In this document: in pieces, positions 1-64,000 of the stretch
Layout of the letters: every line of letters starts with the position of its first letter
Numbering within the stretch: position 1 is the first letter of the stretch
Source of the DNA: Idiomarina sp.
GTDB lineage: Bacteria > Pseudomonadota > Gammaproteobacteria > Enterobacterales > Alteromonadaceae
Direction of reading: 5' to 3'
NCBI RefSeq assembly: GCF_048260185.1
Contig: NZ_JBLXHB010000004.1
Coordinates: 88,622 to 152,621, forward strand
Length of the DNA stretch: 64,000 nt
Notes under the pieces: generated by a model
Seen by the model: only the letters and a program-made list of their open reading frames with translations
Told to the model about the DNA's origin: nothing
Database searches by the model: none
Program-made: the position numbers and the translations under genes

Positions 1-415
1 CATATTTTATCGAGTGAACATTTTTGAGCAATGATGCAAACTCAGCCTCGTCAATATCACACGTGAAAAAATTTCGATAAATATATTTTTTACCGCTAGA
101 TAAAACCAGACTTACTCCTAAAAAGCCGAATTTGGAGTGGACTAATCCTGACTCTACCTCATCAAAGTTAATAGCCACTGCTTCGCTAAACTGTATGTGT
201 TGTTTTTTAAAGTCAAAGATTATTTTTGATGGGTAATTCTTCGTGGAAAAAATAATAGCAACGGCCCATACTATGGTAATTGGGCTAAATACTATCAAAA
301 AGAAAGCTTTAGCTAGCAAATCTTTGGGGGTTATATCAAGCGTTAGGAATGCTATTAGGCCAGTAACTGAAACCAAAACTAGTACAACAGTTTGAGGGTT
401 ATAGCACTTTTTCAT
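1..415 (-). CDS. hypothetical membrane protein; 3' part runs off the window start (absent from supplied ORF track)
   Basis: Reverse-strand ATG at 415-413 opens a frame that I translated without stops to base 1 (MKKCYNPQTVVLVLVSVTGLIAF...AVAIIFSTKNY...). It has two hydrophobic segments and is AT-rich. No family recognised. Confidence 0.35.
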   Translation of the reverse strand, partial: MKKCYNPQTVVLVLVSVTGLIAFLTLDITPKDLLAKAFFLIVFSPITIVWAVAIIFSTKNYPSKIIFDFKKQHIQFSEAVAINFDEVESGLVHSKFGFLGVSLVLSSGKKYIYRNFFTCDIDEAEFASLLKNVHSIKY

Positions 416-603
416 CAATGAGACCTGGTTCAATTTATCTGCCACCTTTGAACCTAAAAATTATCGGGTTTGTGAATCGCCATTGGATTTTATACACCAA
501 GAAAGTCCTCGTGAATAACTGCAACTGTTAACCTCACTATATTTCTTCGCAATTTATTTTCAGACGCTTTTGAGCAAAACCGGACCTTCGGTTTCTATCT
601 AAT

Positions 604-1047
604 TCAACTGCGCTGATCTTTTGATGATTCCATCACAACCATTGTGGTGATGGCATTGACATGTGGGCACTCACCCAGCACGTTGGAGTGTATGCGTTGA
701 AAATGTTTGAGGTCAGTTGCCTCAACGCGTAACAGATATTCGTGGGTTCCTGTTACGTTGTGGCACTCAACGACTTCGGGTACATCTGCAACGTGTTGCT
801 CAAAAGCTAGCTGCGAGCTTCTGCGGTGGTCACTTAAGCCAATGGTGACGAATGCGACAAAACCGATTTGGAGCTGCTCAGGGTCTAAAATTACGCGATA
901 GCCTTTGATAACGCGCTTGCGTTCAAGTTCCTGTACTCGCCGAAATGTTGCCGACGGCGATAATCCAATACGCTCTGACAGTTTGATATTGGAAATTCGC
1001 CCATCGCTTTTCAGTTCTTGCAATATCTTTTCGTCAAACTTATCCAT
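604..1047 (-). CDS. Lrp/AsnC-family transcriptional regulator
   Basis: 147 aa. N-terminal HTH (MDKFDEKILQELKSDGRISNIKLSERIGLSPSATFRRV) followed by an AsnC-type ligand-binding domain. Divergent from a LysE-family exporter, the classical pairing. Confidence 0.85.
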   Translation of the reverse strand: MDKFDEKILQELKSDGRISNIKLSERIGLSPSATFRRVQELERKRVIKGYRVILDPEQLQIGFVAFVTIGLSDHRRSSQLAFEQHVADVPEVVECHNVTGTHEYLLRVEATDLKHFQRIHSNVLGECPHVNAITTMVVMESSKDQRS

Positions 1048-1122
1048 ATGAGAATATTATTTCTTAATTTTCTACCTTAGTGGCAATAAAAGCACAAAAT
1101 TTCATAGTATTCCAGTTATTCT

Positions 1123-1740
1123 ATGCGCCATATCTTACTGGAAAAGGTTGCTGTCATGGATCAGTCATTACTGGCGCTTTTGCTGTTCGCTTTCGTTTCT
1201 ACCTTTACACCCGGCCCTAATAACATGATGTTGATGGCCTCGGGTGCCAACGTAGGCTTTAGACGGACTATCCCCCATATGTTGGGTGTTATCTTTGGCT
1301 TTGGCCTTATGATTTTTTTAGTGGGACTGGGTTTAGCCGAGGTTTTTAAGACTTTCCCTAAAATTCATGATGCGCTGCGCGTGATTTGTGGCGTGTTTCT
1401 AGTTTACATTGCATTAAAAATTGCGCGTAGTCGTCCGCAAGTGGAGAGCGCTTCATATCAGCCGATGACGTTCTCGGCCGCTGTTTTATTTCAATGGATA
1501 AATCCAAAAGGTTGGACGATGGCTTTATCGGCGGTGAGCCTTTATAACCCGACAGCAAGTTTGTTTGGACTGACTTTGGTCACACTGGCGTTTATATTTG
1601 TGAATATGCCTTCCGCCTCTATTTGGGCGTACGCAGGCAAGAAAATCAGTCGAGTGTTAAAGCAGGAATTGCACATGCGCCTTTTTAACTGGAGTATGGC
1701 GTTGATCTTGGTCTGCTCTACTTTGCCGATGCTGGTTTAA
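1123..1740 (+). CDS. LysE/RhtB-family amino-acid exporter
   Basis: About six hydrophobic helices and the N-terminal signature FxxTPGPNNMML typical of the LysE/RhtB family. The real start may be the internal MDQSLLALLLF at 1171 (17th codon of the ORF). Confidence 0.8.
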   Translation: MRHILLEKVAVMDQSLLALLLFAFVSTFTPGPNNMMLMASGANVGFRRTIPHMLGVIFGFGLMIFLVGLGLAEVFKTFPKIHDALRVICGVFLVYIALKIARSRPQVESASYQPMTFSAAVLFQWINPKGWTMALSAVSLYNPTASLFGLTLVTLAFIFVNMPSASIWAYAGKKISRVLKQELHMRLFNWSMALILVCSTLPMLV

Positions 1741-1958
1741 TGGTCTGCGGTTTTCAGTAGTAGTATATAGAGATAACTTACGGCAGAAAATTGCTTATTT
1801 TGCTGCAGACCCATCCTCGGAGATGCTCGAAAAAAATTAATGATTTCTCGGAAACAATAGAGAAGCCCCGCTGAAGATTAAACCGTACGTAGCTAAAGCG
1901 CCAATGTCCGCTGTTGGCACAAAGCGGAACTAACCCGTATAAACGCTCTCCCTGAAAG

Positions 1959-1963
1959 TTACC
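1959..1963. repeat. left copy of 5-bp target-site duplication TTACC
   Basis: TTACC lies immediately outside the left terminal TGTGAAG. An identical TTACC lies immediately outside the right terminus at 29679-29683. 5 bp is the Tn7-family duplication length. Confidence 0.75.
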
Positions 1964-2022
1964 TGTGAAGTGACAATATAGTTTGTACATTAAATAAAAA
2001 AATGACAATAAAGTTTGCACAC
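1964..2022 (+). repeat. Tn7-like left end with two putative TnsB-binding repeats
   Basis: The terminal repeat 1964-1991 contains AGTTTGTACAT. A second copy, ATAAAGTTTGCACAC, lies at 2007-2022. The same ATAAAGTTTGCAC core occurs inverted at the right end. Confidence 0.75.
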
Positions 2023-2129
2023 TGAGTGGAGAGTAACACTAACTTCTTTGTTGACTGTTAAGTGCCAGGAGCGGACCTTCAGTAACGCTGCGTTTACCGG
2101 CTTGTCTAGTGCAACGACTTGTTAAAAGT

Positions 2130-2843
2130 TTACCTAGAAGGGCCACCCCGATATGGGCTTGACTCATCATCTTCGGGTGATGGTTTGCTATTTTTAGGTT
2201 CAGGCGATTTACTAAGACTCAGTTTGTTCGAGAACTCAATAAGCTCAGCTACAGTTGAAAAAATTCTTAAGTCTACCCCATGTTCAGGGTCAAAAGTTAA
2301 ATGGACTCCATAAAAACTAGAATCCCCATCATCACCTGCGATATTTGATAGTTCGTTTATGTATGCCTCAAAACTCTCATTACTTACCCCAGCTTTAATA
2401 TCTAAGAAATCATCAACAAACTCCGGTATCCACCTTTCATTATTACCATCAAAATGCTTATTAAATAACGCGCAGACCGTAGGAAGGTATGTATCAATTT
2501 TCACCCTAAGCCTATTGTCTTTTGAGTTCTCAAGCCGCCAAGCAATGAAGTGAGCATTTAGTGAATTAGAAAGGTTAGCATCGCTTATGATGTTGCATAG
2601 TTTATTTCTTAATGGTTTTCGTGACTCTGATGATATTTCAGATTTAAACTCTTTAAATTCTATAAGTATATTTTTAGCATTAACCCCTGCAAAATAGTCG
2701 GCATATTTCCTATCTTGACTTCCATTAAATGCGCCGTAAGCATAGGGAAACTCAGCGCCAAATTTTCTACCTATCTTAAACTTTAAATGCTCAACAAATG
2801 CTTGCTGAACTTGAGCTTCACCTATTTTAGTTTTAGGCTCCAT
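2130..2843 (-). CDS. hypothetical protein with PD-(D/E)xK-like motif (possible nuclease-fold protein)
   Basis: 237-aa ORF. 'ADYFAG...NILIEFKEFK' gives a D...ExK arrangement. The C-terminal tail is low-complexity and acidic/Pro-rich. No confident family. Confidence 0.5.
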   Translation of the reverse strand: MEPKTKIGEAQVQQAFVEHLKFKIGRKFGAEFPYAYGAFNGSQDRKYADYFAGVNAKNILIEFKEFKSEISSESRKPLRNKLCNIISDANLSNSLNAHFIAWRLENSKDNRLRVKIDTYLPTVCALFNKHFDGNNERWIPEFVDDFLDIKAGVSNESFEAYINELSNIAGDDGDSSFYGVHLTFDPEHGVDLRIFSTVAELIEFSNKLSLSKSPEPKNSKPSPEDDESSPYRGGPSR

Positions 2844-3009
2844 ATATATCCCTATTTTCTGTAAGTTTAACGTCTAGCGTCACTTGCAAGCTAGACTACC
2901 TTGTAACGTCAGAAAGTCCAATGTCTGCTTTTCGCTCACAGCAGACTGTCAGGTTAGTGCCAGGAGCGGACGTTGACGTCGGCAGCAGAGGTGCGAGCTT
3001 GCGAGCATC

Positions 3010-3486
3010 CTACTGACTGCCTTTGTTAAGCGAGCTTCTTATCTCTTCCAACTCTAAATTCAGCTCTTCCAGTTTTCCTTCTTTGTCGATATCTGTATCA
3101 ATTGGTGAAGTTACGCTTGCCGCTTTAATGAAAAAATAAAATGCGCCAATGAAGCCAACAACTCCAAAAGTTGGGATGACGGACATGGTCACCAAACCTA
3201 GTGTAAGCCAGATCAATCCTTTGATGAGCTCACGATGTGCAGCATATATAAGAGCCGAGAAATATGTAGAACGTTCTGCACCTTCAGAAGTTAACGCCTT
3301 ATACTTAGTTACCTGATATATAAGGAGTCTCTTCTTAGAAACAAGCGATCGCTTAGCATACTTGGCGTTCAGTTTACCGTAAGCAAGTGGCGCATATTTC
3401 AAAATAAGCCAAAACAAAAAAGCCCCAACGACGCTTTGAAATACTGGCTTCCACCATTCATTAAAAATCTCTTGAATTTCTACCAA
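3010..3486 (-). CDS. hypothetical small membrane protein
   Basis: 158-aa ORF with 3-4 hydrophobic helices (VVGAFLFWLILKYAPLA; LIWLTLGLVTMSVIPTFGVVGFIGAFYFFI). Sits between attC-like elements. Confidence 0.55.
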   Translation of the reverse strand: MVEIQEIFNEWWKPVFQSVVGAFLFWLILKYAPLAYGKLNAKYAKRSLVSKKRLLIYQVTKYKALTSEGAERSTYFSALIYAAHRELIKGLIWLTLGLVTMSVIPTFGVVGFIGAFYFFIKAASVTSPIDTDIDKEGKLEELNLELEEIRSSLNKGSQ

Positions 3487-3506
3487 AGTACCTATCCTTA
3501 ATTTTC

Positions 3507-3577
3507 GCTTAACGCCGCGCTCTGCGGCAAATTTGGAACGCAGCGGAAAATTTGTCCGACAGCAGCGCCTTGTTACG
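3507..3577 (-). other. attC-like recombination site (~71 bp)
   Basis: Read on the gene strand, it begins 6 nt after the stop of 3582..4574 with ACGTAAC and ends with GTTAAGC, which fits GTTRRRY. The arms AAGGCGCTGCTGTCGGAC and GCCGCAGAGCGCGGC pair imperfectly, with two extra bases in the stop-proximal arm. Confidence 0.55.
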
Positions 3578-3581
3578 TTTT

Positions 3582-4574
3582 TTAGTACAGATCCACGCTA
3601 TCGATTTCGCATTCCGCACTACTTATTTTTGCGCTCGTGACCTCTTGATAAGACCCAAATGAAAAGTTGAAATTAAGAGTTTCGCTATCACTATCGTGAG
3701 CATAGAGATCGTGAGACTCATCTCCATAACTTGAGTCTGATTGAGTTGAATACGTGTTTCTACCCTTATATTCAATCTCAACTGTGCACTCGACTTCAAC
3801 GTCTAGGTATGCACCGCCGCTATAATCGGTGTTTACTTCATAGTTAAGCGAAACGTCACAATCATTATAATAATTACCAGAATAGCTTTCGTTACAATCA
3901 ATATCGCCCCCAGTAATTTCAACACAAACTTCAGCGTTTGTTTTGTACTCTGTATCGCAGTCGTCACCACTTACGCCCTGAGCTCTTCGACGCTGCATTT
4001 CAGCAATAGCGGCTTTTTCCAACTCAATTTGCCTTTGAAGCTCTTGCTGTGTCATAGCCTTGCATGAGCTTCCAACTTTCTTGAAACCTCGATTACATTT
4101 CCAGCCACTACCATAAATGTCGATACTCGCGTTTTCGGGAACTTGAACTTTTACACATTTATTGCCGAACTTGTAATAGCCCCTATTGCACTTCCAGCCA
4201 CTGCCGTAAACATCAATCCCCGCGTTTTCAGGAACTTGAACCTTTACACAGGTATTGCCTGATTTGTAATAGCCCCTATTGCACTTCCAGCCACTACCGT
4301 AAACATCAATGCCTGCGTTTTTAGGGACTTGAACCTCTACACAGGTGTTGCCTGATTTGTAATAGCCCCTATTACACTTCCAGCCACTGCCGTAAACATC
4401 AAGACCAGCATTTTCTGGTATTTGAACTTTTTCGCATTTATTGCCTGACTTGTAATATCCTCGATCACACTTCCAACCACTGCCGTATGGATTCTCTGAA
4501 GCATGCTCTGGAAGACTTTGAGACCAGGATAGAGACGCGAAGCACATGCAAAAAATTATTAATAATATTCTCAT
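3582..4574 (-). CDS. secreted Cys-rich tandem-repeat protein
   Basis: 330 aa with a signal peptide (MRILLIIFCMCFASLSWSQS). Carries about 4.7 tandem 31-aa repeats, YGSGWKCNRGYYKSGNxCVKVQVPENAGIDV, with 2 Cys each. A coiled-coil-like segment and an acidic Cys-containing C-terminal domain follow. Confidence 0.7.
   Translation of the reverse strand: MRILLIIFCMCFASLSWSQSLPEHASENPYGSGWKCDRGYYKSGNKCEKVQIPENAGLDVYGSGWKCNRGYYKSGNTCVEVQVPKNAGIDVYGSGWKCNRGYYKSGNTCVKVQVPENAGIDVYGSGWKCNRGYYKFGNKCVKVQVPENASIDIYGSGWKCNRGFKKVGSSCKAMTQQELQRQIELEKAAIAEMQRRRAQGVSGDDCDTEYKTNAEVCVEITGGDIDCNESYSGNYYNDCDVSLNYEVNTDYSGGAYLDVEVECTVEIEYKGRNTYSTQSDSSYGDESHDLYAHDSDSETLNFNFSFGSYQEVTSAKISSAECEIDSVDLY
4053..4487 (-). repeat. 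tandem 93-bp coding repeats (about 4.7 copies)
   Basis: CCACTGCCGTAAACATCAA-type strings recur with a 93-bp period (for example near 4199, 4292 and 4385). This matches the 31-aa protein repeat. Confidence 0.85.
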
Positions 4575-4588
4575 CTATGTCTCATTAA

Positions 4589-4689
4589 ACATAACGCCGT
4601 GTTAAGCGGCAAACAAAGGTTGGCTATAATTAGCGAAGAATGAGCGCAAGCCAACCTTTATGCGTCCGCCCTTAAATACTTTGTTATAT
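4589..4689 (-). other. attC-like recombination site (~101 bp)
   Basis: On the gene strand it starts directly after the stop of 4690..5286 (tga ATATAAC...) and ends GGCGTTATGT. Outer arms are AAAGTATTTAAGGGCGGACGC / GCCGCTTAACACGGC. A perfect inner stem AAAGGTTGGCT...AGCCAACCTTT is also present. Architecture matches the site at 3507-3577. Confidence 0.5.
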
Positions 4690-5286
4690 TCACTTATTAG
4701 GATTAAAACCAAGAACACCGATAAGAAAGCTATCGTTTAACTCACGATGAATACGGGAAACTTCATTATGAATTTTTTGTCCTTTAAGCTCTGCAATTGG
4801 CTTTTGTTTTAATAGGAAATCCATCACTTCAAACATATCTTTTAAGCAGGTTTTGTTTGAAATAAGCTTTGTCTTTTTGAAGTTATATATTTCCATATTT
4901 ATAGAAATAGGCAGCGCAGCAATTTGCAAATTTTTCTTTAAGAGCTCACTAGCGCCAGGAGAATTAAGAATGGAACATACAGTTTTATAGACACTTTCTA
5001 AGTTGTTTAAATATACATCAGCATCTTTTTCGGCTTTAAACTTGGAATCGCCCTCAACTTCTTCGAGGTTATCTTGCGTTACAAGAGCCTTAGTTGCGAA
5101 ATAGTATTGCATTACCGCAACAAACAACCTCTTTGTAGCCTCTCCGTACCTATTCCCGATAGTTAACTTAGCCGTTAAATAGGCAACTATTAGTGAAGCG
5201 ATGATTGAAGCTAAGACTGACAAATTAAATGCTTCCAATGATGAATTCTCCTGTGAATATAACATTTGTATATTGTGCGTGCGCAT
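4690..5286 (-). CDS. hypothetical protein with N-terminal transmembrane helix
   Basis: 198-aa ORF with the TM segment LSVLASIIASLIVAYLTA. The first 7 codons overlap a conserved non-coding block, so the start is more likely the second Met at 5265. Confidence 0.5.
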   Translation of the reverse strand: MRTHNIQMLYSQENSSLEAFNLSVLASIIASLIVAYLTAKLTIGNRYGEATKRLFVAVMQYYFATKALVTQDNLEEVEGDSKFKAEKDADVYLNNLESVYKTVCSILNSPGASELLKKNLQIAALPISINMEIYNFKKTKLISNKTCLKDMFEVMDFLLKQKPIAELKGQKIHNEVSRIHRELNDSFLIGVLGFNPNK

Positions 5287-5650
5287 TTAGAAGCTCGTCC
5301 AATTGCTAGTCTTCTGTTCTTGACTTACTGATCAAGCAAGCATTCCTGATTTGAAAGGTTCCGAGCTAGAAAAGGCAATTTGAGCATGCTCAGTTACACT
5401 CTATAGGGCTCACAATATCCAACCTTTATTTTTGTTATGTTATTGACATTAAACGACTTAAATACACAATACAACAAAGTGCGCAATATTTCCGAAGTGA
5501 AGTTGCCGTGTATCGCTAGCGACATCCACTCTTACTAATAACGGGACGTCTAGTCACTAGTTGGAGTAAGCTGAAAGTCAGAAGGTCTGTTTCTCGCTCG
5601 TTGCTGAACTTCGGTTTCGTGCCAACAGCGGACGTTGAGCTTCTCTTTCG
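5261..5650 (-). repeat. copy A of a ~470-nt conserved non-coding module; interrupted by IS3 and continuing at 6909-6950
   Basis: Block-wise homology to 9586-10050. Shared strings include TTTG(T/A)ATATTGTGCGTG, T(T/A)ATTGACA(T/C)TAAACGAC(T/C)TAAATAC, TGCCGT..ATCG.TAGC.ACAT and GTTGCTGAACTTCGGTTTCGTGCCAA. Stop codons occur in all frames. Confidence 0.7.
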
Positions 5651-5697
5651 TAGATTCCAATTTGGAATGCCCCCAGTATCATTGACACCCTGACGCC

Positions 5698-6504
5698 TCA
5701 AAATGAGGCTTGCTCAAACTGCTCGGGGCTGATGCCACCGAGGTGACTATGTCGCCGTTTCCGGTTGTAGAATACTTCAATGTAATCAAAAATGTCAGCT
5801 CGCGCTAATTCTCGCGTTTTATAGACCCGTTTTTTAACCCGCTCTTTCTTTAAACTACTAAAGAAAGACTCTGCAACGGCGTTATCCCAACAGTTAGCCC
5901 GACGACTCATGCTGGGCTCTAAGTTATTAGACTTACAAAACCGGAACCAATCATCGCTTCCGTATTGTGACCCCTGATCAGAATGCACTAATACTGAGGA
6001 GGTCGGTTTTCGACGCCACACAGCCATCAACAGAGCGTCTAGAACAATTTCTTTAGCGAGACTAGGCTTCATCGACCATCCAACAATATTACGGGCGTAA
6101 AGATCCATGACAACCGCAAGAAAAAGCCAGCCCTGCCAAGTCCGGATATAGGTAATATCAGTTACCCAGGCTTGATTAGGTCGTGCCACGGTGAATTCCC
6201 GCTGTAATAGGTTAGGAGTCACAATAGCTGGCCGGCCGGCTCCGTATCGAAATCTCTTATATCCCCTTGAGGCCTTGATATTATGTGCATTCATAATTTT
6301 TAAAACACGATTTTTACCAACCGACTCGCCGAGCTCGCACAAATCCAAATGAATGCGCCGATAGCCGTAAACACCGCAACTGGCGCTATGCGAATCTTTT
6401 ATTAAGGGGAGCAACCGACGATCTTCCAAGGCACGATCAGATAACGGTTTATCGATCCAGAAATAGAAACCTGCACGCGCAACCTCAAGAACTCGACACA
6501 TCAA
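5698..6504 (-). CDS. IS3-family transposase OrfB (DDE/rve), expressed as an OrfAB fusion by -1 frameshift
   Basis: The -1 frame continues from the slippery site as KKGRKVLCKPARVKYQFINEHRRIHSIALMCRVLEV..., so the OrfB frame is open upstream of the listed Met. An rve-type DDE core is present (WVTDITYI...HSDQGSQY...ESFFSSLKKE). Confidence 0.85.
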   Translation of the reverse strand: MMCRVLEVARAGFYFWIDKPLSDRALEDRRLLPLIKDSHSASCGVYGYRRIHLDLCELGESVGKNRVLKIMNAHNIKASRGYKRFRYGAGRPAIVTPNLLQREFTVARPNQAWVTDITYIRTWQGWLFLAVVMDLYARNIVGWSMKPSLAKEIVLDALLMAVWRRKPTSSVLVHSDQGSQYGSDDWFRFCKSNNLEPSMSRRANCWDNAVAESFFSSLKKERVKKRVYKTRELARADIFDYIEVFYNRKRRHSHLGGISPEQFEQASF

Positions 6505-6548
6505 AGCAATCGAATGAATGCGCCGATGCTCATTGATGAACTGGTACT

Positions 6549-6854
6549 TTACTCTGGCTGGCTTGCAAAGTACCTTGCGGCCTTTTTTAGAATGTCCCGC
6601 TCTTCCTCAGTACGTTTTAGGTCTGAACGTAGTTTCAGTATTTCTTTTTTAGCCTCTATCAGTTCATCGTCCTTTTGCTTGGAGGGGGTCGGGTTGGCTG
6701 CTTTTACCCACTTATAGAGACTGTGTTGAGATACCCCCAAGTTCGCAGAAACTTCAGCAACGGTGTACCCTCGTTCTATCACTTGACGGACTGCTTCATC
6801 CTTAAATTCTGGACTGTATCGTTGGTTGTTCATAAACTTTCCTCCTATGCTCAA
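6549..6854 (-). CDS. IS3-family transposase OrfA (HTH)
   Basis: 101 aa. YSPEFKDEAVRQVIERGYTVAEVSANLGVSQHSLYKWVK is a typical IS3 OrfA HTH. A leucine-zipper-like C-terminus ends at the frameshift window. Confidence 0.85.
   Translation of the reverse strand: MSIGGKFMNNQRYSPEFKDEAVRQVIERGYTVAEVSANLGVSQHSLYKWVKAANPTPSKQKDDELIEAKKEILKLRSDLKRTEEERDILKKAARYFASQPE
6582..6588 (-). promoter_or_regulatory. programmed -1 ribosomal frameshift heptamer A_AAA_AAG
   Basis: On the gene strand the orfA frame reads ...ATT CTA AAA AAG GCC.... The canonical IS3-family slippery heptamer is in the correct phase. Confidence 0.7.
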
Positions 6855-7045
6855 ATAATAGTCAGGAATTGTCTATGATTCTCGGTCCACTCCAATTGGA
6901 ATGGTTCAGTGTCTAGTAAACTAGTACCGACTCAGTTAATCTTGACAGCCTAGACTATGAGCATAACAAGAGCTGTATAGTTAATTGGAAAAATAGGACG
7001 CAAGTTTTCATTCAGTGGGTATTAAATACTAAAGGATTTATAGAC

Positions 7046-7405
7046 ATGCTATGCCATCAAACTAAACCTTTTATCTTAAATTTTGCAACCAAGCGAGAAC
7101 TCTCACAGTCTCCGGAAATTGGTGGTTTTTACTCGGAACAAGCTGATATGTGGTTCGATGCAGAGTCCATGATGCCGGCAATTGATTCATTAGCGTTCAA
7201 CAGTGCGGAGCTAAATACAAAGACGAAAGTCGATGTTGAGAGAGACGATGAAAGTCCATACGCCCTCGAAATGATGACTAAGACCAAGGTGCATGAAGAG
7301 AGTGACGATACCGATTTAAGATCCTGCATCTTGAATAGTTTACTAACGAAAACTGACGTGGCGCAAGAAAAGGACGATAACTCGATGAGTCCTTATGACC
7401 TATGA
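7046..7405 (+). CDS. putative graspetide (omega-ester/amide RiPP) precursor with three core repeats
   Basis: 119 aa. The leader contains KPFILNF, resembling the microviridin-type PFFARFL recognition motif. Three repeats are present: TKTKVDVERDDES, TKTKVHEESDDTD and TKTDVAQEKDDNS (nt 7217-7384). They are rich in Thr/Lys donors and Asp/Glu acceptors. The stop overlaps the ATP-grasp start (ATGA). Confidence 0.6.
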   Translation: MLCHQTKPFILNFATKRELSQSPEIGGFYSEQADMWFDAESMMPAIDSLAFNSAELNTKTKVDVERDDESPYALEMMTKTKVHEESDDTDLRSCILNSLLTKTDVAQEKDDNSMSPYDL

Positions 7406-8349
7406 TTCTTTTGGTCACGAATAAGAGGGATATTACGACCGACTATATTGTCCGTGAATTGCGTAAAAGAGAAGTCGACTACTATCGGTTAAATACAGAG
7501 TCATTAGCGAATTACGAATGCTCTATTGGCTATGAAAACATGGATGATTGGCGGATTGGGTACATTAACGGCAGCCAGGTTCAATCTGCCTATTTTCGAA
7601 GACCTTCCTCCCCTGAGTATACAAACTCATCAGAGACCAGTGAAAATGAATACATTGCATCAGAATGGTTGGCTTTTTTAAAAAGTATTTACGCTCGACT
7701 CGAAGGTAAGTGGTTCAACTCACCAGTATCGATAGCACTTGCAGAAGATAAGCCGAAGCAATTGCTCTTAGCGAAGGAAGCGCGCTTCAGAGTACCCAAC
7801 GGTTTAATTACTAACGTTGCTAACGATATTATTCAGAAAACAGGGAGCAATGGGCTTATCATTAAGCCTGTAAGGCAAGGTCTAATCGAAGGTAAAGATG
7901 ACAAGGTGATTTTTACCAGCAGAATCCCTGAAGTAAACACTGCACATGCTTCAGCTATTTCCCAGGTTCCCTCAATTTTTCAACAAGAAATCATTAAGAA
8001 GTTCGATGTAAGAGTTACTGTGGTTGGAAAGCAGATTTTTCCAGTCGCAATTTGGTCGCAGGATGCAGAGCAAACGAGAGTAGATTGGCGTAAAGGAGGG
8101 AGGATAGATTTGCGTCATCAAGTTATCGAACTACCGACAGGCGTAGCTGCATCATGTATTGAGCTAACATCAAAGTTAAATTTGAAGTTTGGCGCTATTG
8201 ACCTGATATGTGATCAAGAAGATAACTATTGGTTTTTGGAAATAAATCCAAACGGACAATGGGCGTGGATTGAGAATCAGACAAATTTACCCATCGCTTC
8301 TACAATCGTAGATGAGTTAGTTGCCTGTCGGAGAAAACATGAACTTTGA
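7402..8349 (+). CDS. ATP-grasp ligase, microviridin MdnB/MdnC-like (graspetide macrocyclase)
   Basis: 315 aa. The N-terminus MILLVTNKRDITTDYIVRELRKREVDYYRLNTE matches the MvdD/MdnC-type pre-ATP-grasp domain. The C-terminus GAIDLICDQEDNYWFLEINPNGQWAW is the ATP-grasp Mg/ATP-binding motif. Translationally coupled to the precursor. Confidence 0.75.
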   Translation: MILLVTNKRDITTDYIVRELRKREVDYYRLNTESLANYECSIGYENMDDWRIGYINGSQVQSAYFRRPSSPEYTNSSETSENEYIASEWLAFLKSIYARLEGKWFNSPVSIALAEDKPKQLLLAKEARFRVPNGLITNVANDIIQKTGSNGLIIKPVRQGLIEGKDDKVIFTSRIPEVNTAHASAISQVPSIFQQEIIKKFDVRVTVVGKQIFPVAIWSQDAEQTRVDWRKGGRIDLRHQVIELPTGVAASCIELTSKLNLKFGAIDLICDQEDNYWFLEINPNGQWAWIENQTNLPIASTIVDELVACRRKHEL

Positions 8350-8992
8350 TTTATTATGGCCAAGACTATCAGGTAAATCAGATGACGAATCATTAAAGAG
8401 AGATCTTGAATTAATAAAGAAAGCTGATCCCGGTGACTTTGTTGATGTCGCGCTAGGCGAAGCTCGGAGGCTTTACGATCAAGAGCAACAACGAAGGTCC
8501 TCTGCTGACAGTAAGGGTGGACTATATCTTGGTGTCGCTACAGCTTTCCTCGCGTCACTAATCACATTGTCTCCATTAGCAATCGATATTATTGGGAGAT
8601 CAGAATCTGGTCTGTATTCGGCACTGTCGTGGCTAATGGTTATAACGATGGGCATATCAGCTATTGTTGCGTTTCGTTGTATTCTCTGGGCAAAACACGC
8701 ATTGAAAGTAGCAGCCTTTCGAACTATGAGCTGGAGAGATTTACTCAATGTTGGTGATGAAAAAGTTGAGCTGACCTTATTTCGTGACACTCTGAAATGT
8801 CTGCGTCACAATTATGTGGCGACGAATGAGAAAGTGACGAATGTGAAAATGGCGGAAGCACTTTTAAAAAGTGCGTGGTTTTGGCTAATCCTAAGCCTTC
8901 TTGTAAGACTTTTTTATCACCTAATAGAGGGCAGCCCGAGTGGCTCTGAAACTATCATCAATGTAATTAGCATCTGTTCTGAGATGGCGTGA
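8339..8992 (+). CDS. hypothetical membrane protein, third gene of the ATP-grasp operon
   Basis: The ORF track starts at a TTG at 8321; the ATG at 8339 (MNFDLLWPRL...) overlaps the ATP-grasp stop by 11 nt. It has 3-4 TM helices (LYLGVATAFLASLITLSPLAI; WLMVITMGISAIVAFRCILWA; AWFWLILSLLVRLFY). Confidence 0.5.
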   Translation: MNFDLLWPRLSGKSDDESLKRDLELIKKADPGDFVDVALGEARRLYDQEQQRRSSADSKGGLYLGVATAFLASLITLSPLAIDIIGRSESGLYSALSWLMVITMGISAIVAFRCILWAKHALKVAAFRTMSWRDLLNVGDEKVELTLFRDTLKCLRHNYVATNEKVTNVKMAEALLKSAWFWLILSLLVRLFYHLIEGSPSGSETIINVISICSEMA

Positions 8993-9130
8993 ATGGACTT
9001 CCCAGATTTTGCTAGACAAATTTAACCTTTACAATGTAACTAAAATGAGAGGTGTTTATGAGAAAAGGAAAACGTTGCCTCGTCTAAATATACATACGTA
9101 CTTTTACTACGGTCCTTGTCAGTTGCTGAC

Positions 9131-9568
9131 TCAAGCTTCATTTTCAAACCACAAGTATCCTAAAAACCTTGTCGAATCGTTATGAATAGCAAGGAATAGT
9201 TCTGACGCCTCTTTCTCAATTTTTAACAAACGTTCGTCAAGAGAAGCAGCTTGCCATTCTTGATAACCATTGTGTGCATCTATACAGGATGCAATAGCTT
9301 TATGACTTAGGAAGTTTCGTTCATCTTTGAACTTGTTGAGGCGTTTAACCAACTCTTGATTATCGGAAAACTTCTTAAATTCAGTAATTAGCCTTTCGAG
9401 AGAGTGGTTTTGAAAATCGTCGCCGGACATTCCAAAGGGCATACGGTCACCCAGACGTTTTTTTATGAGGGCGACAGCGTGAGCTAAATAGAGCTTCAAC
9501 TCCATCTCTACCATCTGACATCCTGATAGCGCTCTCGAAACCTTGAGGAAAAACTCGTCTTGCTCCAT
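9131..9568 (-). CDS. HEPN-domain protein (paralog 1)
   Basis: 145 aa, all-helical pattern. Rx4H motif RNFLSH. Shares the block L(E)RL...F.K......EL..RLNK.+..RN...H with the 12505..12933 product. Confidence 0.55.
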   Translation of the reverse strand: MEQDEFFLKVSRALSGCQMVEMELKLYLAHAVALIKKRLGDRMPFGMSGDDFQNHSLERLITEFKKFSDNQELVKRLNKFKDERNFLSHKAIASCIDAHNGYQEWQAASLDERLLKIEKEASELFLAIHNDSTRFLGYLWFENEA

Positions 9569-9585
9569 ATGCCCTCTAAACAGCT

Positions 9586-10050
9586 AACCTTTGAATATTG
9601 TGCGTGTGTTCTTCGTAACTCGTTCCATTTTTAGTTGCCGCATATTAAGTTGCTGCTCAAATGAGCATTCTGAGAGGTTTTGAGTTAACAAAAATCAACA
9701 TGAGCAAGCTAGCTTACCTTTTAAGGGGCGTACAATACTAAATTTTAGTTTTTCTTTATGTAATTGACACTAAACGACCTAAATACGCAAAACAACAACA
9801 AAACGTGCAATGTTGATGAGGCAAGCGTGCCGTACATCGTTAGCAACATTCCCACTTAACAATAGCAGGCCGGTTAATCTCTAAATTGAAGTAGAAAAAA
9901 GTCTTAAAAAGGCTAATGATTCGCTCTTCGTTTGTTGCTGAACTTCGGTTTCGTGCCAAGAGAGGACTTTAAATTTTACTCTCCGCGCCTCCATCTGCGA
10001 CAACTCAGGCTTTAGAGAACTAGTGGCGATTCAGTCATATTAGTGAGCCC
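9586..10050 (-). repeat. copy B (uninterrupted) of the ~470-nt conserved non-coding module
   Basis: Homologous block-by-block to 5261-5650 + 6909-6950. It lies between the stop of 10084..10797 and the start of 9131..9568. Confidence 0.7.
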
Positions 10051-10083
10051 TGCGTTCCTGTGCTTCCTCCTTGATAAGATACG

Positions 10084-10797
10084 TTACTCATTTATGGAGG
10101 AATCAATCCTCTGTACCCAAAGGTTTTTAAATTTATGAGCACTGATAACGTGTTTTATATTATCCATCAGCGTATAACCGATCGCAGAAAAAATAGCTCC
10201 AAGCATAAGTAAAGGCACCAGAATACTGTCTAAAAAGTGCTCTCCTTCAATCGAAAATAACTCCCTTATCAACAAACTAAAAAAACCGGACAGAGAGAAG
10301 GAAATACAAATAAGGGCACCAACTAAAAATGTGAGACTAAGCCTTTGGAGAGAGATTGAAGCTTTTTTAATACTCCAAACTTTATTAGACTTGGCTGTTG
10401 GAGCTATTAAAGCTTGCCGCCCCCTTGCGTAAGCCTCAACAGTCGTCAGAGGAAAACGTAAACGTGAAACTTCATCCTCCCCTAGTTCATCGACAAAAAC
10501 ATATCTGGCGTCATAGGCCTCCCAAATTTGCTCTTTTAGAGATCGTATCAACGCAGTATCAGAACTACGGATTATAAAATCATTGATTTCTTCCGAGTCT
10601 GCACTTTTCATAGCTTCCAATGAGGCTATTCGAAATTTATGATGTTCACGCTTTTTCTTTTTCGGATCCCAATCCGCAAGTAATTTTCGAAATCTGAAGA
10701 AAGCAAAGACTGCTATTGAGGTTCCAAGGACTATTATTGCAACATCTGAACCAATGAAATCAGTTTCTTTTATCAAGTTTAGTAATGTATTCAACAA
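10084..10797 (-). CDS. hypothetical multi-pass membrane protein
   Basis: 237 aa. One N-terminal TM (VAIIVLGTSIAVFAFF), a soluble middle region, and 2-3 C-terminal TMs (LTFLVGALICISFSLSGFFSLLI; LVPLLMLGAIFSAIGYTL). Confidence 0.5.
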   Translation of the reverse strand: MLNTLLNLIKETDFIGSDVAIIVLGTSIAVFAFFRFRKLLADWDPKKKKREHHKFRIASLEAMKSADSEEINDFIIRSSDTALIRSLKEQIWEAYDARYVFVDELGEDEVSRLRFPLTTVEAYARGRQALIAPTAKSNKVWSIKKASISLQRLSLTFLVGALICISFSLSGFFSLLIRELFSIEGEHFLDSILVPLLMLGAIFSAIGYTLMDNIKHVISAHKFKNLWVQRIDSSINE

Positions 10798-11322
10798 CCT
10801 ATTCCCTTTGAAGCTGGAGTGATTTAGCTCGCTTATATCTATTTACATTAGTAGAGTATTTTAATAAATATTCTACAATCGTTTAATAAGGTTAGATACT
10901 CAATTCACTTAAATTTGAGGGGGCCCTGACAGTTTCCTCGTCAAAAAATAACGAACACACATTGCGTTGCACTGAAAGATTTAACTCACAGCTCCTAGCG
11001 GCTTGAAGGTTCGATGCCAATAGCAGAGATTGGTATTTTTACGAATAACAAATTTGAACTGGTTCTTTGGTGAGCCGTGTCTAAAAAACTCCTCACCGCG
11101 TTAAGCATTTTACTGTCATTGAAAAAGTGTAAATCGCAAAAAAGTAAGGGTGGCTTACCATGCGGACACTCCAATTTCATATCAGGTGGCAAGAGAGCAG
11201 AAAAATTATAAAGCAATTTAGAATCAATAAGTTATAGAGGACTCTATGTTGCACATTGACTTCTTGTGTTAATTTCTCGTTAACAAAGCTAAGCTATTTT
11301 TTTATTTCTCTTTATTTTTTTC

Positions 11323-11895
11323 ATGTCAACCTCTATCATGTGCGGTGAACACAACTTTTCCTTTTATGTTAATTTTCTTATGAGCATTATGAATAAAGAG
11401 AGCATTTCAAGAATACTTGAAGCCTTCGCTTACATAGCGGAGCGCGCTCCTGCGCACAAGAAAAATATGTATAACGTGCTAAAGGTATTCTACCTTGCTG
11501 ATAAGCTCCATATGGAGCGTTATGGTCGCTTTATCTTTGATGAAAGTTACTCGGCAATGGAAAAAGGACCAGTTCCGTCAACAGCTTATGATCTGATTAA
11601 AAATATCGGAAAGGGTAAAGAGCTACCATTCTCAGTTGAGTCGCCAGTGAAGTTAGGTTCAAATTATATTGTTACTGCAAAAAGACAAGCAGATGAAGAT
11701 CTTTTTAGCGGTTCTGATCTGCTATGCATGGACGAAGTTATTCAGCTAAGTGAGAATGAAGATTTAGGTGACCTTAGTCACGACGAGGCATGGAAAAGGG
11801 CAGGACGCAATAACTTCATGCCTGTTGAAGCTATCCTATCAACGCTTCAAAATAGCAAAGCACTATTAGAGCTTCACCATAATAGACACCCTTGA
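11323..11895 (+). CDS. Panacea/DUF4065 (SocA-like) antitoxin-domain protein
   Basis: NVLKVFYLADKLHMERYGRFIFDESYSAMEKGPVPSTAYDLIKN matches the Panacea core pattern (KL.K..Y.AD..H....GR.I....Y.A...GPVP...Y). The likely true start is an internal Met at 11380 or 11389. Confidence 0.7.
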   Translation: MSTSIMCGEHNFSFYVNFLMSIMNKESISRILEAFAYIAERAPAHKKNMYNVLKVFYLADKLHMERYGRFIFDESYSAMEKGPVPSTAYDLIKNIGKGKELPFSVESPVKLGSNYIVTAKRQADEDLFSGSDLLCMDEVIQLSENEDLGDLSHDEAWKRAGRNNFMPVEAILSTLQNSKALLELHHNRHP

Positions 11896-11937
11896 TCGTA
11901 ATTAGGTGCCAGGGAAGAGTACGAGCAAGGGAAATAA

Positions 11938-12408
11938 ATGCCAGCCAGTCAAAGTCCATTTGCCAAATTAATAGAAAATAATCTGAGAGTAGGCGCGGTA
12001 CTTCACAAGCACTGCGATTTCACGACTCCACCCAAAAATAAATTCTTGGTTGTAGCATCACTTGAGCCTAGGTTACTAGTGTTATTGATTAACTCGGAAA
12101 TAAATCAGTTTTATTTTCAGGAAGGATTAGATCACTTCCATGTTCCTTTACCCGAAGCTGAGCACAAATTTTTAGCACATGATTCTTATGCAAGTTGCAT
12201 CGAAGCTCATACTGCATTTGATTGCAGCCAAATTAGGCAAGAAGTTCTTAATGACTATGTGAATGTTTTTAAAGGTTGGCTGACTGATGAATGCTTGGAA
12301 GCGGTATACCACGCAGTTAAAGGCAATAACATGATTCGTAAAGGTCATCAAAAGGAAATAATCGCTTCTATCGAAGGCCAGCTAACACATCTTCACACCG
12401 CCTTTTAG
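11938..12408 (+). CDS. hypothetical protein; candidate cognate toxin of the Panacea antitoxin
   Basis: 156-aa ORF 42 nt downstream of the Panacea gene on the same strand. No recognisable motif. Assigned from gene order only. Confidence 0.4.
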   Translation: MPASQSPFAKLIENNLRVGAVLHKHCDFTTPPKNKFLVVASLEPRLLVLLINSEINQFYFQEGLDHFHVPLPEAEHKFLAHDSYASCIEAHTAFDCSQIRQEVLNDYVNVFKGWLTDECLEAVYHAVKGNNMIRKGHQKEIIASIEGQLTHLHTAF

Positions 12409-12504
12409 GTTCCAAATTTCAACGTAATCTCCTCTCAATCGGATAAATAGGCGTCCGCCGGAGGGTCTTCCGGCCTAGAACGAACTGAAACAATTAGTTA
12501 GACC

Positions 12505-12933
12505 CTATTTTCCGGCAAAACCCGAGTGTAAGGCTTTCGTTTCTTCGACGACCAGGTCCAGACACTCTGTCAGTTCGTCTTCAAGGTAGAAAAACTCTCC
12601 ATGCTTTTTCTGTACGACCTCCTTGTCATATATAGTGCCCATGACGATGATTAGCGACTCATGCGCCACATGGTTTCTTTGAGCTCTAAGCTTATTCAGA
12701 CGTTCCAGTAACTCCCGATTGCCATTGAGCTTTCCAAAAACATTCAGCAGCCTCTCAAGAGGGAAATTCTCAACATCGGCTACTGAATAATCGAAATGCA
12801 TACGTCCATTCAGAGACAGGCCGATAAGCTCATAGGCTCTCCCGATGTACAGCTTCAGTGTCAACTCCAGTAACTGGAAATTACTCAGAATCCGGAGTGT
12901 CATAGCTTTGTAGGATTCGCGAACATCTGCCAT
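12505..12933 (-). CDS. HEPN-domain protein (paralog 2)
   Basis: 142 aa with Rx4H motif RNHVAH. Alignable by eye with 9131..9568 (PLERLLNVFGKLNGNRELLERLNKLRAQRNHVAH versus SLERLITEFKKFSDNQELVKRLNKFKDERNFLSH). Confidence 0.55.
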   Translation of the reverse strand: MADVRESYKAMTLRILSNFQLLELTLKLYIGRAYELIGLSLNGRMHFDYSVADVENFPLERLLNVFGKLNGNRELLERLNKLRAQRNHVAHESLIIVMGTIYDKEVVQKKHGEFFYLEDELTECLDLVVEETKALHSGFAGK

Positions 12934-12949
12934 TCTTGTGTCTAACCCC

Positions 12950-13459
12950 TCAATCAGCCAACGCGTTAGAGGTCGGCTGCATTGACTTATTAACTCTTAT
13001 TGCTTTGATAGTCGTAACCATTGTTTTGGCGGCTTCTTTTAACTTACTACGCTTTGATACGTAGTTTTCATCTTTATTTGATGTGGTCTCTAACTCGACA
13101 AATAACAATGATTTGGTAGCTAAATATGTTTCAGGAAAGAACTTTCTATTGGACTCAAGAAAAGCCATGCCGGATATTACGATCCCTCTAAACTCTCCGC
13201 GAGATGTGTAATCAAATTTCTCTAGCTTCGGCCATGACTCTAGCAATTTATCTGCTTCAAGCCTTGCATTCATTAATGCTCGATTCTCTGCCTCAAGATT
13301 ATGTGTTTCTACCCATGAATACGCAGCAACAACTGTGCTAATAACTGAAATTAATAATAACGCATAAGTTAGAGGCTTTTCTTTGTGCTTATAAAGCTGG
13401 AAAGCCAGGCCGAATAAGCTCGCTAGCGACGCAATTGTTGTAAAAATAGCTATACCCAT
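12950..13459 (-). CDS. hypothetical 2-TM / coiled-coil protein, upstream partner of HEPN paralog 2
   Basis: I place the start at MGIAIFTTIASLASLFGLAF (ATG 13459-13457), preceded by AAGGAG. The longer tracked ORF (to 13594) would read through an attC-like site and an IS end. The stop lies 16 nt before the HEPN start. Confidence 0.5.
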   Translation of the reverse strand: MGIAIFTTIASLASLFGLAFQLYKHKEKPLTYALLLISVISTVVAAYSWVETHNLEAENRALMNARLEADKLLESWPKLEKFDYTSRGEFRGIVISGMAFLESNRKFFPETYLATKSLLFVELETTSNKDENYVSKRSKLKEAAKTMVTTIKAIRVNKSMQPTSNALAD

Positions 13460-13483
13460 GCAAGCTCCTTGAGGGTAAAGAAA

Positions 13484-13535
13484 ATTAAAGCCGCGCTCTG
13501 CGGGAAGTTTGTCCGACAGCAACGCTTTGTTAAAA
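13484..13535 (-). other. attC-like site, short and partly degenerate (~52 bp)
   Basis: The arms GCCGCGCTCTGCGG / CCGACAGCAACGCTTTGTTA are near-identical to those of the 3507-3577 site. The GTTRRRY box is degenerate (CTTTAAT on the gene strand). Confidence 0.4.
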
Positions 13536-13579
13536 GTTGTCACGGCTAATCCACGAAGCCACAGCGAACAAATAGGCAA

Positions 13580-13712
13580 TGATACTGGGGGCATTCCACT
13601 CCGTAACGCTTCTCGTACTCTACTGGTGATAGTAAATTATTGTAACCATGTTTTTGTTTGCTGTTATAAAACATCTCGATGTAATCGAAGATATGACTTT
13701 GGTAAGTAAGGT
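13580..13712 (-). pseudogene. IS3-family transposase C-terminal remnant plus IS end
   Basis: The reverse strand translates to ...SHIFDYIEMFYNSKQKHGYNNLLSPVEYEKRY.... This is homologous to the C-terminus of the intact OrfB ([29 protein letters not shown]). Stops lie immediately upstream, and it ends ...CCCCCAGTATCA. Confidence 0.7.
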
Positions 13713-13888
13713 CAGGCTTAGGGAGAAATCCTATTCAATACTTTTAAACGATTGAGAAGTAAAATTTTTCACGAAAGCCTTATAATTCAATACTGACGTT
13801 AGAACAAGCGCCATGTAAACCTCTTTCTAATCGTCACAGGTAGCACATATTGCTTCAAAGAGGTGTTCGGCTAGCTCGCTCAAACTAC

Positions 13889-16800
13889 TTATTTAACGTT
13901 AGCCTCAGTGGATAACCTGGGACGCAAATCAAGAAGATGTACATGAATATAGGTATCACTTCCCAGAGCCTGTTGAACTCTGTCAGACTCAGCAATAAGC
14001 AACGATAACAACTGATCTGCTTTGATCTTGTGTTTCTCAACTGGATGATGCCATTGGCGATCTTTCGTAAGAGTTATCAGCAAAGCTCCAGCCCTACAGT
14101 GTTCAGCCGCCATATATTTTCTGACCAATTGCCCTTCAATTGTATCTAGCAGCTCTTTCGCAGAGCGATTTGCATTACCCAGCTTGAGTTCAATCACAGC
14201 TTCATGTTTCGACAGAACAGAACGCAGACGTATATCGGTTTCCTTCTCGTCAGCCGTTACCGCCTCTTGGTCGACAGTGTAAAGTGAATTTGCGGCGCGC
14301 TTAAGTTCTCGCGCAATTACTCGACGCATTATCTTCTCATCTGATATTAACGCCCAAGCTTCTCTCGGTGAATCGTCGTGTAGTAAAAGTTCATCAAGAT
14401 CAGATAACCGATCCTTCAATAACGCAAACATGGCTTCATTCGTTGAAGCTGGAGCTTCACCAGTTCTATCAAGATCTACTGCTTGAGCTTCATCAAATGT
14501 ATCAGCATCGATCTCTAGTGCCCAATTCTCTGCTGCCACAGCCAAAATGCGATCCTTGAAATGAGCGCACAAAGGATCTGCAGCCATTTCTATCTTGGCG
14601 GCCAAGCCCTCATTTCCTCTCGCGTCAAGCAATGCGCTTACAATGCTATTGCGCGCCTGTTCTGCGTTGTCTCTAGTGTCGGGTGAATAGGACCCTTCGT
14701 GGTGCGCATCGTCCTGTATTCGAACGTGGCGATAGGCCAAACGAAGAAGCCTGAGCAGTAATTGCGGCGTTAATCGTTCGTCACGCAAACTAATTCCGTC
14801 TTGGTCATTCCCAAAGAGTTTGGCTAGCCATGTCACAGCGTCCGATCGCTTAGAAGGTTCAACTCTCTTAACTAGGTCAGTTAGCCGTTCGATCCCCTCC
14901 TGCGGTTCAATCTGCATTAAGGTGGACAACCAAACAAGGCGCATCGAAAACGGCAATTGTTGCTCCAACCTCTGGAGTGCCTGTTCTTGAAGTTTCTTAA
15001 TTTCCGCAGCATTGCCATGCTTAATGATAATCCGTGTGGCTTGCCGAACCCTTCCGGCCATTCCGCTAGTGTCATCGCCACCATTAATATCCTCCCCACC
15101 GTCATCTAGCCAGGACTCCAGTCGCGGTAAAAATAAACAGGCAACCCTTTCAGGCGCATATTCAACTACTTGAAGTAGATTCAAAGAGCCTTGTTCACTT
15201 GACGACCGGTTCAGCTGCCACGAAAACTCATTTCCAAGCGTCCTGTCCACAGCTTTTGGATGTGTGTCTACGAGGTCCTCGAGCCACTTAGGCAGGCCGT
15301 TTAGTTCAATTGGAGCGTAACGCGCGGCTAGCTCAGCTTCGGCATCGCTGAGTTTAGCTTCCCAGCCTGGGGCCTCCGCTTCAGCGTAGATCGCGGCCAG
15401 ACCAAGTTGCCAACGTACAAGAAATGTATTGCGCTCGCCTTCGGACCTTTCGCTGGGAAAAGTTGGATGGTCATCACGCCAGATCTTCATCAGCACCCGG
15501 CGAAGCTTGTCGGCCGTGTCTTGATTGAATTGCTCTTCAATGAATCGCCGGTTCCAGCCTGATGCTCTACTGTCTGCACCATCATGACTCATAGCGCGCC
15601 ACAAGTTCCAAGCTGTGTTCCAGCTTTGCTCCGTCGAAAATGCTTTTTCAGGCTGGTTGGCAACTTCTCGCCAGAACTGAATCCAGCTCGCGCGGCTCTT
15701 GGCCTTACGCCGCTCTTCCTGCTTCTTTTTTTCAGCCTGCTCCTTTTCCCAATGAAGATGCTCTTTTTCGTATTTCGATGGCTTCAGCCAGTCGTCAAGT
15801 CTTTGCACGAATGAAGGTTCATCCACTATGAGGGACCTAAGTCCCTCATAGTGTTTTCTCCTTGTATCACGATCCGGCGACAGACGGATGGCTGCCTCCA
15901 AGAGCATTGCGCGTTCATCCGCATCCCGGGTCGTGTCTCCAAGCGCTTCGCTCACCCAAGTCAGATCCCGGTCCGGTCTTAGCTGAACCGGTCCATCGTG
16001 GATAGTGAGTTCTGCGAGCCGTCTCCAAGGATCTTTGATTTCATGGAGCGACTGCAGCAAAGCGTCCTCAACCCAGAAAAGACGCTCATTGTCCTCTGCT
16101 TTCAGATTGATGAGCTGTTTGCGAAGTGATTTGATCGATTCGTCGTTATAATGGTCTTGGTGGTGTAATCGCAATGCGACTACACTAGCATGAAGCCACT
16201 GATCGTCTTGGCTTATATCCAAGCCGCGTTTACATGTTGCTGCGAGTGCTTCACTGAGATGTGCCCGATCACTGGTAATATGCGGCCACTCTTTTCGCCA
16301 TGTAAGCCCCTCTGAGACAAGCGCAAGGAAGCCGTTACGAAGTTCCTCAAGGTCAGGGAACTCAAGAGACGACCTTGCTATCAGAATTGGAAGTTGCCAA
16401 TTAAAGTCGCCTATATTTCGCTTCCCTTGCTTTATCCATCTAAGGGTCCGACAAAGCTGCTCAACCGACATGTACTTTGGAAAAAGGCGTAGTATGGCAC
16501 CGCATGCTACTCTATCAGGCCAGAGATAATCACCATCAGCTATACAGACAGAAATGCTTTCTAATCTCTCGTCAGCGAGTGCGACTAACGCGTCAATAGC
16601 CATTATACGTTCGACCGCAGTTGCTGAAATGTCCTGAGTTATATCGAATACGATATCTGCACAAGCTTCTATGCGACCAGCTTCTATAAGGCTGATGAGA
16701 ACTTCTCGCACATCCGGATTCTCTACCCCACAACGCCAAATCCTTTCAACTTCTTTTGCCAGCCCATTCGACGCAAATCGATGGACCTGAATGTGAGGAA

Positions 16801-18193
16801 CCTGAAGGCCTCTCCACCCACCAGGGCCGTAACGTTCAGCGTAGGCGTAAAGAGCTTGATTTCGCTGCGTCTGCGTTAACGACTCTGGATCGCCTTCATT
16901 TAGAAGTACAGCAGGCTCATGGTCCCGCAAGAGTTCAAATATCCCGTTTTCTTTCAAGGCTAACCATCCAGCGACTGGCCGCTTGGACGGCTTAACGATC
17001 ATTTTGCTTTTGGTCTCAGCGAAGATAATCCGCTTGAGGGCTCGAAACGGCATGCCATGTTTTCTAAGCGCTATTAGCCGCTCGGTAGCAAGATACTCCG
17101 CGACCGAACGATGATGAAAACGCACTCTGCCATATGAAGCGAAACCAAATAGCGGACGCTCCAGCAGTGCCTTTCGTTCGTTCGGTTGCCAATCGGATAG
17201 GATTACCGCGGGATCAAGAGCTGCCTCTTCGTTAATAGCATCGGACTCTGCACTATGACGAATAGTTAGACGACGTGTCATCTGAACTGCAAGCGCGAGT
17301 CGGCTAGCTCCCTCAATTGCCTTGTCGACAGACAATTCCGCTGGTTCAGGTCTGTATTCGCGAGGAAGTAACTTCACACGAACATTCGTATCGACCTGAT
17401 CGTGATGTGTTCGGATGCGTTTATGCTTACTCCAGTCTGCGCATAACTCAATAAGATCCTGAGGTCTGCGTGCAAACTCTAGGGCATTTCGACGTAGTAA
17501 GTCTTCAAAAAGAAGGTCAGGATGGCTCACTCCCTCATGCCGACAAAAATCGACTATCTGCTCGTCCGACAGCGGCATTAAGCCTACAGACCGCCAATCG
17601 GGCGATTCATTTGGGTTGCTATTGTTATGTTGCTCCCGATGCTCACGCATTGCGATCTTTGCAAATGCATCTTCATTGGATTCCGAAGACGGAGCTGGAG
17701 GAACAGGTAATACACTTCGGACCAGCTGTTCGTCGAAGGGGATTGGTCGTGACGTGATGACGATTCGCGCCCGGTGAAGTTGACCTCCAATACGCTTTTT
17801 CAGTCGCTTAAGCGCGCGTTCAAACGAACCCATCGTCAATTTTAGTTCATCAATCGAGTCCAAAAAAAATGTCGCTATTTCATACTGTGAGGCAAGCCAA
17901 GCATCCAAGCGGGCTTCTTCGTCTACATCTAACAGGCTGACAAGGTCTTCTGTTGCCAATGCGGCTAATTCAACGAAGAATGCAGGCTCTCCCTCATCCC
18001 AAAGGCGCTTTGACTGTTTACGGCATTCGTAGGTTTTTCCTGCCCCAGCCTCGGAAACTATCAGTATACGTTTTGACTGAAGCAAATCATCCCATGTATT
18101 TCCCCGTGACCAGCCCAATCCGACTAAAAAAGACTGTTCGTCGGCATCGGTGACCTTCCCTTCAGGAATATCATTGAAAATCCGTTCTACCAT
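13889..18193 (-). CDS. NACHT/STAND-type P-loop NTPase (1434 aa) with long helical C-terminal region and terminal PD-(D/E)xK-like motif
   Basis: Walker A VSEAGAGKTY, Walker B FFLDSIDEL and IVITSRP follow the NACHT order, starting ~45 aa from the N-terminus. About 900 aa of helix-rich sequence follow. Near the C-terminus, ETDIRL...AVIELKLG...QLVRKY gives a D...ExK...Q..Y arrangement. The gene is visibly more G+C-rich than its neighbours. Confidence 0.7.
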   Translation of the reverse strand: MVERIFNDIPEGKVTDADEQSFLVGLGWSRGNTWDDLLQSKRILIVSEAGAGKTYECRKQSKRLWDEGEPAFFVELAALATEDLVSLLDVDEEARLDAWLASQYEIATFFLDSIDELKLTMGSFERALKRLKKRIGGQLHRARIVITSRPIPFDEQLVRSVLPVPPAPSSESNEDAFAKIAMREHREQHNNSNPNESPDWRSVGLMPLSDEQIVDFCRHEGVSHPDLLFEDLLRRNALEFARRPQDLIELCADWSKHKRIRTHHDQVDTNVRVKLLPREYRPEPAELSVDKAIEGASRLALAVQMTRRLTIRHSAESDAINEEAALDPAVILSDWQPNERKALLERPLFGFASYGRVRFHHRSVAEYLATERLIALRKHGMPFRALKRIIFAETKSKMIVKPSKRPVAGWLALKENGIFELLRDHEPAVLLNEGDPESLTQTQRNQALYAYAERYGPGGWRGLQVPHIQVHRFASNGLAKEVERIWRCGVENPDVREVLISLIEAGRIEACADIVFDITQDISATAVERIMAIDALVALADERLESISVCIADGDYLWPDRVACGAILRLFPKYMSVEQLCRTLRWIKQGKRNIGDFNWQLPILIARSSLEFPDLEELRNGFLALVSEGLTWRKEWPHITSDRAHLSEALAATCKRGLDISQDDQWLHASVVALRLHHQDHYNDESIKSLRKQLINLKAEDNERLFWVEDALLQSLHEIKDPWRRLAELTIHDGPVQLRPDRDLTWVSEALGDTTRDADERAMLLEAAIRLSPDRDTRRKHYEGLRSLIVDEPSFVQRLDDWLKPSKYEKEHLHWEKEQAEKKKQEERRKAKSRASWIQFWREVANQPEKAFSTEQSWNTAWNLWRAMSHDGADSRASGWNRRFIEEQFNQDTADKLRRVLMKIWRDDHPTFPSERSEGERNTFLVRWQLGLAAIYAEAEAPGWEAKLSDAEAELAARYAPIELNGLPKWLEDLVDTHPKAVDRTLGNEFSWQLNRSSSEQGSLNLLQVVEYAPERVACLFLPRLESWLDDGGEDINGGDDTSGMAGRVRQATRIIIKHGNAAEIKKLQEQALQRLEQQLPFSMRLVWLSTLMQIEPQEGIERLTDLVKRVEPSKRSDAVTWLAKLFGNDQDGISLRDERLTPQLLLRLLRLAYRHVRIQDDAHHEGSYSPDTRDNAEQARNSIVSALLDARGNEGLAAKIEMAADPLCAHFKDRILAVAAENWALEIDADTFDEAQAVDLDRTGEAPASTNEAMFALLKDRLSDLDELLLHDDSPREAWALISDEKIMRRVIARELKRAANSLYTVDQEAVTADEKETDIRLRSVLSKHEAVIELKLGNANRSAKELLDTIEGQLVRKYMAAEHCRAGALLITLTKDRQWHHPVEKHKIKADQLLSLLIAESDRVQQALGSDTYIHVHLLDLRPRLSTEANVK

Positions 18194-18280
18194 GCTTTTA
18201 ATGCCACCTATCAGGTTGTCTGTCTATCTTTGAATAAACGAGATACCCAGAGATTGAATAGCGATTAGCTTACTAGAAAC

Positions 18281-18532
18281 TCATTCGCCCCTTTTAAGCT
18301 CACTCATTTTGACTCGGATCTTATCAAAGCAGTCCTCACAAAAATCATAGCTGAATACTTCACCATCATGCTTTGAGCCATAACCGAATTCAGCAGTTAA
18401 CCGGGCAAACGAAGAGAATTCATCTAATCTGTCCAGGTTGTTCTTTTGAAATTCGGGTACCACGCTTTGACCACAAATGTCGCACTTAATATCGACAACG
18501 ACCTTCGTAGTCTTTTGGGCTTTCTTTCTCAT
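18281..18532 (-). CDS. small zinc-ribbon protein
   Basis: 83 aa with the paired motifs CDICGQ...CEDCFDK. Lies 12 nt downstream of the 272-aa gene and 87 nt upstream of the NACHT gene. Confidence 0.45.
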   Translation of the reverse strand: MRKKAQKTTKVVVDIKCDICGQSVVPEFQKNNLDRLDEFSSFARLTAEFGYGSKHDGEVFSYDFCEDCFDKIRVKMSELKRGE

Positions 18533-18544
18533 GGTGTTACCTTT

Positions 18545-19363
18545 TTACTTATTGATTTGTTCATAGCCATCGCCAACTTTTATAAATATCCTTCTTTTTA
18601 CCTCAAAGGGTTTATCAATAAGCGCCTGAACCGGCACAATATCGCTTATGTCGGAAATATCACCAATGTTCAGTTCAAGTGCTCCTTTTGAATTTAAGCA
18701 CTGCTTGTGAACGCCAAAAGAAATCCTAAATTCCATCTGCCATGAATATTTACAATCTTTTGTATACAAGCCGATGGGACCAGAATAATTCTCTAATGGT
18801 TTATAATCGACCAAGCCATAGCCGTCATCTAAAAGCTTAGAGCTAAATGTACCAGGTAGCTTTTTTATTGCTTTGTTTATCCGGTATGAAAACTCGCTCG
18901 GCTTGTTTATAAGTAAAACATGCGAACCGAAATCGAGAAATCGCTTATCAAAGTGTATTTTTCCATCAATTTCATTGGGGATTAAGCCATCTTCATTGTC
19001 AGCAAAAGCCCCCATGCAAAATAGCATTGTATTTTCAGGTCTTGGAAAGTGGGCAGTAAGAACTGCATCAGAGCCTAAATCAACTTCCTCATCATTAACT
19101 TTGATAGATAACGTGGCGTAACCCGAGGGGGTATTTCCTGCTCGCAATATTCCATATACTTTCTCTAACCCATCGGCTCGTAAAGCCAGACTCTCCTCAC
19201 CTTCTAAATTTGAAAAGTACTCAAGACTATTCATGTAGAGCAGGCCTTTCTGCATCTTCAAAAGCCTGTCAATTGAGGCTACTTTGAAAAGTAACCAAAA
19301 GTCCTTCCTGGGTGGCTTCGCGATAAAATTGTGAGGTGTATTTGCAGTTTTCATATGACCCAA
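18545..19363 (-). CDS. hypothetical protein (272 aa), no family recognised
   Basis: Long uninterrupted ORF, co-directional with its defence-type neighbours. The N-terminal region LLFKVASIDRLLKMQKGLLYMNSLEYFSNLEGEE loosely resembles DUF2971-like openings, but I cannot assign it. Confidence 0.5.
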   Translation of the reverse strand: MGHMKTANTPHNFIAKPPRKDFWLLFKVASIDRLLKMQKGLLYMNSLEYFSNLEGEESLALRADGLEKVYGILRAGNTPSGYATLSIKVNDEEVDLGSDAVLTAHFPRPENTMLFCMGAFADNEDGLIPNEIDGKIHFDKRFLDFGSHVLLINKPSEFSYRINKAIKKLPGTFSSKLLDDGYGLVDYKPLENYSGPIGLYTKDCKYSWQMEFRISFGVHKQCLNSKGALELNIGDISDISDIVPVQALIDKPFEVKRRIFIKVGDGYEQINK

Positions 19364-19528
19364 AATCTAGATTAAAACCCAGTTTCATCCTATCAGCTCG
19401 TAGGTTTTTAGCTAAGATTTTTAATGGGTCAAGAGGGACTTTTTCTGCCCCGTTATCACGGACGGTTAAAAATCGGGGTAGAACCCCAGTTTGCTGAAAT
19501 TTTAGGGAAAATCTAAATCGACACGAGT

Positions 19529-20389
19529 TCACTCATACCCACCATCACAATACCATTCGCTCTGCGCTAGCGCCTGAAATAAGGCGGCTTTCCATGAGTT
19601 AGCATCCACACAGGCATACTTTTCGAACTGGTCTTGTAAATGTTGCTTGATATAGCCCCTGCCCATTTCGTTTTTATATTTGCTTAAAATACCTGTGAGG
19701 CAAGATAGCTCATCAGCTGCCTCTATACCGTATCTTTTTTCTAAAGAGTAGCTTTCAAAATGCGCTAGAACTCTCGCTTTGGAGACAGGGTCCCAATTTT
19801 CCGGTGGGTTAACGAAGTATCGAATGGACGGAGGGTCAGAGCGTGAAACCTCAGCATATAACCACTGTTCATTGATTATCTGATTGGATTCGAAATACGG
19901 GTGTAACGTTTGTGTTTCTGCAGATATAGCTACAATATCTCTTTTACCAGTGTTGCAGTCTTTACATGCGGGAACTAGATTTAGAGGAGTGACCGAAAAA
20001 ATGGGGTATTTTGATTTGGGTAGGTAGTGATCTAATGTGGACGCATAGCCTAGAGCACATAAAGGGCACCTACCGTTGGGAGCCTTGGATAGTATTTTGT
20101 CATAGACCTCTCTACCGGGTCTGTTGATTCGAGCTACCTGGTTTGAATAAAGCTCTTTTAGTTCTTCCTTGGTAACATTCCCTACAACTATGTCATTGTT
20201 ATCAGAGTTATCTGCTGGAATTCTGTATAGCTCTTTTACGCTACCTAGCTGGGCATAGTTATATGAAGCCTGTCCAATGCTTGGTGAAACTTCCTCAAGC
20301 CTGCCACAAAGTTGCTCATCTCGGTATCCACGAGCACATCTCTGGAAGAAAGCCTCAGCATTATCAACTGGCGGTATTATTGTTCTCAT
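19529..20389 (-). CDS. ptuB: HNH endonuclease, Septu PtuB-like
   Basis: CPLCALGYASTLDHYLPKSKYP...NLVPACKDCNTGK is a CxxC...DH...N...CxxCN HNH signature. It starts 6 nt after the ATPase gene ends. Confidence 0.65.
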   Translation of the reverse strand: MRTIIPPVDNAEAFFQRCARGYRDEQLCGRLEEVSPSIGQASYNYAQLGSVKELYRIPADNSDNNDIVVGNVTKEELKELYSNQVARINRPGREVYDKILSKAPNGRCPLCALGYASTLDHYLPKSKYPIFSVTPLNLVPACKDCNTGKRDIVAISAETQTLHPYFESNQIINEQWLYAEVSRSDPPSIRYFVNPPENWDPVSKARVLAHFESYSLEKRYGIEAADELSCLTGILSKYKNEMGRGYIKQHLQDQFEKYACVDANSWKAALFQALAQSEWYCDGGYE

Positions 20390-20395
20390 AATTTG

Positions 20396-21955
20396 CTAGT
20401 TTTTATCTCTACTGTTTATCAAGGAGCGGAGCAACGCTTTACCTTCAAACCCGATTTGTCCGTTGAACGAGGTCTCAATTTGCTCATACGACTGACCTTT
20501 CGATACTAGTGAATTAAATAGTTCTAAATATCCTGATTTAGAGACTTCTAGCCCGAAAACGTCTCTAGTTAAGCGACCAACATTCTCTGCGAAAGTTTCT
20601 ATCTCTGGTCGGGAAATATCAAATATGCCTCTCTTTCGCCTTATAACGGAAACACATAATTGCGGAACTTCTTGTAAGACTACAGGAGAATGCGTAGCGA
20701 CTATAGCGACGCCGTTTCTGTTTAAAAGTAAGTCTGATAACGCTCGTGTGAATGCGGACAAAAGTGGCGGATGCAAGTGACTTTCTGGCTCATCAAGAAA
20801 AACTATAGTTTTTTCTTCAACTGACTCAACGAGCTTAGTCATTGTAAGCAAGACTATTGAATGGCCAGAGCTCATTCGATGAAAAATAGAGTATGCTTGC
20901 TGGTTAAAGCGGGTACGATCTTGTTTGTATAAATCAACAAGTTGATTTAACTGCATCTCTTCAAAGTTTAAGTCCGACTCGAGTTTTTTTATTGCCTCTA
21001 ACCAGCGGGCCTCTTTAGCAGACAAGGATAAGCACCTATCTAGGCTAATAACGAAGTCGGAAGCTAGTTCATTTTTTGTTTTCAGGCTCCGCGTCTCTGC
21101 ATTGGAGTCTTTATTGGTTTTTTGAAGACCAATATATTTGTACCTCATGCCGCCCGAGGAGCTTTGCTGGTCCTCGGGCGGTTCGAAGGCGTCAAAAGCG
21201 CTAAAAGATACAGATACTACCCCGGCAAAATAATCCTCATCTAGTTTAGTTTCTAACGGAAGAAAGTTGCCATTACTATAAAATGCACCAGGAATCTTGG
21301 CCTCATCTTCCTCCCTAGCTAACAATGAACTGAGCATATTATTTATGAGCGTTGTCTTCCCCACACCATTTCGGCCGATTAATATATGAACGTTTGAGCT
21401 TGGCATTGACTTAGGTTCTACCTGAAAGGAGAGTTCGACTGCTGAAAAGCCCCCGCTAGCAGCTTGTTTATATGAGAAATCGTACTCACTCAAAGCTGCG
21501 TCGCCCTTAATAATTCTTTGGAACTGATTAGAGATCGTCGAATGGTTTACCATTCTCATTAAAGATGTATTAAATGAATCTTCACTTTCGACGTGTTTAA
21601 GTAATTCGGGGTAATAAATCACGTCTCTTAACGCGGTTAGGGTGTATTGAGCAAGCTCTTGAGGAACTTCCTCCATTAGAGCTTTGTAATAATCTGCGTC
21701 CTGGCCTAATGAAAAGAAACTCTCTGGAAGTTGCTCGAAATGGCTTTCGATGCTTTCTGCTGTTGCTCCTTCCTTTTGTCCAAAAAAGCCAATTTTCACA
21801 CTCCCTACGTCATATCGGTTTGACTCTGAGTCAAAGATAGTGAGTGAGAATAATGTCTTAAAACCGAAATCGTCCCAATTGTCAGCTTGCAAGATTATCT
21901 GGCTTTTCGCGTCGTTAGGTATAGAGGTGCGAGAATTTAGTTTTCGAATGTACAT
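20396..21955 (-). CDS. ptuA: ABC/AAA15-type ATPase, Septu PtuA-like
   Basis: 519 aa. Walker A LIGRNGVGKTTL, signature-like SSGHS, Walker B IVFLDEPESHLHP and a D-loop/H motif (VATHS). The ~190-aa N-terminal extension is as seen in the PtuA/OLD-like ATPase class. Confidence 0.65.
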   Translation of the reverse strand: MYIRKLNSRTSIPNDAKSQIILQADNWDDFGFKTLFSLTIFDSESNRYDVGSVKIGFFGQKEGATAESIESHFEQLPESFFSLGQDADYYKALMEEVPQELAQYTLTALRDVIYYPELLKHVESEDSFNTSLMRMVNHSTISNQFQRIIKGDAALSEYDFSYKQAASGGFSAVELSFQVEPKSMPSSNVHILIGRNGVGKTTLINNMLSSLLAREEDEAKIPGAFYSNGNFLPLETKLDEDYFAGVVSVSFSAFDAFEPPEDQQSSSGGMRYKYIGLQKTNKDSNAETRSLKTKNELASDFVISLDRCLSLSAKEARWLEAIKKLESDLNFEEMQLNQLVDLYKQDRTRFNQQAYSIFHRMSSGHSIVLLTMTKLVESVEEKTIVFLDEPESHLHPPLLSAFTRALSDLLLNRNGVAIVATHSPVVLQEVPQLCVSVIRRKRGIFDISRPEIETFAENVGRLTRDVFGLEVSKSGYLELFNSLVSKGQSYEQIETSFNGQIGFEGKALLRSLINSRDKN

Positions 21956-22220
21956 TAAAAGGACCGTAGCAGTTATTGCTTAATTGTTTGATACTGTATT
22001 TGTAAAGAAGCTTGATAGCAAACAAGCTTCTGGGAAAGCTTTATTACGCTCTTGAGGATTACCTTGGCTCTACTCGTAGCGCATGAGTTAGTGTTTTTTC
22101 TGTGGCCTGACGACTGAATCGGCACTAGCTCACTAGACACTCAGTAGCCGTTTTTGGAGTGTTTAGATAATTCAAAAGCAGTAAAAATCAACAATCGGGC
22201 TAAGGTTGAAGTTTAATCCA

Positions 22221-23372
22221 CTAGTCTTCCGGCCACATCAAATATGGTTCTGCGTAAGTAAATTTTGAATGATCTAGAGCTATGCTGTGCCGTCTGTAAA
22301 AGTCAGACTCGGGCCCGTTGAAATCAGATAAAGCTTTCATCTTCTGATTAGTAGACATTTTTCTAATTATTCTTAAACGCTTGCTATAATTGGAAATTCC
22401 CATACCTGCTAGGTAGTCTATTAGTATCAGAAGATTTAGCTCGCACCGACGTGTTAAACGTACATCGGCTCTAGTAGGGATAATAGCTAAATTTGCAAAA
22501 CAGCTCGTGTATTCGCAGTCGTGACATTTCGATGTTTGACTTTTATAGGCTTTTTCGGTTATGGCTCCCCGGTTGATAGCACCAGAATCTAAGTGTTTGA
22601 CTTTAGATGACTTATTAAAGAAGTCCGTGAATCCTTGATGCTTATTTTCTTTTGCTGAGTAATATATTTTTTTCATCATGTATGGTTTAGTGACGAAGCT
22701 TACTGAGCCGTATTGCGCACCAAGTAACTCCTTTGAAAAAAGTTTGAAATTCTGTGTGACCCAATTTTTAAAGTCGTTAACCAAACAGGGAAGGAAGTAG
22801 TCATTAATGTGTTTCTGCGAATCTTTTTGGGGGGCTAGAATATAGCCTGCTTTATAATTAAGGCTTTCGTAATCCTCAGGGTGTTCCCCTTTCAATATAA
22901 AGTTTAGAGCAGCAACGGCTTGTTCTCGGTTATTCGCTTTAGCAATATGAAGTTTCATATTGTGAATTGAGCAATATGAGTTTTGATACCAGTCAATACT
23001 AATTATCCCATATCCAAAATTCTGAATATAGTTTTTGATGCATTCAAGACAGTAGGTTATAGGGAACGTTCTTTGTCTGGCTCCTATTTTTCGCTTATTT
23101 ATGCCAAAAAATCTTTCTAGTTCATCCCGGTAAGAAGCGGGATTACCGAAAATATCATTTGTTTTATGTGCCAAGCCAAAGTCTCTCAATAAGTTCAGAA
23201 ACTTTAAATCATCAACTGGCTTATATAGATGCAAAGAGCCTTTTAATATTTTAGGTGATGCAGCCCAGAGACCCTTACTTGTAATGATATTGGAAAAACT
23301 CGAAACTCCATTTACCATATGAGTACGGAAAACATAACTGTGGATAGATTCTTTTTTTTGAATCTTTAGCAA
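22221..23372 (-). CDS. second, short TniQ-like target-selector candidate
   Basis: 383 aa. The N-terminus (ESIHSYVFRTHMVNG) and the Cys/His cluster YCLECIKN...YCSIHNMKL parallel the TniQ/TnsD zinc-finger region of the adjacent 521-aa protein. It occupies the position of tnsE or a second tniQ. Confidence 0.5.
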   Translation of the reverse strand: MLKIQKKESIHSYVFRTHMVNGVSSFSNIITSKGLWAASPKILKGSLHLYKPVDDLKFLNLLRDFGLAHKTNDIFGNPASYRDELERFFGINKRKIGARQRTFPITYCLECIKNYIQNFGYGIISIDWYQNSYCSIHNMKLHIAKANNREQAVAALNFILKGEHPEDYESLNYKAGYILAPQKDSQKHINDYFLPCLVNDFKNWVTQNFKLFSKELLGAQYGSVSFVTKPYMMKKIYYSAKENKHQGFTDFFNKSSKVKHLDSGAINRGAITEKAYKSQTSKCHDCEYTSCFANLAIIPTRADVRLTRRCELNLLILIDYLAGMGISNYSKRLRIIRKMSTNQKMKALSDFNGPESDFYRRHSIALDHSKFTYAEPYLMWPED

Positions 23373-23573
23373 AAAACATTCCTCAAAAGCAGATTGGTGG
23401 AACGGTTTAACATTGGTAAATGAACATTTATCTAGAGCTATAAAAGCGCGTAGGGTCTATCAACGCTGGATGTCAATATAAACAAGTTTTCCGCAAGTTT
23501 CTTTTGTTATTGCTTGAGAGCTACTGAAATTTAGCAGGAGAACGGCAAAACTTAAACAGCTTGGTCTTTGATA

Positions 23574-25139
23574 TTATGGCTTGTTAAGCTTTTGGAGCTC
23601 TAACATTGTGAGAGGCAGTTTGTGTAGCTTCCGTGTTAGCCAACCATGCCCGCCTAGCATCCTATCTATATGGGTACGCGAAATTTTTCCATCGCAATTA
23701 GTTAAAATGCCTTTAACTTGTGGAGCTAGCTCGAGGTCACGTTTTTTCCAGTCGACTTTTGGGGGTAATTTAGGCTTTGTTGGCTTCGGCAATGTTTGAT
23801 TGAGCCAATCTCTCTCATTCGCATAAAGCCAATAAAAAGCTGAATAACAACTCTTTTTAATTTGTTCTCGGGTGGCTGAGTGATTCATTTGCATCGCTCT
23901 CAGTACTGTTGCTTTATAACATCGTCTTTTTGATTGGTATTTATATTGTCTTCTTCTTACGACTAGACCTTCTTCGGAGGATATGATTTGCTCTACACTA
24001 CCAGTTGATATGCGTAACTCGTTGGCAATTTTCTGGCGGTGAAACCCTTTATATGCCATTGATATCACGGCTTTTATAACTTTTTTATTAATCAGCCTCG
24101 GCCTAAGGCTTATCGCGACATTATTCTTTATTGCTAAAGCTTTCAAATAGCACCTACTTTTTCCTGTAATTTCGCTTACTTTAGCCATTGATTTCCCTTG
24201 CTTTAAAAGGCTCAGGCACAGTTTAGACTTATCCTTGTTAATTGGTTTCTCCTCAGTTGTACTGATTTGATATTTATCGAAGTCAGGTAGCTTATTATTT
24301 AACCAAAATAGTATCAGTAGATACTTAAAGGGGTGTTGGCATACCGATCCTGATAATAAATAGGAAAGGTACCGGTAGTCTTGCTCAGAGACTGGTAACA
24401 AACCAGTTGAAGTACGTTTTAAGCCCATTGCAAAATGAAAAAAGTCTGATGTTAACTGTTGTCTCTTGAATCGCGTTTCGCCACACATGTACCCAAGGTC
24501 TTTTAAGCGCTCTAAGAGGTTGGGCAGACTAAAAAATTCATTTGATAAAGAAATATGATGTATGTAATTTTTCGTAAATTTTGCGAGTTTGAAGCTCATC
24601 TCTTGGCATTCTTCGAATTTTTCAGAACATTTGGGTAATAGGAGTGGTTTTATGTGCGGTCTAGCAGGGAGTCCCTGGTGCATAAGCCAGACTTTATGCT
24701 CCGAACATGCTTCTATTCCAGGTATTTGGTGAACTCGATGCCAATATGTAACCCCGAATTGTCTTATGTCGTTATTGGCACACACAGGACAGTATTTTAA
24801 AGATAATAACTCCGATTCTTTGAAGGTAACTAGTTGAGATGCTCTAATCGCCGCAGTCCCGTTGTTTCGAAGAAGTGCGTTTGAAATTGATTGAGCATGT
24901 TGGGGTAAAAAGTACGAAAAAAAACTTCCTAGTGTTTGTTCTTGATAAATTTTAAATATTGAATCTTTACATATGCTGGCCGCTTTAGTGATACCTACAG
25001 TCAAGTATGGGTGAATACTTGCACGGGGCTTATTTAGTAGGGCTTTAAGGTAGTCACACTCTGTCATTCCTAGAATGGTCATATGCCGGACATAACGACT
25101 AAATAAAGTTTCGTCAGGTAATGGTGAGGGAAGCTGCAT
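23574..25139 (-). CDS. tnsD: TnsD/TniQ-family target-site selector
   Basis: 521 aa. The TniQ N-terminus is MQLPSPLPDETLFSRYVRH and the CCCH zinc finger is CPVCANN...WHRVHQIPGIEACSEH. C-terminal HTH-like repeats are present. It lies directly downstream of tnsC. Confidence 0.8.
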   Translation of the reverse strand: MQLPSPLPDETLFSRYVRHMTILGMTECDYLKALLNKPRASIHPYLTVGITKAASICKDSIFKIYQEQTLGSFFSYFLPQHAQSISNALLRNNGTAAIRASQLVTFKESELLSLKYCPVCANNDIRQFGVTYWHRVHQIPGIEACSEHKVWLMHQGLPARPHIKPLLLPKCSEKFEECQEMSFKLAKFTKNYIHHISLSNEFFSLPNLLERLKDLGYMCGETRFKRQQLTSDFFHFAMGLKRTSTGLLPVSEQDYRYLSYLLSGSVCQHPFKYLLILFWLNNKLPDFDKYQISTTEEKPINKDKSKLCLSLLKQGKSMAKVSEITGKSRCYLKALAIKNNVAISLRPRLINKKVIKAVISMAYKGFHRQKIANELRISTGSVEQIISSEEGLVVRRRQYKYQSKRRCYKATVLRAMQMNHSATREQIKKSCYSAFYWLYANERDWLNQTLPKPTKPKLPPKVDWKKRDLELAPQVKGILTNCDGKISRTHIDRMLGGHGWLTRKLHKLPLTMLELQKLNKP

Positions 25140-25183
25140 GATCAGTCCACAAATTAATTTTGTTGTCTATATTTTAGACTACT

Positions 25184-26611
25184 TTATCCAAACTGCTCTA
25201 ATGGTGAATCACACAGAATTCTATGTTGCCTAAGGTATTTGAGGGGGTCGCTTTCGTCTTCAGCTCTTCTAAGTAAGTCAGGATCGGCTATTTTAGCTGG
25301 TAAATCGACTGCGTTTTGTAGGTCTCTAAGTTGACTTTCAAACTCGTGGTGTTGTGGGCGAGTGATATCTCCAATGACTCTTTTATCGACTTCCTGAGTT
25401 GTTTTTGCTGAGGAAGGAGATTGTCGATTTTCTCGCCTGGGTAGTGGGTTTTTTTCACGCAAAGTCGCTACTTCATCGGTTTTAGAAGATAGACCGCAGG
25501 CGGAAATATATGCGTGCTCTAACACTGCTGTTGTTATCCTCTCGTCACCTGAACCAATCACCTGTTTTTGTGCTTGACGATAAATTCTGTGTGCCATATC
25601 AAGATTTCCAACGGAAAGCTCGAATAACTTATCATTAAGCTCGTTAGTTAATTCAGTAGTAATGTTGGTCCAATGTAAATCCCATAATTCGTTAATAAAA
25701 CAATCCCATCCATCGCTGTCACGAGCTAAAGCGTCCATCTCGAAATAGCCTCCGCTCTCGGCTCTTCGGGCTGCTTTTAATTTCTTTGCGAGCGTTTTAT
25801 TGAACGGTGGATTAGCACAAAAAAAGAGAGGAACACCTAAATTATTTACTAGGCTGTGTAAGAAATTCAGAAGGCTGACTTCACCACCCGTGCGGTTAAA
25901 CTCGAAGCGCTGCATTTCGTCTATGACTAAAATACCCAGAAAGCTAGCCTTAATTTTTTGTTCTATTTGACGATTAAGTCCACCGATGGTTGATTTGGGT
26001 ATTGTGCGTTCATTACCGATAGCCAAGTCTAAAGCAGCTAAGATTTCCTCACATAAGTCTCTAACGCTAGATTTGTTAGGGCAATCAACTTTCAACCAAA
26101 CGACTTGATATTTATGCTCCATGACGTGCCCGAAGTAGTTGTCATGCTCAATAACATTGGGAAAGTAGTTTAGTATTTGTTCAAGCATGCTTGATTTACC
26201 GACACCGCTCTCTCCAACAAGCGTAATTCCGTCTCCTTTAGGTTCAAAGTATCCAGTGCTCGGTGGAATATCGGGTCTTTGGTCAAGGGGATAATGTAAA
26301 AATTGTGACGTTGTCGGACTTAGTGGATTTTTCGCGGAGTAACCCGCTTTGATTGCATCTTCTATCGCTCTGAAACATTTATAGTAGATGGGCAGTGGCT
26401 GGCGCAGGTGTTTCAAGCGTAAAGTGTATTCCTCTCTTACCAAGGGATCGGGATGTTGCCTTATATCTTCATCAAGCTCAGGGTAATAGCTAAAAGCCTC
26501 CATAACCTTCTCTTGGCTTGCTTTAGGCTTTAAAGCTTCTATTAATGGGTTACCTTGGTGTTCCGGCAATATAGCTTTATGATATGTAGCCTTTTCCTTA
26601 CGCATAACCAA
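25184..26611 (-). CDS. tnsC: TnsC-like AAA+ transposition regulator
   Basis: 475 aa with Walker A GESGVGKSSML and Walker B LGILVIDEMQ. Positioned between tnsB and tnsD. Confidence 0.85.
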   Translation of the reverse strand: MVMRKEKATYHKAILPEHQGNPLIEALKPKASQEKVMEAFSYYPELDEDIRQHPDPLVREEYTLRLKHLRQPLPIYYKCFRAIEDAIKAGYSAKNPLSPTTSQFLHYPLDQRPDIPPSTGYFEPKGDGITLVGESGVGKSSMLEQILNYFPNVIEHDNYFGHVMEHKYQVVWLKVDCPNKSSVRDLCEEILAALDLAIGNERTIPKSTIGGLNRQIEQKIKASFLGILVIDEMQRFEFNRTGGEVSLLNFLHSLVNNLGVPLFFCANPPFNKTLAKKLKAARRAESGGYFEMDALARDSDGWDCFINELWDLHWTNITTELTNELNDKLFELSVGNLDMAHRIYRQAQKQVIGSGDERITTAVLEHAYISACGLSSKTDEVATLREKNPLPRRENRQSPSSAKTTQEVDKRVIGDITRPQHHEFESQLRDLQNAVDLPAKIADPDLLRRAEDESDPLKYLRQHRILCDSPLEQFG

Positions 26612-26617
26612 TGTGCC

Positions 26618-28735
26618 TTACTGTGATCGTCTACGAGGTAAATAAACAACACTATTAGTATTAGTGCTAATATCAGTTTTATCGTTTGGCTGTACTCGCA
26701 ATGAAGGGTCGCTTACGACTTTATTTGCTGTTTCGTGAATTTCAGTTTTGCGACGCTCTCTAGTATTTTTAGTCTTTTCAGCGGAAGTCATTCTGTCGCT
26801 TTTAGATCTAGCTTTTGCCTTTTTCTCGATATTAGTTCTTGAGACTTTAGTATCAATAGATTCAACACTTATTGGGCTTTTTTCATAATTCCTATTGAGC
26901 CAATCCAGAACGAACTCGGACTCGTGCATAGGGAGATTTTTGAGCATGCTTCCTTTTTTAAGCAAGCTACACTTGGTGAACGCATCATTTTTATCAAATC
27001 TAACGTATATGTAATTGGTAGTGTTTTCGTTAATTCTTGCATCTAACTGCCATTGTCCGTTGGTTCTGGCGATTGAAGCTAGCTTATCTTTAACCACGCG
27101 GTCACACGAGTAAAACATATTATTATACTCGATACCTCCACGAGTCATACTGGCCTTAGCTGGTGGATATAAACGACTAATAACATCATTGCTGTCGGCT
27201 AGTTTTAACGCATGCTTATGCTCAGCTATGTGGGCTTTCCAAAAATTTAGAGGGGTAGGAAGTATGTCTTTTTCAATTAGTAAGGAACTGGAGGTCGCCA
27301 GGCTTTTATAGAGAGAGCGGTTTAGCTCTAACACAGCATCAATCAACAAAGCAGTAAACTCGGATAATGTGTAGATTGCGTCTTTTCTTGGGTCTTTATC
27401 ACCACGAACAACTTTTCCCCCTCTCGTCGTGCCGAGGAGATTGTGGATCATTTCCTTATTTAATAACCCAAAGCGCCTTTCGACCATAGATTTAAAGTCC
27501 GGACGATATGGAGGAGATAGTTGTAGCTCTGTTAACGGCACTACCAAGTGCTGAGGGTTTAAACCAATCATTTCGCCATTGTCACACATTAACCTCAAAG
27601 GAATATGTGCTGCAGGCCAATCCGAATTTTGGATATTAATGCCAAACTCTTTGCAATAAGGCCCTTTGGGCAAAAAGGCGTTTGCAAGCGCCTGTCTAGC
27701 AGCTCTCCACGATGCAAAATACAACGATACATTTAATCCAACTATCATTGCGCTTGCCCTGTCAACAATAGTGTATATTGTGGGTCTTCCCAAAACGTAT
27801 TGCTTACCAAAGCTTGAAACTATATGAACGTCGGCGACTGTAGCGTCAATTTCAAAGCAGCTTCCGGGAACAGACCATCTTTGCCTTGCATTACCTAGCA
27901 AGTCTCTTTTATTTAGAAAATAGTCATGTTCAGTTGATGATTTTCTTGATATTTCATCTTCAGTAAAAAGCTTATGCTTCCATGAGTGAACTTGTTTATA
28001 GCTAGGAACGTATGGAATCTCACCGAGCGCCTTAGCCTTCTTAATCTCATCAGAGTAATATGTTCTCAACAACTCTTTCCTGGTCTCAACTAAGTTTTTT
28101 CCACCAGGTTTTAAATGATACTTCTCAAGAACTTTACGAATTTTTTCTTTATCAGCATCCGTGACTATAAAAGTCTTTGATCTTTTAACAGCAAGAGTTC
28201 TAGAGGTTCTAGGTGCCCCAAGTGCCGATTCGCTGACTTTGCGTTGTTGGCCTCGCCCTCCGCTGTATTGATATGCGGGTAACAAGGCGTTTTTGTCTTG
28301 GCCGTATCGCCAATAAGTGCTTAATAACCTAGCTATAGTTGTTCGGGCCTTACCTTTATCTTTTGCGTGCCTCGCTAATGATTGAACTCTATTCTTAGTT
28401 GCGTAGTCGAAAATAAACTCAGATTGTTCAATAAGACTTTCTATTAGGCTAAAGTTTTTATCTCTTACTGCCGCATAACGTTCGTTTATTTCTTCTTCAC
28501 TCATTAGTACATGTGGCGGTAATGAAAAACTCCCTTTCAAAGCTTCTTTTTTATTCAAGCTTCTAGAAAAACGTTCTAAATCTATTGCTATTGGCCTACG
28601 TATACCTTTTGTACTTTCCAAGTTAAATAATATTAAACAGCTAATATTTTCAAAAACCTGAAGAAGACGATATAACCCGGGCTGAACACCATCAACATTA
28701 CGGATATCCCATACACTGTTTTTAACAAGCTCCAC
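26618..28735 (-). CDS. tnsB: TnsB-like DDE transposase
   Basis: 705 aa. Mu/Tn7-type rve core (FEIDATVADVHIV ... RLMCDNGEM ... downstream E). Basic C-terminal tail. Overlaps tnsA by 14 nt. Confidence 0.9.
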   Translation of the reverse strand: MELVKNSVWDIRNVDGVQPGLYRLLQVFENISCLILFNLESTKGIRRPIAIDLERFSRSLNKKEALKGSFSLPPHVLMSEEEINERYAAVRDKNFSLIESLIEQSEFIFDYATKNRVQSLARHAKDKGKARTTIARLLSTYWRYGQDKNALLPAYQYSGGRGQQRKVSESALGAPRTSRTLAVKRSKTFIVTDADKEKIRKVLEKYHLKPGGKNLVETRKELLRTYYSDEIKKAKALGEIPYVPSYKQVHSWKHKLFTEDEISRKSSTEHDYFLNKRDLLGNARQRWSVPGSCFEIDATVADVHIVSSFGKQYVLGRPTIYTIVDRASAMIVGLNVSLYFASWRAARQALANAFLPKGPYCKEFGINIQNSDWPAAHIPLRLMCDNGEMIGLNPQHLVVPLTELQLSPPYRPDFKSMVERRFGLLNKEMIHNLLGTTRGGKVVRGDKDPRKDAIYTLSEFTALLIDAVLELNRSLYKSLATSSSLLIEKDILPTPLNFWKAHIAEHKHALKLADSNDVISRLYPPAKASMTRGGIEYNNMFYSCDRVVKDKLASIARTNGQWQLDARINENTTNYIYVRFDKNDAFTKCSLLKKGSMLKNLPMHESEFVLDWLNRNYEKSPISVESIDTKVSRTNIEKKAKARSKSDRMTSAEKTKNTRERRKTEIHETANKVVSDPSLRVQPNDKTDISTNTNSVVYLPRRRSQ

Positions 28736-29606
28736 TGAAGAGGTCCTCTGTATTAATATCTATACTTAAAATTTCAATGAAGTCAGAGTTCTCTAATGGA
28801 AAAGAAAGATCTACCGTAATCTTTTTTCTTCCGATTAAACTCCTCAACATAGTGAGGGAGGCTTCATGTTGCAATTTCAGCTTATCGATGAACAAGTAAC
28901 AGATCTCTCGAATAAGGTGTTTGCCTAGTGACAGGAAAGATGCAGCGATACTCAGTTCATCTTCAGTGAATATCTGCTTCTCTGACCTTAAAGGGTGGGT
29001 AGCCCAGTTAATGTTACTACTTTGAATTTGTGTTAGCTCATTACCAATAAAATAAGAGAATTTTACGCTCAGCAGCTCCCACCAAACTCTCTCGAGTTCT
29101 AATTTTTCAAGTACTCTTCTATTACTAACATCGTGCTCTGGCTTGACTGAAATAGCTTCATATATCTTTTTGCCGTCAATAAATCTAGTTAGCAGGAAAT
29201 CGGTAGTAATAACTATTGGTACCTTAGTTTCGGGATGAGCAGGGTGAACTATACCGAGAGCCTCAGCTATCTTTATCGATAGGTTTATAGGTAACAAAGG
29301 GAACTGTTCTCTGATGTCGATGACAGAATCCGAGTATTCGGCAAGGTAAAAGAACTCGGTTTCTATTGAGGAAAGAGTATGGTGTACTCTACCTGTTTTA
29401 AGACCTAAAACTTGCGAGCGAATTCCTTTCGATTTTACATCCTGGACCCTCAGCCAAGGCTTGTAGGTACTAAGTTCACCAATCCCGTACTTATCTTTTA
29501 AGGCTCGACTATAGTCATCGAACGTTTTGAGCTTTCTTCGAGCCATCAAAATTTCCAAAGTATAATTTCTTAATAGAATACTAGGCAGAAATGACTTAGC
29601 GTGCAA
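28722..29606 (-). CDS. tnsA: TnsA-like endonuclease
   Basis: SSIETEFFYLAEYSDSVIDIREQFPL plus ISVKPE is TnsA-type restriction-endonuclease-fold motifs. It is the first gene inside the right end. The start is probably MARRKL at 29546, because 29606 lies inside a TnsB-site repeat. Confidence 0.85.
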   Translation of the reverse strand: MHAKSFLPSILLRNYTLEILMARRKLKTFDDYSRALKDKYGIGELSTYKPWLRVQDVKSKGIRSQVLGLKTGRVHHTLSSIETEFFYLAEYSDSVIDIREQFPLLPINLSIKIAEALGIVHPAHPETKVPIVITTDFLLTRFIDGKKIYEAISVKPEHDVSNRRVLEKLELERVWWELLSVKFSYFIGNELTQIQSSNINWATHPLRSEKQIFTEDELSIAASFLSLGKHLIREICYLFIDKLKLQHEASLTMLRSLIGRKKITVDLSFPLENSDFIEILSIDINTEDLFSGAC

Positions 29607-29678
29607 ACTTTATGGGAAATTTTCATTCATTGCGTGCATGCTTTACCGCGAGCGTGCAAACTAAATTATCATTTCACA
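29598..29678 (-). repeat. Tn7-like right end with three putative TnsB-binding repeats
   Basis: AGCGTGCAAACT at 29598-29609 and 29651-29662, plus the variant TGCGTGCATGC at 29631-29641. The terminus ...ATTTCACA ends at 29678. Confidence 0.8.
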
Positions 29679-29683
29679 TTACC
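29679..29683. repeat. right copy of 5-bp target-site duplication TTACC
   Basis: Immediately follows the terminal ...CACA. Its last base is the first base of the (reverse-strand) yhiN stop codon at 29683-29685. Confidence 0.75.
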
Positions 29684-30864
29684 TACAACTCCGACCCACA
29701 GGCAAAACCACTACTCCAGGCCCATTGGAAATTAAAGCCTCCCAACCAGCCGGTTACGTCCAACACTTCGCCAATAAAGTACAGGCCGGGTTGCTTTTGG
29801 CTTTCCATGGTTTTGGAGCTGATTTCGTCGACGTTAACGCCGCCTAAGGTGACTTCGGCGGTGCGATAGCCTTCGGTGCCGTTGGGTTTTAACTGCCAGC
29901 GGTTAAGGTTGTCGGCTATGGCCTGAAATTGTGCGTTAGAGGTGTCGGCCAGTTTGTTGCTCAGCGGCCATTGGTGGTGCTCGGCTAATGCGGTCACCAC
30001 TCGTTTGGGGAAGTGTTGCTGCAATACGGTATTAAGCTGGGTTTTGGGTTGTTGCTGCTGTTGTGTTTTCAGCCACTCAAAGGCGTCTAAGTCGGGCAGC
30101 AGGTTTATGGTTACGGCTTCACCGGGTTGCCAGTAGGAGGAAACCTGCAAAATAGCAGGACCGCTGACGCCGCGGTGGGTAAACAGCATGGCTTCGCGGA
30201 AATAACCGTCGTGGGCTTCTGCACTTACGGGTACAGCTACGCCTGAAAGCTCGGCAAAGCGGGCTTTTTCGTCATCCTGCAGGGTAAAAGGCACTAAACC
30301 GGCGCGTACCGGAACAATAGAATGCCCAAACTGTTCGGCAATTTGATACCCCAGCGGGGTGGCGCCCAATTTGGGCATAGATAACCCACCGCAGGCAACA
30401 ACCAATTTCTCGCAGCAGTAATCGCCGCGGTTGGTTTCAATGCGGTAGTTGTCGTCGTAGTCTACTGACACAATCTCGGTGCGGAGCTGAACTTTGGCGC
30501 CTTGCCGGTCGCACTCGTTCATTAGCATGCGCACAATGTCTTTGGCGGAGTCGTCGCAAAACAACTGGCCTAAGGTTTTTTCGTGGTAGGCAATGCCGTA
30601 TTCACCCACCAGGCCAATGAAGTCCCATTGGGTGTAGCGGCTGAGTGCCGACTTGCAAAAATGTGGGTTGGAAGACAGAAAGTTCTCGGGGCCGGCGTAC
30701 ATATTGGTGAAGTTGCAGCGGCCGCCGCCGGAAATCAGTATCTTTTTGCCTGCCTGCTTGGCGTGATCCAATACCAGCACCGACTTACCGCGCTGTGCGG
30801 CATGAGCGGCGCAGTGCAACCCCGCCGCGCCGGCACCAATAATAATCACATCCCAGTTCGACAT
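29683..30864 (-). CDS. yhiN: YhiN/HI0933-family FAD-dependent flavoprotein
   Basis: 393 aa with DVIIIGAGAAGL (FAD-binding), the GGGRCNFTN signature and the C-terminal GEVLDVTGWLGGFNFQWAWSSG. Confidence 0.85.
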   Translation of the reverse strand: MSNWDVIIIGAGAAGLHCAAHAAQRGKSVLVLDHAKQAGKKILISGGGRCNFTNMYAGPENFLSSNPHFCKSALSRYTQWDFIGLVGEYGIAYHEKTLGQLFCDDSAKDIVRMLMNECDRQGAKVQLRTEIVSVDYDDNYRIETNRGDYCCEKLVVACGGLSMPKLGATPLGYQIAEQFGHSIVPVRAGLVPFTLQDDEKARFAELSGVAVPVSAEAHDGYFREAMLFTHRGVSGPAILQVSSYWQPGEAVTINLLPDLDAFEWLKTQQQQQPKTQLNTVLQQHFPKRVVTALAEHHQWPLSNKLADTSNAQFQAIADNLNRWQLKPNGTEGYRTAEVTLGGVNVDEISSKTMESQKQPGLYFIGEVLDVTGWLGGFNFQWAWSSGFACGSEL

Positions 30865-31355
30865 TATTTCTGCAACTGCTCCAGTACGTACTCGGCTTTG
30901 CTTACTTCAAAGGACTTGTCCTCTTCTACAAACAGGCCTTTTATCTGGCCGTCGGTAATGATCATGGCGTAGCGTTTAGAACGGATGCCACCGAAGCTGC
31001 CGGTGTCCATGCTCAGGCCCATTATCTGGTTGTACGCGCCGTTTCCGTCGGACAATAACCGAACCTTTTCTCCGATCCCTAAAGATTCGCCCCAGGCCTT
31101 CATAACAAAGGCGTCGTTTACAGCTACACAATTAATGCTCAGAACACCCGCTTCTTTTAATGCTTCGGCGTGTTCTACGTAGCCGGGAAGATGTTTCTCC
31201 GAACAGGTCGGAGTAAATGCGCCAGGCACTGAAAACAGTACGTGTGTGCCTTTAGCAAATATCTCTGCCGGGTCGTAGTTCTGAATGCCAAGATCACCTT
31301 TGCTGGTCAGTGAACCTGATGGAATTTTATCGCCTTCTTTAATTTGCTGACTCAT
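30864..31355 (-). CDS. Prx5-type peroxiredoxin
   Basis: 163 aa. PGAFTPTCS is the peroxidatic Cys motif. The length and fold pattern fit atypical 2-Cys/Prx5 enzymes. Confidence 0.85.
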   Translation of the reverse strand: MSQQIKEGDKIPSGSLTSKGDLGIQNYDPAEIFAKGTHVLFSVPGAFTPTCSEKHLPGYVEHAEALKEAGVLSINCVAVNDAFVMKAWGESLGIGEKVRLLSDGNGAYNQIMGLSMDTGSFGGIRSKRYAMIITDGQIKGLFVEEDKSFEVSKAEYVLEQLQK

Positions 31356-32130
31356 GAAAACCTCGTTTTATGTAAACATCAAAGCGATGCTTTTTACTCT
31401 TAATTTGACTGTTTGGTTCACGCCCGGCCAGAAAAAGTGCGCTGTTCGGGCGCTTAACCACCACCCGATATTTGGCCAGAGCGAGGGCGGGTTCCAGCAG
31501 GGTATCGGCGTCTTCGTCACTGCCCACCAACTGCTGGAACATTTGCATGTCTTTTTTTACTTGCGCCTTCTGCTTGCCGGTTTTTGGGTACATGGGGTCT
31601 AAATAAACCACGTCGGGCTCTTGAGTATAACCACTACCGGTAAAAAGGTTGTCGGTGCCAATTAACTGCATACGCTGGCAGGTGTCACCAATAAAGTCGT
31701 GTTCCTTCTGGGCTCTGTGTAGGCCATTATCGAGCAGCGCGGCGACAACCGGATGTCGTTCAATAAGCTGCAGCTCGCAACCTAAGCCCGCCAGTACAAA
31801 AGCGTCCCGCCCCAGGCCGGCGGTGGCATCGACAACCGATGGTTTAAACTGCCCACTAACACCAACGGCTTTGGCAATGGCTTCGTTCTTTAACTGTGTG
31901 TTCTGAGCTCGGTAGGCGGCTTTACCCTGATGAAAGTCCACCACTAAAGGCGACATTTTTTGAGGGCTTTGCAGCCAGTGCAGTGCCAGTACGCCGTCGG
32001 TCAGCCAAAGCTGAAAAACGTCACTATCCGTAGTTTCAGACGGTAGTCCCCAGCGCTCGGCAATGGCTTTTACCGCAACGGTTTCAGCATCGCTGCCTGC
32101 AAGAATGGGAACCCGAGCCGTAGTTGTCAC
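31339..32130 (-). CDS. rsmJ: 16S rRNA m2G1516 methyltransferase RsmJ
   Basis: VVDATAGLGRDAFVLAGLGC...ERHPVVAALL...VVYLDPMYP...VVVKRP are near-identical blocks to E. coli RsmJ (YhiQ). Confidence 0.8.
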   Translation of the reverse strand: MTTTARVPILAGSDAETVAVKAIAERWGLPSETTDSDVFQLWLTDGVLALHWLQSPQKMSPLVVDFHQGKAAYRAQNTQLKNEAIAKAVGVSGQFKPSVVDATAGLGRDAFVLAGLGCELQLIERHPVVAALLDNGLHRAQKEHDFIGDTCQRMQLIGTDNLFTGSGYTQEPDVVYLDPMYPKTGKQKAQVKKDMQMFQQLVGSDEDADTLLEPALALAKYRVVVKRPNSALFLAGREPNSQIKSKKHRFDVYIKRGFHESAN

Positions 32131-32579
32131 TGCGCAGCCTTGCGTTGCATATCAATGTGCGGAATATCGTCTTCCAGATACTCTTCGCTAATGGCCTCAA
32201 AGCCGAAGCTTTGATAAAAGTTCAGCAGATAAACTTGAGCGCCGACCCGAATTGGGGCTTTGGGGGCATACTCTTCAAGATAGTCGATGCTGCGTTGCAT
32301 AACTTCAACACCCAGCTTCTGACCTCGCACTTTTTCATGCGTTATTACCCGGCCAATACGGGAATAGCCGGTATCGGCGGTTGCCAGGTATAGCCGGGCG
32401 TAGGCGATCATCTCATCGGCATTGTTACGGGCGTACAAATGTAAGGCTTGCTCATCGGCGCCGTCAGCGTCCAGGTATGGGCAAGTTTGCTCCACCACGA
32501 AAACTTCCTGCCGAAGTTTCAGTAAGTCGTAAAGATCATGCAGTGAAAGGTCGTTAAATGCTTTTAAATGCCAGTTCAT
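32127..32579 (-). CDS. elaA: GNAT acetyltransferase ElaA
   Basis: LRQEVFVVEQTCPYLDADG...IGRVI...RGQKLG...GAQVYLLNFYQSFGF...EDDIPHIDM closely follows E. coli ElaA. Confidence 0.75.
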   Translation of the reverse strand: MNWHLKAFNDLSLHDLYDLLKLRQEVFVVEQTCPYLDADGADEQALHLYARNNADEMIAYARLYLATADTGYSRIGRVITHEKVRGQKLGVEVMQRSIDYLEEYAPKAPIRVGAQVYLLNFYQSFGFEAISEEYLEDDIPHIDMQRKAAQ

Positions 32580-33448
32580 GTGCCTACTTTCTTCAATGAG
32601 TTGCTAAGAGAAACCACGTTGCTTTTATTGATTTCGCTATCATACAGGGCCAACAGCTCGGCTACGGGTTTGCGACCGTCGCCTTTTTGACTGATGCTGC
32701 GCGAAACCGACAAGCTACTGATGTCGGCGTGCTTGTACAAGGCGCGGGTGAGGTCGGTGTCGTGGTTGCTTATTAGTACCGGAATATGGCGTTTCTTCGC
32801 AACCTGTACCGCACGGCGGGCTAACTCGTCCTGATCGGTCAGGCCAAAGCCACCGGTGGCGTAGCTGGTAAAGTTAGAGGTCTGATCCAGCGGTGCGTAG
32901 GGCGGATCGCAGTAAATTACATCGCCTTGTCGCGCACGCCGGAAAACTTGTTCAAACGGGCGGCAAATAAACTTGGCCTTGCGCGCTTTCTCGGCAAAAT
33001 GCTCGAGCTCTTTTTCCGGGAAATACGGTTTGCGGTAATCACCAAAAGGCACGTTAAAAATGCCTTTGCTGTTATAGCGACACAGGCCGTTGTAGCCGTG
33101 GCGGTTCATATACAGAAAAAGCAAAGAGCGAAAGTAAGGGTCGCTGCTGGCATTAAAGGCGGCGCGCAGGGCGTAGTAAGCGTCGGCCTGGTTGTTACGA
33201 TCGATGAACAGTTTGCGGGCGTCCTGAATAAAAGTTTTCGGACGGCGCTTCACAAACTGATACAGGGTAATGAGGTCCTGATTAATGTCGTTAAGCAGGT
33301 AGCTGTCGTAGTCGGTATTCAGAAAGACTGAACCGGCGCCCACAAAAGGCTCGATGAGCTTTTTACCTTGCGGCAAGCGTGCTGTTATCGGCTCGATAAG
33401 TGAGTACTTACCGCCTGCCCATTTTAAAAATGCCCGATTCTTCTTCAT
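32576..33448 (-). CDS. dam: DNA adenine methyltransferase Dam
   Basis: FLKWAGGKY (motif), FVGAGSVF (SAM binding), DPPY catalytic motif. Conserved position after damX. Confidence 0.9.
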   Translation of the reverse strand: MKKNRAFLKWAGGKYSLIEPITARLPQGKKLIEPFVGAGSVFLNTDYDSYLLNDINQDLITLYQFVKRRPKTFIQDARKLFIDRNNQADAYYALRAAFNASSDPYFRSLLFLYMNRHGYNGLCRYNSKGIFNVPFGDYRKPYFPEKELEHFAEKARKAKFICRPFEQVFRRARQGDVIYCDPPYAPLDQTSNFTSYATGGFGLTDQDELARRAVQVAKKRHIPVLISNHDTDLTRALYKHADISSLSVSRSISQKGDGRKPVAELLALYDSEINKSNVVSLSNSLKKVGT

Positions 33449-33529
33449 GCGCCGGCCGTTGGTTTATCCTTTGCGGATTGTAACCCAAAGGCCGGGGGAT
33501 GAAAATTGCTGACTGCGTGATTCGTCCGG

Positions 33530-35104
33530 CTACTGGCTATTAATGTCGCTTTGTACACTGGCAAACGACTTAGCCCAGGGTTCCATTAGCTGCACTTCAG
33601 CTGGCAACTGCGTGGCGGCTGCACGGGCTTGCTCAATGCTGGGGTAGCTGCCAAAAATAACCACATAACGTTGGTCGGCGCGCTGATAAACTTGGGTATT
33701 ACCGGCTATGCCGTAGTCGTTACGGAAATCGCGCAGTAGCTGCGGGTCGCTAATAATGCTGATTTGCAGCGTATAGTTGCCTGAGCTCTGATCCAGCGCC
33801 CATTGGGTCTGGAACGGCAATGCACGCTCCGGTTGAGCTTGCTGCGGTTGTGGCTCAGGTTGTTCTGCCTTAACTTCTGGTTCTGGTTGGGCTACAACAG
33901 TATCAATGCCTGCCTCGGCTGCCGACGGCTCGTTATACTGTCCGACAGGCTCTGCTTCCTGTGGCTGTTGTTTCTTTATGAAACCAAGTGAGATTTCGCC
34001 CTCTGATATTTCAGAGGCAGCGACGGTGTTTAATGTACCTAACGCATTGCGGTAAGACGCCGCTAATTCTGCAGGAACCAGTTCTAAAGAACGCTCGGTT
34101 AAAGGCTCAAAACTTGGCAGGCTGGCGGCTTGCTCCGTTGCTTCCGGCGCGGCTTCGGTGGCGGTATTAGTGGTTTCTTCGGCAGTTGTTTCTGCCGATA
34201 CCGCTGATTCAGGATTCACTTGCTGCCAATAAGCGGTTAACTGTTCTTTATTCAAAAAGCTGGCAAAAGCCAGACTAATAACCACTGTAACGAAAATAAT
34301 GGGCCAAAGGCGCATTTTCCTACGGTTGTTTTGTTCCGGATTATTTTTCGCCGTGCTTTGTTCGTTGGTCTCGTTACCAGCTGCACTATCTTCTGTACTG
34401 GTATCGCGATAACGTGCAGCCTGAGTGGTCAGAGTAAATTGCAGACGTTGCTGAATTTCTCCGGGAAACCCATGAATGGAATTTAAAAATTGCTGAATGC
34501 GTTCCAGGTTCCAGAAGCTGCGTTGTTTTTCTGGTAATAACGCCTGCACAAAACGTATTTGTTCGTCGTGGTTCAGTGGTTGAACTTCTATCATAGTTGG
34601 CCCTTGCACACGCAAGTGCGGTGCCGGACGCTGCTGTTGAGCCCAACGGCTGTCGCCGGTAATGATAATACTGGTGCGCTGGCCAATGGCACTCAGTTGG
34701 GTAACGGTAGAAATACATTCGGCCATAAAGCTTTCGGATAGCTGTTCGCCGTTATCAATAACAACAATGGCGTGCTTTAGCGGGCGCTGGCGTTGAATTT
34801 GACGACTTAACGACTCGTCGTTAATGCTGATAGTACCGAACAGTTGGTTCAGAATTTGGGCGCGGAGGCGGTCATTGGTGGAGCGTTCGTTGGCGCTGAT
34901 AAAAGCGACTTCAGCGTATTCCGATGCCTGTTCAAGAAAGACTTCAGCAATGATGGTTTTGCCGCTGCCTTCTTTACCGTGCAGCATAATAAGCGACACG
35001 CTTTGCTGGCACTGCTCGTGGAGCTGGTCAATAACCTGCTGTTGGCTCGGTTTGGTTTTTACCGGCGCGGCAACAATATGTTGTGGGCTTGCAAGTGCTT
35101 GCAT
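33530..35104 (-). CDS. damX: DamX-like protein: N-terminal P-loop domain, TM segment, Pro/Glu/Gln-rich linker, C-terminal SPOR domain
   Basis: GKEGSGKT Walker A; TM segment LWPIIFVTVVISLAFASFL; C-terminal SPOR pattern YTLQISIISD...YVVIFGSYPSIEQARAAATQLP. Synteny aroB-damX-dam. Confidence 0.6.
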   Translation of the reverse strand: MQALASPQHIVAAPVKTKPSQQQVIDQLHEQCQQSVSLIMLHGKEGSGKTIIAEVFLEQASEYAEVAFISANERSTNDRLRAQILNQLFGTISINDESLSRQIQRQRPLKHAIVVIDNGEQLSESFMAECISTVTQLSAIGQRTSIIITGDSRWAQQQRPAPHLRVQGPTMIEVQPLNHDEQIRFVQALLPEKQRSFWNLERIQQFLNSIHGFPGEIQQRLQFTLTTQAARYRDTSTEDSAAGNETNEQSTAKNNPEQNNRRKMRLWPIIFVTVVISLAFASFLNKEQLTAYWQQVNPESAVSAETTAEETTNTATEAAPEATEQAASLPSFEPLTERSLELVPAELAASYRNALGTLNTVAASEISEGEISLGFIKKQQPQEAEPVGQYNEPSAAEAGIDTVVAQPEPEVKAEQPEPQPQQAQPERALPFQTQWALDQSSGNYTLQISIISDPQLLRDFRNDYGIAGNTQVYQRADQRYVVIFGSYPSIEQARAAATQLPAEVQLMEPWAKSFASVQSDINSQ

Positions 35105-35149
35105 CTGTCTGTTCCTGTCTGTCAGCCGAATAGAGATAACGCGTTGGCG

Positions 35150-36223
35150 TTAGCAACATTCAGTGATCACAGCAGCAACGGTATTGTGTTCTACAGTACT
35201 GACAACTTCAGCCTGACCAATAGCAACCGGAAGAACAAAATGCAGCTGACCGTCTTTTACTTTCTTATCGCGCTGCATGTAGTCTAACCAGTCCTGCCAG
35301 GGCATTTGCGGACCCTTTATTGGCAAGCTAAGTGCCAGCAGTAAATCTTTAATGCGTCGAAAATCTGACGAATTGAGCCGCTGTGTCACTTCTGACAGCT
35401 TAGATGCAATTATAATGCCAGCAGCCACAGCCTCGCCGTGTGTCCATGCGCCGTATTCGGTGGCGGCTTCAATGGCATGACCAAAGGTGTGGCCTAAATT
35501 CAGCAATGCCCGCAGACCTTTTTCGCGCTCGTCTAACGCCACAACTTCGGCTTTAATTTCGCAGCTGCGTTGAATAGCGTAGGTTAGTGCGGCCGGGTCT
35601 TGCTGATTTAATTCTTCGGTATGTTGTTCCAGCCATTGGAAAAAGTCGGCGTCGTAGATAACGCCGTATTTTACTATTTCGGCTAAACCGCTGCGGTAGT
35701 CACGTTCGGTAAGGGTTTGCAGGCAATCAATATCAATAACTACCGACTTAGGCTGATAAAAAGCGCCAATAAGATTTTTGCCCTGCGGATGATTAACCGC
35801 GGTTTTTCCGCCCACGGAGGAGTCAACTTGCGACAGTAAGGTGGTCGGAATTTGGTAAAAATCGACGCCGCGTTGAAAAGTTGACGCCACAAAGCCGGCT
35901 AAATCACCTACCACACCGCCGCCTAAAGCAATAATGCCACAGTCGCGGTTAAAACCTGCGTCTATCAGAATATCCATGGCCTCGGCATAGCTGTCCAGAC
36001 TTTTGAACTGCTCACCGTCGCGCATTTCAAACACTTTTACTTGGTGACCGGCAAAGCTTTTTAATAGCGGCTTAAGGTAGTACTGACTAATGGTCGGATT
36101 GGTGATGACCAGCAGTTGTTGATTAAGTTTGTGCGGAAGGCGCTCTACATAATTGGGTAACAGGGCGTTACCAATGTAGATGGTGTAGCTGCGTTCACCT
36201 AAAGAGACGTTAACCTCAGCCAT
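35150..36223 (-). CDS. aroB: 3-dehydroquinate synthase
   Basis: 357 aa with GGGVVGDLAGFVA...GGKT.VN...LNLGHTFGHAIE motifs. Follows aroK. Confidence 0.9.
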   Translation of the reverse strand: MAEVNVSLGERSYTIYIGNALLPNYVERLPHKLNQQLLVITNPTISQYYLKPLLKSFAGHQVKVFEMRDGEQFKSLDSYAEAMDILIDAGFNRDCGIIALGGGVVGDLAGFVASTFQRGVDFYQIPTTLLSQVDSSVGGKTAVNHPQGKNLIGAFYQPKSVVIDIDCLQTLTERDYRSGLAEIVKYGVIYDADFFQWLEQHTEELNQQDPAALTYAIQRSCEIKAEVVALDEREKGLRALLNLGHTFGHAIEAATEYGAWTHGEAVAAGIIIASKLSEVTQRLNSSDFRRIKDLLLALSLPIKGPQMPWQDWLDYMQRDKKVKDGQLHFVLPVAIGQAEVVSTVEHNTVAAVITECC

Positions 36224-36241
36224 GAACGCAGCTCCTGTTAC

Positions 36242-36775
36242 TTACCCAAGACCGTTAATGGACTCAAGCTGTTCGATAATGTCGTTGACCACAAACTTTG
36301 CACTTTGCTCATCGGTTTGCACCGTAATGTCGGCAATTTCTTCGTACAAAGGATCGCGTTCTTGTGCCAGTTCTTCTAGCACTTTACGCGGGTCGTCAGC
36401 TTCGGCAATTAAAGGCCGGCGTTTGTCACGCTGGGTACGAGCCAACTGCTTCTCGATAGGGGTCTTTAAATACACCACCACACCCCGTGCCGATAAACGG
36501 TTACGGCTTTCTTTGCTCATGACCGAGCCGCCACCTGTCGCTAAGACGATGCCCATGTTTTCGGTAAGCTCTTCGATCACTTTTTCTTCGCGTGCACGAA
36601 AGCCTTCTTCACCTTCAAGCTCGAACACCCAACTGATTTCGGCACCCGTGCGGCGCTCAATTTCAGAATCTGAGTCGTAGAACTCTAAATGTAATTGTCT
36701 GGCGATTTGACGGCCAATCGTACTTTTGCCAGCCCCCATGGGCCCAACAAGAAAAATATTACGTTTCTCAGCCAT
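36242..36775 (-). CDS. aroK: shikimate kinase I
   Basis: [25 protein letters not shown]... is a canonical AroK N-terminus. I trimmed the tracked ORF (to 36886) to this Met. Confidence 0.9.
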
Positions 36776-36912
36776 ATTCCTGCTTACATCATTGGTTAAA
36801 ATTAGCTGTAACTCACGAATCCGGAGTGTCTGGAGACGTCCCCCAACCCAACGAAAAGAAGCGCGATTATCGCAACTTGAGCCCACTTTAGCAATAGTAA
36901 TCGGCTTTTGGA

Positions 36913-38196
36913 CTAACTTTGTGGCAATATCGTTGGTGTTACAAAAATCATAAGTTCCCGCTTTTCATCGCGTTGCTGCTGATGAGAGAACAATTTCCCG
37001 ATTAACGGCAGCGACCCTAAAATGGGGACGCGACTGTCATCATTCAAGTTATGTTCCTGAAAGATTCCGCCCAGAACGATAGTTTCGCCATTTTTTGCCA
37101 GCACCCGTGTCGACATTTCCTGAGTGTCGATAGCAACAGCGGGGCCGGTTGGGGTGGCAACGGTATCGCCACGGGTGTTCTGAGTAATGGTTAGCTCCAT
37201 TAAAACATGGTTATTGGGGGTAATTTGCGGTGTAACACTTAAGCCCATAACCGCTTTTTTAAATTGCACGGCAGTAGCACCATGTGCGGCGGTTTCTACA
37301 TAAGGTATTTCGGTGCCCTGCTCTATGTAGGCGGGTTGTTGGTTCGACGTGAAAATTTTCGGACTGGTAATAATTTCCGCTTTGTTCTCCTGCTCCAGCG
37401 CGGTCAGTTCAAGATCCAGCAGAATATCGTCACTCAGCCGCGCTAAATTAGCAGAAAAAGTGCCGGCGGGTGCGGCGGTAGGCAAGTCTACCTGCATGCC
37501 TTTTACAAAACTGCCTGCGTCTTCCGGTATTGCCAGACCGTATTCGGAAACGCCCCAGCGAATGCCCAGCTCTTTACTGACATTAGCTTTTACAGTGACC
37601 ATGCGGGCTTCAATAAGCACCTGTTTAACCGGCACATCTAAGTCATTAACTAACTGACGTATGGAGTCCAGTTGCTCTGATGTGTCCCTTACTATAAGTG
37701 TATTGGTACGTTCATCGACGCTTACCGCGCCGTTTGGTGACAGAAAACTCTGCTGCTCGTTTTTTAACAGCTTGGCTAAGTCGCTGGCTTTTGCAAAGTT
37801 AACGCTGAGTAAAATAGAGCGATACTCGCTGCTATCTGTGGTTTGTTGGCCGGCAACATCAATGCGCAGCATAGAGCCCTGCAGACGAATAGCGAGGTCA
37901 TGGCTCTCAATTAACGTCGCAAATGCGTCCTGCCATGCGACACCATTCAGTTTCAGGCTGGACTCGCCTTTCACCTTGTCGGTCATCAATATGTTCAGTT
38001 GATGCTGATCCGCTAATAATTGTATGAGTTCGCGCAGCGGCATTTTGCGGGTGTTGAGTGATACCGGTTGTAAGCGCTGCTGTTCGCTTAGCAGGCTTTG
38101 CCAGTTCTTGTCGGCTGCATAGACTGGCGACACGGGCTGCAAACTCAGAATACCCAGCAGTAAAAAGACATAAAAGGAGAGTCGTGTTGGTATCAT
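36913..38196 (-). CDS. hofQ: type IV pilus/competence secretin (PilQ/HofQ family)
   Basis: 427 aa with a signal peptide and the secretin C-domain ([14 protein letters not shown]...RELMIFVTP). HofQ-like size and position upstream of aroK. Confidence 0.8.
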
Positions 38197-39020
38197 TGTG
38201 AGGAATTGTCCTTAGTTAAATGGAGTTTCAACGGCTTTGCTGACCAGCATCCCGCTTGCTTTTCCCAAAGCTGAAATTCGGCGTACTCGCCGTTAACGCC
38301 TTGCAGCTGCATGAGCGGATCAGCTATCCAGCTACTTTCCGCAAGTGTCAGCAGTGGTTGATTTGGTATTTTCAACAGGGCTTTTTTTACCGGAGAGGTT
38401 TGAGTGGCAATTAACTGCACCAACGACCAGTCACTAATGCGAGTGTCGCTTTTTATTTCAGGTTTGCCCAAACACTCGATAGGCTCTGCGATAACGTCCG
38501 GAAAGTCTGATTTAAACAACGAGTGAGCGCTAAGTTCTGAGGGTGCGGGGCTGTCAGCTGATAACCAGAGAAATTGCCAGCTTAATTTGCCGTTGTTTTC
38601 CCCGGCGTCCCGCCACTTTAGTGTTTGCGTAAATGGAAACGGTTGTCGCATTTCCTGCTGCGCCTGCATGACAGAGGCGACCAATCGCAACGCGTTCTGA
38701 TAAGTTCCGTTAACACCAACCAGCCACTGCTTTGCGTTTTCCGGGCTTTGTTGATAATAAAGGTCAACATTATGCTGCCTTGCCGCCTGCGTTAATAAAG
38801 TGGAGACTTCCGTTTCTGGGTGCTCCTTCAAAACTGGCCCGGTTTGTTCGGGAACCTCAGGAACGGTCTGCTGCAGCTGTTTCTGTTGCGTCCTAAGCTG
38901 CCCATTTAGCTGGCTCGCCTGATAGCCGGTAAGAAAGTAACTGACGCCAATAGCCCCTGCGGTGAAAAGCAGAACCACGGCGATCCATAACCGCAGTGGT
39001 TTTTTAAGTGATTCAGCCAT
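38193..39020 (-). CDS. PilO/PilP (HofO/HofP)-position protein, possibly a fusion
   Basis: Likely start MAESLKKPLRLWIAVVLLFTAGAIG (one TM). It occupies the slot between the pilN-like gene and the secretin. Assigned by synteny only. Confidence 0.4.
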   Translation of the reverse strand: MAESLKKPLRLWIAVVLLFTAGAIGVSYFLTGYQASQLNGQLRTQQKQLQQTVPEVPEQTGPVLKEHPETEVSTLLTQAARQHNVDLYYQQSPENAKQWLVGVNGTYQNALRLVASVMQAQQEMRQPFPFTQTLKWRDAGENNGKLSWQFLWLSADSPAPSELSAHSLFKSDFPDVIAEPIECLGKPEIKSDTRISDWSLVQLIATQTSPVKKALLKIPNQPLLTLAESSWIADPLMQLQGVNGEYAEFQLWEKQAGCWSAKPLKLHLTKDNSSQ

Positions 39021-39549
39021 TAGGTTGAGCTCCGCTGTTCGCGTTTTTCTGAGCACTGGTGTAGGCGAACACCACACCTTGCTGAGGCAGTAGCTGCTGC
39101 TTTAATCCGGGTTCTACTAACTGCTGTTCCAGCCATAAATACTGTTCATTAACCTGCTGTATCTGCCGGTAGATGGCGGTGAGTTTCATTTGAGACTGGC
39201 TAAGGGAAAACTCGCGCTGCCGGAGTTGGTGCTGTGTTCGCTCAAGCAGAGCGTAAAATGCGTTGAGCATGTCGTGGCTAGTATGCTTTCGTTGGGTAAA
39301 GGTTTTTTGCAACTGTTGCTGATTTTGGTATTGCTCCCAGCGTTGCTGCTGAACGCTCTGCTCTTTCAGAGCCAGCTTTTGCTCCGCCAGTTGATGCTTT
39401 AAGTTGCTCAGGTAACTTTGAGAAGACGTGACCCATTGCACAGATAAAATGCTGACAATAAGCAGCAGGAGAATACCCAGACAATGCAGCCCGCGGTAGC
39501 GCAGCCATAGGCTTTGTTCCCGCCACTGCAACAGGTTTAGCGATGCCAT
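39013..39549 (-). CDS. PilN/HofN-like pilus assembly protein
   Basis: The N-terminus MASLNLLQWREQ resembles the PilN INLLPWRE motif. It is followed by a TM helix and a Gln-rich coiled coil. Confidence 0.6.
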   Translation of the reverse strand: MASLNLLQWREQSLWLRYRGLHCLGILLLLIVSILSVQWVTSSQSYLSNLKHQLAEQKLALKEQSVQQQRWEQYQNQQQLQKTFTQRKHTSHDMLNAFYALLERTQHQLRQREFSLSQSQMKLTAIYRQIQQVNEQYLWLEQQLVEPGLKQQLLPQQGVVFAYTSAQKNANSGAQPNG

Positions 39550-40361
39550 TGACTGAACCCCCGCAAAGCTAAACCCAGCAGTACTAGCTCGTTATCCAGG
39601 ACTGAAATAATGGGGGCAACGTTGTTCTGGAAAAAGGGGGCCGTAGAAAGCGCCAGATGCTTCAGTTGTTGCTGATTAGAAAGTTGCCGTTCAAGTTGCG
39701 ACTGAATGGCTTTATCGCCAAAACTCATTACCCAGCTGAATTGATGAGAAAGCTGAGCCTTAAGCAAAAAACTCACTAAATTGTTGGTGTCGACAGAGTC
39801 CAGCCGCTGAAAGACGCCGTTTTTACAATAAAGCAAAATGGATTGTTGCTGACGTAGCTCAACGACTACCCACGCCATGTTAGTCTCGAACTTGGTATTG
39901 TCAGGCCAAAGGTAAGGCAAAACCGCATTAGCTGCCCGTACTACTGACTGATAAACGGGTTCAACCACTTGCACCGGCATTTTCAGTGGGGCCAGTAAGA
40001 CCAGCAATTCCTCCAGTGCTGAACGCTGGCCAATAACCGCTTCTGCTTCTTGCCCGTGGTTATGGGTGCAGTAGTCGTAGCTTATACCGGTATTGCGTTT
40101 TAGCTGGGGCGGTAATTTTTCCAGTAATTGCTCTTCAACCTGCAGGTTATTGTCTAACGGAATTTTCTGATAGTGGGTTGCGCTGTAGTCCAGTGCCGAG
40201 ACAATACTGTCTGGTTTTAAGCCCTTGCCGGTTAAGCTGCTATGGTGCTGCTGAGAAAAGTGTTCGACAACAAAATGCCGACCCCGGCGGGACAATTGTA
40301 AAACCAGACAATTTTCACGATTAATTTGCACAGCAAGTGGTTGTTGCCGAAGTAATGACAT
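39537..40361 (-). CDS. PilM/HofM-like pilus assembly protein
   Basis: 274 aa, first gene of the cluster and divergent from mrcA as in E. coli hofM. Weak sequence evidence; mostly synteny. Confidence 0.45.
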   Translation of the reverse strand: MSLLRQQPLAVQINRENCLVLQLSRRGRHFVVEHFSQQHHSSLTGKGLKPDSIVSALDYSATHYQKIPLDNNLQVEEQLLEKLPPQLKRNTGISYDYCTHNHGQEAEAVIGQRSALEELLVLLAPLKMPVQVVEPVYQSVVRAANAVLPYLWPDNTKFETNMAWVVVELRQQQSILLYCKNGVFQRLDSVDTNNLVSFLLKAQLSHQFSWVMSFGDKAIQSQLERQLSNQQQLKHLALSTAPFFQNNVAPIISVLDNELVLLGLALRGFSQWHR

Positions 40362-40551
40362 TAGACAATATCCTTATTGTAGAAAAGCCAGATGCAAGCG
40401 TAGTGTTGTGAACAAAAATCCTCCATAATAGTCAGTAAGAGTTATGAGCTAATTTATGTCGGTGATTTCGGTTTCAACACTTTGGCGTGTTTCTGTAGTA
40501 AGTTCTGGCGTAAGTTCTGACGTAGTAAAAATGAAGTCATGGAGCAGATAA

Positions 40552-43014
40552 TTGAAGTGGTTTAAGCGGCTAATCTACACCTTGCTGGTGTGTATTATTC
40601 TTGGCGGGGTAACGGTTGGCAGCCTTTACTTATACGTTAAGCCCGAGTTACCCAGTGTGGAAACCTTGCGGGACGTGCGCTTGCAAACACCCATGCAGGT
40701 GTTTAGCGCTGACGGTGAACTGATCTCGCAGTTTGGCGAAAAGCGCCGAATTCCGGTAAAACTGGAAGATGTACCTCAGCCGCTTATTGATGCTTTTCTC
40801 GCTACCGAAGACAGCCGTTTTTATCAGCACTTTGGGGTTGATCCAATAGGTGTTGCCAGGGCTTTTAGCGTGTTGCTCACCACCGGTGAAATTCAGGAAG
40901 GTGCCAGTACCATTACCATGCAGCTGGCGCGAAACTTCTTCTTAAGCTTTGACCGTGCCTGGATGCGTAAGGTGAAAGAGTCTTTTATCGCTGTCCACAT
41001 TGAACAGTTGTTGAGTAAAGACGAAATTCTTGAACTTTATTTGAATAAAATTACCTTTGGTCATCGTGCCCACGGTGTCGGTGCAGCCGCGCAGGTGTAC
41101 TACGGTAAGCCGTTAAACGAACTGACGCTGGCGCAAATGGCAACCATTGCCGGTTTGCCTAAAGCACCGTCTAACCTGAACCCTATTTCAAACCCTACTG
41201 CCTCTAAAGCTCGTCGACGCGTTGTCTTACTGCGCATGCTGGACGAGAAGAAAATTACTCGTGCTGAATTTGAAGAAGCCGCAAATGCTCCTGTCACAGC
41301 TCGACGCCATGGCGCTGAGGTGACAGTGCACGCGCCTTACCTGGCAGAAATGGTGCGTCAGGAAATGGTTGATCGCTATGGTGAAGATAAAGCCTATAAC
41401 GAAGGTTATCAGGTGTACACAACCATTAGAAGCGACGTACAGTTGGCTGCGCGCCAGGCTATATGGGATAACCTGCACAGCTATGATGAGCGACACGGTT
41501 ATCGCGGTCCTGTTAGTTTATTGTGGTCAGCAGAGAAGAATGAAGAGCCGGTTAAAGAACCAGCCATACGCAAGTACCTGGAGCAACTGCGTGTTATTGG
41601 TGCGGTAACGCCGGCGGTTGTGACTGCAGTCGAAGAGCAGTCGGCTGACGTATTAGTGAAGGGAGAGGGTAAACTCACCCTGCCATGGGAAGCTATGCAC
41701 TGGGCTCGCGAGTACTTAAACGAGGAACGTCAGGGCCCGCCTCCGGAAACCGCAGCTGACATTATGCAGCCGGGTCATGTTATTTGGTTGCGTCGGGTAA
41801 ATGACGGCAGCGAATGGCGACTGGCGCAAATTCCCGAACCCAGTTCCGCTATTGTCTCTTTACAACCCGACGATGGTGCCGTTGCCGCTGTTGTCGGTGG
41901 ATACAGTTTCCAGCTGAGCCAGTACAACCGTGCTTTGCAGGCGGAGCGTCAGGTCGGCTCAAACATTAAACCTTTGATTTACTCAGCTGCATTTGAAGAG
42001 GGCTTAACTCTGGCTACCTTGGTGAATGATGCGCCCATTAACCAATGGAACCCGGGTTCCGGTGTAGCCTGGCGACCTAAAAACTCGCCGGAAGTCTATG
42101 AAGGCCCTATCCGTTTGCGTAAAGCTTTGGCTAAGTCAAAGAACGTGGTCTCGGTGCGCTTAATTCGCGAACTGGGAGTTAAAAAAGTGGCGGATCACTT
42201 GGCCAAATTTGGTCTGGACCGCTCAAAAATTCCCGAGAACGAATCGCTTTCTCTTGGCTCTCTTTCAATGACACCCATGCAGGTAGCTCGTGCATACGCA
42301 GCCTTCTCAAACGGTGGGTTTCTGATAGAGCCCTACTTTATCAAACGTATTGAAGACGCTGATGGTAATGTGATTGAAAAAACCGACCCGGTGCGCGCTT
42401 GTTTCGACTGTGACAACCCGGCTCCGCAGGTGATTAGCGAACAAAATGCGTTCCTGGTTGAGCAGGCAATGAACTCAGCAGTCTGGGGCGGCGGCAGCTG
42501 GGCAAATGGCACAGGCTGGAACGGTACGTCCTGGCGTATTCAGCGTTCTAAACCCATTACTGAAGCTGTTGGTCGCAACATTGCCGGTAAAACCGGTACC
42601 ACCAACGATGTTCGTGATACATGGTTCTCAGGTTTTACATCGGACCTTGCGACAACTGTCTGGGTTGGGTTTGATGATGTTTCCCGTAAATTAGGACGCA
42701 CGTCGAAGCACCCTGAAGTCGACTCCAGTCAGCAGGCAATAACTGGCGGTGAAGCGGGTGCGAAAACTGCGTTGCCGGGCTGGATCCTGTTTATGGAGAA
42801 GGCGCTACCGCTGTTTCCGTCACGCGATTTTGGTATTCCGCCGGGTGTGGTGAATGTCCGTATTGACTTAGAAAGCGGCAAGTTATCGCACAAAAGTGAC
42901 TACACCACGCGGTTTGAATACTTTATACGTGGTACCGAACCCACTGAGTACAGTCGCGATAACGGTCAGTCTAATGGCGATATCTTTCAAGAAGATGATG
43001 ACGACTTATTCTAG
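40552..43014 (+). CDS. mrcA: penicillin-binding protein 1A (bifunctional glycosyltransferase/transpeptidase)
   Basis: GT51 motifs (EDSRFYQH, GASTITMQLARN, RKVKE) and transpeptidase motifs SNIK, SxN, KTGTTND. 820 aa. Confidence 0.9.
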   Translation: MKWFKRLIYTLLVCIILGGVTVGSLYLYVKPELPSVETLRDVRLQTPMQVFSADGELISQFGEKRRIPVKLEDVPQPLIDAFLATEDSRFYQHFGVDPIGVARAFSVLLTTGEIQEGASTITMQLARNFFLSFDRAWMRKVKESFIAVHIEQLLSKDEILELYLNKITFGHRAHGVGAAAQVYYGKPLNELTLAQMATIAGLPKAPSNLNPISNPTASKARRRVVLLRMLDEKKITRAEFEEAANAPVTARRHGAEVTVHAPYLAEMVRQEMVDRYGEDKAYNEGYQVYTTIRSDVQLAARQAIWDNLHSYDERHGYRGPVSLLWSAEKNEEPVKEPAIRKYLEQLRVIGAVTPAVVTAVEEQSADVLVKGEGKLTLPWEAMHWAREYLNEERQGPPPETAADIMQPGHVIWLRRVNDGSEWRLAQIPEPSSAIVSLQPDDGAVAAVVGGYSFQLSQYNRALQAERQVGSNIKPLIYSAAFEEGLTLATLVNDAPINQWNPGSGVAWRPKNSPEVYEGPIRLRKALAKSKNVVSVRLIRELGVKKVADHLAKFGLDRSKIPENESLSLGSLSMTPMQVARAYAAFSNGGFLIEPYFIKRIEDADGNVIEKTDPVRACFDCDNPAPQVISEQNAFLVEQAMNSAVWGGGSWANGTGWNGTSWRIQRSKPITEAVGRNIAGKTGTTNDVRDTWFSGFTSDLATTVWVGFDDVSRKLGRTSKHPEVDSSQQAITGGEAGAKTALPGWILFMEKALPLFPSRDFGIPPGVVNVRIDLESGKLSHKSDYTTRFEYFIRGTEPTEYSRDNGQSNGDIFQEDDDDLF

Positions 43015-43052
43015 TCAGGTAAAAGCTGTGCAATAACAAATTAGTGGGAGCA

Positions 43053-45494
43053 TTAAGCTCCCACTGCCAGTTTACTCAGTAACTGATTCAGATCCGACTG
43101 CACGCCGCCAGCAGTAACGTGTTTACCCGCACCAGGTCCGCTAATAACTAATGGCATTTCTGAATACCAGTCGGTGTAGATAACGAAGATGTTTTCACCG
43201 GGTATTAAGTTGGCCAGCATGTCGCCTTCCGGAATGTACTCAATACCAACCTGAGCAGTAACTCTTTGTTCGTCGCTGACGGTAAAACTAGCCAGCAGTC
43301 TCGGCACTTTGCCGTCTTTAGCAGCTTCGTCCAGCATGGCTGTCATGGGCTCATCAAGTTCCGACAAGCGCTGCATAAATTCGCTAAGTGGTAAGTCACG
43401 TAAGTGCTCCGGCACCAAACTTTTTACTTCAATGTCCTGCCAGTCCAGTTTTAACCCAATTTCGCGTGCCAGAATCAATAATTTACGGACTAAGTCCTGA
43501 CAGGATAAATCTTCACGAGGATCAGGTTCGCTGTAACCTCGCTCTTTGGCTTCTTTCACCAGTGAACTGAAAGTCACACCTTTGGTAAAGTTCTCGAACA
43601 GCCAGGACATGGTGCCTGAGAAAATACCGGAAATGCTGCGAATTTCGTCGCCGGAATTACGCAAGTCGTTAATGGCGTAGTTCAGTGGCAGTCCGGCACC
43701 AACTGTGGTGTTGTACAGCCATTCACGCTTGTACTCGTGCTGAATGGTACGAATTTCACGGTACAGTGCCTCGTCGGCGGAGCCCGCGCGTTTGTTGGCA
43801 CTAATAATGTGCAGGCCGTTTGCGAACAAGCTGGGGTACAGCTGAGCGACTTGTTTGGCGTCGGTTAAATCAATCACCACCAGCTCATCGTATGGCGCAT
43901 TGGGTAGCTCGCGTAACAGTTCCGTGAGTACATAAGGTCGTGCCAGACGGTCGAAGTCTTCTGCCCACTGGGTGAGTTCGACGCCATTGTAATCCAGCCA
44001 TAAACGCCTTGAGTTGGCTATGCCCATAACCCGCACGTCCATCACCTGATTAATACGGTCACGCTGCTGCCGGAACAGTTCCAGCCAGGCCGTACCAATG
44101 TTGCCACGACCAATGACCAGCACGCCCAGGCTGCGACGGTAGTTAAACAATTGGCTATGCAGGCGGTTGAGTAAACGGTTATCAAGCTTTTGCTCCAGAA
44201 TAGCGACAGCAGAGTCACCGTTTTGTGTCAGGGCAAAACGACGCACTTTTTGCTCAGAAAGCTGCAGTTTAAAGGTCGAGAACTGGTCGGTTTCCTGAAT
44301 GCGGTTACCGACAATGGCCAGCATGGAATAGCCGCGAATTTGAGTAATGGCGTCACCGGCGCCCAGACTGTCCAACCAGCCGGACAGGTAGTCTAAGTGG
44401 TTTTGATGAAACACCAGATACTGCTGATGATTTTCCGGCTCGGTCCAGCTGACCAGTGGCTCTAGTTCCAGTTCATCCAGACGTTTTACTAAGGCTTTAT
44501 CGTGCAGCTCAACCTTAAACAGCACCACTTCAGACAGTGAAGTGAAGACTTTTCCACGAGGTTGGGTATTCTGGAACTGACCAATACGCGTTTGCTGATT
44601 TTCTACTTTCAGGCTGGAGCGAACGGAAATGACCATACGCTGACGGTCGACCGGCTGAAAGGTTCTTGGGTGCAGAACTGGGCTGCCAAGGCGCGCCAGT
44701 TCTTCAGCCTCGGTCCAGTCTAATGTTGGTAAACTGACTACGCGCTCAACTTTGCGCGGGTCTGCCGAATAAACGCCGGCTACGTCTTTCCAGATAGTAA
44801 CCTGACGTGTATCCAGCAGACTGCCTACTAAGGTTGCTGAATAGTCACTGCCGTTACGGCCCAACGTTAAACTTTCGCCATTTAAACCGCGGGCAATAAA
44901 GCCGGTAACAATAAAGCGGGTGCCCGAGTGAGGAGCTACTCTTTGTAATAGTTTTTCACGAGAATGTTCTACCTGAATAACGGGTTCAGGGGCATCTGCA
45001 GCGAGTAAAAAGTCGCGGGCATCAATGTGGTCGGCGCGGGTGCCCTGTTTTTGCAGTAAAGCTGATAACAAGCGGGCAGACCAGAGCTCGCCGTACGACA
45101 GTAACTCGGCGTTATGGCTAATGGCTTCGTCGCCGGCTAACCAACGACGCCAGCGAGTAAAGTCTTTTTGCGATTGTAGTAGCAACTGTTTTTGTAAGTC
45201 GCCACTTAATAACTCGGTGATCAGCCCTTGCTGAAAACTCTCCAACTGATCGAGCAGAATGCTGGCGGTGTCGCCTGGCTGCGCCTTAGAATTAATAATG
45301 GCAAGAATGCGGTTGGTTGTATCTCCGGCTGCGGAAACGACGACTAAGTCGCTGGCACCAGCATACTCGGTTACAATTCGGGCAACGCGGCGATAGCAGA
45401 ACGCATCAGCAAGACTGCTGCCGCCAAACTTATGCACCTGAACGCTGTCGGCAACGGCTTGCTTTTGCTCTTCTGTGAGCTGAGTTGTTGTCAT
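43053..45494 (-). CDS. metL: bifunctional aspartokinase / homoserine dehydrogenase (MetL-type)
   Basis: 813 aa. Aspartokinase N-terminus (VHKFGGSSLAD), homoserine dehydrogenase C-terminus (GRGNIG..., GPGAG..TA.GV). Divergent from metJ, as for metBL in enterics. Confidence 0.75.
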   Translation of the reverse strand: MTTTQLTEEQKQAVADSVQVHKFGGSSLADAFCYRRVARIVTEYAGASDLVVVSAAGDTTNRILAIINSKAQPGDTASILLDQLESFQQGLITELLSGDLQKQLLLQSQKDFTRWRRWLAGDEAISHNAELLSYGELWSARLLSALLQKQGTRADHIDARDFLLAADAPEPVIQVEHSREKLLQRVAPHSGTRFIVTGFIARGLNGESLTLGRNGSDYSATLVGSLLDTRQVTIWKDVAGVYSADPRKVERVVSLPTLDWTEAEELARLGSPVLHPRTFQPVDRQRMVISVRSSLKVENQQTRIGQFQNTQPRGKVFTSLSEVVLFKVELHDKALVKRLDELELEPLVSWTEPENHQQYLVFHQNHLDYLSGWLDSLGAGDAITQIRGYSMLAIVGNRIQETDQFSTFKLQLSEQKVRRFALTQNGDSAVAILEQKLDNRLLNRLHSQLFNYRRSLGVLVIGRGNIGTAWLELFRQQRDRINQVMDVRVMGIANSRRLWLDYNGVELTQWAEDFDRLARPYVLTELLRELPNAPYDELVVIDLTDAKQVAQLYPSLFANGLHIISANKRAGSADEALYREIRTIQHEYKREWLYNTTVGAGLPLNYAINDLRNSGDEIRSISGIFSGTMSWLFENFTKGVTFSSLVKEAKERGYSEPDPREDLSCQDLVRKLLILAREIGLKLDWQDIEVKSLVPEHLRDLPLSEFMQRLSELDEPMTAMLDEAAKDGKVPRLLASFTVSDEQRVTAQVGIEYIPEGDMLANLIPGENIFVIYTDWYSEMPLVISGPGAGKHVTAGGVQSDLNQLLSKLAVGA

Positions 45495-45575
45495 TCCGCC
45501 TTCCTTAACTACTCGCTTGAATTAGGTAACTGCTACTAAGGCTAAAATATTGTCAGGCAAATGTCAGCAACTTTT

Positions 45576-45591
45576 AGCCATCTAGACGGAT
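45576..45591. promoter_or_regulatory. candidate tandem Met boxes (MetJ operator)
   Basis: AGCCATCT AGACGGAT gives two adjacent octamers, each 6/8 to the AGACGTCT consensus. They lie in the metL-metJ divergent intergenic region. Confidence 0.3.
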
Positions 45592-45668
45592 AAAATTTGA
45601 CGGGGTCGTTCATTCGGGTACAATTCATTATAACTTATGTGGTTTTGTTATATAGCGGGACAATAACA

Positions 45669-45992
45669 ATGAAATGGAACGGCGAATATATTTACCCTTA
45701 TGCTGAACACGGTCGTAAGAGTCAGCAGGTGAAAAAAGTTACGGTCTCAATACCCACGCGCGTGTTAAAAGTACTGACCGATGAACGAACCCGTCGCCAA
45801 ATTAATAATCTGCGCCATGCTACCAACAGCGAACTATTGTGTGAGGCGTTTTTACACGCTTTTACCGGTCAGCCGCTGCCGGAAGATGAAGACTTGCAAA
45901 AATCCAACCCGAATAAAATCCCCAAAGCTGTGCGCGAAGAGCTGGAAGCCCGGGGATTACCTATTCCAACCGATGAAGAGTTGGACGATTAA
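45669..45992 (+). CDS. metJ: methionine repressor MetJ
   Basis: [71 protein letters not shown] is near-identical to E. coli MetJ. I trimmed the tracked ORF from 45597. Confidence 0.9.
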
Positions 45993-46067
45993 ACAGTGCG
46001 TGTGGCCGTAGCCTGACGTTCACGTCAGGAATGGCATCTCACCTGACATAAATATCAGGCTACGTGA

Positions 46068-47312
46068 TTAATCCTGCATATAATTTTTTGGTAAATCGAT
46101 TTTGGCTGCGCCGGATTTCACAGCAGCCTCTGCAACGGCGCGCGATACGCGTGGACACAAGCGCGGGTCAATTGGCTTAGGAATAATATAATCACGGCCG
46201 AAGGTTAATTCTTTGACACCGGCTGCTTTCAATACCGACTCCGGCACTGGCTCTTTCGCCAACTGACGAATAGCTTCCACTGCTGCAACTTTCATTTCGT
46301 CGTTAATCGCAGTAGCACGCACATCTAATGCACCGCGGAACATAAACGGGAAGCATAAAACGTTGTTCACCTGGTTCGGGTAGTCTGAGCGTCCGGTGCC
46401 CATAATCAGGTCATCACGTGCGGCCATAGCGGTTTCCGGCTTAATCTCCGGGTCTGGGTTAGAGCAGGCAAACAGAACCGGGTTAGGTGCCATAAGTTTT
46501 AGCTCTTCTGCGCTGAGTAAGTTAGGCCCTGAAACCCCAACGAAAATATCCGCGCCGTCGATAACATCTTTTAGCGTACGCTTATCGGTGTTGTTGGCGA
46601 ACAGTTGCTTGTATTCGTTCAAGTCGTCCCGGCGGGTGTGAATAACGCCTTTTGAGTCGAGCATATAAATGTGCTCGCGTTGTGCGCCACATTTAATTAA
46701 AAGCTCCATACAGGCAATGGCGGCAGCACCGGCACCAAGGCAAACAATGCGAGATTCTGCCAGGTTTTTACCCTGAATTTCTAACGCATTCAGCATACCG
46801 GCGGCCGTCACAATGGCAGTACCGTGCTGATCATCATGGAATACCGGTACATTGCAGCGCTCTATTAAGGCTTGTTCAATTTCAAAGCACTCAGGGGCTT
46901 TAATGTCTTCTAAGTTAATACCACCAAAGGTATCGGCAATGTTAGCAACGGTGTTGATAAAGTCCTGCGTGGTGCGGTGGTTCACTTCAATATCAATAGA
47001 GTCCAGTCCGGCGAAACGTTTAAACAGCAGAGCTTTACCTTCCATAACCGGTTTTGATGCCAGCGGTCCCAGGTTTCCTAAGCCAAGAATGGCGGTTCCG
47101 TTAGTAATAACCGCAACCATATTGCCTTTGGCCGTATAACGGTAAGCCGCGTCCGGGTCCTGAGCAATTTCCCTAACCGGCTCTGCGACGCCCGGGCTGT
47201 AGGCCAAAGCTAAATCTTTGCTGGTTTCTGCGGGAGTGGTGAGTTCAACCGAAATTTTACCCGGGGTCGGGTATTCGTGGTAATCCAGTGCCTGTTGGCG
47301 AAAATCTGTCAT
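46068..47312 (-). CDS. NAD(P)-dependent malic enzyme (short form)
   Basis: 414 aa. ALDYHEYPTPGKISV, LALAYSPGVA, FHDDQHGTAIV and GAGAAA (Rossmann) are characteristic of the MaeB-type malic enzyme domain without a PTA extension. Confidence 0.85.
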   Translation of the reverse strand: MTDFRQQALDYHEYPTPGKISVELTTPAETSKDLALAYSPGVAEPVREIAQDPDAAYRYTAKGNMVAVITNGTAILGLGNLGPLASKPVMEGKALLFKRFAGLDSIDIEVNHRTTQDFINTVANIADTFGGINLEDIKAPECFEIEQALIERCNVPVFHDDQHGTAIVTAAGMLNALEIQGKNLAESRIVCLGAGAAAIACMELLIKCGAQREHIYMLDSKGVIHTRRDDLNEYKQLFANNTDKRTLKDVIDGADIFVGVSGPNLLSAEELKLMAPNPVLFACSNPDPEIKPETAMAARDDLIMGTGRSDYPNQVNNVLCFPFMFRGALDVRATAINDEMKVAAVEAIRQLAKEPVPESVLKAAGVKELTFGRDYIIPKPIDPRLCPRVSRAVAEAAVKSGAAKIDLPKNYMQD

Positions 47313-47483
47313 GCGGTGATACCTGAGTCTGGTTATCAGAATGCCAGTCAGTCTATCGCTTTTATGCTAAGAAACAAATCTTACCTCCGTCTTTATGCCG
47401 AATGACGAGAACTAAATTTAATGAGTGTTCAAAAGTACACCAGTTAACTTTTCTTTAACAATAGGAGGTTTAGGCAAGCGGGC

Positions 47484-47512
47484 ACAAAAAAAGGCGCTGT
47501 TTAGCGCCTTTC
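47484..47512 (-). terminator. Rho-independent terminator downstream of rpmE
   Basis: The reverse strand reads AAGGCGCTAAACAGCGCCTTTTTTTTG: an 8-bp GC-rich stem, a 4-nt loop and a T-run, about 45 nt after the rpmE stop. Confidence 0.65.
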
Positions 47513-47553
47513 TCTTAAAATCTGCTATTAAGCAGCGTTTTCCATAGGTTTTC

Positions 47554-47772
47554 TTAGGAGTCTTTCTTGCCCAGAGCACCAAAACGCTTCTTAAATTTAT
47601 CAACACGACCACCAGTGTCCATTACACGTTGCTTACCAGTGTAGAACGGGTGGCACTCTGAACATACGTCCAGGTGAAGATCTTCTGAGCGGGTTGAACG
47701 TGTTTCGAACGTGTGACCGCAAGAACAGCTGACTTTTAAAGTCTCGTACTTAGGATGAATACCTTGTTTCAT
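47554..47772 (-). CDS. rpmE: 50S ribosomal protein L31
   Basis: [27 protein letters not shown]...[12 protein letters not shown] is the Zn-binding type A L31. Confidence 0.95.
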
Positions 47773-47939
47773 GGGGTTACCTCAGTTATGGGCCGCATCG
47801 CCATTCGATCCAAAGCCGAACACCATGCGCAAAAAAACATCAATGAATTAAGAGCCGCGCATTTTATGTGATCCTGAGCCTGTGATCAAGTAGAATCTGC
47901 TGCCTTGTATTCTGCGCGGTAGCGTTCCAGAATAGAGCC

Positions 47940-50150
47940 ATGAAGCAAGCCAGCACCGGTAGCGAACGACGTTATAAAGTCGCACTGCCGCTACCTCTTC
48001 GACAAACCTATGATTATCTGTGCAAAAGTGCCGAGCCACTGCCGCAGGGAGTCCGCGTGCGCGTGCCTTTTGGCCAGCGTCAGCTAGTGGGTTACGTGGT
48101 TGCCGAAGCCAGTGACGAACCGCCAACATTTGAACTGAAGTCGGTTGCTTCGGTTCTCGATGAGCAGCGACTGTGGCCGGATGATATCTGGCAGCTGGTG
48201 CGCTGGTCTTCCGACTACTACCATCATTCATTGGGGGATGTAGCCGCTAATAGCCTGCCGGTTCTGTTGCGCAAAGGCGATGCGCCGGAATATCTGACCG
48301 AAACTTTTTATGCGTTGACCGACTTAGGCCGGGCGCAGTCCATTAATGATTTAAAAGGGGCTGCAAGACAGCAGCAGGTGCTGGCGGCGCTTAAACATCA
48401 GCCGCTCAGGCGCAGCGACTTGACCGATATAGGCGTCACCTCAGCCGTGCTTCGTACCTTACAGGATAAAGGCTGGATTGAAGTGCGCGAGCAGGCACCG
48501 ACTAAGAATCAGGGCTGGCAAAAGCAGTCATCGGTGCTAAAAGAGCAGGGGCATGCACTAAATACCGAGCAGGCAGCGGCGGTTTCGACCATTAACCAAC
48601 AGCAGAAGCACAGTACGTTGTTGCTGGAAGGGGTTACTGGTAGTGGCAAAACCGAAGTGTATTTGCAAGCCATGGAACCGGTACTGGAACGTGGTGAGCA
48701 GGTGTTGGTGCTGGTACCGGAAATAGGCCTGACTCCACAGACTTTACAGCGCTTTAAAGAGCGTTTTGACGCGCCGGTGGTCATGCTGCACTCCGGTATG
48801 AGTGACAGAGAACGTTTGAATACCTGGCTGGACGCGAAGCACGGACATGCGGCAATCATTATCGGTACCCGTTCGGCGGTGTTCACACCCTGCCAGAAGC
48901 TCGGACTTATCGTGGTCGATGAAGAACATGACTTGTCTTACAAGCAACAGGACGGCTTTCGCTACCACGCTCGGGATATTGCCATTAAACGGGCGTCTTT
49001 ACTGAATATTCCGCTGGTACTGGGTAGTGCAACGGCCTCGCTGGAAACTTTGAATAACGCGGTCAGCAAGCGTTTTCACTGGCTTAAGTTGGGGCAGCGA
49101 GCTGGTGGTGCGCAAATGGTTAAACACGAGCTTATTGACCTGAAGCAGCAGCCCATTAAAGCCGGTGTTTCCAAAGCGTTGCAGGAACAAATTCAGGTAG
49201 AAATTGAACGCGGTAATCAGGTATTGCTGTTTCTTAATCGCCGCGGCTTTGCACCGGCGTTAATGTGTCATGAATGTGGCTGGCTGGCGCAGTGTCATCG
49301 TTGTGATGCTTATTACACAGTACATAAAGCTCATCACCAGTTGCAGTGTCATCATTGCGGTAGTCAGCAGCGAATACCTAAGCAGTGCGGTTCCTGCGGC
49401 TCCACGCACTTAATTTCGCATGGCGTGGGTACCGAGCAGTTAGAGCACAGCCTGAAGGAGATGTTTCCGGGTCGTGGAGTGCTGCGCATTGACCGGGACT
49501 CCACCCGCCGTAAAGGCCAGTTAGACGACTACCTGCAAAAAGCTACAAATAACGAGTACCCTTTGCTGGTCGGCACGCAGATGTTGGCTAAAGGCCATCA
49601 CTTTCCGCATGTGACCTTGGTGGCGCTGCTGGATGTTGATGGTGCGCTTTACAGTGCGGATTTCCGGGCTGCGGAGCGTTTAGGACAGCTTTATACTCAG
49701 GTGGCGGGGCGCGCCGGGCGGGAGCACAAAGCCGGCAAGGTGGTACTGCAAACCCACCATCCGGAACACGACTTAATTCAGGATCTGCTCAATAACGGTT
49801 ATTCACATTTCGCGTTGACGGCTTTAGCCGAACGCCAGCAAAGCGAGCTGCCGCCGTTCTCTTATTTGGCGCTGTTCCGTGGCGAAGCAACCGACAGAGA
49901 CTCGGTGGTACAGGCCATGACCCAAATTCAGCAGCTAATGCCGCAGGTGGAAGGTGCGTTTTTACTGGGGCCGATGCCAGCTTTAATGGAGCGTAAAGCT
50001 GGTCGTTACCGCTATCAATTACTGTTACATTGTCAGTCGCGTAAATTGCGTTTTCAGCTTATTGAACACTTGTTGCCGCAGATTAACGCTTTGCCGTTAT
50101 TGAAAAAAGTGCGCTGGTCACTGGACATTGATCCACAAGACTTCAGCTGA
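47940..50150 (+). CDS. priA: primosomal replication restart helicase PriA
   Basis: 736 aa. Walker A GVTGSGKTEV, DEEH box, and Cys-rich zinc insertions (CHECGWLAQCHRCD...CHHCG...CGSCGS). Confidence 0.9.
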   Translation: MKQASTGSERRYKVALPLPLRQTYDYLCKSAEPLPQGVRVRVPFGQRQLVGYVVAEASDEPPTFELKSVASVLDEQRLWPDDIWQLVRWSSDYYHHSLGDVAANSLPVLLRKGDAPEYLTETFYALTDLGRAQSINDLKGAARQQQVLAALKHQPLRRSDLTDIGVTSAVLRTLQDKGWIEVREQAPTKNQGWQKQSSVLKEQGHALNTEQAAAVSTINQQQKHSTLLLEGVTGSGKTEVYLQAMEPVLERGEQVLVLVPEIGLTPQTLQRFKERFDAPVVMLHSGMSDRERLNTWLDAKHGHAAIIIGTRSAVFTPCQKLGLIVVDEEHDLSYKQQDGFRYHARDIAIKRASLLNIPLVLGSATASLETLNNAVSKRFHWLKLGQRAGGAQMVKHELIDLKQQPIKAGVSKALQEQIQVEIERGNQVLLFLNRRGFAPALMCHECGWLAQCHRCDAYYTVHKAHHQLQCHHCGSQQRIPKQCGSCGSTHLISHGVGTEQLEHSLKEMFPGRGVLRIDRDSTRRKGQLDDYLQKATNNEYPLLVGTQMLAKGHHFPHVTLVALLDVDGALYSADFRAAERLGQLYTQVAGRAGREHKAGKVVLQTHHPEHDLIQDLLNNGYSHFALTALAERQQSELPPFSYLALFRGEATDRDSVVQAMTQIQQLMPQVEGAFLLGPMPALMERKAGRYRYQLLLHCQSRKLRFQLIEHLLPQINALPLLKKVRWSLDIDPQDFS

Positions 50151-50242
50151 TTAACAACTAAGCGGTTTTTTTTATCGAGCGTAGCGATTAAACTAAGCGC
50201 TTTGAATTTCCTCTTCGATTTTTCATACAGGTAGTCGCATTA

Positions 50243-51985
50243 ATGAAAGAACAACTTGAACAGTTACTGGCCGAAGCCATTGGTCAACTTAAAGCACAAG
50301 GCACAATTCCGGCGGATCATTCAGTAAACATTCAGTTGGACCGACCCCGCGATAAGTCGCACGGTGACTTTGCGACAAACCTGGCATTAATGCTGGCAAA
50401 GCCGGCGAAATCGAACCCGCGTCAGTTGGCAGAAGCCATTGTTGCTGCGGTTCCGGAAAACTCTTTACTGTCAAAAATGGATATTGCGGGTCCCGGCTTT
50501 ATTAACTTCACCATTTCGCAGGACCAACTGAAAGACCAGCTAACCGCAATGCTTAACAGCGACAGCCTGAACGTGGATGTGGCAGAAGAGAGCAAAACCA
50601 TTGTTATTGACTACTCGTCGCCTAACCTGGCCAAAGAAATGCACGTCGGCCATTTACGTTCAGCCATTATTGGCGATGCGGTGTCCCGTGTGTGTGAGTT
50701 TTTAGGACACAAAGTGATTCGTCAGAACCACGTGGGCGACTGGGGTACGCAGTTCGGTATGCTGTTAGCTTACATGGAAGCACTGGATAATCAGTCGGCA
50801 GAATACGAACTGAGCAACCTGGAAACCTTTTATAAAGCGGCCAAGCAGCGTTTTGACGACAGCGAAGAATTTGCTGACCGCGCGCGCCAATTGGTGGTGA
50901 AACTGCAGTCGGGCGACGAATATTGCCTGAAGCTGTGGAATCAGTTTATTGATGTGTCACTGAGCCATTGTCAGGACGTATACGACCGTCTGGGCGTTAA
51001 ACTGACTCGTGACGACGTGATGGCAGAAAGTGCCTACAACGATAAATTACCGGGCGTTATTGAGCACCTGCGTGAGAAAGGCCTGTTGACTGAAGATCAG
51101 GGCGCGCAGTGCGTGTTCCTTGAAGAATACAAAGGCAAAGAAGGCGAGCCGCTGCCAATTATTGTGCAGAAAAAAGGCGGGGGGTATCTTTATGCCACTA
51201 CCGACTTAGCCGCCATTGAATACCGTCAGAAGGAACTGGGTGGCGACCATTTGATGTACTTTGTGGATGCCCGTCAGTCGCTGCATTTCGACCAAATATT
51301 CACGCTGGCGCGCAAAGCCGGTTTTGTGGAAGGCGATATACAGCTGAACCATTACGGTTTTGGTACCGTGATGGGTAAAGACGGCAAACCTTATAAAAGT
51401 CGTGACGGCGGTGTGACCAAGCTGGCTGATTTGCTGGATGAAGCCGAACGCCGTGCGCTGGAATTATTGCAGCAAAAAACTACTGACCTTAGCGAAGAGC
51501 AGCAAAAACGAGTTGCCGAAGTAGTGGGTATTAGCTCGGTTAAATACGCAGACTTATCGAAAAATCGCACCAGCGACTACGTTTTCGACTGGAACCACAT
51601 GCTGACTTTTGAAGGCAACACGGCACCTTACCTGCTTTATGCTTTCACCCGCGTGAACAGTATTTTCGATCGTTTGGGTGACACCGCCTTTGACCGTAAC
51701 GCTGATATTATTCTAAATGACGAACGCGAGCTGGCGCTGGCGAATCAGTTGGTCCGTTTTAACGAAGTACTGCATCAGGTTCAGGATAAAGCTATGCCGC
51801 ATTTCTTATGCGGTTTCCTGTTTGATTTGGCCGGTCGCTTCTCTAGTTTTTACGAAGCCTGCCCAATTTTGAATCAGGAAGACGAAGCCCTTCGTAACAG
51901 CCGTCTGAAGTTGTCGATGTTAACCGCCAACGTACTGAAACAAGGCCTGGAATTACTGGGTATTCCAACCCTGGAGAAGATGTAA
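50243..51985 (+). CDS. argS: arginyl-tRNA synthetase
   Basis: 580 aa. Class I HIGH variant ([15 protein letters not shown]) and the anticodon-binding C-terminus ending ...LGIPTLEKM. Confidence 0.95.
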
Positions 51986-51991
51986 CGCACT

Positions 51992-52558
51992 ATGGATTAC
52001 GCGAATCGTAAGCCAAAATCGCCAAAACGTAAGCCGGCTAAGAAAAAAGGAACCAATAAAAAACAGCAACGCGGGGCAAAACCGGTTGCTGAGCGAAAAC
52101 CGGTGCCCTGGTTTGTGGTCGCTGTTGCCATTGGTCTCATTGCTTTCTTTACCTATATGCTGGTGCAAATTAGCGGTAAGTCTGAACAGGTTGAACAACC
52201 GCAGGTGCAACCGCCGCCGGCGGACTTATTGCCGGAGAAATCGGCTGAGCGCTGGCGTTACATTGAAGAGCTAAGAAGTAAAGAAGTGGAAGTGGATGTG
52301 CCGGAACGCGAAGTGGGTCCACCGAAACTCATGCAATGCGGCTCTTTCCGTCAGCAGAAGGACGCTGAAAGGTTACGTGCACAAATTGCGATGGCGGGGC
52401 TGGAATCTCAGGTGCGCTCGACTGAAGGCAGTAACGGGCTTTGGTACCGGGTTATTCTGGGTCCTTATGAAACCAAACGCGATGCCGAACGTGATCGCCA
52501 TAAATTGCAGCGTAATCAGGTGTTTGGCTGCGCAATCTGGAACTGGAATATCGATTAG
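51992..52558 (+). CDS. SPOR-domain cell-division protein (FtsN-like)
   Basis: Basic N-terminus, one TM (WFVVAVAIGLIAFFTYMLV) and a C-terminal SPOR pattern (MQCGSFRQQKDAERLRAQIAMAGL...WYRVILGPYETKRDAE). Position priA...ftsN-hslVU as in enterics. Confidence 0.6.
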   Translation: MDYANRKPKSPKRKPAKKKGTNKKQQRGAKPVAERKPVPWFVVAVAIGLIAFFTYMLVQISGKSEQVEQPQVQPPPADLLPEKSAERWRYIEELRSKEVEVDVPEREVGPPKLMQCGSFRQQKDAERLRAQIAMAGLESQVRSTEGSNGLWYRVILGPYETKRDAERDRHKLQRNQVFGCAIWNWNID

Positions 52559-52571
52559 TCGACATTTACCA

Positions 52572-52599
52572 TTGAAAAATACGATATAGACCCTCAAAT
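52572..52599 (+). promoter_or_regulatory. candidate sigma-32 heat-shock promoter of hslVU
   Basis: TTGAAA at 52572-52577, a 13-nt spacer, then CCCTCAAAT at 52591-52599. Compare the sigma-32 consensus CTTGAAA-N13/14-CCCCATNT. Lies about 45 nt upstream of hslV. Confidence 0.45.
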
Positions 52600-52641
52600 A
52601 CTTGTCATCGACGTCACTAAGACAAAAAAGAGGGTCTTGAT

Positions 52642-53199
52642 TTGACTACTATCGTATCTGTTCGCCGCGGCGATAAAGTTGTTATTGGCGGTGATGGCCA
52701 GGTTTCTCTGGGTAATACCGTAATGAAAGGCAATGCGCGCAAAGTGCGTCGTCTCTACCACGATAAAGTGCTGGCTGGTTTTGCCGGCGGAACCGCTGAC
52801 GCTTTCACCTTATTCGAACGTTTTGAGTCCAAACTTGAGCAACATCAGGGGAACCTGATGCGTGCGGCTGTGGAGCTGGCAAAAGACTGGCGTACCGACC
52901 GGGCGCTGCGCCGGCTGGAAGCATTGCTTGCGGTTGCTGACAAAGAAACGTCATTAATTATTACCGGTAATGGCGATGTTGTGCAGCCGGAGAATGATCT
53001 AATTGCAATTGGCTCCGGTGGGCCGTTTGCGCAGTCGGCAGCAAGAGCTTTGCTGGAAAATACTGACTTAAATGCCCGCGACATTGTGCAAAAAGCACTA
53101 ACCATTGCAGGCGATATTTGCGTGTATACCAACGGCAACCAGACCATTGAAGAAGAAGAGTCTATTGCTGAAGACAAAACGAAGCAGGGGAAAAAATAA
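52642..53199 (+). CDS. hslV: ATP-dependent protease subunit HslV
   Basis: TTG start. (M)[37 protein letters not shown] has the catalytic N-terminal Thr and the canonical HslV sequence. Confidence 0.95.
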
Positions 53200-53200
53200 G

Positions 53201-54553
53201 ATGTCTGAGATGACCCCAAGAGAAATTGTAGACGAATTAAACCGACATATTATTGGTCAGGATAAAGCCAAACGCGCTGTTGCCGTTGCTCTGCGTAATC
53301 GCTGGCGCCGGATGCAGCTGGATGACGAGCTGCGTCAGGAAGTCACACCTAAGAATATCTTAATGATAGGTCCTACCGGTGTGGGTAAAACGGAAATTGC
53401 CCGTCGGCTGGCGAAATTAGCGAAAGCGCCTTTCATTAAAGTGGAAGCGACTAAGTTCACAGAAGTGGGTTACGTGGGTAAAGAAATTGAATCCATTATT
53501 AAGGATTTAACCGACGTTGCTGTGAAACAAACGCGCGAAGAAATGATGCAAAAGGTACGTTACCGCGCTGAAGAAGCGGCGGAAGAGCGTATTCTGGATG
53601 TACTACTGCCACCGGCGAAGAAGTCTTCTTCTGGTTGGGCTCAGCAACAGGAAGAGACACCGGAAAACGATGACCAACGTGGTACTCGTCAGGTATTCCG
53701 TAAGAAATTACGTGAAGGCCAGCTGGACGACAAAGAAATAGAAATTGATTTAGCCATGCCGCAAATGGGTGTTGAAATTATGGCGCCGCCGGGTATGGAG
53801 GAAATGACGTCGCAATTGCAGAACATGTTCCAGAACATGGGCAGCGATAAGACCAAGGCGCGCAAAATGCGCATTAAAGACGCTTACAAACAGTTGGTTG
53901 ATGAGGAAGCGGCGAAGCTGCTGAATCCTGATGACGTTAAAGAAGCCGCTATTGAGTCGGTTGAGCAGAACGGCATTGTCTTTTTAGATGAAATTGACAA
54001 GATTTGTAAGCGTGGTGATACCAGCGGACCAGATGTTTCCCGCGAAGGTGTGCAGCGTGACTTACTGCCTTTGGTTGAAGGTACCACGGTGAATACCAAG
54101 CACGGTATGATAAAAACCGATCATATTCTGTTTATTGCCTCTGGTGCATTCCAGATGAGCAAGCCTTCAGACCTTATTCCTGAATTACAGGGGCGTTTGC
54201 CTATTCGGGTTGAGCTGGAAGCACTGACCAGTGGTGACTTTGTTCGCATTCTGACTGAGCCAAGCGCGTCGCTGACCACTCAGTATCATGCTCTGCTGAA
54301 CACTGAAGGCGTTGAGGTGAACTTTACTGAGGACGGTATTCAGCGCATTGCTGAAGTGGCCTTCCATGTAAACGAAACCACAGAAAATATTGGTGCGCGT
54401 CGCTTACATACGGTGCTGGAGCGTTTAATGGAAGAAATTTCCTTCCATGCTACTGACCACAGTGGCGAGAAACTGGTTGTTGATGCCGACTACGTGAATG
54501 AACATGTCGGTGAACTGTCGCAGGACGAAGACTTAAGCCGCTTCATCCTGTAA
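53201..54553 (+). CDS. hslU: ATP-dependent protease ATPase subunit HslU
   Basis: [37 protein letters not shown], Walker [16 protein letters not shown], Walker [11 protein letters not shown] trimmed the tracked ORF from 53105. Confidence 0.95.
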
Positions 54554-54576
54554 AAAACTCTGCAGAAATTGTAGAG

Positions 54577-56649
54577 CTAGAAAGCCGTTGCAAACTCTCC
54601 GGGTGGCAACGGCTTTTTGTCGCCCTGAATTTGGCGTTCAATAAACTGTTCAGCAAATTGCAGGCGCATTGGCGGTGAATAAAAATAGCCCTGCATCATG
54701 TCGCAACCCAGCTTTTGCAACATGTCCTGTTGTTCTTCGGTTTCAATTCCTTCGGCAATAACGCGTTTACCCAGACCGTGAGACAGCCGGATCATGGCTT
54801 TTAAAATGGTGACATCATTATTGTTTTGCTGAAGTTCGCTGACAAAGCTGCGGTCTATTTTAATTTTGTTAATAGGTAATGAGCGAAGGTAAGCCAGTGA
54901 AGAGTGGCCGGTACCAAAGTCATCAATAGAAATGCCAAAACCCATTTCCCGCAACCGCTGGATAACACTCATGCCGTTGTGTAAATCTGACATGGCAACG
55001 TTTTCAGTAATCTCAAGCTCCAGCCATTCGGGCGAAATACTGTAGTCTTCAAGCAGTTGCTGCATTTTTTCGATTAACTGGAAATGCTGAAATTGCGGCG
55101 CCGATAAATTCACCGCTACCGGCCAGCAGAGACCAAACTTTTGTTTCCACGAGGCGAGGATAGCCGCCGCGTGGTTTAGCACCCAGTCATCCAGCTCAGT
55201 GGAAAGTCCCAACTGCTCTATATATGGCAGGAACTCTGCCGGGCTCAGCAGGCCGCGATCAGGATGTTGCCAACGGATAAGGGCTTCAAAGCCGCAAAGC
55301 TGTTGATGGTCAAAATCAAACTGCGGCTGAAGATACAGGGTGAACTCATTCTCCCGCATCGCGCGTCGCAAAATTGGCTCCATATCAACCAGGTGGGAAT
55401 ACATCTCATCCATGCCCCGCTCATAAACGGTAACACTGGGCTGGTGTGATTGCTTCGCCTGAGTCAGCGCAATGGTTGCTTTATTCAGCAGAACTTCCGA
55501 GCGACTGCCGTGCTGAGGGTAGCGAGCAATACCAATACCCGCGGCGATATTCAGCGTTTTTTCGCCCACTTCAATGGGGTTACTAAGTGTGTCCTGAAGC
55601 TCTGTAGCTAAATCTTTTATAAGGCTGCGGCTTTTTAAATGATCAAAGGCAAGAGCGAAGACATCGCCGCTGATACGGGATACCGCCAGAGGCTGTTTGC
55701 GAAAGTTCTGCAGGCGTCGGGCAATTTCTTTTAACACCTGGTCACCACCGCGAATACCAATGTTTTCGTTAACCACTTTAAAGCGACTGACGCCAACAAG
55801 TATAATGGTTAATTGACGGTTGTTACTGCGGCAATACTCGATGAATAAAGGAATTTTACTAACCAGCTGATCACGGTTAGAGACTCCGGTCAGCGCGTCA
55901 TGGGTGTGCAGATACTCAGCTCTTTGAATGGCGCGCACGGCGGTATTACGCTCAGATTCCAGCAACCAAATAATTATGCCGACAATGACGGCTGCAATGA
56001 GGATAACGGTGAGCAGTGACTGAAAGCTGAGGATCCAGTCTATGGCGTTGCCGGGCAAAAAGAAAATAGCAGCAAGTACAATAAAGTTTTTAAAGCCAAT
56101 GCTGAAAAAGCCACCGGATACCAGTTTGGGGCCGATGCCGCCTCCTAATTTCCGCCACATAAGCAAGCTGATGGCGACTAACGCTAAGCCAGTGACCAGA
56201 AACCGCATAAATCCGGCATTGGGCGTGTTACCTGCATCGCTTATGGTGGGATCTAGCCAAAAATAGGAAATAATACCGCCCAGCAGTGACACCCCATAAG
56301 CTATATATTGCCAGTAATTTTGTGGTTTTTTATTAAAAGCGGCACAAGAGGCACCCAGGGCAATAAACGAAATGGCGAGGTACTGGCAAGTTAAAGCGAC
56401 CCCTTGTAAACCACTGGACCAGCTAAGCGCAGACTCGGGCGCGACCATTGCGCTTCCGGCCAGAAAGGCTCTGATGATTTCTCCAGGACCAAATGCACAG
56501 CAGGCGAAAGCCCAGTAACCTAGATAATCACGTTGATAGTATCTATGGTAATACATCAGTAAAGCGGCAAATCCGAGCAGAAAAACTGCCTGTATTGAAT
56601 GCGCAAAGGTCTCTATAGCCAGACTGGTCATGAGGTCGAGCTGGGGCAT
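54577..56649 (-). CDS. membrane-anchored GGDEF-EAL protein (degenerate GGDEF, intact-looking EAL)
   Basis: About 8 N-terminal TM helices. The GGDEF position reads RISGDVFAL. The EAL domain has EALIRW, DDFGTG and KIDRSF motifs. Confidence 0.8.
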   Translation of the reverse strand: MPQLDLMTSLAIETFAHSIQAVFLLGFAALLMYYHRYYQRDYLGYWAFACCAFGPGEIIRAFLAGSAMVAPESALSWSSGLQGVALTCQYLAISFIALGASCAAFNKKPQNYWQYIAYGVSLLGGIISYFWLDPTISDAGNTPNAGFMRFLVTGLALVAISLLMWRKLGGGIGPKLVSGGFFSIGFKNFIVLAAIFFLPGNAIDWILSFQSLLTVILIAAVIVGIIIWLLESERNTAVRAIQRAEYLHTHDALTGVSNRDQLVSKIPLFIEYCRSNNRQLTIILVGVSRFKVVNENIGIRGGDQVLKEIARRLQNFRKQPLAVSRISGDVFALAFDHLKSRSLIKDLATELQDTLSNPIEVGEKTLNIAAGIGIARYPQHGSRSEVLLNKATIALTQAKQSHQPSVTVYERGMDEMYSHLVDMEPILRRAMRENEFTLYLQPQFDFDHQQLCGFEALIRWQHPDRGLLSPAEFLPYIEQLGLSTELDDWVLNHAAAILASWKQKFGLCWPVAVNLSAPQFQHFQLIEKMQQLLEDYSISPEWLELEITENVAMSDLHNGMSVIQRLREMGFGISIDDFGTGHSSLAYLRSLPINKIKIDRSFVSELQQNNNDVTILKAMIRLSHGLGKRVIAEGIETEEQQDMLQKLGCDMMQGYFYSPPMRLQFAEQFIERQIQGDKKPLPPGEFATAF
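54581..54619 (+). terminator. candidate Rho-independent terminator after hslU
   Basis: AAAGCCGTTGC-N14-GCAACGGCTTT followed by TTTGT. It overlaps the 3' coding end of the convergent GGDEF-EAL gene. Confidence 0.5.
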
Positions 56650-56809
56650 GAAAATAGCAATTCACTTTATTATTATTATGGTTAGTTAGATTAAACGGGT
56701 TTTTATTCTATAATTCAAGGGTTTCGTTGCCGCTATCAGGTTGCTTTTGTCCGCACCGGATAGCAGGTATACTGCCAGCTACTGCTATAGCAACGTCAGG
56801 AATACAATC

Positions 56810-57295
56810 ATGGAATACAACACTTCAGAACTTTGCGATTTATACCCCGATATGGTCGATGTGGTTGAACCCATGTTTGAGTCTTACGGAGGCCGCAGCT
56901 CTTTTGGCGGAAGTTTAGTTATTATCAAGTGCCATGAAGACAAAGGGCTTATTGAGGAAACCATTGCCGGCGACGGTGGTGGGAAGATTCTATTGATTGA
57001 TGGTGGTGGTTCATCACGCCGCGCTCTGGTTGATGCAGCCATTGCTGAGCAAGCCATGGATAACGACTGGGAAGGCATTGTCTGTTACGGTGCCGTGCGC
57101 GAAGTCGACGCGCTGGAAGAGCTGGATATTGGTATTCTGGGCGTTGCTTCTATTCCGGTTGGAGCTATTAGCGAAGGCGTGGGTGAGCTGAACGTGCCGG
57201 TAAACTTTGGCGGTGTGACTTTTCTGCCGGAAGACCACCTTTATATCGATACTACTGGCGTTATCTTGTCTCCGGAACCATTAGATATTGAATGA
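56810..57295 (+). CDS. rraA: RNase E inhibitor RraA
   Basis: [34 protein letters not shown]...[15 protein letters not shown]... is a canonical RraA sequence. I trimmed the tracked ORF from 56741. Confidence 0.9.
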
Positions 57296-58341
57296 TGAGT
57301 GACATCTCTTACTTAGAACTGACCGACCCGGCAAAATGGGTCACGGTACGTGAGCAGGAAACTAAAATTGGTCAGGCTATTCGGGGGCTCTCTGAAGAGG
57401 GTACTTACGAAGAGAGTCTGGCGGAAGCCTGGGAAGACGGTCAGCGCGTAGCGCTAGTGGGTATTCCCGAAAGTATTGGGGTGCGAGCTAACCTTGGTCG
57501 CGCTGGCGCCGATGACGGCTGGCAGGCTTTTTTGAAAAGCTTCTTAAACCTGCAAAAAACCGGCCTACTTTCTACGCACGAATTGTTGCTGGTTGGAGCG
57601 GTTAATTGCGACGACTTAAACGAAAAGGCAGCTGAACTCGATGCTGCAGACGCTCATGATCTCGCTACCTTACGTGAGCTTTGTGCGCAGGTTGATGCCC
57701 GCGTCGAGAAAATTCTGACACCGTTGTTCGAGCAGGGTTTTGAGGTCATTGTTATCGGCGGGGGGCACAATAATGCGTATCCGCTACTGAAAAGCTTACA
57801 TAAAGTGACAAAGGAAGCTTGTGGTGCGGTCAATTTAGACCCTCATGCAGATTTCCGTCCGCGCGAAGGCCGTCATTCGGGCAATGGCTTTAGTTACGCT
57901 TATATGGAAGGCGCGCTGGAGTTTTATCATATTGTTGGTCTGCATCAGGGTAAGAACTCAGCCAGTAGTCTGCGTCAGCTGCAGGATGCGGGAATGCGTT
58001 ACCATACCCTGCACCGCTTATATGAGCGTTCATTTGTCGAGGTAATGGACGAAGTAGTCTCGAAAGCCGTGTCCTGGCAGCGACCTCTTGGTATTGAGGT
58101 AGACGTTGATGCATTAAATGCCGTACCGGCTAGTGCTGTAAACTATGTTGGCTTAAGTCTGGGCCAGGGTTTTCAGTACGTTAAGCGTTTAGCTGAGGTG
58201 AACGAAGCGCGTTATTTACACCTTGCCGAAGCCGCGCCGTCATTGTGCAGTGCAGGCTTCGACGAAGGTATGAAAATATGCGGACAGTTGCTTAGCGAGC
58301 TGACCACGGCTTATTTACACGGTCGTGAGCGACGCCGTTAA
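57292..58341 (+). CDS. hutG: arginase-family formimidoylglutamase
   Basis: 349 aa with arginase-fold metal motifs ([24 protein letters not shown]). Adjacent to hutI/hutC/hutU/hutH. Confidence 0.7.
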
Positions 58342-59518
58342 ACCACAAGGTTTTTAACGGGTTCACGCCAAACTGGTAAGTGAGCTCAGCGGCGTCTTTG
58401 CAATTCCAGAGTGCTAAATCTGCGTAACAGCCTTCTGCAATAACGCCGCGCTGGTTCTCGCCTAATGCTTTTGCTGCATTGACGGTAACGCCCCGCAGAC
58501 ACTCTTCCGGCGTCATGTGGAAGAAGGTTGCAGCCATTTGCAGCATTAACGGTAGGTTGTGAATCGGCGATGAACCCGGGTTTGCGTCGGTGGCAATAGC
58601 CATGGGTACAGCATGTTTTCGCAGTAACTCAACCGGCGGTTTTTGCGTGTCACGCAGGAAGTAAAATGCGCCGGGCAATAACACCGCCACAGTGCCATTT
58701 TCAGCCATGGCTTTCACACCCTCTTCATCCAGTTGCTCAAGATGATCAGCCGATAAAGCCTGATAGTCCGCGGCCAGCTTGGCACCTTTCTGATTGGTGA
58801 TTTGCTCGGCGTGAAGCTTAATTGGTAGTCCTAACTCTTTTGCCGCTTTAAACACTTTTTCGGTTTGTGCCGGACTAAATCCAATGCTTTCACAAAAGGC
58901 GTCAACGGCGTCGACCAGGCCTTCATTAGCCAGTGTGGGTAAAATGTTTTGAATAATTTCTTCAATATAGCCGTCGGCGTTCTCACTAAACTCTTCGGGC
59001 ACCGCGTGCGCGGCCAGCAACGTCGTTTTAATGTTGACCGGTAGCTGCTCGGCGAGCTGGCGAGCCACGGTCAACTGTTTGCGCTCGTTTTCTAAGTCCA
59101 GTCCGTAACCGGACTTCACTTCTATGGTCGTCACCCCTTGCGACATAAGCGTTTCTGCGCGCTCTAAAGCCAGTTCCAGTAACTCTTCTGCGGAGGCTTC
59201 GCGGGTGGCTTTAACGGTACTTTTGATACCACCGCCCTGCTCGGCAATTTCCTGGTAGCTGGCACCGTGCAGACGTTGCGCGAATTCGTTAGCGCGGGAC
59301 CCGGCCCAAACCAGGTGAGTGTGACAATCAATTAACCCGGGAGTCAGCAGGCCGCCGTTACCGTCAATCACTTCCGCAGTCGGGGTAGCGGGGGCGTCAA
59401 AAGCGGCACCCACAAATTCAATTTTGCCCTTATTAATAATGACTGTAGCGTCCTGGATAAGGCCATAACCCTTATCATCCGTCATTGTCGCTGCGTTGAT
59501 ATTTTCTATGCGTTGCAT
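58292..59518 (-). CDS. hutI: imidazolonepropionase
   Basis: 408 aa with PGLIDCHTHLV, KLHAEQ and ATDANPG amidohydrolase motifs. Confidence 0.9.
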   Translation of the reverse strand: MQRIENINAATMTDDKGYGLIQDATVIINKGKIEFVGAAFDAPATPTAEVIDGNGGLLTPGLIDCHTHLVWAGSRANEFAQRLHGASYQEIAEQGGGIKSTVKATREASAEELLELALERAETLMSQGVTTIEVKSGYGLDLENERKQLTVARQLAEQLPVNIKTTLLAAHAVPEEFSENADGYIEEIIQNILPTLANEGLVDAVDAFCESIGFSPAQTEKVFKAAKELGLPIKLHAEQITNQKGAKLAADYQALSADHLEQLDEEGVKAMAENGTVAVLLPGAFYFLRDTQKPPVELLRKHAVPMAIATDANPGSSPIHNLPLMLQMAATFFHMTPEECLRGVTVNAAKALGENQRGVIAEGCYADLALWNCKDAAELTYQFGVNPLKTLWFNGVAHDRVNKPWSAR

Positions 59519-59564
59519 AACAGTCCTTTAAGGTTGGTTCTGATAAAAGAGTAGCAAAAGCTGC

Positions 59565-59576
59565 TTGTATATACAA
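59565..59576. promoter_or_regulatory. candidate HutC operator (perfect 12-bp palindrome TTGTATATACAA)
   Basis: A perfect palindrome in the hutI-hutC divergent intergenic region. It contains the GT..TA..AC core pattern used by HutC-subfamily GntR regulators. Confidence 0.5.
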
Positions 59577-59640
59577 TTATTCTGAACTAGACTTTTAGCC
59601 TCAAAACATCGAATCATGTCATTTACATGTTGGGGTCGGG

Positions 59641-60342
59641 ATGAACAAGTTCTCAAAGATAAAACAGCACATTTATCTGAAGATAGAATCCGGTGAGTGG
59701 CCTGAAAACCACCCTGTCAGTTCAGAAAACGCTTTATCGGCGCAGTTTTCTGTCAGTCGAATGACGGCCAGGCGCGCGCTACAGGAACTGGCCGACGAAG
59801 GTCTGGTCATTCGCACCCAGGGCTCTGGTACCTACGTTGCGCCAATTAAGTCACAAACCTCATTTATGGCCATTCGCAATATTGCCGATGAAGTGCGTTC
59901 ACGAGGTCACGACTATCGGGCCAAAGTTCATCTGCTGAAAGAACAGCCGGCCTCGACTCAGGTAGCTGAAGCGCTGGAGCTGGAAGAAGGTAGTCCGGTG
60001 TTTCATTCGTTAATCACCCACTTCGAAAACGACCTGCCGGTGCAGCTGGAAGAGCGTTTTGTTAACCCGAAACTGGTTCCCGATTACCTTAAGCAGGATT
60101 ACAGCAAGGTGACTCCGCACGAATATTTATGCGTGGTCAGCCCGCTTACCGAAGCCAGTCATCAAATTGAAGCCATTCTGCCGGTCAATACTCTCTGCCA
60201 ATACTTAAGTATCGACCGTCACGAACCTTGTCTCAGAATTTTGCGCCGCACCTGGAGCTCTGGTGGCGTGGTGACTTTCGCCACTCTGACCCATCCGGGT
60301 TCCCGCTTTAAGTTAGGCGGCCATTTAACTTTTAAGGAGTAA
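59641..60342 (+). CDS. hutC: histidine-utilisation repressor HutC (GntR family)
   Basis: 233 aa with a GntR wHTH (SENALSAQFSVSRMTARRALQELADEGLVIRTQGSGTYV) plus a UTRA C-domain. First gene of hutCUH. Confidence 0.85.
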   Translation: MNKFSKIKQHIYLKIESGEWPENHPVSSENALSAQFSVSRMTARRALQELADEGLVIRTQGSGTYVAPIKSQTSFMAIRNIADEVRSRGHDYRAKVHLLKEQPASTQVAEALELEEGSPVFHSLITHFENDLPVQLEERFVNPKLVPDYLKQDYSKVTPHEYLCVVSPLTEASHQIEAILPVNTLCQYLSIDRHEPCLRILRRTWSSGGVVTFATLTHPGSRFKLGGHLTFKE

Positions 60343-60345
60343 GTT

Positions 60346-62022
60346 ATGTCATTCACCCGTTTGGATAGAAGTCGCAAAATTAGCGCACCTCATGGAACCG
60401 AGCTAACCACCTGCAACTGGCAGGTTGAAGCTGCAAAGCGGATGCTAATGAACAATCTGGATGACGAAGTTGCCGAACATCCACAGGCGCTGGTTGTTTA
60501 CGGCGGAATTGGTCGTGCAGCGCGCAGCTGGGAATGCTATGACAAAATTATTGAAACTTTAGAGCGCTTGAAACCCACCGAATCGCTGCTGATTCAGTCC
60601 GGTAAGCCGGTGGGTGTTTTCCCGACGCATGAAGATGCGCCTCGTGTATTGATTGCGAACTCTAACCTGGTGCCGGAATGGGCGAATTGGGAGCACTTTA
60701 ACGAACTCGATAAGAAAGGCCTGATGATGTACGGCCAGATGACCGCGGGCTCTTGGATTTACATTGGTTCACAAGGCATTGTGCAGGGCACTTACGAAAC
60801 CTTTGGGTCGGTTTCGCGTCAGCACTTTAACGGTGATGCGAAAGGTAAGTGGGTACTTACTGGTGGTCTTGGTGGTATGGGTGGTGCGCAGCCATTGGCG
60901 GCAACCATGGCCGGTTTTTGTATGCTGGCTGTTGAATGTGACGAGTCACGTATCGATTTCCGTTTGCGCACCGGTTATGTGGACCATAAAGCCACTAACT
61001 TAGACGATGCGTTAAAACTGATTAACGACGCCATGGCGAAAGGCGAAGCGATTTCAGTGGGCTTATTGGGTAACGCCGCTGACGTTTATGCGGAATTGCA
61101 GCAGCGGGGCGTAACGCCGGATGTGGTCACTGACCAAACGTCTGCGCATGACCCTCTGCATGGCTATTTGCCACAAGGTTGGACTCTGGAAGAATACAAA
61201 GCCAAGCAGGAAAGCGATGCCACCGGTACGGTAAATGCTGCGAAAGAATCCATGGCGGTACAGGTGCGCGCTATGCTGCACTTCCAGAAAGAAGGCGCCG
61301 CGGTACTGGATTACGGCAACAACATTCGCCAGATGGCCAAAGACGTGGGTGTGGATAACGCCTTTGATTTCCCCGGATTTGTTCCGGCTTATATTCGTCC
61401 GCTGTTCTGTGAAGGTATTGGCCCGTTCCGCTGGGTTGCGCTTTCGGGTGACCCGGAAGACATTTACAAAACCGACCAGAAAGTCAAAGAACTGATTCCG
61501 GACAATGAGCACCTGCACAACTGGCTGGATATGGCCAAAGAACGCATTAGCTTCCAGGGCTTGCCGTCCCGTATTTGCTGGATTGGCCTCAAAGACCGTG
61601 CCCGCATTGCCCGTGCGTTTAACGACATGGTGAAAAGCGGCGAGCTGAAAGCGCCGGTGGTTATTGGTCGTGATCACCTGGATTCTGGGTCAGTTGCCAG
61701 CCCTAATCGCGAAACCGAAGCTATGCAGGACGGATCTGATGCGGTATCGGACTGGCCGCTGCTAAATGCTTTGCTGAATACAGCAGGCGGCGCGACCTGG
61801 GTGAGCCTGCACCATGGTGGTGGTGTGGGCATGGGTTACTCACAGCACGCCGGTGTGGTGATTGTCGCCGACGGTACTGAAGAAGCTGACAAACGGTTAG
61901 GCCGGGTGCTGTGGAACGATCCGGGCACTGGCGTTATGCGTCATGCCGACGCCGGATACGATATTGCGAAAAACTGCGCCCGTGAACAAGGGCTTGATTT
62001 ACCTATGCTGGATACGAAGTAA
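60346..62022 (+). CDS. hutU: urocanate hydratase
   Basis: 558 aa. [13 protein letters not shown] (NAD site), QTSAHDP and [10 protein letters not shown] are characteristic. Confidence 0.95.
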
Positions 62023-62031
62023 GGAGGTTGC

Positions 62032-63567
62032 ATGAGTCATTTTGAATTACAGCCAGGACAGTTGCAGTTAAGCGAACTGCGCAACTGGTTTTATCAGCAT
62101 CAGACACTGAAGCTGTCTGATGAAGCGAAAGACAACATTGCGACCTCGGCAAAAACCGTGGCGGATGTGCTGGAGCAGGGGCGAGTGGTTTACGGTATTA
62201 ATACCGGTTTTGGGCTGTTGGCGAATACTCGTATTCCACCTGAGCGTCTGACTGATCTGCAGCGTCGTATTGTGTTATCGCACGCTGCGGGAACCGGCGA
62301 TTTAATGGAAGACGCCGTGGTGCGGTTAATGTTGTTGTTGAAAATTAACTCTCTGTCGCGTGGCTTTTCGGGTGTGCGTCCGGTGTTGGTTGATGCGCTG
62401 ATAAAACTGTTAAACGCCGAAGTGTACCCCTGCATTCCGGAAAAAGGTTCAGTGGGCGCATCTGGTGATTTAGCACCACTGGCTCACATGGTGTTGCCGT
62501 TAGTGGGTGAAGGTACAGTTCGTCACAATGGCGAGGTACTAAACGCTGAGGAAGGTTTAAGAATAGCGGGTATTGAGCCCTTTGAACTGGCACCGAAAGA
62601 AGGTCTGGCTCTGTTAAACGGTACTCAGGCATCAACAGCATTAGCGTTGGCAGGCCTGTTCCGAATTGAGCGTAATTACCATGCAGCCATTGTGGTGGGT
62701 GCGACCTCTGTGGAAGCGGCAATGGGTTCGCGTGCGCCGTTTGACGAACGTGTACACGCCGTGCGTGGACAGCCGGGGCAAATTAAAGCCGCCGAAATGC
62801 TGCGTCACGTGCTGACTGACAGCTCTGAAATTGCTAAAGACCACGAGAACTGCGAGAAAGTGCAGGACCCGTATTCTCTGCGTTGTCAGCCTCAGGTAAT
62901 GGGTGCGGTGCTAGACCAAATTGAGCATGCCTCGGGTATTTTAGTGCGCGAAGCCAACGGTGTTACTGACAACCCACTGGTGTTCAGCGAAGAGCAGGAT
63001 ATTATTTCCGGTGGTAACTTCCACGCAGAGCCTGTCGCTATGGCAGCCGATATTCTGGCCATTGCTGCCAGCGAAATTGGTGCCTTGTCAGAGCGTCGTA
63101 GTGCCCTGCTCATAGACAGCCATTTAAGCAAGTTGCCCGCGTTTTTGGTGAATGATGGCGGAGTAAACTCAGGCTTTATGTTGGCGCAGGTTACCGCTGC
63201 AGCATTGGCGTCAGAAAACAAAACCCTGGCGCATCCCGCTTCGGTGGATAGCCTGCCAACTTCTGCTAACCAGGAAGACCATGTGTCGATGGCAACCTTT
63301 GCAGCGCGCCGATTAACGGACATTGCTAAAAACGTCAGCGACATTATTGCTATTGAGTGGTTAGAAGCAGCTCAGGGTCTGGACTTCCGTCGTCCTTTAA
63401 AAGGTGCGGCTGCGGTTGAAACTGCGTTTAACTGTTTGCGTGAGCAAGTGGCTTATTATGCTGAAGACCGTTTCTTTGCGCCTGATATTAAAGCGGCTAG
63501 CGACCTGATTCAAAATGGCGAGTTAGCGGCAGTGGTGCAACTACCGCATATTCTGTCCGAGACTTAA
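62032..63567 (+). CDS. hutH: histidine ammonia-lyase
   Basis: 511 aa. [14 protein letters not shown] carries the MIO-forming Ala-Ser-Gly triad. Confidence 0.95.
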
Positions 63568-63577
63568 AATTGCGGGG

Positions 63578-64000
63578 TTAATCCCGCTTTGCTAAAACCA
63601 CAAAGCGGCCGGTAAATTCTGCTACCGGCTGCTCTTCATCTAATATTTGCGCTTTTAGTGTTAAACGGGCATTTTTCCCCTGCTTTAACGCGGAGAAGTC
63701 ACCGGTAACGTCGCTTAACCGTGCTATTGCCCTGGGTTCCTGGGTAACCGGTTTGTGGTAATGAATGTTACCATCACCTAATACCACTGCCCCTTCCAGT
63801 TCCCGCTCTAACAACTGTAAATGCAGCAACCCCCAGCAGGTTAAAGTACCCAGTGAGTAAATGCTGCCGGCAAACATGGTGCCGTGTACATTAATGTTTC
63901 GCGAGAGTACCGCGCGGGTTTCGAATACACGACCCGTATACTGATGAATTTTAATGCCCATGGCATCGGAAATAGGAATGTCTTCCTGCCAGGTTTTCTG
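63578..64000 (-). CDS. hotdog-fold thioesterase (YiiD C-terminal-domain-like); 5' end runs off the window
   Basis: The frame stays open upstream of the tracked Met (QKTWQEDIPISDAMGIKIH...) to the window edge. GTMFAGSIYSLGTLTCWGLL is a typical thioesterase-domain pattern. Confidence 0.55.
   Translation of the reverse strand, partial: QKTWQEDIPISDAMGIKIHQYTGRVFETRAVLSRNINVHGTMFAGSIYSLGTLTCWGLLHLQLLERELEGAVVLGDGNIHYHKPVTQEPRAIARLSDVTGDFSALKQGKNARLTLKAQILDEEQPVAEFTGRFVVLAKRD

Follow-up and report, generated by a model that had tools for sequence, protein, structure and literature searches.

Results

A complete Tn7-like transposon just after yhiN

The 64,000-nt window (the whole stretch of DNA analysed) contains a 27.7-kb island that is very probably a complete Tn7-like transposon with anti-phage genes, located just after yhiN. 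Specifically, positions 1964-29678 (27,715 bp, with boundaries resolved to the base) form, with little doubt, one cut-and-paste transposon that entered an Idiomarina-type chromosome via the TnsABC+TnsD site-specific pathway. The element is flanked by a target-site duplication, TTACC at 1959-1963 and 29679-29683 (GGTAA in the yhiN sense). Both copies, read directly, are identical, as the preliminary description of this DNA had reported, and the right copy shares one base with the yhiN stop codon, namely its last base.

The left terminus (1964-1991, TGTGAAGTGACAATATAGTTTGTACATT) and the reverse complement of 29651-29678 (TGTGAAATGATAATTTAGTTTGCACGCT) form imperfect terminal inverted repeats. Direct reading gives the same agreement as first claimed, 22 of 28 positions, with a binomial tail of ~9e-9 for one random 28-mer pair. 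The left end (1964-2025, plus strand) contains a terminal TGTG and two putative TnsB-binding repeats of ~26 bp (1968-1993 and 2000-2025). The right, tnsA-proximal end (29596-29678, minus strand) contains a terminal TGTG and three putative TnsB-binding repeats, two strong (29649-29674 and 29596-29621) and one degenerate (29632-29645). Thus, of the two left and three right repeats originally counted, the left pair stands, while one of the right repeats is degenerate. This three-site layout of the right end recurs in related elements of Agarivorans (L097), Colwellia (L098) and Vibrio parahaemolyticus (L100).

The four strong copies of the repeat are confined to the two ends of the element. The consensus TGAYAATWTAGTTTGYAC, allowing up to 3 mismatches, has 4 matches in 64 kb compared with 0.24 expected, and 0 of 100 shuffles attain 4 matches. 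Three of the matches lie at the element ends, and the fourth, at 11657, has 3 mismatches. A weight matrix built from the four repeat sites, which themselves score 35-39 bits, finds nothing else above 7.6 bits. The repeats are therefore not a dispersed repeat family, which settles the earlier concern that they might belong to a larger family unrelated to the boundaries.

Related genomes retain the empty site

Nine related loci, comprising Idiomarina loihiensis GSL 199 (strain identity: PMC6193092) and eight metagenomic contigs, show the empty site as predicted, with TTACC present once. The junction predicted for relatives without the island was thus found exactly. Specifically, the 205-nt predicted empty site aligns end to end with the nine loci, and the string GAGTTGTAGGTAACTTTCAGGGAGAGCG is identical in five aligned empty-site loci. 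In one locus (L083), positions 10466-9081 align to window positions 582-1964 and positions 9086-1 to window positions 29679-38779, and the two flank alignments overlap on one GGTAA. In I. loihiensis GSL 199 and the eight metagenomic contigs, the left flank (582-1958) is collinear and 96% identical. It contains an asnC-family regulator (604-1047, minus strand), a lysE-family exporter (1123-1740, plus strand) and the intergenic stretch that bordered yhiN before insertion. Because the empty-site genomes contain the same flank, it is native DNA.

The G+C content amounts to 0.417 in the island and 0.501 in the right flank; the left flank has 0.420, and its syntenic part 0.447. The interior had been described as more AT-rich than both flanks; this holds for the right flank only, because the left-flank value is near that of the island. 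AT-richness relative to the yhiN side, common in islands, is all that we found in favour of an integrase-type genomic island or prophage remnant whose end repeats are an unrelated dispersed family. The repeat scan and the empty-site alignment each refute that reading, and we give it practically no credence. Pfam scans of the 27 main ORFs (80 aa or longer) show no integrase or phage structural gene, and the island has repeats only at its two ends, a 5-bp duplication, TGT...ACA termini and adjacent tnsABCD genes.

Transposition genes

The five core genes of the transposon are all on the minus strand and all full length relative to homologues. tnsA (28722-29546, 274 aa, starting with the ATG at 29546) encodes the endonuclease subunit of a heteromeric transposase (Pfam Tn7_TnsA-like_N, 58 bits). 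It matches the Tn7 TnsA structures 1f1z/1t0f (E 2.9e-31), with the active-site E, D and K aligned. tnsB (26618-28735, 705 aa) encodes the DDE transposase. TnsB has no match in a scan of a local copy of Pfam-A and matches the Tn7 TnsB structure 7pik (E 6.7e-46); its EIDAT, DnGE and vE align with the catalytic D, D and E. tnsC (25184-26611, 475 aa) encodes an AAA+ regulator (Pfam AAA_22 and TniB) that matches the Tn7 TnsC structure 7mbw (E 1.7e-36), with Walker A GxxGxGK and Walker B IDE aligned. tnsD (23574-25139, 521 aa) encodes a TniQ domain and a TnsD C-terminal domain (Pfam TniQ 41 bits, TnsD 93 bits, both over cut-off), and its product is presumed to be the yhiN-specific target selector. 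In Tn7 TnsD, DNA recognition is attributed to the C-terminal domain. The TnsD encoded here has no sequence match among PDB chains at E 0.01, so the analogy to Tn7 TnsD is drawn from the Pfam domains only. The Pfam scans of the same 27 ORFs revealed no TnsE.

The fifth gene, here called tniQ2 as a working name (22221-23372, 383 aa), is a second, short TniQ-family gene with a weak Pfam TniQ match (E 0.024) that spans the full profile. Residues C108, C111, C134 and H137 are invariant, and C283, C286, C291 and C310 form a second cluster. Profile comparison with the TnsD family (hhalign, 76.5% probability, E 2e-5) aligns the protein with the TnsD N-terminus. The retained CCCH zinc-finger residues and this alignment raise the question whether the tniQ2 protein is needed for, or performs, yhiN recognition, alone or complexed with TnsD. 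A homologue follows tnsD in Tn6230 (L094), an IncHI2 element (L093/L095) and V. parahaemolyticus L100, and another adjoins tnsD on the opposite strand in Shewanella L099. There is also the precedent of Tn6022, which has a two-protein selector, TniQ+Orf3 (PMC11406308 Table 1). However, the Agarivorans L097 and Colwellia L098 elements lie at yhiN (+36) with no detectable tniQ2 homologue in the 8 kb past tnsD, which points to TnsD as the yhiN selector, and TnsD itself has the TnsD C-terminal domain. The gene could lie deeper in these two elements; in Colwellia L102, a tniQ2 homologue lies downstream of type I restriction-modification genes, and no tns gene is found within 10 kb of it. On balance, we regard a role of tniQ2 in yhiN recognition as rather improbable.

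Insertion geometry at yhiN

The attachment-site gene yhiN (also rdsA; 29683-30864, minus strand) encodes an HI0933-like flavoprotein (Pfam HI0933_like 324 bits; NCBIfam TIGR00275 432 bits). It is left intact, as had been proposed: its 393-aa length is the same in the empty-site genomes. Its stop codon TAG is at 29683-29685 and the final base of the element is 29678, a gap of 4 nt rather than the one base given previously. The tnsA end of the element points towards yhiN. The likeness to Tn7 at glmS drawn in the preliminary description thus extends to the orientation, the 5-bp duplication and the sparing of the gene, but not to the distance, as Tn7 inserts about 25 bp from the glmS stop.

The same geometry recurs in many hosts. 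Across 22 metagenomic junctions, the element is inserted 34-38 nt (mode 36) past the FQWxW codons of yhiN and 1-5 nt past the stop; in the window, these distances are 37 nt and 4 nt. Of the metagenomic tnsA-proximal ends, 20 have 100 nt or more of flanking sequence, and 16 of these adjoin yhiN. The other four lie elsewhere, which indicates that the backbone family is not strictly tied to yhiN. The DNA 37-75 nt before the junction is better conserved than any other part of the aligned flanks. This stretch is conserved as protein anyway, and the conservation of its DNA therefore adds no independent support for a binding site.

With Tn7 as the model for both the binding site and the assembly order, TnsD would bind the conserved 3' coding part of yhiN encoding TGWLGGYNFQWAW, ~37-75 bp from the insertion point, and would then recruit the AAA+ protein TnsC. 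TnsC would activate the transposase, in which TnsA and TnsB have assembled on the repeats of both ends. The element would be joined at a fixed distance past the binding site, the tnsA end facing yhiN, and GGTAA would be duplicated. Given the early stop of yhiN in this host, the fixed distance would fall 4 nt beyond that stop and leave the gene whole.

Cargo and mobility

The cargo is mainly anti-phage defence. HyoA (13889-18193, minus strand) is a NACHT-domain anti-phage protein of 1434 aa (NCBIfam NF058534 1591 bits, cut-off 1200); the G+C content of its gene, 0.49, is above that of the remainder of the island. The candidate defence system PDC-M01 (19529-21955, minus strand) consists of an A gene encoding a PtuA-like ATPase (20396-21955; PADLOC PDC-M01A, 681 bits) and a B gene (19529-20389; PDC-M01B, 327 bits). 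At 11323-12408 (plus strand), a SocA/Panacea-domain gene (11323-11895; Pfam SocA_Panacea 52 bits) is followed by a 156-aa ORF that has no matches in profile scans, and the two possibly form a toxin-antitoxin pair. The cargo also includes a three-gene ATP-grasp peptide-maturase cluster (7046-8992, plus strand), with at its core a homologue of ATP-grasp ribosomal-peptide maturases (7402-8349; Pfam RimK; NCBIfam TIGR04187 228 bits, below the cut-off of 350). An IS3-family insertion sequence lies within the cargo (5654-6902, minus strand, boundaries approximate; orfA 6549-6854 and orfB 5698-6504; Pfam HTH_Tnp_1 and rve). Local end alignment places its imperfect inverted repeats of ~41 bp at 5654-5694 and 6861-6902.

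The element is probably still mobile. Alternatively, the island is a fixed fossil that arrived as a Tn7-like element and has since lost movement. Neither a second copy nor an excised form turned up, the metagenome collection lacks the exact right-end 25-mer, and no other record has the exact TnsD protein. In addition, the IS3-family element has landed in the cargo, and in the sister lineage L001 solitary left ends are all that remains downstream of yhiN, indicating that such elements decay at this site. However, the five core genes are full length, the catalytic motifs are intact, both ends and both identical TTACC copies are preserved, and the insertion sequence sits outside the tns genes and ends. 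Loss of movement is therefore unlikely.

Discussion

The nearest relatives of the Idiomarina element are marine yhiN elements of Agarivorans sp. JK6, Colwellia, Shewanella and V. parahaemolyticus. In the Agarivorans element, TnsA, TnsB, TnsC and TnsD are 73%, 77%, 79% and 64% identical to those of the window; TnsD is 56% identical in Colwellia L098 and 40% in V. parahaemolyticus L100/L101. All three lie directly after yhiN, in the order yhiN, tnsA, tnsB, tnsC, tnsD and the same orientation as in the window, and a Shewanella element (L065; TnsA/TnsB ~51% identical) lies directly after yhiN. The search for relatives found no member with more than 66% TnsD identity. The marine elements share the three-repeat right end and TGTG terminus; their junction is 3 nt past the yhiN stop (+36), and that of the window is 1 nt further out (+37). 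Several carry an extra tniQ gene and defence cargo, as here, and the cargo is different in each. V. cidicii VC01 also has a marine yhiN-associated Tn7-like element (PMC12671221).

The proposal in the preliminary description that Tn6230-type elements use yhiN as an attachment site is borne out by the literature. yhiN is named as a Tn7-like attachment site in PMC11406308, PMC10121019, PMC10201428 and PMC12671221, and is among the TnsD safe-harbour loci (PMC10201428); the molecular details of its targeting have not been worked out, according to a review (PMC11406308). Since yhiN is already a documented landing site, the Idiomarina element is a well-resolved ordinary case.

Tn6230 has its prototype on IncHI2 plasmid R478, is frequently found between yhiN and yhiM of the E. 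coli chromosome, and is recorded only at this hotspot in PMC10121019. Like the Idiomarina element, it uses yhiN with its tnsA end towards the gene and makes a 5-bp duplication (PMC13049778, PMC11406308), has tnsA-tnsB-tnsC-tnsD followed by a short TniQ-family gene, and has end repeats of the GACAATAAAGTT type. In contrast, the end sequence differs (TGTCCGAGGACAATAAAGTTGT), and Tn6230 inserts 5 nt nearer the conserved yhiN motif. In E. coli, this places it inside the yhiN frame, 13 nt before the native stop, and the element supplies a new TAA. Its cargo is silver/copper resistance, whereas the Idiomarina element carries phage defence without metal resistance. Protein identities of 43% (TnsA), 40% (TnsB), 45% (TnsC) and 34% (TnsD), together with the absent metal-resistance cargo, rule out that the element is Tn6230 itself. 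Judged by these TnsB and TnsD identities and the 5-nt shift, "Tn6230-type" fits as a functional class, not as close kinship, and the element is only a distant relative.

Tn6022/AbaR, a Tn7-like element too, was compared by its described features. At comM, a TniQ-family selector acts with a further protein, a possible analogue of the two TniQ-family genes here; Tn6022/AbaR inactivates comM, whereas the Idiomarina element spares yhiN.

Tn7, which uses TnsD and TnsE pathways, resembles the element in its heteromeric transposase of TnsA and TnsB, its TnsC, its TniQ/TnsD selector, its asymmetric ends with multiple repeats and its 5-bp duplication, and it likewise inserts in a specific orientation past the 3' end of a conserved gene, glmS instead of yhiN. 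The left end of Tn7 holds three repeats, compared with two clear repeats here. Sequence similarity to Tn7 is far below that to Tn6230: the TnsB of the window scores 160 bits to Tn7 and 530 bits to Tn6230.

Empty-site relatives define the insertion to the base

Relatives lacking the island were reached by exact look-up of the neighbour proteins Redoxin and AsnC, while exact-sequence look-ups of the YhiN, LysE and TnsD proteins gave no match. In the contigs from the AsnC-family look-up, the window's lysE and asnC genes come immediately after yhiN; one empty-site contig is Idiomarina loihiensis GSL 199 (CP005964; strain identity from PMC6193092). Specifically, window 582-1964 aligns with 10466-9081 of the empty-site locus L083 (96%), window 29679-38779 aligns with 9086-1 of the same locus (94.7%), and the two alignments share just one copy of the pentamer TTACC, which flanks the island on both sides (1959-1963 and 29679-29683, read directly at the junctions). 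Because the alignments overlap on one pentamer, the insertion is defined to the base, as a 27,715-bp element with a 5-bp duplication. The empty junction with a single TTACC, which the preliminary description had predicted, exists in nine related loci, including I. loihiensis GSL 199: the predicted 205-nt empty site aligns end to end with all nine, with the pentamer in single copy, and its core, GAGTTGTAGGTAACTTTCAGGGAGAGCG, is identical in all five loci aligned.

The yhiN open reading frame occupies 29683-30864 on the minus strand, with its stop codon at 29683-29685, and the island ends at 29678. Thus, 4 nt separate the stop codon from the island, not the one base first described, and one base of the duplicated pentamer belongs to the stop codon.

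Two other candidate empty sites were rejected. L001, a metagenome-assembled genome (85% DNA identity), and L081, from GCA_025933435.1 (96% DNA identity), match the window only from 29685 on. In both, the yhiN stop codon is TGA (TAG in the window) and homology to the window breaks exactly at the stop. The yhiN 3' site is a variable hotspot even where Tn7-like ends cannot be detected. After yhiN, L081 carries from 11671 an unrelated 320-aa ORF, an acyltransferase and a LytTR two-component system; the genes that follow yhiN in L001, from 11180, also differ from those of the window. Farther along L001 (MAG BLK54, yhiN at 10001-11179) there are two solitary left ends, at 17029-17067 and 20999-21029, at distances of 5.9 and 9.8 kb past yhiN. 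Over 26 nt, one is identical to the window's left terminus, and neither tns genes nor a right end were found beside them in this locus. These ends resemble what a tandem array at this same attachment site would leave after decay.

The G+C content is 0.417 for the island, 0.501 for the right (yhiN) flank and 0.420 for the left flank. The interior had been described as more AT-rich than both flanks, which holds against the right flank but not against the left. The AT-rich left flank was considered as an older island; its collinearity with I. loihiensis rules this out and marks it as native DNA. The collinearity does not extend to window 1-581: I. loihiensis has an MFS transporter at this position, and the window sequence resembles (74%) a 145-aa gene located 5 kb downstream of yhiN in L081. 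There is a second rearrangement breakpoint at about 582 of the window.

End repeats are confined to the termini of the element

The left terminus is TGTGAAGTGACAATATAGTTTGTACATT (1964-1991); from 29678 inward, the right terminus reads TGTGAAATGATAATTTAGTTTGCACGCT, and the two are identical at 22 of 28 positions. Both are of the TGT...ACA type, and the repeat layout differs between the two ends. The left end contains two repeats (1968-1993 and 2000-2025), and the right end contains three (29649-29674, 29632-29645 and 29596-29621), the middle one degenerate. All junction coordinates of the preliminary description, and its count of two repeats on the left and three on the right, were borne out by this reading, with the qualification that one right copy is degenerate.

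A search of the 64 kb with the repeat consensus, allowing up to 3 mismatches, found four matches (three at the element ends and one at 11657) against 0.24 expected, a number reached in 0 of 100 shuffles. With a weight matrix built from the four strong repeat sites, these sites score 35-39 bits and everything else in the 64 kb scores at most 7.6 bits. Since the scans find the repeats confined to the ends, they mark the boundaries of the element and do not belong to a larger dispersed family, the alternative against which the first reading of the ends had been set. Scans of both junctions for promoters and terminators gave nothing informative.

The transposition genes encode a complete set of proteins

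From the yhiN side, the gene order is tnsA (28722-29546), tnsB (26618-28735), tnsC (25184-26611), tnsD (23574-25139) and a 383-aa ORF (22221-23372), all on the minus strand. With the ATG at 29546, TnsA is 274 aa long, the same length as its homologues. It matches Pfam Tn7_TnsA-like_N (58 bits, cut-off 26.5), and the catalytic residues E (ssiEteff), D (tTDFL) and K (svKp) are all retained when it is aligned with structures 1f1z and 1t0f. Local Pfam-A and NCBIfam searches with TnsB found nothing, even at E 5, so its homology was taken from a search of PDB sequences, in which it matches Tn7 TnsB (7pik; phmmer E 6.7e-46) with the catalytic D, D and E positions aligned. Homologues of TnsB in a public collection carry the precomputed annotation PF27135 HTH_TnsB. 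The clade of the window's TnsB is evidently beyond the reach of the rve and Mu-transposase models. TnsC matches Pfam AAA_22 and TniB above the curated cut-offs and aligns with Tn7 TnsC (7mbw; E 1.7e-36), including Walker A (GesGvGKs) and Walker B (vIDEmQ). TnsD exceeds the cut-offs of the Pfam models TnsD (93.1 bits against 32.4) and TniQ (40.8 bits against 27), and has no match in the PDB sequence search. No TnsE family was found in Pfam scans of the 27 larger ORFs of the island (at least 80 aa).

The core proteins all equal their homologues in length, and nothing suggests decay of the transposition machinery. The island is a complete and apparently functional Tn7-like transposon.

The insertion position follows a conserved motif in yhiN

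Homologues of TnsD number 162 at E ≤1e-20; those nearest to it, at 65-66% identity, belong to marine Gammaproteobacteria. The order yhiN, tnsA, tnsB, tnsC, tnsD is found in Agarivorans (L097), Colwellia (L098) and Vibrio parahaemolyticus (L100/L101), where there is enough flank, and the first genome scan gave a Shewanella element at yhiN (L065). Insertion at the yhiN 3' end with the tnsA end proximal is seen in the window and in L065, L096, L097, L098 and L100. The exact right-end 25-mer is absent from the metagenome collection; a degenerate end pattern recovered 71 ends from it. Among these, yhiN lies immediately outside the end in 24, and 16 of the 20 tnsA-proximal ends whose flank is 100 nt or longer abut yhiN.

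In the metagenomic ends, the junction lies 34-38 nt (mode 36) beyond the last FQWxW codon and 1-5 nt past the yhiN stop; in the window, it lies 37 nt beyond FQWxW and 4 nt past the stop. The E. coli Tn6230 copy, flanked by ATTGC, joins at +32, 13 nt before the native yhiN stop, and its end supplies a replacement TAA. Because E. coli YhiN is longer, the +32 position falls inside the reading frame. The insertion position is set relative to conserved yhiN coding DNA, not to the stop codon. As the position tracks the motif, yhiN is spared in marine bacteria and loses its last four codons in E. coli; its sparing in this genome is due to where the gene happens to end.

Conservation in the flank alignment is highest in the block 37-75 nt before the junction. 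The footprint of Tn7 TnsD lies about 23-58 bp from the insertion point. By analogy, the TnsD-like protein would be expected to bind the conserved block 37-75 nt before the junction, with the TGWLGGYNFQWAW-coding stretch as its putative target within yhiN. Recognition of yhiN is assigned to TnsD because, in the Agarivorans and Colwellia elements that lie at yhiN, no copy of the second TniQ-family gene is detectable within 8 kb past tnsD.

Related right ends also occur away from yhiN, in L106, L130, L132 and L139. TnsA identity to the window's is 67-68% in L106 and L132 and 48% in L130 and L139. In L106, a TARA contig, the right end (2851-2875) follows an mltC homologue by about 210 bp. The flanking sequence GGCTCAATCAGGCCTAACAAAT recurs in L122, L155 and L162, and a near-identical flank is found in L130. 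Attachment sites have evidently switched within the backbone family of this element. A different Tn7-like element lies at yhiN in L172 (CESK01005099.1, about 9444-9473), from a genome in which YhiN shares 92% identity with that of the window; its junction is 1 nt past the yhiN stop, and about 1.2 kb lie between its end and tnsA.

A second TniQ-family protein is encoded after tnsD

The 383-aa protein encoded at 22221-23372 matches Pfam TniQ weakly, over the full profile length (E 0.024). In ten homologues, C108, C111, C134 and H137 are invariant and form an N-terminal TniQ-type (CCCH) zinc finger; a second invariant cluster consists of C283, C286, C291 and C310. An AlphaFold model from the 10-sequence alignment was too poor to use (mean pLDDT 49, pTM 0.27), and profile-profile comparison was used in its place. 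Against the TnsD-homologue alignment, residues 4-151 align with TnsD 6-162 (76.5% probability, E 2e-5). The C-terminus is unrelated to TnsD.

Homologues of this protein number 246 at E ≤0.001 among 1.84 billion cluster representatives. One follows tnsD in Tn6230 (E 1e-10), another has the same place in a second Tn7-like element, also of IncHI2 plasmids (E 4e-15), and V. parahaemolyticus similarly has one after tnsD. The Shewanella homologue adjoins tnsD on the opposite strand. In one Colwellia genome, type I restriction-modification genes lie upstream of the homologue, and there is no tns gene less than 10 kb away; a V. cidicii element contains tnsABCD, hsd genes and tniQ together (PMC12671221). 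The two IncHI2 elements, Tn6230 (L094, from 11013) and a relative with TnsB 51% identical to the window's (L095, from 15043), both lie downstream of parAB; the latter lies within arrayed repeats of ~250 bp, and its tnsC and tnsD are separated by TIR and CBASS cargo genes.

The second TniQ-family protein is a candidate alternative selector or cofactor. A bolder proposal, which we consider rather unlikely, is that it acts as an independent target selector that replaces TnsE in yhiN-targeting elements, including Tn6230, and sends the transposon to another class of targets, such as plasmids or other mobile DNA. If true, this would explain why Tn6230 and a 50%-diverged relative are both on IncHI2 plasmids, and why some close relatives lie away from yhiN.

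The cargo includes anti-phage genes

The cargo encodes HyoA, a NACHT-domain anti-phage protein of 1434 aa (NCBIfam 1591 bits, cut-off 1200). The G+C content of its gene (13889-18193) is 0.49, versus about 0.41 for the rest of the island, which suggests a source other than the transposon backbone. PADLOC matched two genes to the candidate system PDC-M01 (A and B), and a further gene encodes a SocA/Panacea-domain protein. Earlier surveys lead one to expect defence genes on Tn7-like elements, and the island is one more case. For E. coli, the point has been made in PMC10121019.

A three-gene cluster (7046-8992) contains a homologue of an ATP-grasp ribosomal-peptide maturase, which scores 228 bits to TIGR04187, short of the cut-off of 350, and lies between ORFs of 119 and 223 aa without matches. 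The cluster is possibly of the graspetide type, travelling as cargo of the transposon. An IS3-family element is also present, with terminal repeats seen by local alignment and missed by the repeat search. A 330-aa ORF (3582-4574, minus strand) matches the Pfam MSP1 EGF domain at residues 139-171 (E 2e-10), which is unusual in a bacterial protein and is probably a cysteine-rich repeat. The 272-aa ORF at 18545-19363 was tried as kin of the DUF6933 gene located after the second tniQ gene in Colwellia and is unrelated. Several cargo ORFs have no match in any library scanned.

Comparison with known Tn7-like elements

The reading of the region as a Tn7-like island at yhiN is supported, with two small factual corrections, to the stop distance and the AT contrast. 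The attachment site itself is documented, and the preliminary description's statement that yhiN serves Tn6230-type elements is confirmed in the literature: in E. coli, Tn6230 occurs only at the yhiN/yhiM hotspot (PMC10121019), yhiN is among the TnsD safe-harbour loci (PMC10201428), and laboratory transposition of a sil/pco Tn7-like module into yhiN/yhiM has been observed (PMC8417528). According to a 2024 review, the molecular details of yhiN targeting are still unknown (PMC11406308). The island is a natural element resolved to the base, with an occupied site and matching empty sites, and its defined ends, target and complete protein set are material for reconstituting yhiN targeting. The general point from the survey is that insertion follows a conserved yhiN coding motif, 34-38 nt beyond it. 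The case is well resolved and a useful template for yhiN-targeting experiments; it is not surprising and does not overturn current understanding.

The island has TnsA, TnsB, TnsC, a TniQ/TnsD selector, termini and a 5-bp duplication, the sequence features of a Tn7-like transposon. It differs from Tn7 proper in its attachment gene, which is yhiN and not glmS, and in that no TnsE was found in the island ORF scans; its TnsB scores 530 bits to Tn6230 versus 160 bits to Tn7, clearly nearer to the former on this measure. In PMC13049778, the strict Tn6230 subfamily is delimited by common terminal repeats together with the sil/cop region, and the prototype has the IRL TGTCCGAAGACAATAAAGTTGT and the duplication GCTGC. 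The published repeats have no exact match in the Tn6230 copy examined here, and its end sequence was read directly from that copy. In contrast to Tn6230, the island has the ends TGTGAAGTGACAATATAGTTTGT and TGTGAAATGATAATTTAGTTTGC and the duplication GGTAA, with only a GACAAT..AGTT core in common, and Pfam, NCBIfam and PADLOC scans of the cargo found no sil/cop metal-resistance genes. Identity to the Tn6230 proteins is 43% for TnsA, 40% for TnsB, 45% for TnsC and 34% for TnsD, values for which no accepted kinship threshold exists; the corresponding identities to the Agarivorans element are 73, 77, 79 and 64%. By its terminal repeats and cargo, the island is outside the strict Tn6230 subfamily as defined in PMC13049778. 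With oriented insertion at the yhiN 3' end and tnsABCD without tnsE, the marks of Tn6230 in the broad sense, it is a new member of an already recognised broader class, the yhiN-targeting Tn7-like transposons.

Follow-up and report, generated by a model that had tools for sequence, protein, structure and literature searches.

Probable integron attC sites in an integrase-less cassette array carried by a Tn7-like transposon downstream of yhiN

The whole stretch of DNA that was analysed, here called the window (64,000 nucleotides), contains a Tn7-like transposon whose insertion point lies directly past the stop codon of a yhiN/HI0933-like gene (29683-30864, minus strand). Such an element had been proposed in the original prediction, and it is borne out by the features that define Tn7-like transposons: TnsA, TnsB and TnsC together with TnsD/TniQ, matching TGT... 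ends with repeated motifs of the TnsB-binding type (AGTTTGCAC is repeated at both ends) and a 5-bp duplication. The transposon, its transposition genes and its defence genes are organized as follows.

1964-29678, no strand assigned: Tn7-like transposon, 27,715 bp, with the 5-bp target duplication TTACC at 1959-1963 and 29679-29683
From 1964, and 29678-29652 (minus): transposon ends, TGTGAAGTGACAATATAGTTTGTACA and TGTGAAATGATAATTTAGTTTGCACGC
28722-29606, minus: tnsA (Pfam Tn7_TnsA-like_N)
26618-28735, minus: tnsB, matching the Tn7 TnsB (PDB 7PIK, E 7e-46)
25184-26611, minus: tnsC (Pfam AAA_22/TniB)
23574-25139, minus: tnsD/tniQ (Pfam TnsD, TniQ)
13889-18193, minus: antiphage NACHT protein HyoA (NCBIfam NF058534, 1590 bits against a cut-off of 1200)
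20396-21955 and 19529-20389, minus: PDC-M01A/B pair, a PtuA-like ATPase and its partner (PADLOC E 3e-205 and 4e-98)

A homologue of the PDC-M01 defence pair is a cassette in another locus (L058). The pair was considered here as a relic cassette and rejected, as the upstream attC that was searched for is not present. A protein identical to the redoxin encoded at 30864-31355 is found in GCA_025933435.1, where different genes follow yhiN.

The cassette ORFs of the left-end cargo are short and lie on the minus strand.

2130-2843, minus: cassette ORF, 237 aa, no family match
3010-3486, minus: cassette ORF, 158 aa, no family match
3582-4574, minus: cassette ORF, 330 aa; a segment at the N-terminus is signal-like, and there are EGF_MSP1-like repeats of 31 aa (Pfam PF12946)
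4690-5286, minus: cassette ORF, 198 aa, no family match, with a 375-nt non-coding leader ahead
12505-12933, minus: cassette ORF, 142 aa, a paralogue of ORF 9131-9568 (43% identity)
12950-13459, minus: cassette ORF, 169 aa, no family match, starting at an in-frame ATG after attC-f

The repeats of ORF 3582-4574 correspond to tandem repeats of 93 bp at 4087-4551 (repeats D1). An exact-protein look-up returned no record for this ORF or for HyoA. By eye, the N-terminus of ORF 12950-13459 looks hydrophobic. Four cassette-like units begin with the motif GTCCGCTSYTGGCAC, of which one more copy lies in the chromosomal DNA flanking the insertion site; this motif could represent a new cassette-associated functional element, for example a putative binding site or regulatory signal.

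At least six attC sites, all on the + strand, were found between 2080 and 13535 with the covariance model R3, run unfiltered on both strands of all 64 kb. Three attC-like sites with a shared architecture had been predicted originally. They are present within 1 nt (attC-c, attC-d and attC-f below, predicted as sites 1, 2 and 3), but the count was too low, as 2080-2127, 2971-3031 and 12940-12995 had been missed.

2080-2127, +: attC-a, last site of the array; R3 29.0 bits, E 2e-4; R2 25.8 bits; boxes CAGTAAC and GTTAAAA; 3 nt past the stop of ORF 2130-2843 and ~50 nt from the left-end repeats of the transposon
2971-3031, +: attC-b; R3 33.9 bits, E 2e-5; overlaps the final 22 nt of ORF 3010-3486; cleavage box CGTTGAC, in which GAC replaces AAC
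3507-3578, +: attC-c, a full 72-nt attC of "family A"; R1 98 bits, R3 85 bits; boxes GCTTAAC and GTTACGT; 3 nt past the stop of ORF 3582-4574
4589-4689, +: attC-d, 101 nt with a long terminal stem-loop; R3 38.2 bits, E 2e-6; R2 33.3 bits; boxes ACATAAC and GTTATAT; directly adjoins the stop of ORF 4690-5286
12940-12995, +: attC-e; R3 26.0 bits, E 1e-3; R2 24.9 bits; overlaps the end of ORF 12950-13459; top-strand R' a perfect GTTAGAC, R'' box degenerate (ATT for GTT on the + strand)
13483-13535, +: attC-f, the site nearest to the expected intI/attI position; R1 42.8 bits, R3 31.5 bits; a shortened family-A site with the loop deleted and a degenerate cleavage box (AATTAAA for ..TTAAC)
12470-12497, +: half attC, read from the sequence as GAACTGAAAC-AATTA-GTTAGAC, right behind the stop of ORF 12505-12933

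The covariance models R1-R3, each broader than the one before, agree on the identical six sites, the rest of the 64 kb giving E values of about 0.1-0.5 or higher. With R3, the six sites have E values from 2e-17 to 1e-3, and the next-best match in the window has E=0.49. These are surrogate attC models, built from related arrays elsewhere, and not the IntegronFinder model; they were seeded from the core of the window's own sites 1 and 3, so that the high scores of attC-c and attC-f are partly circular. The sites a, b, d and e were kept out of all model seeding, and the control on a class 1 integron is independent: R3 recovered attC_aadA1 (45.7 bits, exact coordinates) and attC_dfrA1 (45.5 bits), both on the intI1 coding strand, with nothing further in 18 kb. 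An energy-only scan for AAC...GTT hairpins, combined with architecture rules, was abandoned for the covariance models because it is unspecific: GC-rich core genes outscored real sites, and only site 1 passed. Rfam gave no match over 1700-14000 at gathering or permissive thresholds.

The + strand is the bottom, recombinogenic strand of the attC sites, the one that folds, and the cassette genes lie on the minus strand. As single-stranded DNA, attC-c and attC-d form a short R-box stem (TAAC/GTTA) followed by an unpaired spacer of 2-3 nt on both sides, then a long imperfect stem with single-base bulges confined to one arm, and a terminal loop (z -2.4 for attC-d). The stem of attC-b has three single-base bulges, each on the 3' arm (z -2.0), and in b, c and d alike all bulges are on the 3' arm of the + strand. 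The sites a and f fold poorly alone; attC-a is short and weakly structured, its stem being absent from the MFE fold. The arms of attC-f are 88-89% identical to those of site 1 (direct repeats D8 and D10). Inverted core boxes of the types RYYYAAC (R'') and GTTRRRY (R') mark the two ends of an attC site. Their AAC/GTT triplets are intact at 3507-3578, 4589-4689 and 2080-2127, and one triplet is altered at 2971 (GAC), 12940 (ATT) and 13483 (AAA). With three degenerate-triplet sites and 2080-2127 barely folding, recombination competence may not be shared by all six.

The unpaired bases had been described as non-canonical. This does not apply to the first bulge of attC-c, which is the canonical T, aligned with the extrahelical T of attC_aadA1; it does apply to the second, which is C where aadA1 has G, and to an extra A. 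This pattern of T, C and extra A corresponds to the consensus of an attC family that is widespread and occurs beside intI genes.

Where an upstream ORF exists, its stop lies 0-3 nt from the attC site or within it. A ..TAAC box at a stop codon or close to it, as predicted, is present in sites 1 and 2 (the ORFs stop at 3582 and 4690); for site 3, which is without an upstream ORF, this feature has no meaning. The attC spacings are 891, 536, 1082 and 543 bp. The 4-kb clustering rule of IntegronFinder yields two clusters, one of four sites (2080-4689) and one of two sites (12940-13535), with 8.35 kb free of attC between them. This stretch (4690-12939) carries genes on both strands, and the array is thus not continuous. 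Three candidates for further sites were rejected: 9958-10087, within the gap, and an attC reconstructed across the IS3 insertion point (see below) have neither an attC fold nor a model score, and for an attC split by a 5.5-kb insertion (arms near 6898 and at 12470-12490) the partner was unranked in a duplex search of the whole window. The half attC at 12470-12497 resembles the R''-L'' arm of attC_aadA1; it is scored by no model, and the same search found no partner arm for it in the window.

The 72-nt attC family of site 1 occurs with more than 90% identity in at least 119 genomes or species from many orders. Its conservation ends sharply at ..TAAC and GTTA.., beyond which the flanks are unrelated, and compensatory changes (covariation) are present in the stem (alignment A1). 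Such near-invariance would suggest a single cassette pool that is very broad and was mixed recently. Across 40 loci, the 150 model matches are arranged in arrays on a single strand, and their median spacing is 802 bp. IntI homologues with 39-58% identity to IntI1 are encoded in eight of the fetched loci, and in all eight the attC sites lie on the intI coding strand, on the upstream side of intI, which is the canonical geometry. The search for these cassettes beside an intI gene, suggested with the original prediction, succeeded in one of these loci: in a sponge-symbiont genome (L100), the first cassette after intI is a homologue of cassette 3507-4588 and shares with it the attC family and the cassette start G|TTATGT. 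ORF 3582-4574 is 64% identical to its L100 counterpart over 310 aa (tblastn), and the DNA is 70% identical up to the attC. In six genomes, group II introns split the family at TTGT/, a site known to be targeted by class C introns specific for attC. An attC type that hardly varies among many marine and saline taxa is perhaps worth a specialist's look, as are the group II introns that target it and the unexplained motif GTCCGCTSYTGGCAC at cassette starts. A full-text literature search for the attC core sequence gave no match.

The absence of an integron integrase gene, noted originally, was confirmed: tblastn with IntI1 and the L100 IntI over the whole window gave nothing below E=0.2. No intI pseudogene or recognisable remnant was found in the window. 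No attI or Pc was identified in the window either, and the array is not a complete integron. To its left, the window contains only 2 kb, lying outside the transposon. The insertion sequence and the remnant reported within or beside the array are both real.

5663-6891, minus: intact IS3-family IS inside the array, with orfA (6549-6854) and orfB (5698-6504), Pfam HTH_Tnp_1 and rve, and a 3-bp duplication ATT
13577-13701, no strand assigned: IS debris bordering the array on its intI-proximal side

The debris has two parts: 22 nt that copy the IS3 terminal repeat perfectly in inverted orientation (13577-13598; I2) and, at 13609-13701 on the minus strand, a 31-aa remnant of the C-terminus of a different IS3-family OrfB (45% identity to orfB, E 1e-7, tblastn). 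It occupies the place where the geometry puts intI/attI.

The sites are very probably integron attC sites bounding short same-strand cassettes, in an integrase-less array that forms the left-end cargo of the yhiN-downstream Tn7-like transposon. This agrees with the original proposal, every testable part of which was borne out, and all three first-described sites match the surrogate model on one strand. In the terms of IntegronFinder, such an array is a CALIN, a cluster of two or more attC sites that share a strand, lie less than 4 kb from each other and have no integron integrase nearby (Cury et al., 2016). The + strand folds, and IntI would cleave it in the 5'-..AAC box. With no integrase in the element, excision and movement of cassettes would require IntI in trans, and the cassettes would otherwise travel passively with the transposon. 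The array most likely descended from a complete integron whose intI/attI end would have been situated just right of 13535. This end may have been lost in a rearrangement involving IS3-family elements, after which several attC sites probably decayed.

It is possible, if somewhat unlikely, that the array never had its own integrase here, and that it arose by secondary-site insertion through an IntI encoded elsewhere or by capture of the distal part of a chromosomal array, the IS debris being incidental. Secondary-site integration and rearrangement are both named as possible origins of CALINs, 95% of which are without a nearby intI pseudogene (Cury et al., 2016); the lack of a detectable intI remnant in the window and the location of the last attC only ~50 nt from the left-end repeats of the transposon also agree with this history. 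However, the IS3-family fragments sit precisely at the intI-proximal edge, and the proximal attC is both shortened and degenerate, as would be expected had a deletion extended into the array. The two histories, loss in situ and an array that never had its integrase, are both compatible with these data.

It is doubtful that the array is a detached part of a functioning complete integron with intI elsewhere on the chromosome and cassettes shuffled in trans. About half of the CALINs are in replicons that also encode IntI, and cassette exchange between them has been proposed (Cury et al., 2016); the intact AAC/GTT boxes and good structure of sites c and d would suit such an exchange. In contrast, the decayed core triplets in three of the six sites suggest relaxed selection. 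That the array is a working, trans-mobilisable cassette store ferried between hosts by Tn7-like elements, rather than a dead relic, is improbable, although the near-invariance of the 72-nt attC family and the recurrence of GTCCGCTSYTGGCAC at cassette starts speak for it.

It is hardly conceivable that the hairpins represent REP-like repeats specific to the species, or intrinsic terminators behind genes, rather than recombination sites: they are indeed GC-rich imperfect palindromes just 3' of ORFs with modest folding z-scores (-1.4 to -2.4), but this reading is refuted by the spread of the family, sharply bounded by AAC/GTT, over at least 119 species from many orders, its position beside intI in eight loci, the recovery of textbook attC sites by the family-built model and the absence of any copy from the window's 50 kb of core genome, where genome-wide hairpins had been named as the refuting case, and the sites also have no T-run, terminator-like sites not being enriched in the region.

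Integrase-less cassettes as Tn7-like cargo have already been described many times, and the finding is correct but ordinary. It adds one more well-delimited case, in which such cassettes and antiphage genes are carried on a yhiN-targeting Tn7-like transposon, and it illustrates how cassette pools can move between genomes without their own integrase. A literature search combining Tn7-like, CALIN and attC found nothing. Current understanding is unchanged, as CALINs have been known since 2016 and the carriage of partial integrons by Tn7-like elements since 2021. Benler et al. (2021; PMC8649781) reported partial or intact integrons from about 10% of the Tn7-like transposons. Like other CALINs, the array has two or more attC sites on the same strand, few sites overall, no intI nearby and associated IS elements, and its cassettes have no assigned function, none being an antibiotic-resistance gene. 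It differs in counting as two clusters (of four and two sites), 8.35 kb apart.

As with the class 2 integron of Tn7 and the integrons of other Tn7-like transposons, the cassette array is carried beside the left end of a TnsABCD transposon, along with defence genes. However, Tn7 keeps an interrupted intI2, whereas this element is without any intI; environmental ORF cassettes take the place of dfrA1-sat2-aadA1, and the attachment site is yhiN instead of glmS. The orientation of the array is presumably reversed compared to Tn7: here the last cassette adjoins the left end of the transposon, and the side on which intI was presumably lost is turned towards the tns genes. With the sedentary chromosomal integrons of marine or saline Gammaproteobacteria (such as the fetched arrays of Pseudoalteromonas, Marinomonas, Halomonas and Idiomarina), the array shares the attC family and close relatives of it, the spacing and cassettes of unknown function, and one of its cassettes is shared with a complete integron (L100). 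Those arrays are chromosomal, with an IntI homologue in eight of the fetched loci, whereas the array described here is short, integrase-less and transposon-borne.

Six matches to R3, the broadest of our attC covariance models, were found when the window was searched with filters off, all on the + strand, and the next match had an E-value of 0.49. Searches with R1, a model of the 72-nt attC type of attC-c (family A), and with R2, like R3 broadened with other sites found in the same arrays, agree with this result.

Candidate attC sites in the window, with R3 scores
2080-2127, + strand, attC-a, 29 bits
2971-3031, + strand, attC-b, 34 bits
3507-3578, + strand, attC-c (site 1 of the original prediction), 85 bits
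4589-4689, + strand, attC-d (site 2), 38 bits
12940-12995, + strand, attC-e, 26 bits
13483-13535, + strand, attC-f (site 3), 31.5 bits

The three sites first proposed are confirmed as described, and R3 adds three more on the same strand. The sites lie at or within the 3' ends of minus-strand ORFs (attC-f has no ORF upstream), 891, 536, 1082 and 543 bp apart, except for one gap of 8.35 kb. Folded as single-stranded DNA, attC-c and attC-d form a short terminal TAAC/GTTA stem with an unpaired spacer of 2-3 nt on each side, followed inward by a long imperfect stem, with single-base bulges confined to one arm, and a terminal loop. The arms of attC-f are those of attC-c (88-89% identity), with the loop deleted and one core box degenerate. 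Both AAC and GTT are intact in attC-c, attC-d and attC-a, the last of which hardly folds. The core triplet is altered to GAC in attC-b, ATT in attC-e and AAA in attC-f.

As an independent control, a class 1 integron (intI1-dfrA1-aadA1, 18 kb from a Salmonella plasmid) was searched with R3. The model recovered attC_aadA1 exactly at 9001-9060 and attC_dfrA1 at 8110-8204 (45-46 bits), both on the intI1 coding strand, with nothing else in the 18 kb below E=0.9. R3 therefore acts as a general attC model. Among 150 aligned matches in 40 loci, strands were never mixed and the median spacing was 802 bp. The alignment with attC_aadA1 answers the original doubt about non-canonical unpaired bases: the first bulge of the family is a T and matches the extrahelical T of attC_aadA1 in position, and the third, a C, is aligned to the extrahelical G of aadA1. 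The extra A among the bulges is family-specific.

When one genome of each species was scanned for the core common to attC-c and attC-f, at least 119 loci were returned, across which the 72-nt family A element is >90% identical. The hosts include Halomonas, Idiomarina, Marinobacter, Pseudoalteromonas, Shewanella, Pseudomonas and Aeromonas, along with several Betaproteobacteria and assorted MAGs. The conserved stretch is bounded exactly by ..TAAC and GTTA.., and beyond these limits the loci have unrelated sequences; such sharp edges are the signature of cassette boundaries. Across 93 aligned distinct copies, pairing in the loop-proximal stem is kept by compensatory changes; at one pair, 16 sequences have T-A, G-C or C-G instead of A-T. 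The host distribution of family A fits the finding of Ghaly et al. (2021) that environment, rather than phylogeny, groups attC types. Family A was also seen on MAG contigs labelled Bacteroidales, Actinomycetota, Cyanobacteria, Peribacteria, Flavobacteriales and Peptococcaceae (L098, L069, L061, L029, L013, L036), labels that reflect either binning errors or a very wide spread of cassettes.

In six genomes (L109, L008, L034, L056, L071, L072), family A is interrupted after TTGT by an insertion beginning GTGTACGCCC. The one in L109 (1481-2256) is a group II intron, as identified by the Rfam D1-D4 and domain V models. On the attC bottom strand, TTGT/T is the target of class C attC-specific introns, and the recurrence of this junction in six genomes suggests attC-targeting class C introns, which further supports family A as a group of attC sites. 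L006, L092 and L096 share a different insertion at the right edge of the family A attC box (...TTTGATACTCATTGAGCC...), which may be an attC-specific insertion sequence.

IntI homologues (39-58% identity) were found by tblastn with IntI1 in 8 of the loci. Each of these eight has the site on the intI coding strand, on the upstream side of intI, the canonical geometry if the modelled strand represents the attC bottom strand. The + strand of the window is therefore the bottom strand, its cassettes read on the minus strand, and this geometry predicts an intI to the right of 13535. In tblastn searches of the window with IntI1 and with the L100 IntI, no IntI-like sequence was detected, even at E=50, in line with the original prediction. 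IS debris lies immediately right of attC-f, the proximal site: 22 nt repeat the terminal repeat of the intact IS3 (5663-6891) perfectly in inverted orientation, and a different IS3-family transposase has left a 31-aa remnant. Because this debris adjoins the proximal attC, a deletion of intI and attI by IS activity is plausible, and we only infer it. Other histories, such as capture of an already partial array or insertion at secondary sites by an integrase acting in trans, may instead account for the missing intI.

The search proposed in the original prediction, for a window cassette next to an intI elsewhere, was positive. ORF 3582-4574, coding for a 330-aa secreted repeat protein, has a homologue of 64% identity in L100 (a Poriferihabitaceae MAG). 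There the homologous gene comes first after a 328-aa IntI, with a family A attC behind it. Both cassettes start with G|TTATGT. The secreted protein contains 31-aa cysteine-rich EGF_MSP1-like modules, encoded at 4087-4551 by four tandem 93-bp repeats whose identity drops along the run from 87% to 61%; this repeat architecture is shared by the L100 homologue.

No model matched an attC in the gap at 4690-12939. Besides the IS3, this stretch contains a block of three plus-strand genes that includes an ATP-grasp protein, as well as a SocA/Panacea pair and other small ORFs. Two candidate attC sites there were rejected as having no attC fold, and the idea of a split attC failed its test and was also rejected. 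The pair at 11323-12408 (plus strand), a SocA/Panacea-domain protein and a 156-aa partner oriented opposite to the cassettes, is likely a toxin-antitoxin module. Directly past the stop of ORF 12505-12933, a half-site (GAACTGAAAC-AATTA-GTTAGAC, 12470-12497) closely resembles one arm of attC_aadA1; the partner arm is absent, and this is probably a truncated attC marking a breakpoint of the array.

A cassette-start motif, GTCCGCTSYTGGCAC, of the form GTGCCA(A/G)(C/G)AG(C/A)GGAC, opens four cassette-like units in top-strand sense and directly adjoins attC-a and attC-b.

Copies of the cassette-start motif in the window
2064-2078, + strand
2959-2973, + strand
5621-5635, + strand
9955-9969, + strand
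1906-1920, minus strand

It also occurs in L009, a locus from another genome, at 2732. The minus-strand copy belongs to the chromosomal flank, where it forms a hairpin 35-60 bp beyond the left end of the transposon. Two non-coding leaders of ~370 nt (5287-5662 and 9569-9995), upstream of the unrelated ORFs 4690-5286 and 9131-9568, align at ~79% mean column identity. Both carry a promoter-like site on the + strand, TTGACA-16-CACAAT (5443-5470), directed away from the ORFs. These conserved leaders may represent a small RNA or a common regulatory module.

The array is contained in a Tn7-like transposon (1964-29678) with matching ends and a TTACC duplication, inserted directly after yhiN. Its tnsA, tnsC and tnsD have Pfam matches, and its TnsB is related to that of Tn7. 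Other cargo comprises the antiphage NACHT protein HyoA (13889-18193) and a PDC-M01A/B (PtuA-like) pair (19529-21955), at which no attC is present. In L058 (Oceanisphaera pacifica, 1-2174), a 40-42% identical PDC-M01 pair directly follows a family A attC in cassette orientation. Genes 604-1740 (AsnC-type regulator, LysE) are chromosomal, and an L31 ribosomal-protein leader at 47779-47829 on the minus strand (Rfam RF03157, 54.8 bits) places the host in the Gammaproteobacteria. In L120 (GCA_025933435.1), a genome encoding a redoxin protein identical to that at 30864-31355 of the window, a yhiN-type gene occupies the same position. Next to it come a 320-aa gene and an acyltransferase rather than a gene with a TnsA-type Pfam match; the Tn7-like element is apparently missing at this site.

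Cury et al. (2016) define a CALIN, an attC cluster lacking an integrase, by at least two attC sites without intI, clustered within 4 kb. By this definition the array is a CALIN, strictly forming two clusters. The original reading of an integrase-less attC array as Tn7-like cargo is correct, and the finding is of a kind already known, since an intact or partial integron has been reported in 10% of Tn7-like transposons (Benler et al. 2021, PMC8649781).

Follow-up and report, generated by a model that had tools for sequence, protein, structure and literature searches.

A thuringinin-branch graspetide module carried by a Tn7-like transposon of Idiomarina, and candidate roles for its membrane partner

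Three closely packed genes in Idiomarina sp. raise the question of which peptide product they encode and what a small membrane protein does beside it. The genes lie at 7046-8992 of the window, the 64-kb stretch of DNA that we analysed. We read them, with a probability of about 0.85, as an intact thuringinin-branch graspetide module with all three genes, belonging to group 5 in the numbering of Lee 2020. A first-pass annotation of the same DNA had proposed a graspetide-type RiPP operon here; the operon is real, every feature described was recovered, and both the ligase profiles and the coupled three-core precursor agree with that proposal.

The three-gene module and its precursor peptide

The operon and its parts are as follows.

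7046-8992, + strand: three-gene graspetide operon of Idiomarina sp. (precursor, ATP-grasp ligase and membrane protein genes)
6896..8994, + strand: conserved three-gene module of 2.1 kb, common to other genomes (blastn)
7046-7405, + strand: precursor gene (119 aa, 13.5 kDa, pI 4.3), a leader of about 55 aa followed by three core repeats
7064-7084, + strand: leader motif KPFILNF, of the Phhx(1,2)h type, conserved in homologues
7121-7153, + strand: second conserved leader block GGFYSEQADMW, consensus G-[FYH]-Y-x6-MW (homologue alignment)
7217-7249, + strand: core repeat 1, TKTKVDVERDD (homologue alignment, motif scan)
7277-7309, + strand: core repeat 2, TKTKVHEESDD (homologue alignment, motif scan)
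7346-7378, + strand: core repeat 3, TKTDVAQEKDD (homologue alignment, motif scan)
7402-8349, + strand: ATP-grasp graspetide ligase gene, 315 aa (NCBIfam, Pfam, alignment with PDB relatives)
8339-8992, + strand: membrane partner gene, 217 aa, whose first 11 nt lie within the ligase gene
8459-8521, + strand: conserved, predicted cytoplasmic motif of the membrane protein, EARRLYDQEQQRRSSADSKGG

By blastn, window positions 6891/6907-8994 match two other loci, L020 at 89% and L010 at 82%, and the homology ends 2 bp past the stop codon of the membrane protein gene; module copies in Pseudomonas and Stutzerimonas have a similar kind of boundary. No leader peptidase, ABC exporter or energy source for export is encoded within the three genes. 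Scanning all 64 kb with Rfam gave no match in the operon region, and a DNA search of a plasmid collection returned a short ligase fragment as its sole match. In 6896-7045, between an insertion sequence and the precursor gene, a simple scan found no convincing sigma-70-like promoter. Because an IS3-family element lies 150 bp upstream and no promoter was matched, we treat expression of the window copy as putative.

The stop codon of the precursor and the start codon of the ligase overlap in an ATGA at 7402-7405, the coupling to which the first-pass annotation had drawn attention. Its comparison of KPFILNF with the leader helix recognised by microviridin ligases also holds up, as the motif conforms to the Phhx(1,2)h class of leader motifs (PMC8939145) and is presumed to be the element that binds the ligase. 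In the second leader block, which also occurs in precursors from Vibrio, Pseudomonas and TARA, G27 is nearly invariant among homologous precursors, and Y29, S30, M35 and W36 are invariant. Downstream, the three spaced repeats pairing Thr/Lys with an acidic cluster are found as three TKTxVxxExDD cores: when the 64-kb window is translated in all six frames, the pattern [TS]x[TS]x4[ED]x[DE][DE] turns up three times, each time inside the precursor reading frame. A search for homologous precursors, suggested earlier as a check on the repeat, returned nine relatives at 70-92% identity in which the T, K, T, E, D and D of all three repeats are invariant. A wider set, 66 repeats taken from 21 precursors, keeps the same positions in 64 (T), 62 (K), 63 (T), 64 (E), 64 (D) and 65 (D) cases.

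The precursor is under purifying selection, with a dN/dS of about 0.12 against four orthologues and of 0.04-0.12 for the core region in the three comparisons with computable dS. This constraint lies on the + strand, so that an antisense reading frame at 7129-7329, considered as a possible true gene, is ruled out and is explained as a by-product of the coding strand. An AF2 model of the precursor was largely disordered (pLDDT 55), as expected for a RiPP precursor, with only the GGFYSEQADMW block predicted to fold, into a small beta-hairpin; as a guide to ring pairing, for which the model was made, it was uninformative.

The ligase and its place among known graspetides

The ligase consists of a pre-ATP-grasp domain (residues ~1-107) and an ATP-grasp domain (~115-305), and its family is best read from the ranking of its profile matches. 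NCBIfam gives TIGR04187 at 1.7e-67, MvdC at 2.3e-49, MvdD at 3.1e-40 and RimK at 4.6e-13, and Pfam matches are to RimK and ATPgraspMvdD. The profile search that had been proposed thus places the graspetide maturase models far above RimK, in line with the assignment to the MdnC/MvdD type made from the letters alone. The protein stays short of all curated NCBIfam cutoffs (228 bits where 350 are required), so that no curated model covers its branch and its membership among graspetide maturases holds at the level of the clade. Its nearest solved relatives are the graspetide ligases MdnB (5ig8, 6e-30), AMdnB, MdnC and CdnC; 5ig9, also of the microviridin pathway, matches at 5e-28. Aligned over its full length with MdnB 5ig8, its FLEINPNGQW and VDWRKGG segments match FLEVNPGGEW and VDWRRPG, and the Mg/ATP motifs are aligned. 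It is 38% identical to an Arenibacter ligase of the gr_06 type and 53% identical to the copy in P. aeruginosa RW109; similarity to PsnB of group 2 is much weaker (3e-10).

These results leave next to no room for the reading that the enzyme is an amino-acid ligase of the RimK/glutathione-synthetase kind with an unrelated small reading frame upstream. The generic RimK ATP-grasp domain is the only Pfam domain above threshold in the protein, and some database records label its homologues rimK. Against this, TIGR04187 surpasses RimK by at least 50 orders of magnitude, and the small frame is kept beside homologous ligases in Gammaproteobacteria, Alphaproteobacteria, Bacteroidota and Leptospira. Together with the purifying selection on the small frame, the ligase profiles and the conserved precursor linkage refute that identity.

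The locus thus pairs a ligase of the MvdC/MvdD clade, complete with its pre-ATP-grasp domain, with an adjacent precursor made of a leader and a donor/acceptor core, as graspetide loci do. Assignment to group 5 follows from homology of the precursor, including the shared leader, from tandem TKTxxxxExDD repeats and from the architecture of the membrane protein. Loci of this group (for example in Vibrio F6 FF-238, V. anguillarum 96F and P. putida KT2440) carry the leader SKPFILNYATER...G.Y....MW that is also present in the window, three or four L-x-TKT-x4-E-x-DD repeats, and a single ATP-grasp ligase followed by a membrane protein of ~220 aa. The window precursor is 56% identical (E 2e-38) to that of Vibrio genomosp. 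F6 FF-238, an entry labelled Branch_Thuringinin, cluster13, gr_05 in the Makarova 2022 supplement. The supplement also lists near-identical precursors with three or four repeats, among them those of Vibrio, Pseudomonas putida KT2440, Caulobacter and Algoriphagus, and marks the cluster 13 precursors as found earlier by Iyer 2009 and Lee 2020. The first-pass annotation had matched the TKTKVxxExDD core to no known type, a view that this catalogue overturns: not only the core but also the precursor with several repeats and its membrane partner were on record, and the type of chemistry is ordinary. The Idiomarina clade itself (the window, L001 and P0001-P0009, 70-92% identity) does not appear in the part of that supplement that was searched. 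The chemical gain, of modest value, is one further clade, from Idiomarina and marine metagenomes, in a group that was catalogued between 2009 and 2022 and includes at least one characterised example.

Comparison with better-known families refines this placement. Thuringinin shares with the window a trivalent tandem-repeat precursor, one ligase for all links, a gene order that includes a small membrane protein, and probably a ligase in the same branch of Makarova's tree; each repeat of the trivalent thuringinin carries two esters (PMC12291112). Group 3 repeats, as listed in the supplement, read T..(.)T..IE..D.DE (for example TTVITDTIEQSDPDE), as opposed to TKT....E.DD in the window. The microviridin pathway (MdnA, MdnB, MdnC) has a common ligase fold and the same logic of a proline-plus-hydrophobic leader motif. 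It differs in having a pair of ligases and only one core, TxKxPSDx(E/D)(D/E), together with a GNAT acetyltransferase and an ABC transporter; the window module shows none of these. Group 5 also differs from thuringinin in the near-invariant Lys (62 of 66 repeats), which would allow a third, amide link. Lee et al. reportedly obtained tricyclic products for groups 4-6, in one case including an amide that a single ligase installs. Examples from groups 4-6 have been chemically characterised (10.1101/2021.05.19.444834; PMC13097080).

From the conserved residues we infer the following chemistry. Precursor and ligase would be made together through translational coupling at the ATGA overlap, and the ligase would dock on the leader through KPFILNF and the GFY..MW block. 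It would then use ATP to activate, as acyl phosphates, the carboxylate side chains of three residues per repeat, the invariant Glu and both Asp; the invariant Thr hydroxyls, and possibly the near-invariant Lys amine, would attack these. Each L-h-T-K-T-x-V-x-x-E-x-D-D unit would thereby close into a small multicyclic knot, giving a trivalent, very acidic macrocyclic peptide. Two esters would shift the mass of each repeat by -36 Da, or by -54 Da if the Lys amide forms as well; the three repeats together would account for -108 to -162 Da.

Transposon, insertion sequence and neighbourhoods

The module resides inside a transposon whose transposition genes, ends and target could be mapped, and in this the window copy differs from the group 5 loci named above.

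1965-29678 (unstranded): Tn7-like transposon, 27.7 kb, carrying the graspetide module as cargo
28722-29606: TnsA (Pfam Tn7_TnsA-like_N)
26618-28735: TnsB (matches Tn7 TnsB 7pik, 6.7e-46)
25184-26611: TnsC (Pfam AAA_22/TniB)
23574-25139: TnsD (Pfam TnsD+TniQ)
5663..6895, - strand: IS3-family insertion sequence adjoining the module upstream (orfA 6549-6854, orfB 5698-6504)
13889..18193, - strand: NACHT antiphage protein HyoA (NCBIfam NF058534, 1591 bits; cutoff 1200)
19529..21955, - strand: PDC-M01A/B, a PtuA-like ATPase with its partner, candidate defence pair (PADLOC 3e-205, 4e-98)

The tnsABCD genes stand in a row, and both ends of the element read TGTGAA(A/G)TGA(T/C)AAT.TAGTTTG, with repeated TnsB-type sites, AGTTTGCAC. 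The element is bounded by a 5-bp target-site duplication, TTACC, at 1960-1964 and 29679-29683, and abuts the stop codon of a yhiN/HI0933-like gene at 29683-30864. In its tnsABCD genes, TGT ends, 5-bp duplication, insertion at the 3' end of yhiN and defence-rich cargo, to which a Panacea antitoxin gene also belongs, it resembles Tn6230-type transposons. The main text of a survey of Tn7 cargo (PMC8649781) does not mention graspetide or other RiPP cargo.

The insertion sequence upstream of the module is tentatively assigned to the IS3 family from its two-ORF layout and its DDE-type orfB sequence; it is flanked by a 3-bp duplication, ATT, at 5660-5662 and 6896-6898, inside the palindrome TTCCAATTGGAA. 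Its end at 5663 recurs as a perfect 22-nt inverted copy at 13577-13598, which could have marked a composite transposon, but the flanks differ (ATT against CTC) and share no duplication, so we rejected this structure. An integron cassette was likewise set aside, as the module-flanking repeats, GTGCCA..AGCGGAC, misfit by inspection the R''/R' core pattern of attC.

Loci carrying the module elsewhere were picked by the length of their contigs, irrespective of gene content, and gave about ten contexts, a sample taken without a formal background. The module lies near Hachiman in L008/9 (HamA 1e-127, HamB 3e-301), near a KAP NTPase and a CAP12 TIR protein in L012/13, and near SIR2 and Gabija in P. 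aeruginosa (L047-49). In Stutzerimonas and Pseudomonas (L050, L053, L056) a Gabija-like pair lies 50-70 nt downstream, and pair and module travel together in a single 5-kb block; in L054 restriction-modification, GmrSD and HEPN genes are close by. Further copies are found on a megaplasmid and on a phage-plasmid, whereas three contexts (L006/7, L010/11 and L052) contain no defence genes. Residence in mobile or defence regions is thus usual for the module. Of the first-pass reading of its surroundings, the part that made it cargo of a Tn7-like element stands, with ends and duplication mapped, and the part that called such a location unusual falls. The repeated landing of this 2.1-kb module beside defence genes in unrelated genomes appears to be new.

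The membrane partner and its possible roles

The third gene most likely starts at ATG 8339, which is preceded by GGAG at 8330-8333 and yields the MNFDLLWP N-terminus common to all homologues; the mechanical start of the open reading frame is TTG 8321. Three long hydrophobic helices (residues 59-87, 91-119 and 171-197) are predicted, in keeping with the 3-4 transmembrane segments first proposed, and the conserved soluble motifs, in which Arg and Lys are abundant, probably lie on the cytoplasmic side. In the loci found through the membrane protein (L020-L046), the ligase gene lies directly upstream in every locus with room upstream, and wherever sequence extends further, a multi-repeat precursor is present. 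The family HMM extends this to Arenibacter, where it detects the partner in the gr_06 locus (2e-8), and to Leptospira phage LE1 (3e-23). The first-pass annotation had regarded this protein as atypical of such clusters. Rather, by architecture and family HMM it appears to be of the 'cluster 18' type of Makarova 2022, a set of membrane proteins described as confined to thuringinin loci, for which a transport function was put forward (PMC8939145). Foldseek searches of its model against the PDB returned generic helical bundles only, and a Pfam scan of ten long or diverse family members found no domains.

A resemblance to defence effectors emerged from the PADLOC models. Within the membrane family, 10 of 12 close members and 34 of 91 diverse ones match PycTM models (best 8.8e-8), and among 5027 models the other matches are to CBASS '2TM' effectors and one stray CorA-like model. 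The matches are weak and family-wide and cover a pre-transmembrane motif together with TM1-TM2; for the window protein, residues 50-116 align with model positions 13-78 at E 0.007. Precomputed Pfam data list PF18967 (PycTM) in 14 of 65 relatives, graded weak or faint. A typical Pycsar system joins a transmembrane protein to a cyclase (PMC13069673). The window protein lies below the family threshold of PF18967/PycTM, and the three-gene module encodes neither a pyrimidine cyclase nor a cyclic-nucleotide-binding domain. We conclude that the protein is not a Pycsar member, and at most a distant relative of the PycTM membrane module. These weak but specific matches appear to be new, as none were found in the literature searched.

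We prefer a role in export. The co-translated three-helix protein would be an obligate partner that oligomerises into a pore and releases the modified peptide from the cytoplasm. The pore is the least certain step of this scheme, and we infer it from the gene linkage and the literature proposal. The three genes together are a compact, mobile 2.1-kb unit, here the cargo of a yhiN-targeting Tn7-like transposon.

The profile matches and the neighbourhoods also suggest, as a testable lead, that thuringinin-branch modules serve in conflict, as an anti-phage or abortive-infection-like system in place of a secreted natural-product pathway. The PycTM-like protein may then be a pore-forming or membrane-permeabilising effector related to those of Pycsar and CBASS 2TM systems, which keep comparable genomic company in defence islands, and an intracellular multivalent peptide could hold or trigger it in the manner of an antitoxin or ligand; alternatively, the modified peptide could itself be the antiviral agent, for example an intracellular inhibitor of a phage protease. 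The proximity of HyoA, PDC-M01, Hachiman, Gabija, SIR2, TIR and restriction-modification genes, the copies on a megaplasmid and a phage-plasmid, and a RiPP precedent all point this way. In that precedent, the lanthiphages, class I lanthipeptide clusters are enriched in defence islands and were shown to protect against phage (10.1101/2024.06.26.600839); they differ in chemistry and host phylum, and their anti-phage role is experimental where that of the graspetide module is a suggestion. We nevertheless hold such a role to be possible but doubtful. The homology to PycTM is remote, the current Pfam release gives membrane-family proteins no PF18967 match and only a weak one to PF24838 ('8xMP'), and the module has no recognisable sensor in addition to lacking a cyclase and a nucleotide-binding domain. 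Three contexts are free of defence genes, bacteriocin-like and other accessory genes also gather in variable islands, and a literature search returned nothing that links ATP-grasp genes or graspetides to PycTM or phage defence. If true, the module would be the first immune system built on a graspetide and would explain what the membrane gene of thuringinin-type clusters does; graspetides would then join lanthipeptides as RiPPs of anti-phage defence. A PycTM-like partner and defence neighbourhoods make the native role of the module approachable by experiment.

A different part for the membrane protein, as a membrane scaffold or chaperone for the ligase or as a self-immunity protein, strikes us as rather improbable. 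It would suit the linkage to the ligase in every informative locus, the gene overlap with its probable co-translation, and the Arg/Lys-rich motifs on the probable cytoplasmic side. Graspetide ligases that depend on a partner protein are documented (PMC13097080), and a membrane protein, the transporter, is reported to act as a scaffold in microviridin biosynthesis (Weiz 2011, as listed in PMC8939145). According to the literature, however, thuringinin and plesiocin are apparently made by precursor and ligase alone, a single ATP-grasp enzyme making all linkages (PMC8939145), so that the membrane protein would be dispensable for catalysis, at least in vitro.

The precursor, its ligase and their catalogued family

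The operon consists of three plus-strand genes, laid out with their motifs as follows:

7046-7405, + strand: precursor ORF, 119 aa; its end overlaps the start of the ligase gene as ATGA
7064-7084, + strand: leader motif KPFILNF
7217-7249, + strand: core repeat 1, TKTKVDVERDD
7277-7309, + strand: core repeat 2, TKTKVHEESDD
7346-7378, + strand: core repeat 3, TKTDVAQEKDD
7402-8349, + strand: ATP-grasp ligase, 315 aa
8339-8992, + strand: membrane partner, 217 aa (mechanical ORF start, TTG 8321)

In a six-frame translation of all 64 kb, the pattern [TS]x[TS]x4[ED]x[DE][DE] occurs three times, each time within the precursor ORF. All nine precursor homologues (70-92% identity) keep the T, K, T, E, D and D of all three repeats, and dN/dS is low, both for the whole precursor (~0.12 against four orthologues) and for its core (0.04-0.12 in the three comparisons with a computable dS). 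Together, the confinement of the motif, the retention of its residues and the low dN/dS demonstrate that the repeat pattern is not a product of chance. Across 66 repeats from 21 precursors the logo reads L-h-T-K-T-x-V-x-x-E-x-D-D, with near-invariant T (64/66), K (62/66), T (63/66), E (64/66), D (64/66) and D (65/66). Each repeat thus offers three nucleophiles and as many carboxylates, all of them conserved, which would leave room for two esters, or for two esters and one amide; thuringinin carries two esters per repeat (PMC12291112). The precursor is acidic (pI 4.3, 13.5 kDa), and an AF2 model predicts it to be disordered, the one exception being a small hairpin where the leader carries its conserved GFY..MW block.

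Among NCBIfam models, the ligase scores best with graspetide maturases (TIGR04187, 1.7e-67; MvdC, 2.3e-49; MvdD, 3.1e-40) and reaches just 4.6e-13 with RimK. Every one of these scores falls under its curated cutoff, placing the ligase on a branch that has no curated model. The nearest solved structures are the microviridin-type ligases MdnB, AMdnB, MdnC and CdnC, and the alignment to MdnB runs over the full length with the nucleotide and Mg motifs in register. A RimK-type enzyme is therefore ruled out, both by the wide gap in scores and by the MdnB alignment.

Precursors of the same design are numerous in the supplements of Makarova et al. 2022 (PMC8939145). The entry for Vibrio genomosp. F6 FF-238, ...SKPFILNYATER...GHYCDTEHMW...LLTKTNVQVESDD..MQTKTKVEVERDD..LLTKTDVIQESDDNS, is 56% identical to the precursor described here (E 2e-38), and similar ones are listed for Pseudomonas putida KT2440, Caulobacter, Alicycliphilus and Algoriphagus (PMC8939145). 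In Table S1 of that study the Vibrio loci fall under Branch_Thuringinin, cluster13, gr_05, and Iyer 2009 and Lee 2020 are credited with having reported them earlier; the study's cluster 13 joins groups 3, 5 and 6, which have a common leader. We accordingly assign the operon to group 5 of the thuringinin branch, with a probability of roughly 0.85.

The first-pass annotation had described a graspetide operon with this ORF placement, a KPFILNF leader and three repeats, and had proposed to search for homologous precursors and to profile the ligase. All of these elements are present as described, and with the catalogued relatives, the conserved repeats and the maturase matches the identification holds. 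Its case for novelty had three grounds, namely an unfamiliar core motif, an atypical third gene and an unusual location, and these fail. Makarova et al. 2022 had already catalogued both the repeat design, in Vibrio, Pseudomonas putida and others, and a set of uncharacterised membrane proteins ('cluster 18') that is specific to thuringinin loci and may serve transport (PMC8939145). The operon is thus real and correctly identified, and its family is already catalogued and partly characterised. What remains of interest is the PycTM-like membrane partner and the company of defence islands.

The operon most likely follows the standard graspetide route: the leader would guide the ligase, which would spend ATP on activating the side chains of Glu and Asp, and Thr, perhaps also Lys, would capture the activated carboxylates within each of the three repeats. 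The end product would be a trivalent macrocyclic peptide. The sequences establish what the genes are, that they are linked, conserved and mobile; the chemistry, the ring pattern and the membrane step are inferred.

The membrane partner

All homologues of the third protein share the N-terminus MNFDLLWP. This places the start at ATG 8339, with GGAG ahead of it at 8330-8333, and yields a product of 217 aa and an 11-nt overlap with the ligase gene; an annotated Idiomarina sp. protein is identical to this product. No Pfam or NCBIfam family matched the protein. Its AF2 model (pLDDT 77) comprises three long helices (32-87, 91-121 and 143-197), with hydrophobic stretches at residues 59-87, 91-119 and 171-197, and a search of the PDB with this model returned nothing specific. 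At E <= 1e-3, the family counts 593 representatives among 1.84 billion cluster representatives. Three members of 320-400 aa (P0087, P0177 and P0187) have collagen-like Gly-X-Y repeats (PF01391) beyond the last helix, which suggests that the C-terminus of such members is extracytoplasmic and oligomerising. Further long members (P0043, P0046, P0063 and others) bear C-terminal extensions without a detectable domain.

With PADLOC models, the membrane protein itself matches PycTM weakly (E 0.007, residues 50-116 on model positions 13-78). Across the family the likeness is consistent: PycTM models are matched by 10 of 12 close family members (best 8.8e-8) and by 34 of 91 diverse ones, and the only other matches among 5027 models are to CBASS 2TM effectors, plus a single stray CorA-like match. 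A precomputed PF18967 (PycTM) match is present in 14 of 65 relatives, whereas the current Pfam release gives weak matches to PF24838 ('8xMP') and nothing else. We take these similarities to reflect remotely homologous membrane modules. They do not make the operon a Pycsar system, since, unlike Pycsar, it has neither a cyclase nor a nucleotide-binding domain.

For the role of the protein we prefer export or release of the peptide via an oligomeric pore, a function that would fit the transport proposed for cluster 18. The PycTM and 2TM likeness, together with the defence genes that surround many copies of the module, would speak for a defence-type effector, a role that we regard as less likely. 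A scaffold or immunity role, which the tight linkage to the ligase would allow, seems less probable still. Our literature search returned no paper tying ATP-grasp genes or graspetides to PycTM or phage defence; lanthiphages provide a precedent for a RiPP family in defence islands (10.1101/2024.06.26.600839).

Linkage and neighbours in other genomes

The same three genes are found in Idiomarina piscisalsi (L001), with a ligase 84% identical, and in Arenibacter hampyeongensis (L002), with a ligase 38% identical, a 179-aa membrane protein and a 111-aa precursor with three T.T.V..ES.DSD repeats. In L001 the ligase is split by an apparent frameshift into overlapping ORFs (574-789 and 734-1516, spanning 574-1516), reflecting either a sequencing error or decay of that copy. 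With a family HMM, the membrane partner is also recovered from Arenibacter (2e-8) and from the Leptospira phage-plasmid LE1 (3e-23). Starting from the membrane protein, we scanned metagenome and viral contigs and recovered 27 loci; the ligase lies immediately upstream of the membrane gene in every locus with room upstream, and a precursor with two to four repeats precedes the ligase wherever the sequence extends further. By blastn, the unit common to other genomes is 6896-8994, which in L010/L011 is placed after gcvTHP. A P. aeruginosa megaplasmid carries a copy as well, as does LE1.

Neighbourhoods were compared at loci selected solely for the length of their contigs. Hachiman lies directly downstream of the module on two TARA contigs (HamA 1e-127, HamB 3e-301), a KAP NTPase and a CAP12 TIR protein flank it in L012/13, and SIR2 and Gabija do so in P. 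aeruginosa. In S. stutzeri, S. kunmingensis and Pseudomonas sp. BIGb0408, a Gabija-like pair (an OLD-TOPRIM ATPase and a UvrD-like protein) follows at 50-70 nt, forming with the module a co-oriented five-gene block of 5 kb with 80-86% identity and differing flanks (L050 8408-13383, L053, L056). Restriction-modification, GmrSD and HEPN genes adjoin it in L054, and a caspase-like protease and integrases in L055. In three contexts (L006/7, L010/11 and L052) no defence genes were seen.

The Tn7-like transposon and its cargo

The first-pass claim that the module is cargo of a Tn7-like element is confirmed: a complete transposon, with tnsABCD, both ends and the flanking duplication, maps around it.

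1960-1964 and 29679-29683: flanking duplication TTACC
from 1965: left end, TGTGAAGTGACAATATAGTTTGTACA
5663-6895: putative IS3-family element, target duplication ATT, directly upstream of the module and 150 bp ahead of the operon
11323-11895, + strand: SocA/Panacea-domain antitoxin gene
13889-18193, - strand: HyoA (NACHT antiphage), 1434 aa
19529-21955, - strand: PDC-M01A (PtuA-like ATPase, 3e-205) and PDC-M01B (4e-98), by PADLOC
23574-25139: TnsD
25184-26611: TnsC
26618-28735: TnsB (Tn7 TnsB 7pik, 6.7e-46)
28722-29606: TnsA
inward from 29678: right end, TGTGAAATGATAATTTAGTTTGCACGC

The element has inserted right against a yhiN/HI0933-like gene, at its stop codon, which is where members of the Tn6230 family have been documented to insert (PMC10121019). 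The HyoA match is full-length in NCBIfam (1591 bits, cutoff 1200); Pfam, PADLOC and the PDB gave no match. The PDC-M01A/B pair is a candidate defence system that neighbours the tns genes, and the ORFs adjoining the pair (18545-19363 and 22221-23372) belong to no family. A 156-aa ORF without a family follows the antitoxin gene and is presumably the toxin of the pair (11323-12408, + strand). At 3582-4574 (- strand), a 330-aa ORF of four in-frame 93-nt tandem repeats (4087-4551) encodes a cysteine-rich protein weakly matching an MSP1 EGF domain (Pfam 2e-10).

A perfect 22-nt inverted copy (13577-13598) of the IS3-family terminal repeat at 5663-5684 stands by itself, lacking both a neighbouring transposase gene and a corresponding target duplication, and may be a remnant of a second IS copy. 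A non-coding element of ~400 nt (68-77% identity; no conserved ORF, no Rfam match) is present twice, at 5253-5662 and 9578-9990, just upstream of minus-strand genes 4690-5286 and 9131-9568, and a third time in I. piscisalsi (L001 6170-6560); one copy has the IS3-family element inserted at its margin. A 29-48-nt repeat resembling AGTGTCTAGTAAACTAGTACCGACTCAGT lies at the module's left edge (6908-6936) and at 9989-10036 and 22112-22159 (inverted). The hairpin-capable motif GTGCCA(A/G)(C/G)AG(C/A)GGAC(C/G/T)TT (1902-1929, inverted; 2052-2079; 2947-2974; 5609-5636; 9943-9970), found inside and just outside the transposon, may be a REP-like element; on inspection its core pattern does not fit attC. 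Outside the transposon, a gammaproteobacterial-type L31 ribosomal-protein leader (47779-47829, - strand; Rfam RF03157, 54.8 bits) is consistent with a chromosome of gammaproteobacterial (Idiomarina) origin.

Follow-up and report, generated by a model that had tools for sequence, protein, structure and literature searches.

Within the window, a 64,000-nucleotide stretch of an Idiomarina chromosome, one 4.3-kb gene appears to encode an anti-phage receptor whose parts follow one another in an unusual order. To which family does it belong, and where in the protein does its effector lie?

Family identity of the gene

Translation of the open reading frame at 13889-18193 confirmed the frame and all the motifs that the initial annotation had quoted, each at its place. 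The protein scores 1590.8 bits with the NCBIfam equivalog model NF058534 ('NACHT domain-containing antiphage protein HyoA'; cut-off 1200), residues 3-1426 matching profile positions 2-1430 of 1430. The EruA (Erebus) profile gives 118.9 bits, with a cut-off of 1000. Judged by its sequence, the gene is an intact copy of hyoA, which we take to be the gene of Hypnos, renamed Avs10 and reportedly described by van den Berg et al. in Cell Host Microbe in 2024. We found 1,278 homologs, almost all with a length near 1,430 residues, and the relatives among the matches listed are at most 84% identical to the window protein. The family is already known and the gene is an ordinary new ortholog from Idiomarina. 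Its odd domain layout is real, yet it is part of a described family, which lowers the novelty of the initial reading and leaves the correctness of that reading unaffected.

In the main text of PMC13581612 (Nature 2026), Avs10 is the common name of Erebus, Hypnos and bNACHT64. It is a STAND receptor triggered, in the homologs tested, by the HK97-fold major capsid protein of phages, with cell death as the outcome; for phage protection by the Hypnos family, the paper refers to its ref. 17. The window protein would join Avs10 through the Hypnos name, and would sense capsids by analogy with these other homologs. It is left unclassified by PADLOC 2023 and unrecognised by Pfam, apart from weak DUF5343 and PDC-M34A matches at residues 1268-1335. 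No match to the gene turned up in complete E. coli genomes (Megablast), and the Hypnos family is unmentioned in DefensePredictor, the domain-centric NAR paper, the language-model preprint and the metagenomic-selection preprint.

Table 1. Coordinates, in the window, of the gene, of the parts of its product and of the surrounding mobile elements.
Feature	Position	Strand	Remark or basis
Tn7-like transposon with hyoA as cargo	1964..29678		27.7 kb; Idiomarina chromosome
TnsA, TnsB-like, TnsC/TniB and TnsD/TniQ genes of the Tn7-like transposon	23574-29606		
IS3-family transposase, C-terminal remnant	~13546..13728	minus	161 bp past hyoA stop codon
hyoA (Hypnos / Avs10-family)	13889..18193	minus	intact ORF, 1,434 aa, ATG start
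STAND/NACHT-type NTPase module, aa 1-480 (nucleotide-binding domain, helical and winged-helix parts)	16754..18193	minus	AF2 model, pLDDT 71; Foldseek
Walker A SEAGAGKTY, aa 47-55 (GAGKTY from residue 50)	18029..18055	minus	ORF translation
Walker B FFLDSIDEL, aa 109-117	17843..17869	minus	ORF translation
IVITSRP, aa 144-150, sensor-1-type strand typical of NACHT proteins	17744..17764	minus	ORF translation
Presumed helical TPR-like sensor, aa 481-1280	14354..16753	minus	least conserved part of protein
PD-(D/E)xK-like domain, aa 1281-1434, inferred nuclease effector	13892..14353	minus	AF2 pLDDT ~90 here
Putative catalytic D1320 ... E1335-x-K1337	14183..14236	minus	conservation and AF2 model

Genomic setting and mobility

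A Tn7-like transposon with inverted ends TGTGAAGTGACAATATAG and TGTGAAATGATAATTTAG carries the gene as cargo and is flanked by a 5-bp direct repeat, TTACC (1959-1963 and 29679-29683). Septu genes PtuA/PtuB stand 1.3 kb upstream of hyoA inside the same element, which documents Hypnos as Tn7-like transposon cargo in marine Idiomarina, beside Septu. A gene for a SocA/Panacea domain protein also lies near hyoA.

The neighbours of hyoA differ in five other loci (among them Vibrio cholerae, Klebsiella, Shewanella and another Idiomarina), and nucleotide homology to other hyoA loci is lost no more than 25 bp from either end of the ORF. hyoA is a single-gene system without a conserved partner gene, and it spreads through Gamma- and Alphaproteobacteria as an ORF on its own, between unrelated defence islands; Septu, a Gabija-like OLD/UvrD pair, AbiH, SIR2 and restriction-modification genes adjoin it here or at homolog loci. 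A scan of genome contigs found one Shewanella locus, and a search for contigs that encode the identical protein gave no match. We rejected an origin as an integron cassette: past the stop codon the homology reaches no further than 18 bp, too short a stretch for a conserved attC site.

The gene had been described as richer in G+C than its surroundings and arguably than the core genome. The first half is right, with 0.492 in hyoA against 0.409 and 0.399 in the flanks (0.49 versus 0.40); the second is not, the core part of the window having 0.501. GC3 is 0.452 in hyoA versus 0.49-0.65 in core genes. The IS3 remnant that had been placed immediately downstream was recovered as a match to positions 24-53 of the 56 in the Pfam rve_2 profile (E 9.8e-5), and it shows similarity to the C-terminus of the IS3 OrfB that lies intact at 5698-6504. 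A crude consensus scan found no consensus sigma-70 promoter in the 400 bp upstream of hyoA, and searching the surroundings of the gene for promoters and terminators yielded nothing informative.

Domains of the protein

Nothing of the size of an effector precedes the NTPase, as the initial annotation had proposed. Walker A begins at residue 47, and residues 1-32 are predicted to be disordered (AF2 pLDDT ~30), and therefore to hold no effector. The N-terminus cannot extend further, since our ORF calls open at the first ATG, GTG or TTG after the upstream stop. In 64 sequences, the invariant residues are S47, E48, A49, G50, G52, K53 and T54 of Walker A; F109, L111, D112, S113, D115, E116 and L117 of Walker B; and T147, R149 and P150 of IVITSRP, where the AF2 model has a strand at residues 142-147.

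On the evidence of its model, the N-terminal module groups with STAND/NLR NTPases, as had been claimed. The top Foldseek matches of residues 1-480 are Avs4 (8dgf, E 2.4e-5) and NLRC4 (8fw2, E 3.2e-5), followed by NAIP/NLRC4, NLRP9 and the NLRP3 NACHT, at E 2e-5 to 1e-3 overall; the alignments to Avs4, NLRC4, NLRP9 and the NLRP3 NACHT span 430-520 columns. No grouping with non-STAND P-loop families was seen in this search. The Pfam NACHT model has no match to the protein at E up to 1, AAA_22 alone appearing (E 0.027), and the NACHT label rests on the NCBIfam name, the bNACHT64 grouping and the structural matches to NLRs.

In the family alignment, column identity in the presumed sensor is 0.70-0.78 (residues 501-800 and 1001-1150), lower than the 0.83-0.92 of the NTPase module past residue 200 and the 0.84-0.88 of the C-terminal region. 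About 900 residues of helical sequence had been announced after the NTPase motifs; within the modelled stretches 1-480 and 1101-1434, this holds for residues 210-480 and 1101-1285. The Avs10 sensor is described as TPR-like in the main text of PMC13581612.

The C-terminal AF2 model covers residues 1101-1434 with an overall pLDDT of 84. After a helical part (1101-1281), it ends in an alpha-beta-beta-beta-alpha-beta core, with elements a1 1286-1300, b1 1305-09, b2 1321-25, b3 1331-38, a2 1345-60 and b4 1368-75, then a3 1392-1410 and b5 1415-22. This predicted core has the PD-(D/E)xK topology, bearing out the arrangement that had been read from the motifs, with the D and the ExK on strands 2 and 3. 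ETDIRL starts at residue 1318 and AVIELKLG at 1332: D1320 precedes strand 2, E1335 and K1337 are inside strand 3, and Q1355-xxxx-Y1360 comes further downstream. In the model, E1286, D1320, E1335-x-K1337 and Q1355-xxxx-Y1360 would occupy the canonical positions of the fold.

The quoted motif residues of both the NTPase and the C-terminal region are at least 97% conserved in 121 family members. E1286, Y1305, E1310, D1320, R1322, E1335, K1337, Q1355 and Y1360 are invariant in 31 C-terminal sequences that are 40-54% identical to the window protein, drawn from a 47-member set reaching down to 31%. The domain is C-terminal in every full-length protein (~1,430 aa) among the matches listed, shorter entries looking like partial genes. 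A search of representatives with this domain alone gave, among the matches listed of 805, solely Hypnos-type proteins and fragments.

Comparison of the C-terminal model with known structures gave a best Foldseek E of 0.02. The weak matches include EcoO109I, Kpn2I, PaqCI, a XisH-like protein, a phage restriction endonuclease, Cas4 and Mrr-like models; restriction endonucleases are found at E 0.02-0.1 (E 0.046-0.085 and probability 0.33-0.69 for matches of the query with its linker), and the phage 'restriction endonuclease' model, with the same query, at probability 0.90, TM 0.46 and E 0.098. These scores are weakened because the query held 180 residues of helical linker. Among weak matches that are otherwise unrelated, entries bearing the name of a nuclease keep recurring. 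Pfam gives DUF5343 (E 0.002-0.01) and DpnII-MboI (E 0.096), neither significant; a profile of the domain found chance matches only among PDB sequences (staphylococcal superantigen-like proteins) and nothing significant in PHROGs. Foldseek, Pfam, PDB-sequence and PHROGs searches thus returned no statistically significant match to a known nuclease. As the similarity is weak (Foldseek E at least 0.02), we infer the nuclease role from the topology of the model and the conservation of its residues, which together suggest that the C-terminal domain is a nuclease effector.

Proposed mechanism, alternatives and related receptors

We give a probability of roughly 80% to the reading that the gene encodes a single-protein anti-phage receptor, Hypnos/Avs10, working as follows. 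In the resting cell, the protein would be an autoinhibited monomer. On infection, its long helical middle region would bind a tailed phage's major capsid protein, which has the HK97 fold, as family members are shown to do in PMC13581612. This would free the N-terminal NACHT-type NTPase for ATP-dependent oligomerisation, a step suggested by what is known of STAND proteins and by the Walker A, Walker B and sensor-1 motifs, all of them intact. The oligomer would unite the C-terminal PD-(D/E)xK-like domains into an active nuclease that degrades DNA, and the cell would die or arrest before the phage cycle is completed. For the Avs10 family, the main text of PMC13581612 reports cell death on co-expression with the trigger and, from mutation or deletion of effector domains, that these are required for it; that text does not state where in the protein the effector lies.

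The effector probably being the C-terminal domain, of nuclease type, the order of parts would be NTPase, sensor and effector, inverted with respect to most Avs proteins, which have effector, NTPase and sensor in that succession. The canonical Avs/NLR layout, with the effector before the NTPase, is not that of the window protein. A more general proposal, that Hypnos- and Erebus-type Avs10 proteins have as their effector a hitherto unclassified PD-(D/E)xK nuclease located beyond the sensor, is made here only tentatively, and we consider it rather doubtful. If true, activation must unite domains some 1,200 residues away from the NTPase ring, in an assembly geometry unlike that of every structurally solved Avs (Avs3, Avs4 and Avs7); in these, the nucleases are N-terminal and form tetramers alongside the ring. 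It may be that a post-sensor effector has already been shown in the supplementary figures of PMC13581612 or in the 2024 Hypnos paper. If its C-terminal placement has been structurally unanalysed so far, Hypnos is a good case for a STAND oligomer activating an effector beyond its sensor; this placement is the only point of interest of the gene. Residue-level predictions for mutation are E1286, D1320, E1335, K1337, Q1355 and Y1360.

Could the C-terminal domain of a Hypnos-family receptor be something other than the killing nuclease? Inactive PD-(D/E)xK folds are known in other proteins, for instance Rpb5-like ones. A degenerate fold of this kind might serve in DNA binding, autoinhibition or oligomer contacts, with toxicity arising otherwise, for example from the oligomer itself or from a recruited host factor. 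Rpb5-like models do occur among the weak Foldseek matches, characterised nucleases show no significant similarity to the domain, and the Avs10 effector is unnamed in the main text of PMC13581612. The same text, however, has effector domains needed for cell death; no other candidate effector domain was found in the window protein, and the invariance of E, D, ExK and QxxxY at 40-54% identity is the pattern of an active enzyme. We regard a degenerate domain as improbable.

That this copy of hyoA is decaying or inactive, left behind by IS3 activity, is very unlikely: the remnant 161 bp downstream and the upstream region without a consensus promoter would agree with decay, but the promoter scan is a crude test, and the 4.3-kb frame is uninterrupted, matched from profile position 2 to 1430, with all putative catalytic motifs intact. 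Least likely of all is that the protein is an ATPase of STAND type with a signalling or regulatory task that has nothing to do with phage defence, and that it sits in a defence island by coincidence. Many STAND clades are non-defence (main text of PMC13581612), and PADLOC 2023 does not classify the protein; against this stand the full-length match, above cut-off, to the curated anti-phage HyoA model, the cell death given by the family in response to capsid protein (same source), the defence genes as neighbours here and at homolog loci, and the Pfam search, which found no DNA-binding output domain typical of STAND regulators.

As a Hypnos/Avs10 receptor, the window protein has the length and motifs of its family, is likewise a single mobile gene, and shows no structural difference from it. 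Erebus is related but distinct: the EruA profile aligns to residues 204-1366, from the sensor into the D...ExK...QxxxY region, with the NTPase part unaligned, and Erebus appears to share the layout with the NTPase first and the C-terminal domain last. Avs1-4 were reportedly described by Gao et al. in Science in 2022. Like the window protein as read here, Avs1-4 and Avs7 join a STAND NTPase to a large helical sensor. With it they enclose a conserved phage protein, which for Avs7 is also the capsid protein, and they kill through a PD-(D/E)xK-type nuclease, Mrr or Cap4 (main text of PMC13581612). They carry the nuclease at the N-terminus, where it forms tetramers adjoining the NTPase ring, whereas in the window protein the N-terminus is empty and the nuclease-like domain forms the last 150 residues, past the sensor; its N-terminal module nevertheless has Avs4 as its best structural match. 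With the animal NLRs NLRC4, NLRP3 and NLRP9, the protein has the NACHT-type NTPase fold in common (Foldseek E 3e-5 to 1e-3), but it is without leucine-rich repeats, PYD or CARD, and its effector would be enzymatic, not an adaptor. In NLRP1, the death-signalling CARD is C-terminal, and a C-terminal effector on an NLR therefore has a precedent.

Family identity and conservation of HyoA

The hyoA frame runs for 1,434 codons without interruption. The initial annotation read it correctly, its motifs all being present: GAGKTY at residue 50, FFLDSIDEL at 109 and IVITSRP at 144, then ETDIRL at 1318, AVIELKLG at 1332, Q1355 and Y1360. The protein matches the NCBIfam equivalog NF058534, 'NACHT domain-containing antiphage protein HyoA', at 1590.8 bits (cut-off 1200) and end to end, residues 3-1426 aligning with profile positions 2-1430 of 1430; the model of the related EruA gives only 118.9 bits, its cut-off being 1000. 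Scans of HyoA with Pfam and PADLOC (2023) returned no significant match. Hyo stands for Hypnos and Eru for Erebus. A passage of PMC13581612 (Nature 2026) reads 'Avs10 (Erebus/Hypnos/bNACHT64) sensed MCPs', and the names Hypnos and Erebus are credited there to van den Berg et al. 2024 (its ref. 17). The gene in the window belongs to a known family, for which a name, a curated model and mechanistic work exist.

Among 5.8 billion proteins searched, 1,278 are relatives, nearly all of 1,425-1,480 aa, the closest among the matches listed being 84% identical. They occur in Idiomarina, Vibrio cholerae, Dickeya, Aeromonas, Cronobacter, Klebsiella, Serratia and Citrobacter, and also in Alphaproteobacteria such as Cohaesibacter, Parvularcula and Gluconobacter. 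Column identity peaks in the NTPase module past residue 200 (0.83-0.92) and at C-terminal residues 1151-1350 (0.84-0.88), and is lowest at residues 501-800 and 1001-1150 (0.70-0.78). Such a profile fits a putative variable sensor flanked by two constrained, presumably enzymatic, modules.

NTPase module and C-terminal domain

Residues 1-480 were modelled with AlphaFold2 from 64 sequences (pLDDT 71); residues 1-32 and a variable loop, 167-206, are unstructured in the model. Its top Foldseek matches in the PDB are STAND/NLR proteins: Avs4 bound to portal (8dgf, E 2.4e-5), NLRC4 (8fw2, E 3.2e-5), NAIP/NLRC4 (E 1.5e-4), NLRP9 (E 1.6e-4) and NLRP3 NACHT (E 1.4e-3), with Cdc6/Orc1 and clamp loaders ranking lower. 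The Walker A, Walker B and T-x-R-P residues are invariant in the family alignment. The module is an NLR-type STAND NTPase. As the Pfam NACHT model gives no score with HyoA, the NACHT label rests on the NCBIfam name, the bNACHT64 grouping and the NLR matches. It had been proposed that the NTPase leaves no room for an N-terminal effector; none is seen ahead of it, and a longer N-terminus is impossible, because each ORF was called from the first start codon after the upstream stop.

At the other extremity, the AlphaFold2 model of residues 1101-1434 (pLDDT 84.4, about 90 in the last domain) is helical as far as residue 1281. There follow helix 1286-1300, strands 1305-09, 1321-25 and 1331-38, helix 1345-60, strand 1368-75, helix 1392-1410 and strand 1415-22; the modelled topology is the alpha-beta-beta-beta-alpha-beta core of PD-(D/E)xK nucleases. 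D1320 stands at the start of strand 2, E1335 and K1337 in strand 3, E1286 in the first helix, and Q1355 and Y1360 in the second. These residues, together with Y1305, E1310 and R1322, are invariant in 31 C-terminal sequences (40-54% identity to the window, drawn from a 47-member set reaching 31%).

Database similarity is weak. Foldseek gave no match at E <= 0.001 with this model, whose 180 residues of helical linker diluted the scores. Among the weak matches, those named as nucleases include EcoO109I (E 0.046), Kpn2I (E 0.085, probability 0.69) and PaqCI, next to an XisH-like excision factor (2okf) and a Cdn1 protein; the viral library contributed a phage 'restriction endonuclease' (probability 0.90, TM 0.46) and Cas4/RecB, 'PD-(D/E)XK nuclease', Mrr-like and Rpb5 models. 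AAA+ ATPases, designed proteins and many other unrelated proteins stand in the same lists at comparable E-values. Neither the domain profile against PDB sequences nor Pfam and PHROGs on the 31 members gave anything significant, with weak matches only to DUF5343 (E 0.002) and DpnII-MboI (E 0.096). From the modelled topology and the invariant residues at catalytic positions, we estimate the probability of a nuclease fold at about 0.8; the domain would then presumably act as a nuclease. The analysis supports the earlier structural reading, including the PD-(D/E)xK/RecB-like arrangement in the last residues.

Residues 1240-1434, searched against 1.84 billion representatives, have 805 relatives there. 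In all full-length proteins (about 1,430 aa) among the 150 listed, the domain lies at the C-terminus, and the shorter entries seem to be incomplete genes. Erebus appears to have this layout in common with Hypnos, because the EruA profile aligns through the C-terminal region of HyoA. The one feature on which structural study may still be worthwhile is the C-terminal placement of the putative effector.

For the Avs10 family, PMC13581612 shows a capsid trigger, cell death and a required effector domain. HyoA of the window has intact NTPase motifs, no N-terminal domain, and a C-terminal region with the modelled fold and conservation described here. By analogy with the family data, its middle helical region would bind the phage major capsid protein, making this copy a probable capsid sensor. 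Binding would free the NTPase for oligomerisation, and the nuclease-like domains, the likely effector, would be brought together, presumably in this manner, to cut DNA and cause abortive infection.

Mobility of hyoA and its transposon

Two proteins encoded in the right half of the window, PriA and MetL, belong to clusters that bear the name Idiomarina (loihiensis/abyssalis group). The G+C-richness initially ascribed to hyoA (GC 0.492, GC3 0.452) stands relative to the island (0.409 in 1-13888, 0.399 in 18194-29600) but not relative to the core (0.501 in 29683-64000, gene GC3 0.49-0.65). In other hosts its GC is 0.46-0.52, independent of flank composition. Nucleotide homology links it to five other loci in different genera (74-87% identity); in the comparison with loci L001-L006, the homology block (window 13871-18218) ends at most 25 bp from the start codon and 18 bp from the stop. 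In V. cholerae the neighbour is a relaxase/TrbL element, Klebsiella has a Gabija-like pair and AbiH beside the gene, and an Idiomarina metagenome contig has SIR2 there. Since homology stops at the ORF ends and neighbours vary by locus, hyoA moves alone, which supports the separate acquisition suggested earlier; no cassette signal explaining such exact transfer was seen at the compared loci.

The IS3 remnant reported immediately downstream of hyoA is present, and IS3-family transposase genes or remnants adjoin the gene in three distinct contexts: the window, Klebsiella (two similar loci counted as one) and the Idiomarina metagenome contig. Neither their side nor their orientation is constant. 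In islands rich in IS elements such adjacency may be coincidental, or it may hint that IS3 assists the gene's movement. An exact 22-nt match joins the downstream flank of an intact OrfB in the cargo (5663-5684) to the remnant (13577-13598), in inverted orientation.

In the window, the island is a complete Tn7-like transposon. Its right end, TGTGAAATGATAATTTAG, begins four bases past the stop codon of a yhiN-like flavoprotein gene, and the left end at 1964 matches it. The inverted ends open with TGTGAA, AGTTTGCAC(G/A)C motifs are repeated near both, and TTACC borders both as a 5-bp target duplication. Left of the transposon, window 1-1963 is AT-rich (GC 0.41-0.43, versus 0.50 in the right-hand core); as its composition differs from the core, the transposon may adjoin another island or an AT-rich gene there.

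Table. Coordinates of hyoA, the transposon, its cargo and IS3-family elements (window positions unless a locus is named)
Feature	Position	Strand	Details
Tn7-like transposon	1964-29678		27.7 kb, complete
MSP1-EGF-like repeat protein	3582-4574	-	330 aa
IS3-family OrfB, intact	5698-6504	-	rve, rve_2, rve_3, HTH_21
RimK-like enzyme and overlapping ORF	7402-8992	+	
SocA/Panacea protein and 156-aa ORF	11323-12408	+	
Four ORFs without match	12505-13594 and 18281-19363	-	
IS3 remnant	13546-13728		
hyoA	13889-18193	-	
Septu PtuB, HNH partner	19529-20389	-	PDC-M01B, 327 bits
Septu PtuA ATPase	20396-21955	-	631 bits vs PADLOC PtuA1
Second tniQ-like gene	22221-23372		
tnsD/tniQ	23574-25139		
tnsC/tniB	25184-26611		
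tnsB-like gene	26618-28735		
tnsA	28722-29606		
yhiN-like FAD enzyme gene	29683-30864		insertion-site neighbour
IS3 beside hyoA, L003 (Klebsiella)	10434-11566		
IS3 beside hyoA, L004 (Klebsiella)	10522-11621		
IS3 beside hyoA, L005 (Idiomarina metagenome contig)	3668-4264		

Septu lies just upstream of hyoA. Neither Pfam nor NCBIfam significantly matches the four ORFs flanking hyoA (83, 272, 214 and 142 aa), and the same holds of PADLOC for the three longest; the N-terminal stretch of the 214-aa ORF is hydrophobic. A SocA/Panacea-domain protein (190 aa) and the 156-aa ORF that follows, without family match, possibly form a Panacea-type toxin-antitoxin pair. The cargo also holds a RimK-like ATP-grasp enzyme, whose gene overlaps a 223-aa ORF of no assigned function, and a protein in which an MSP1-EGF-like repeat occurs four times (E 2e-10), unusual in a bacterium.
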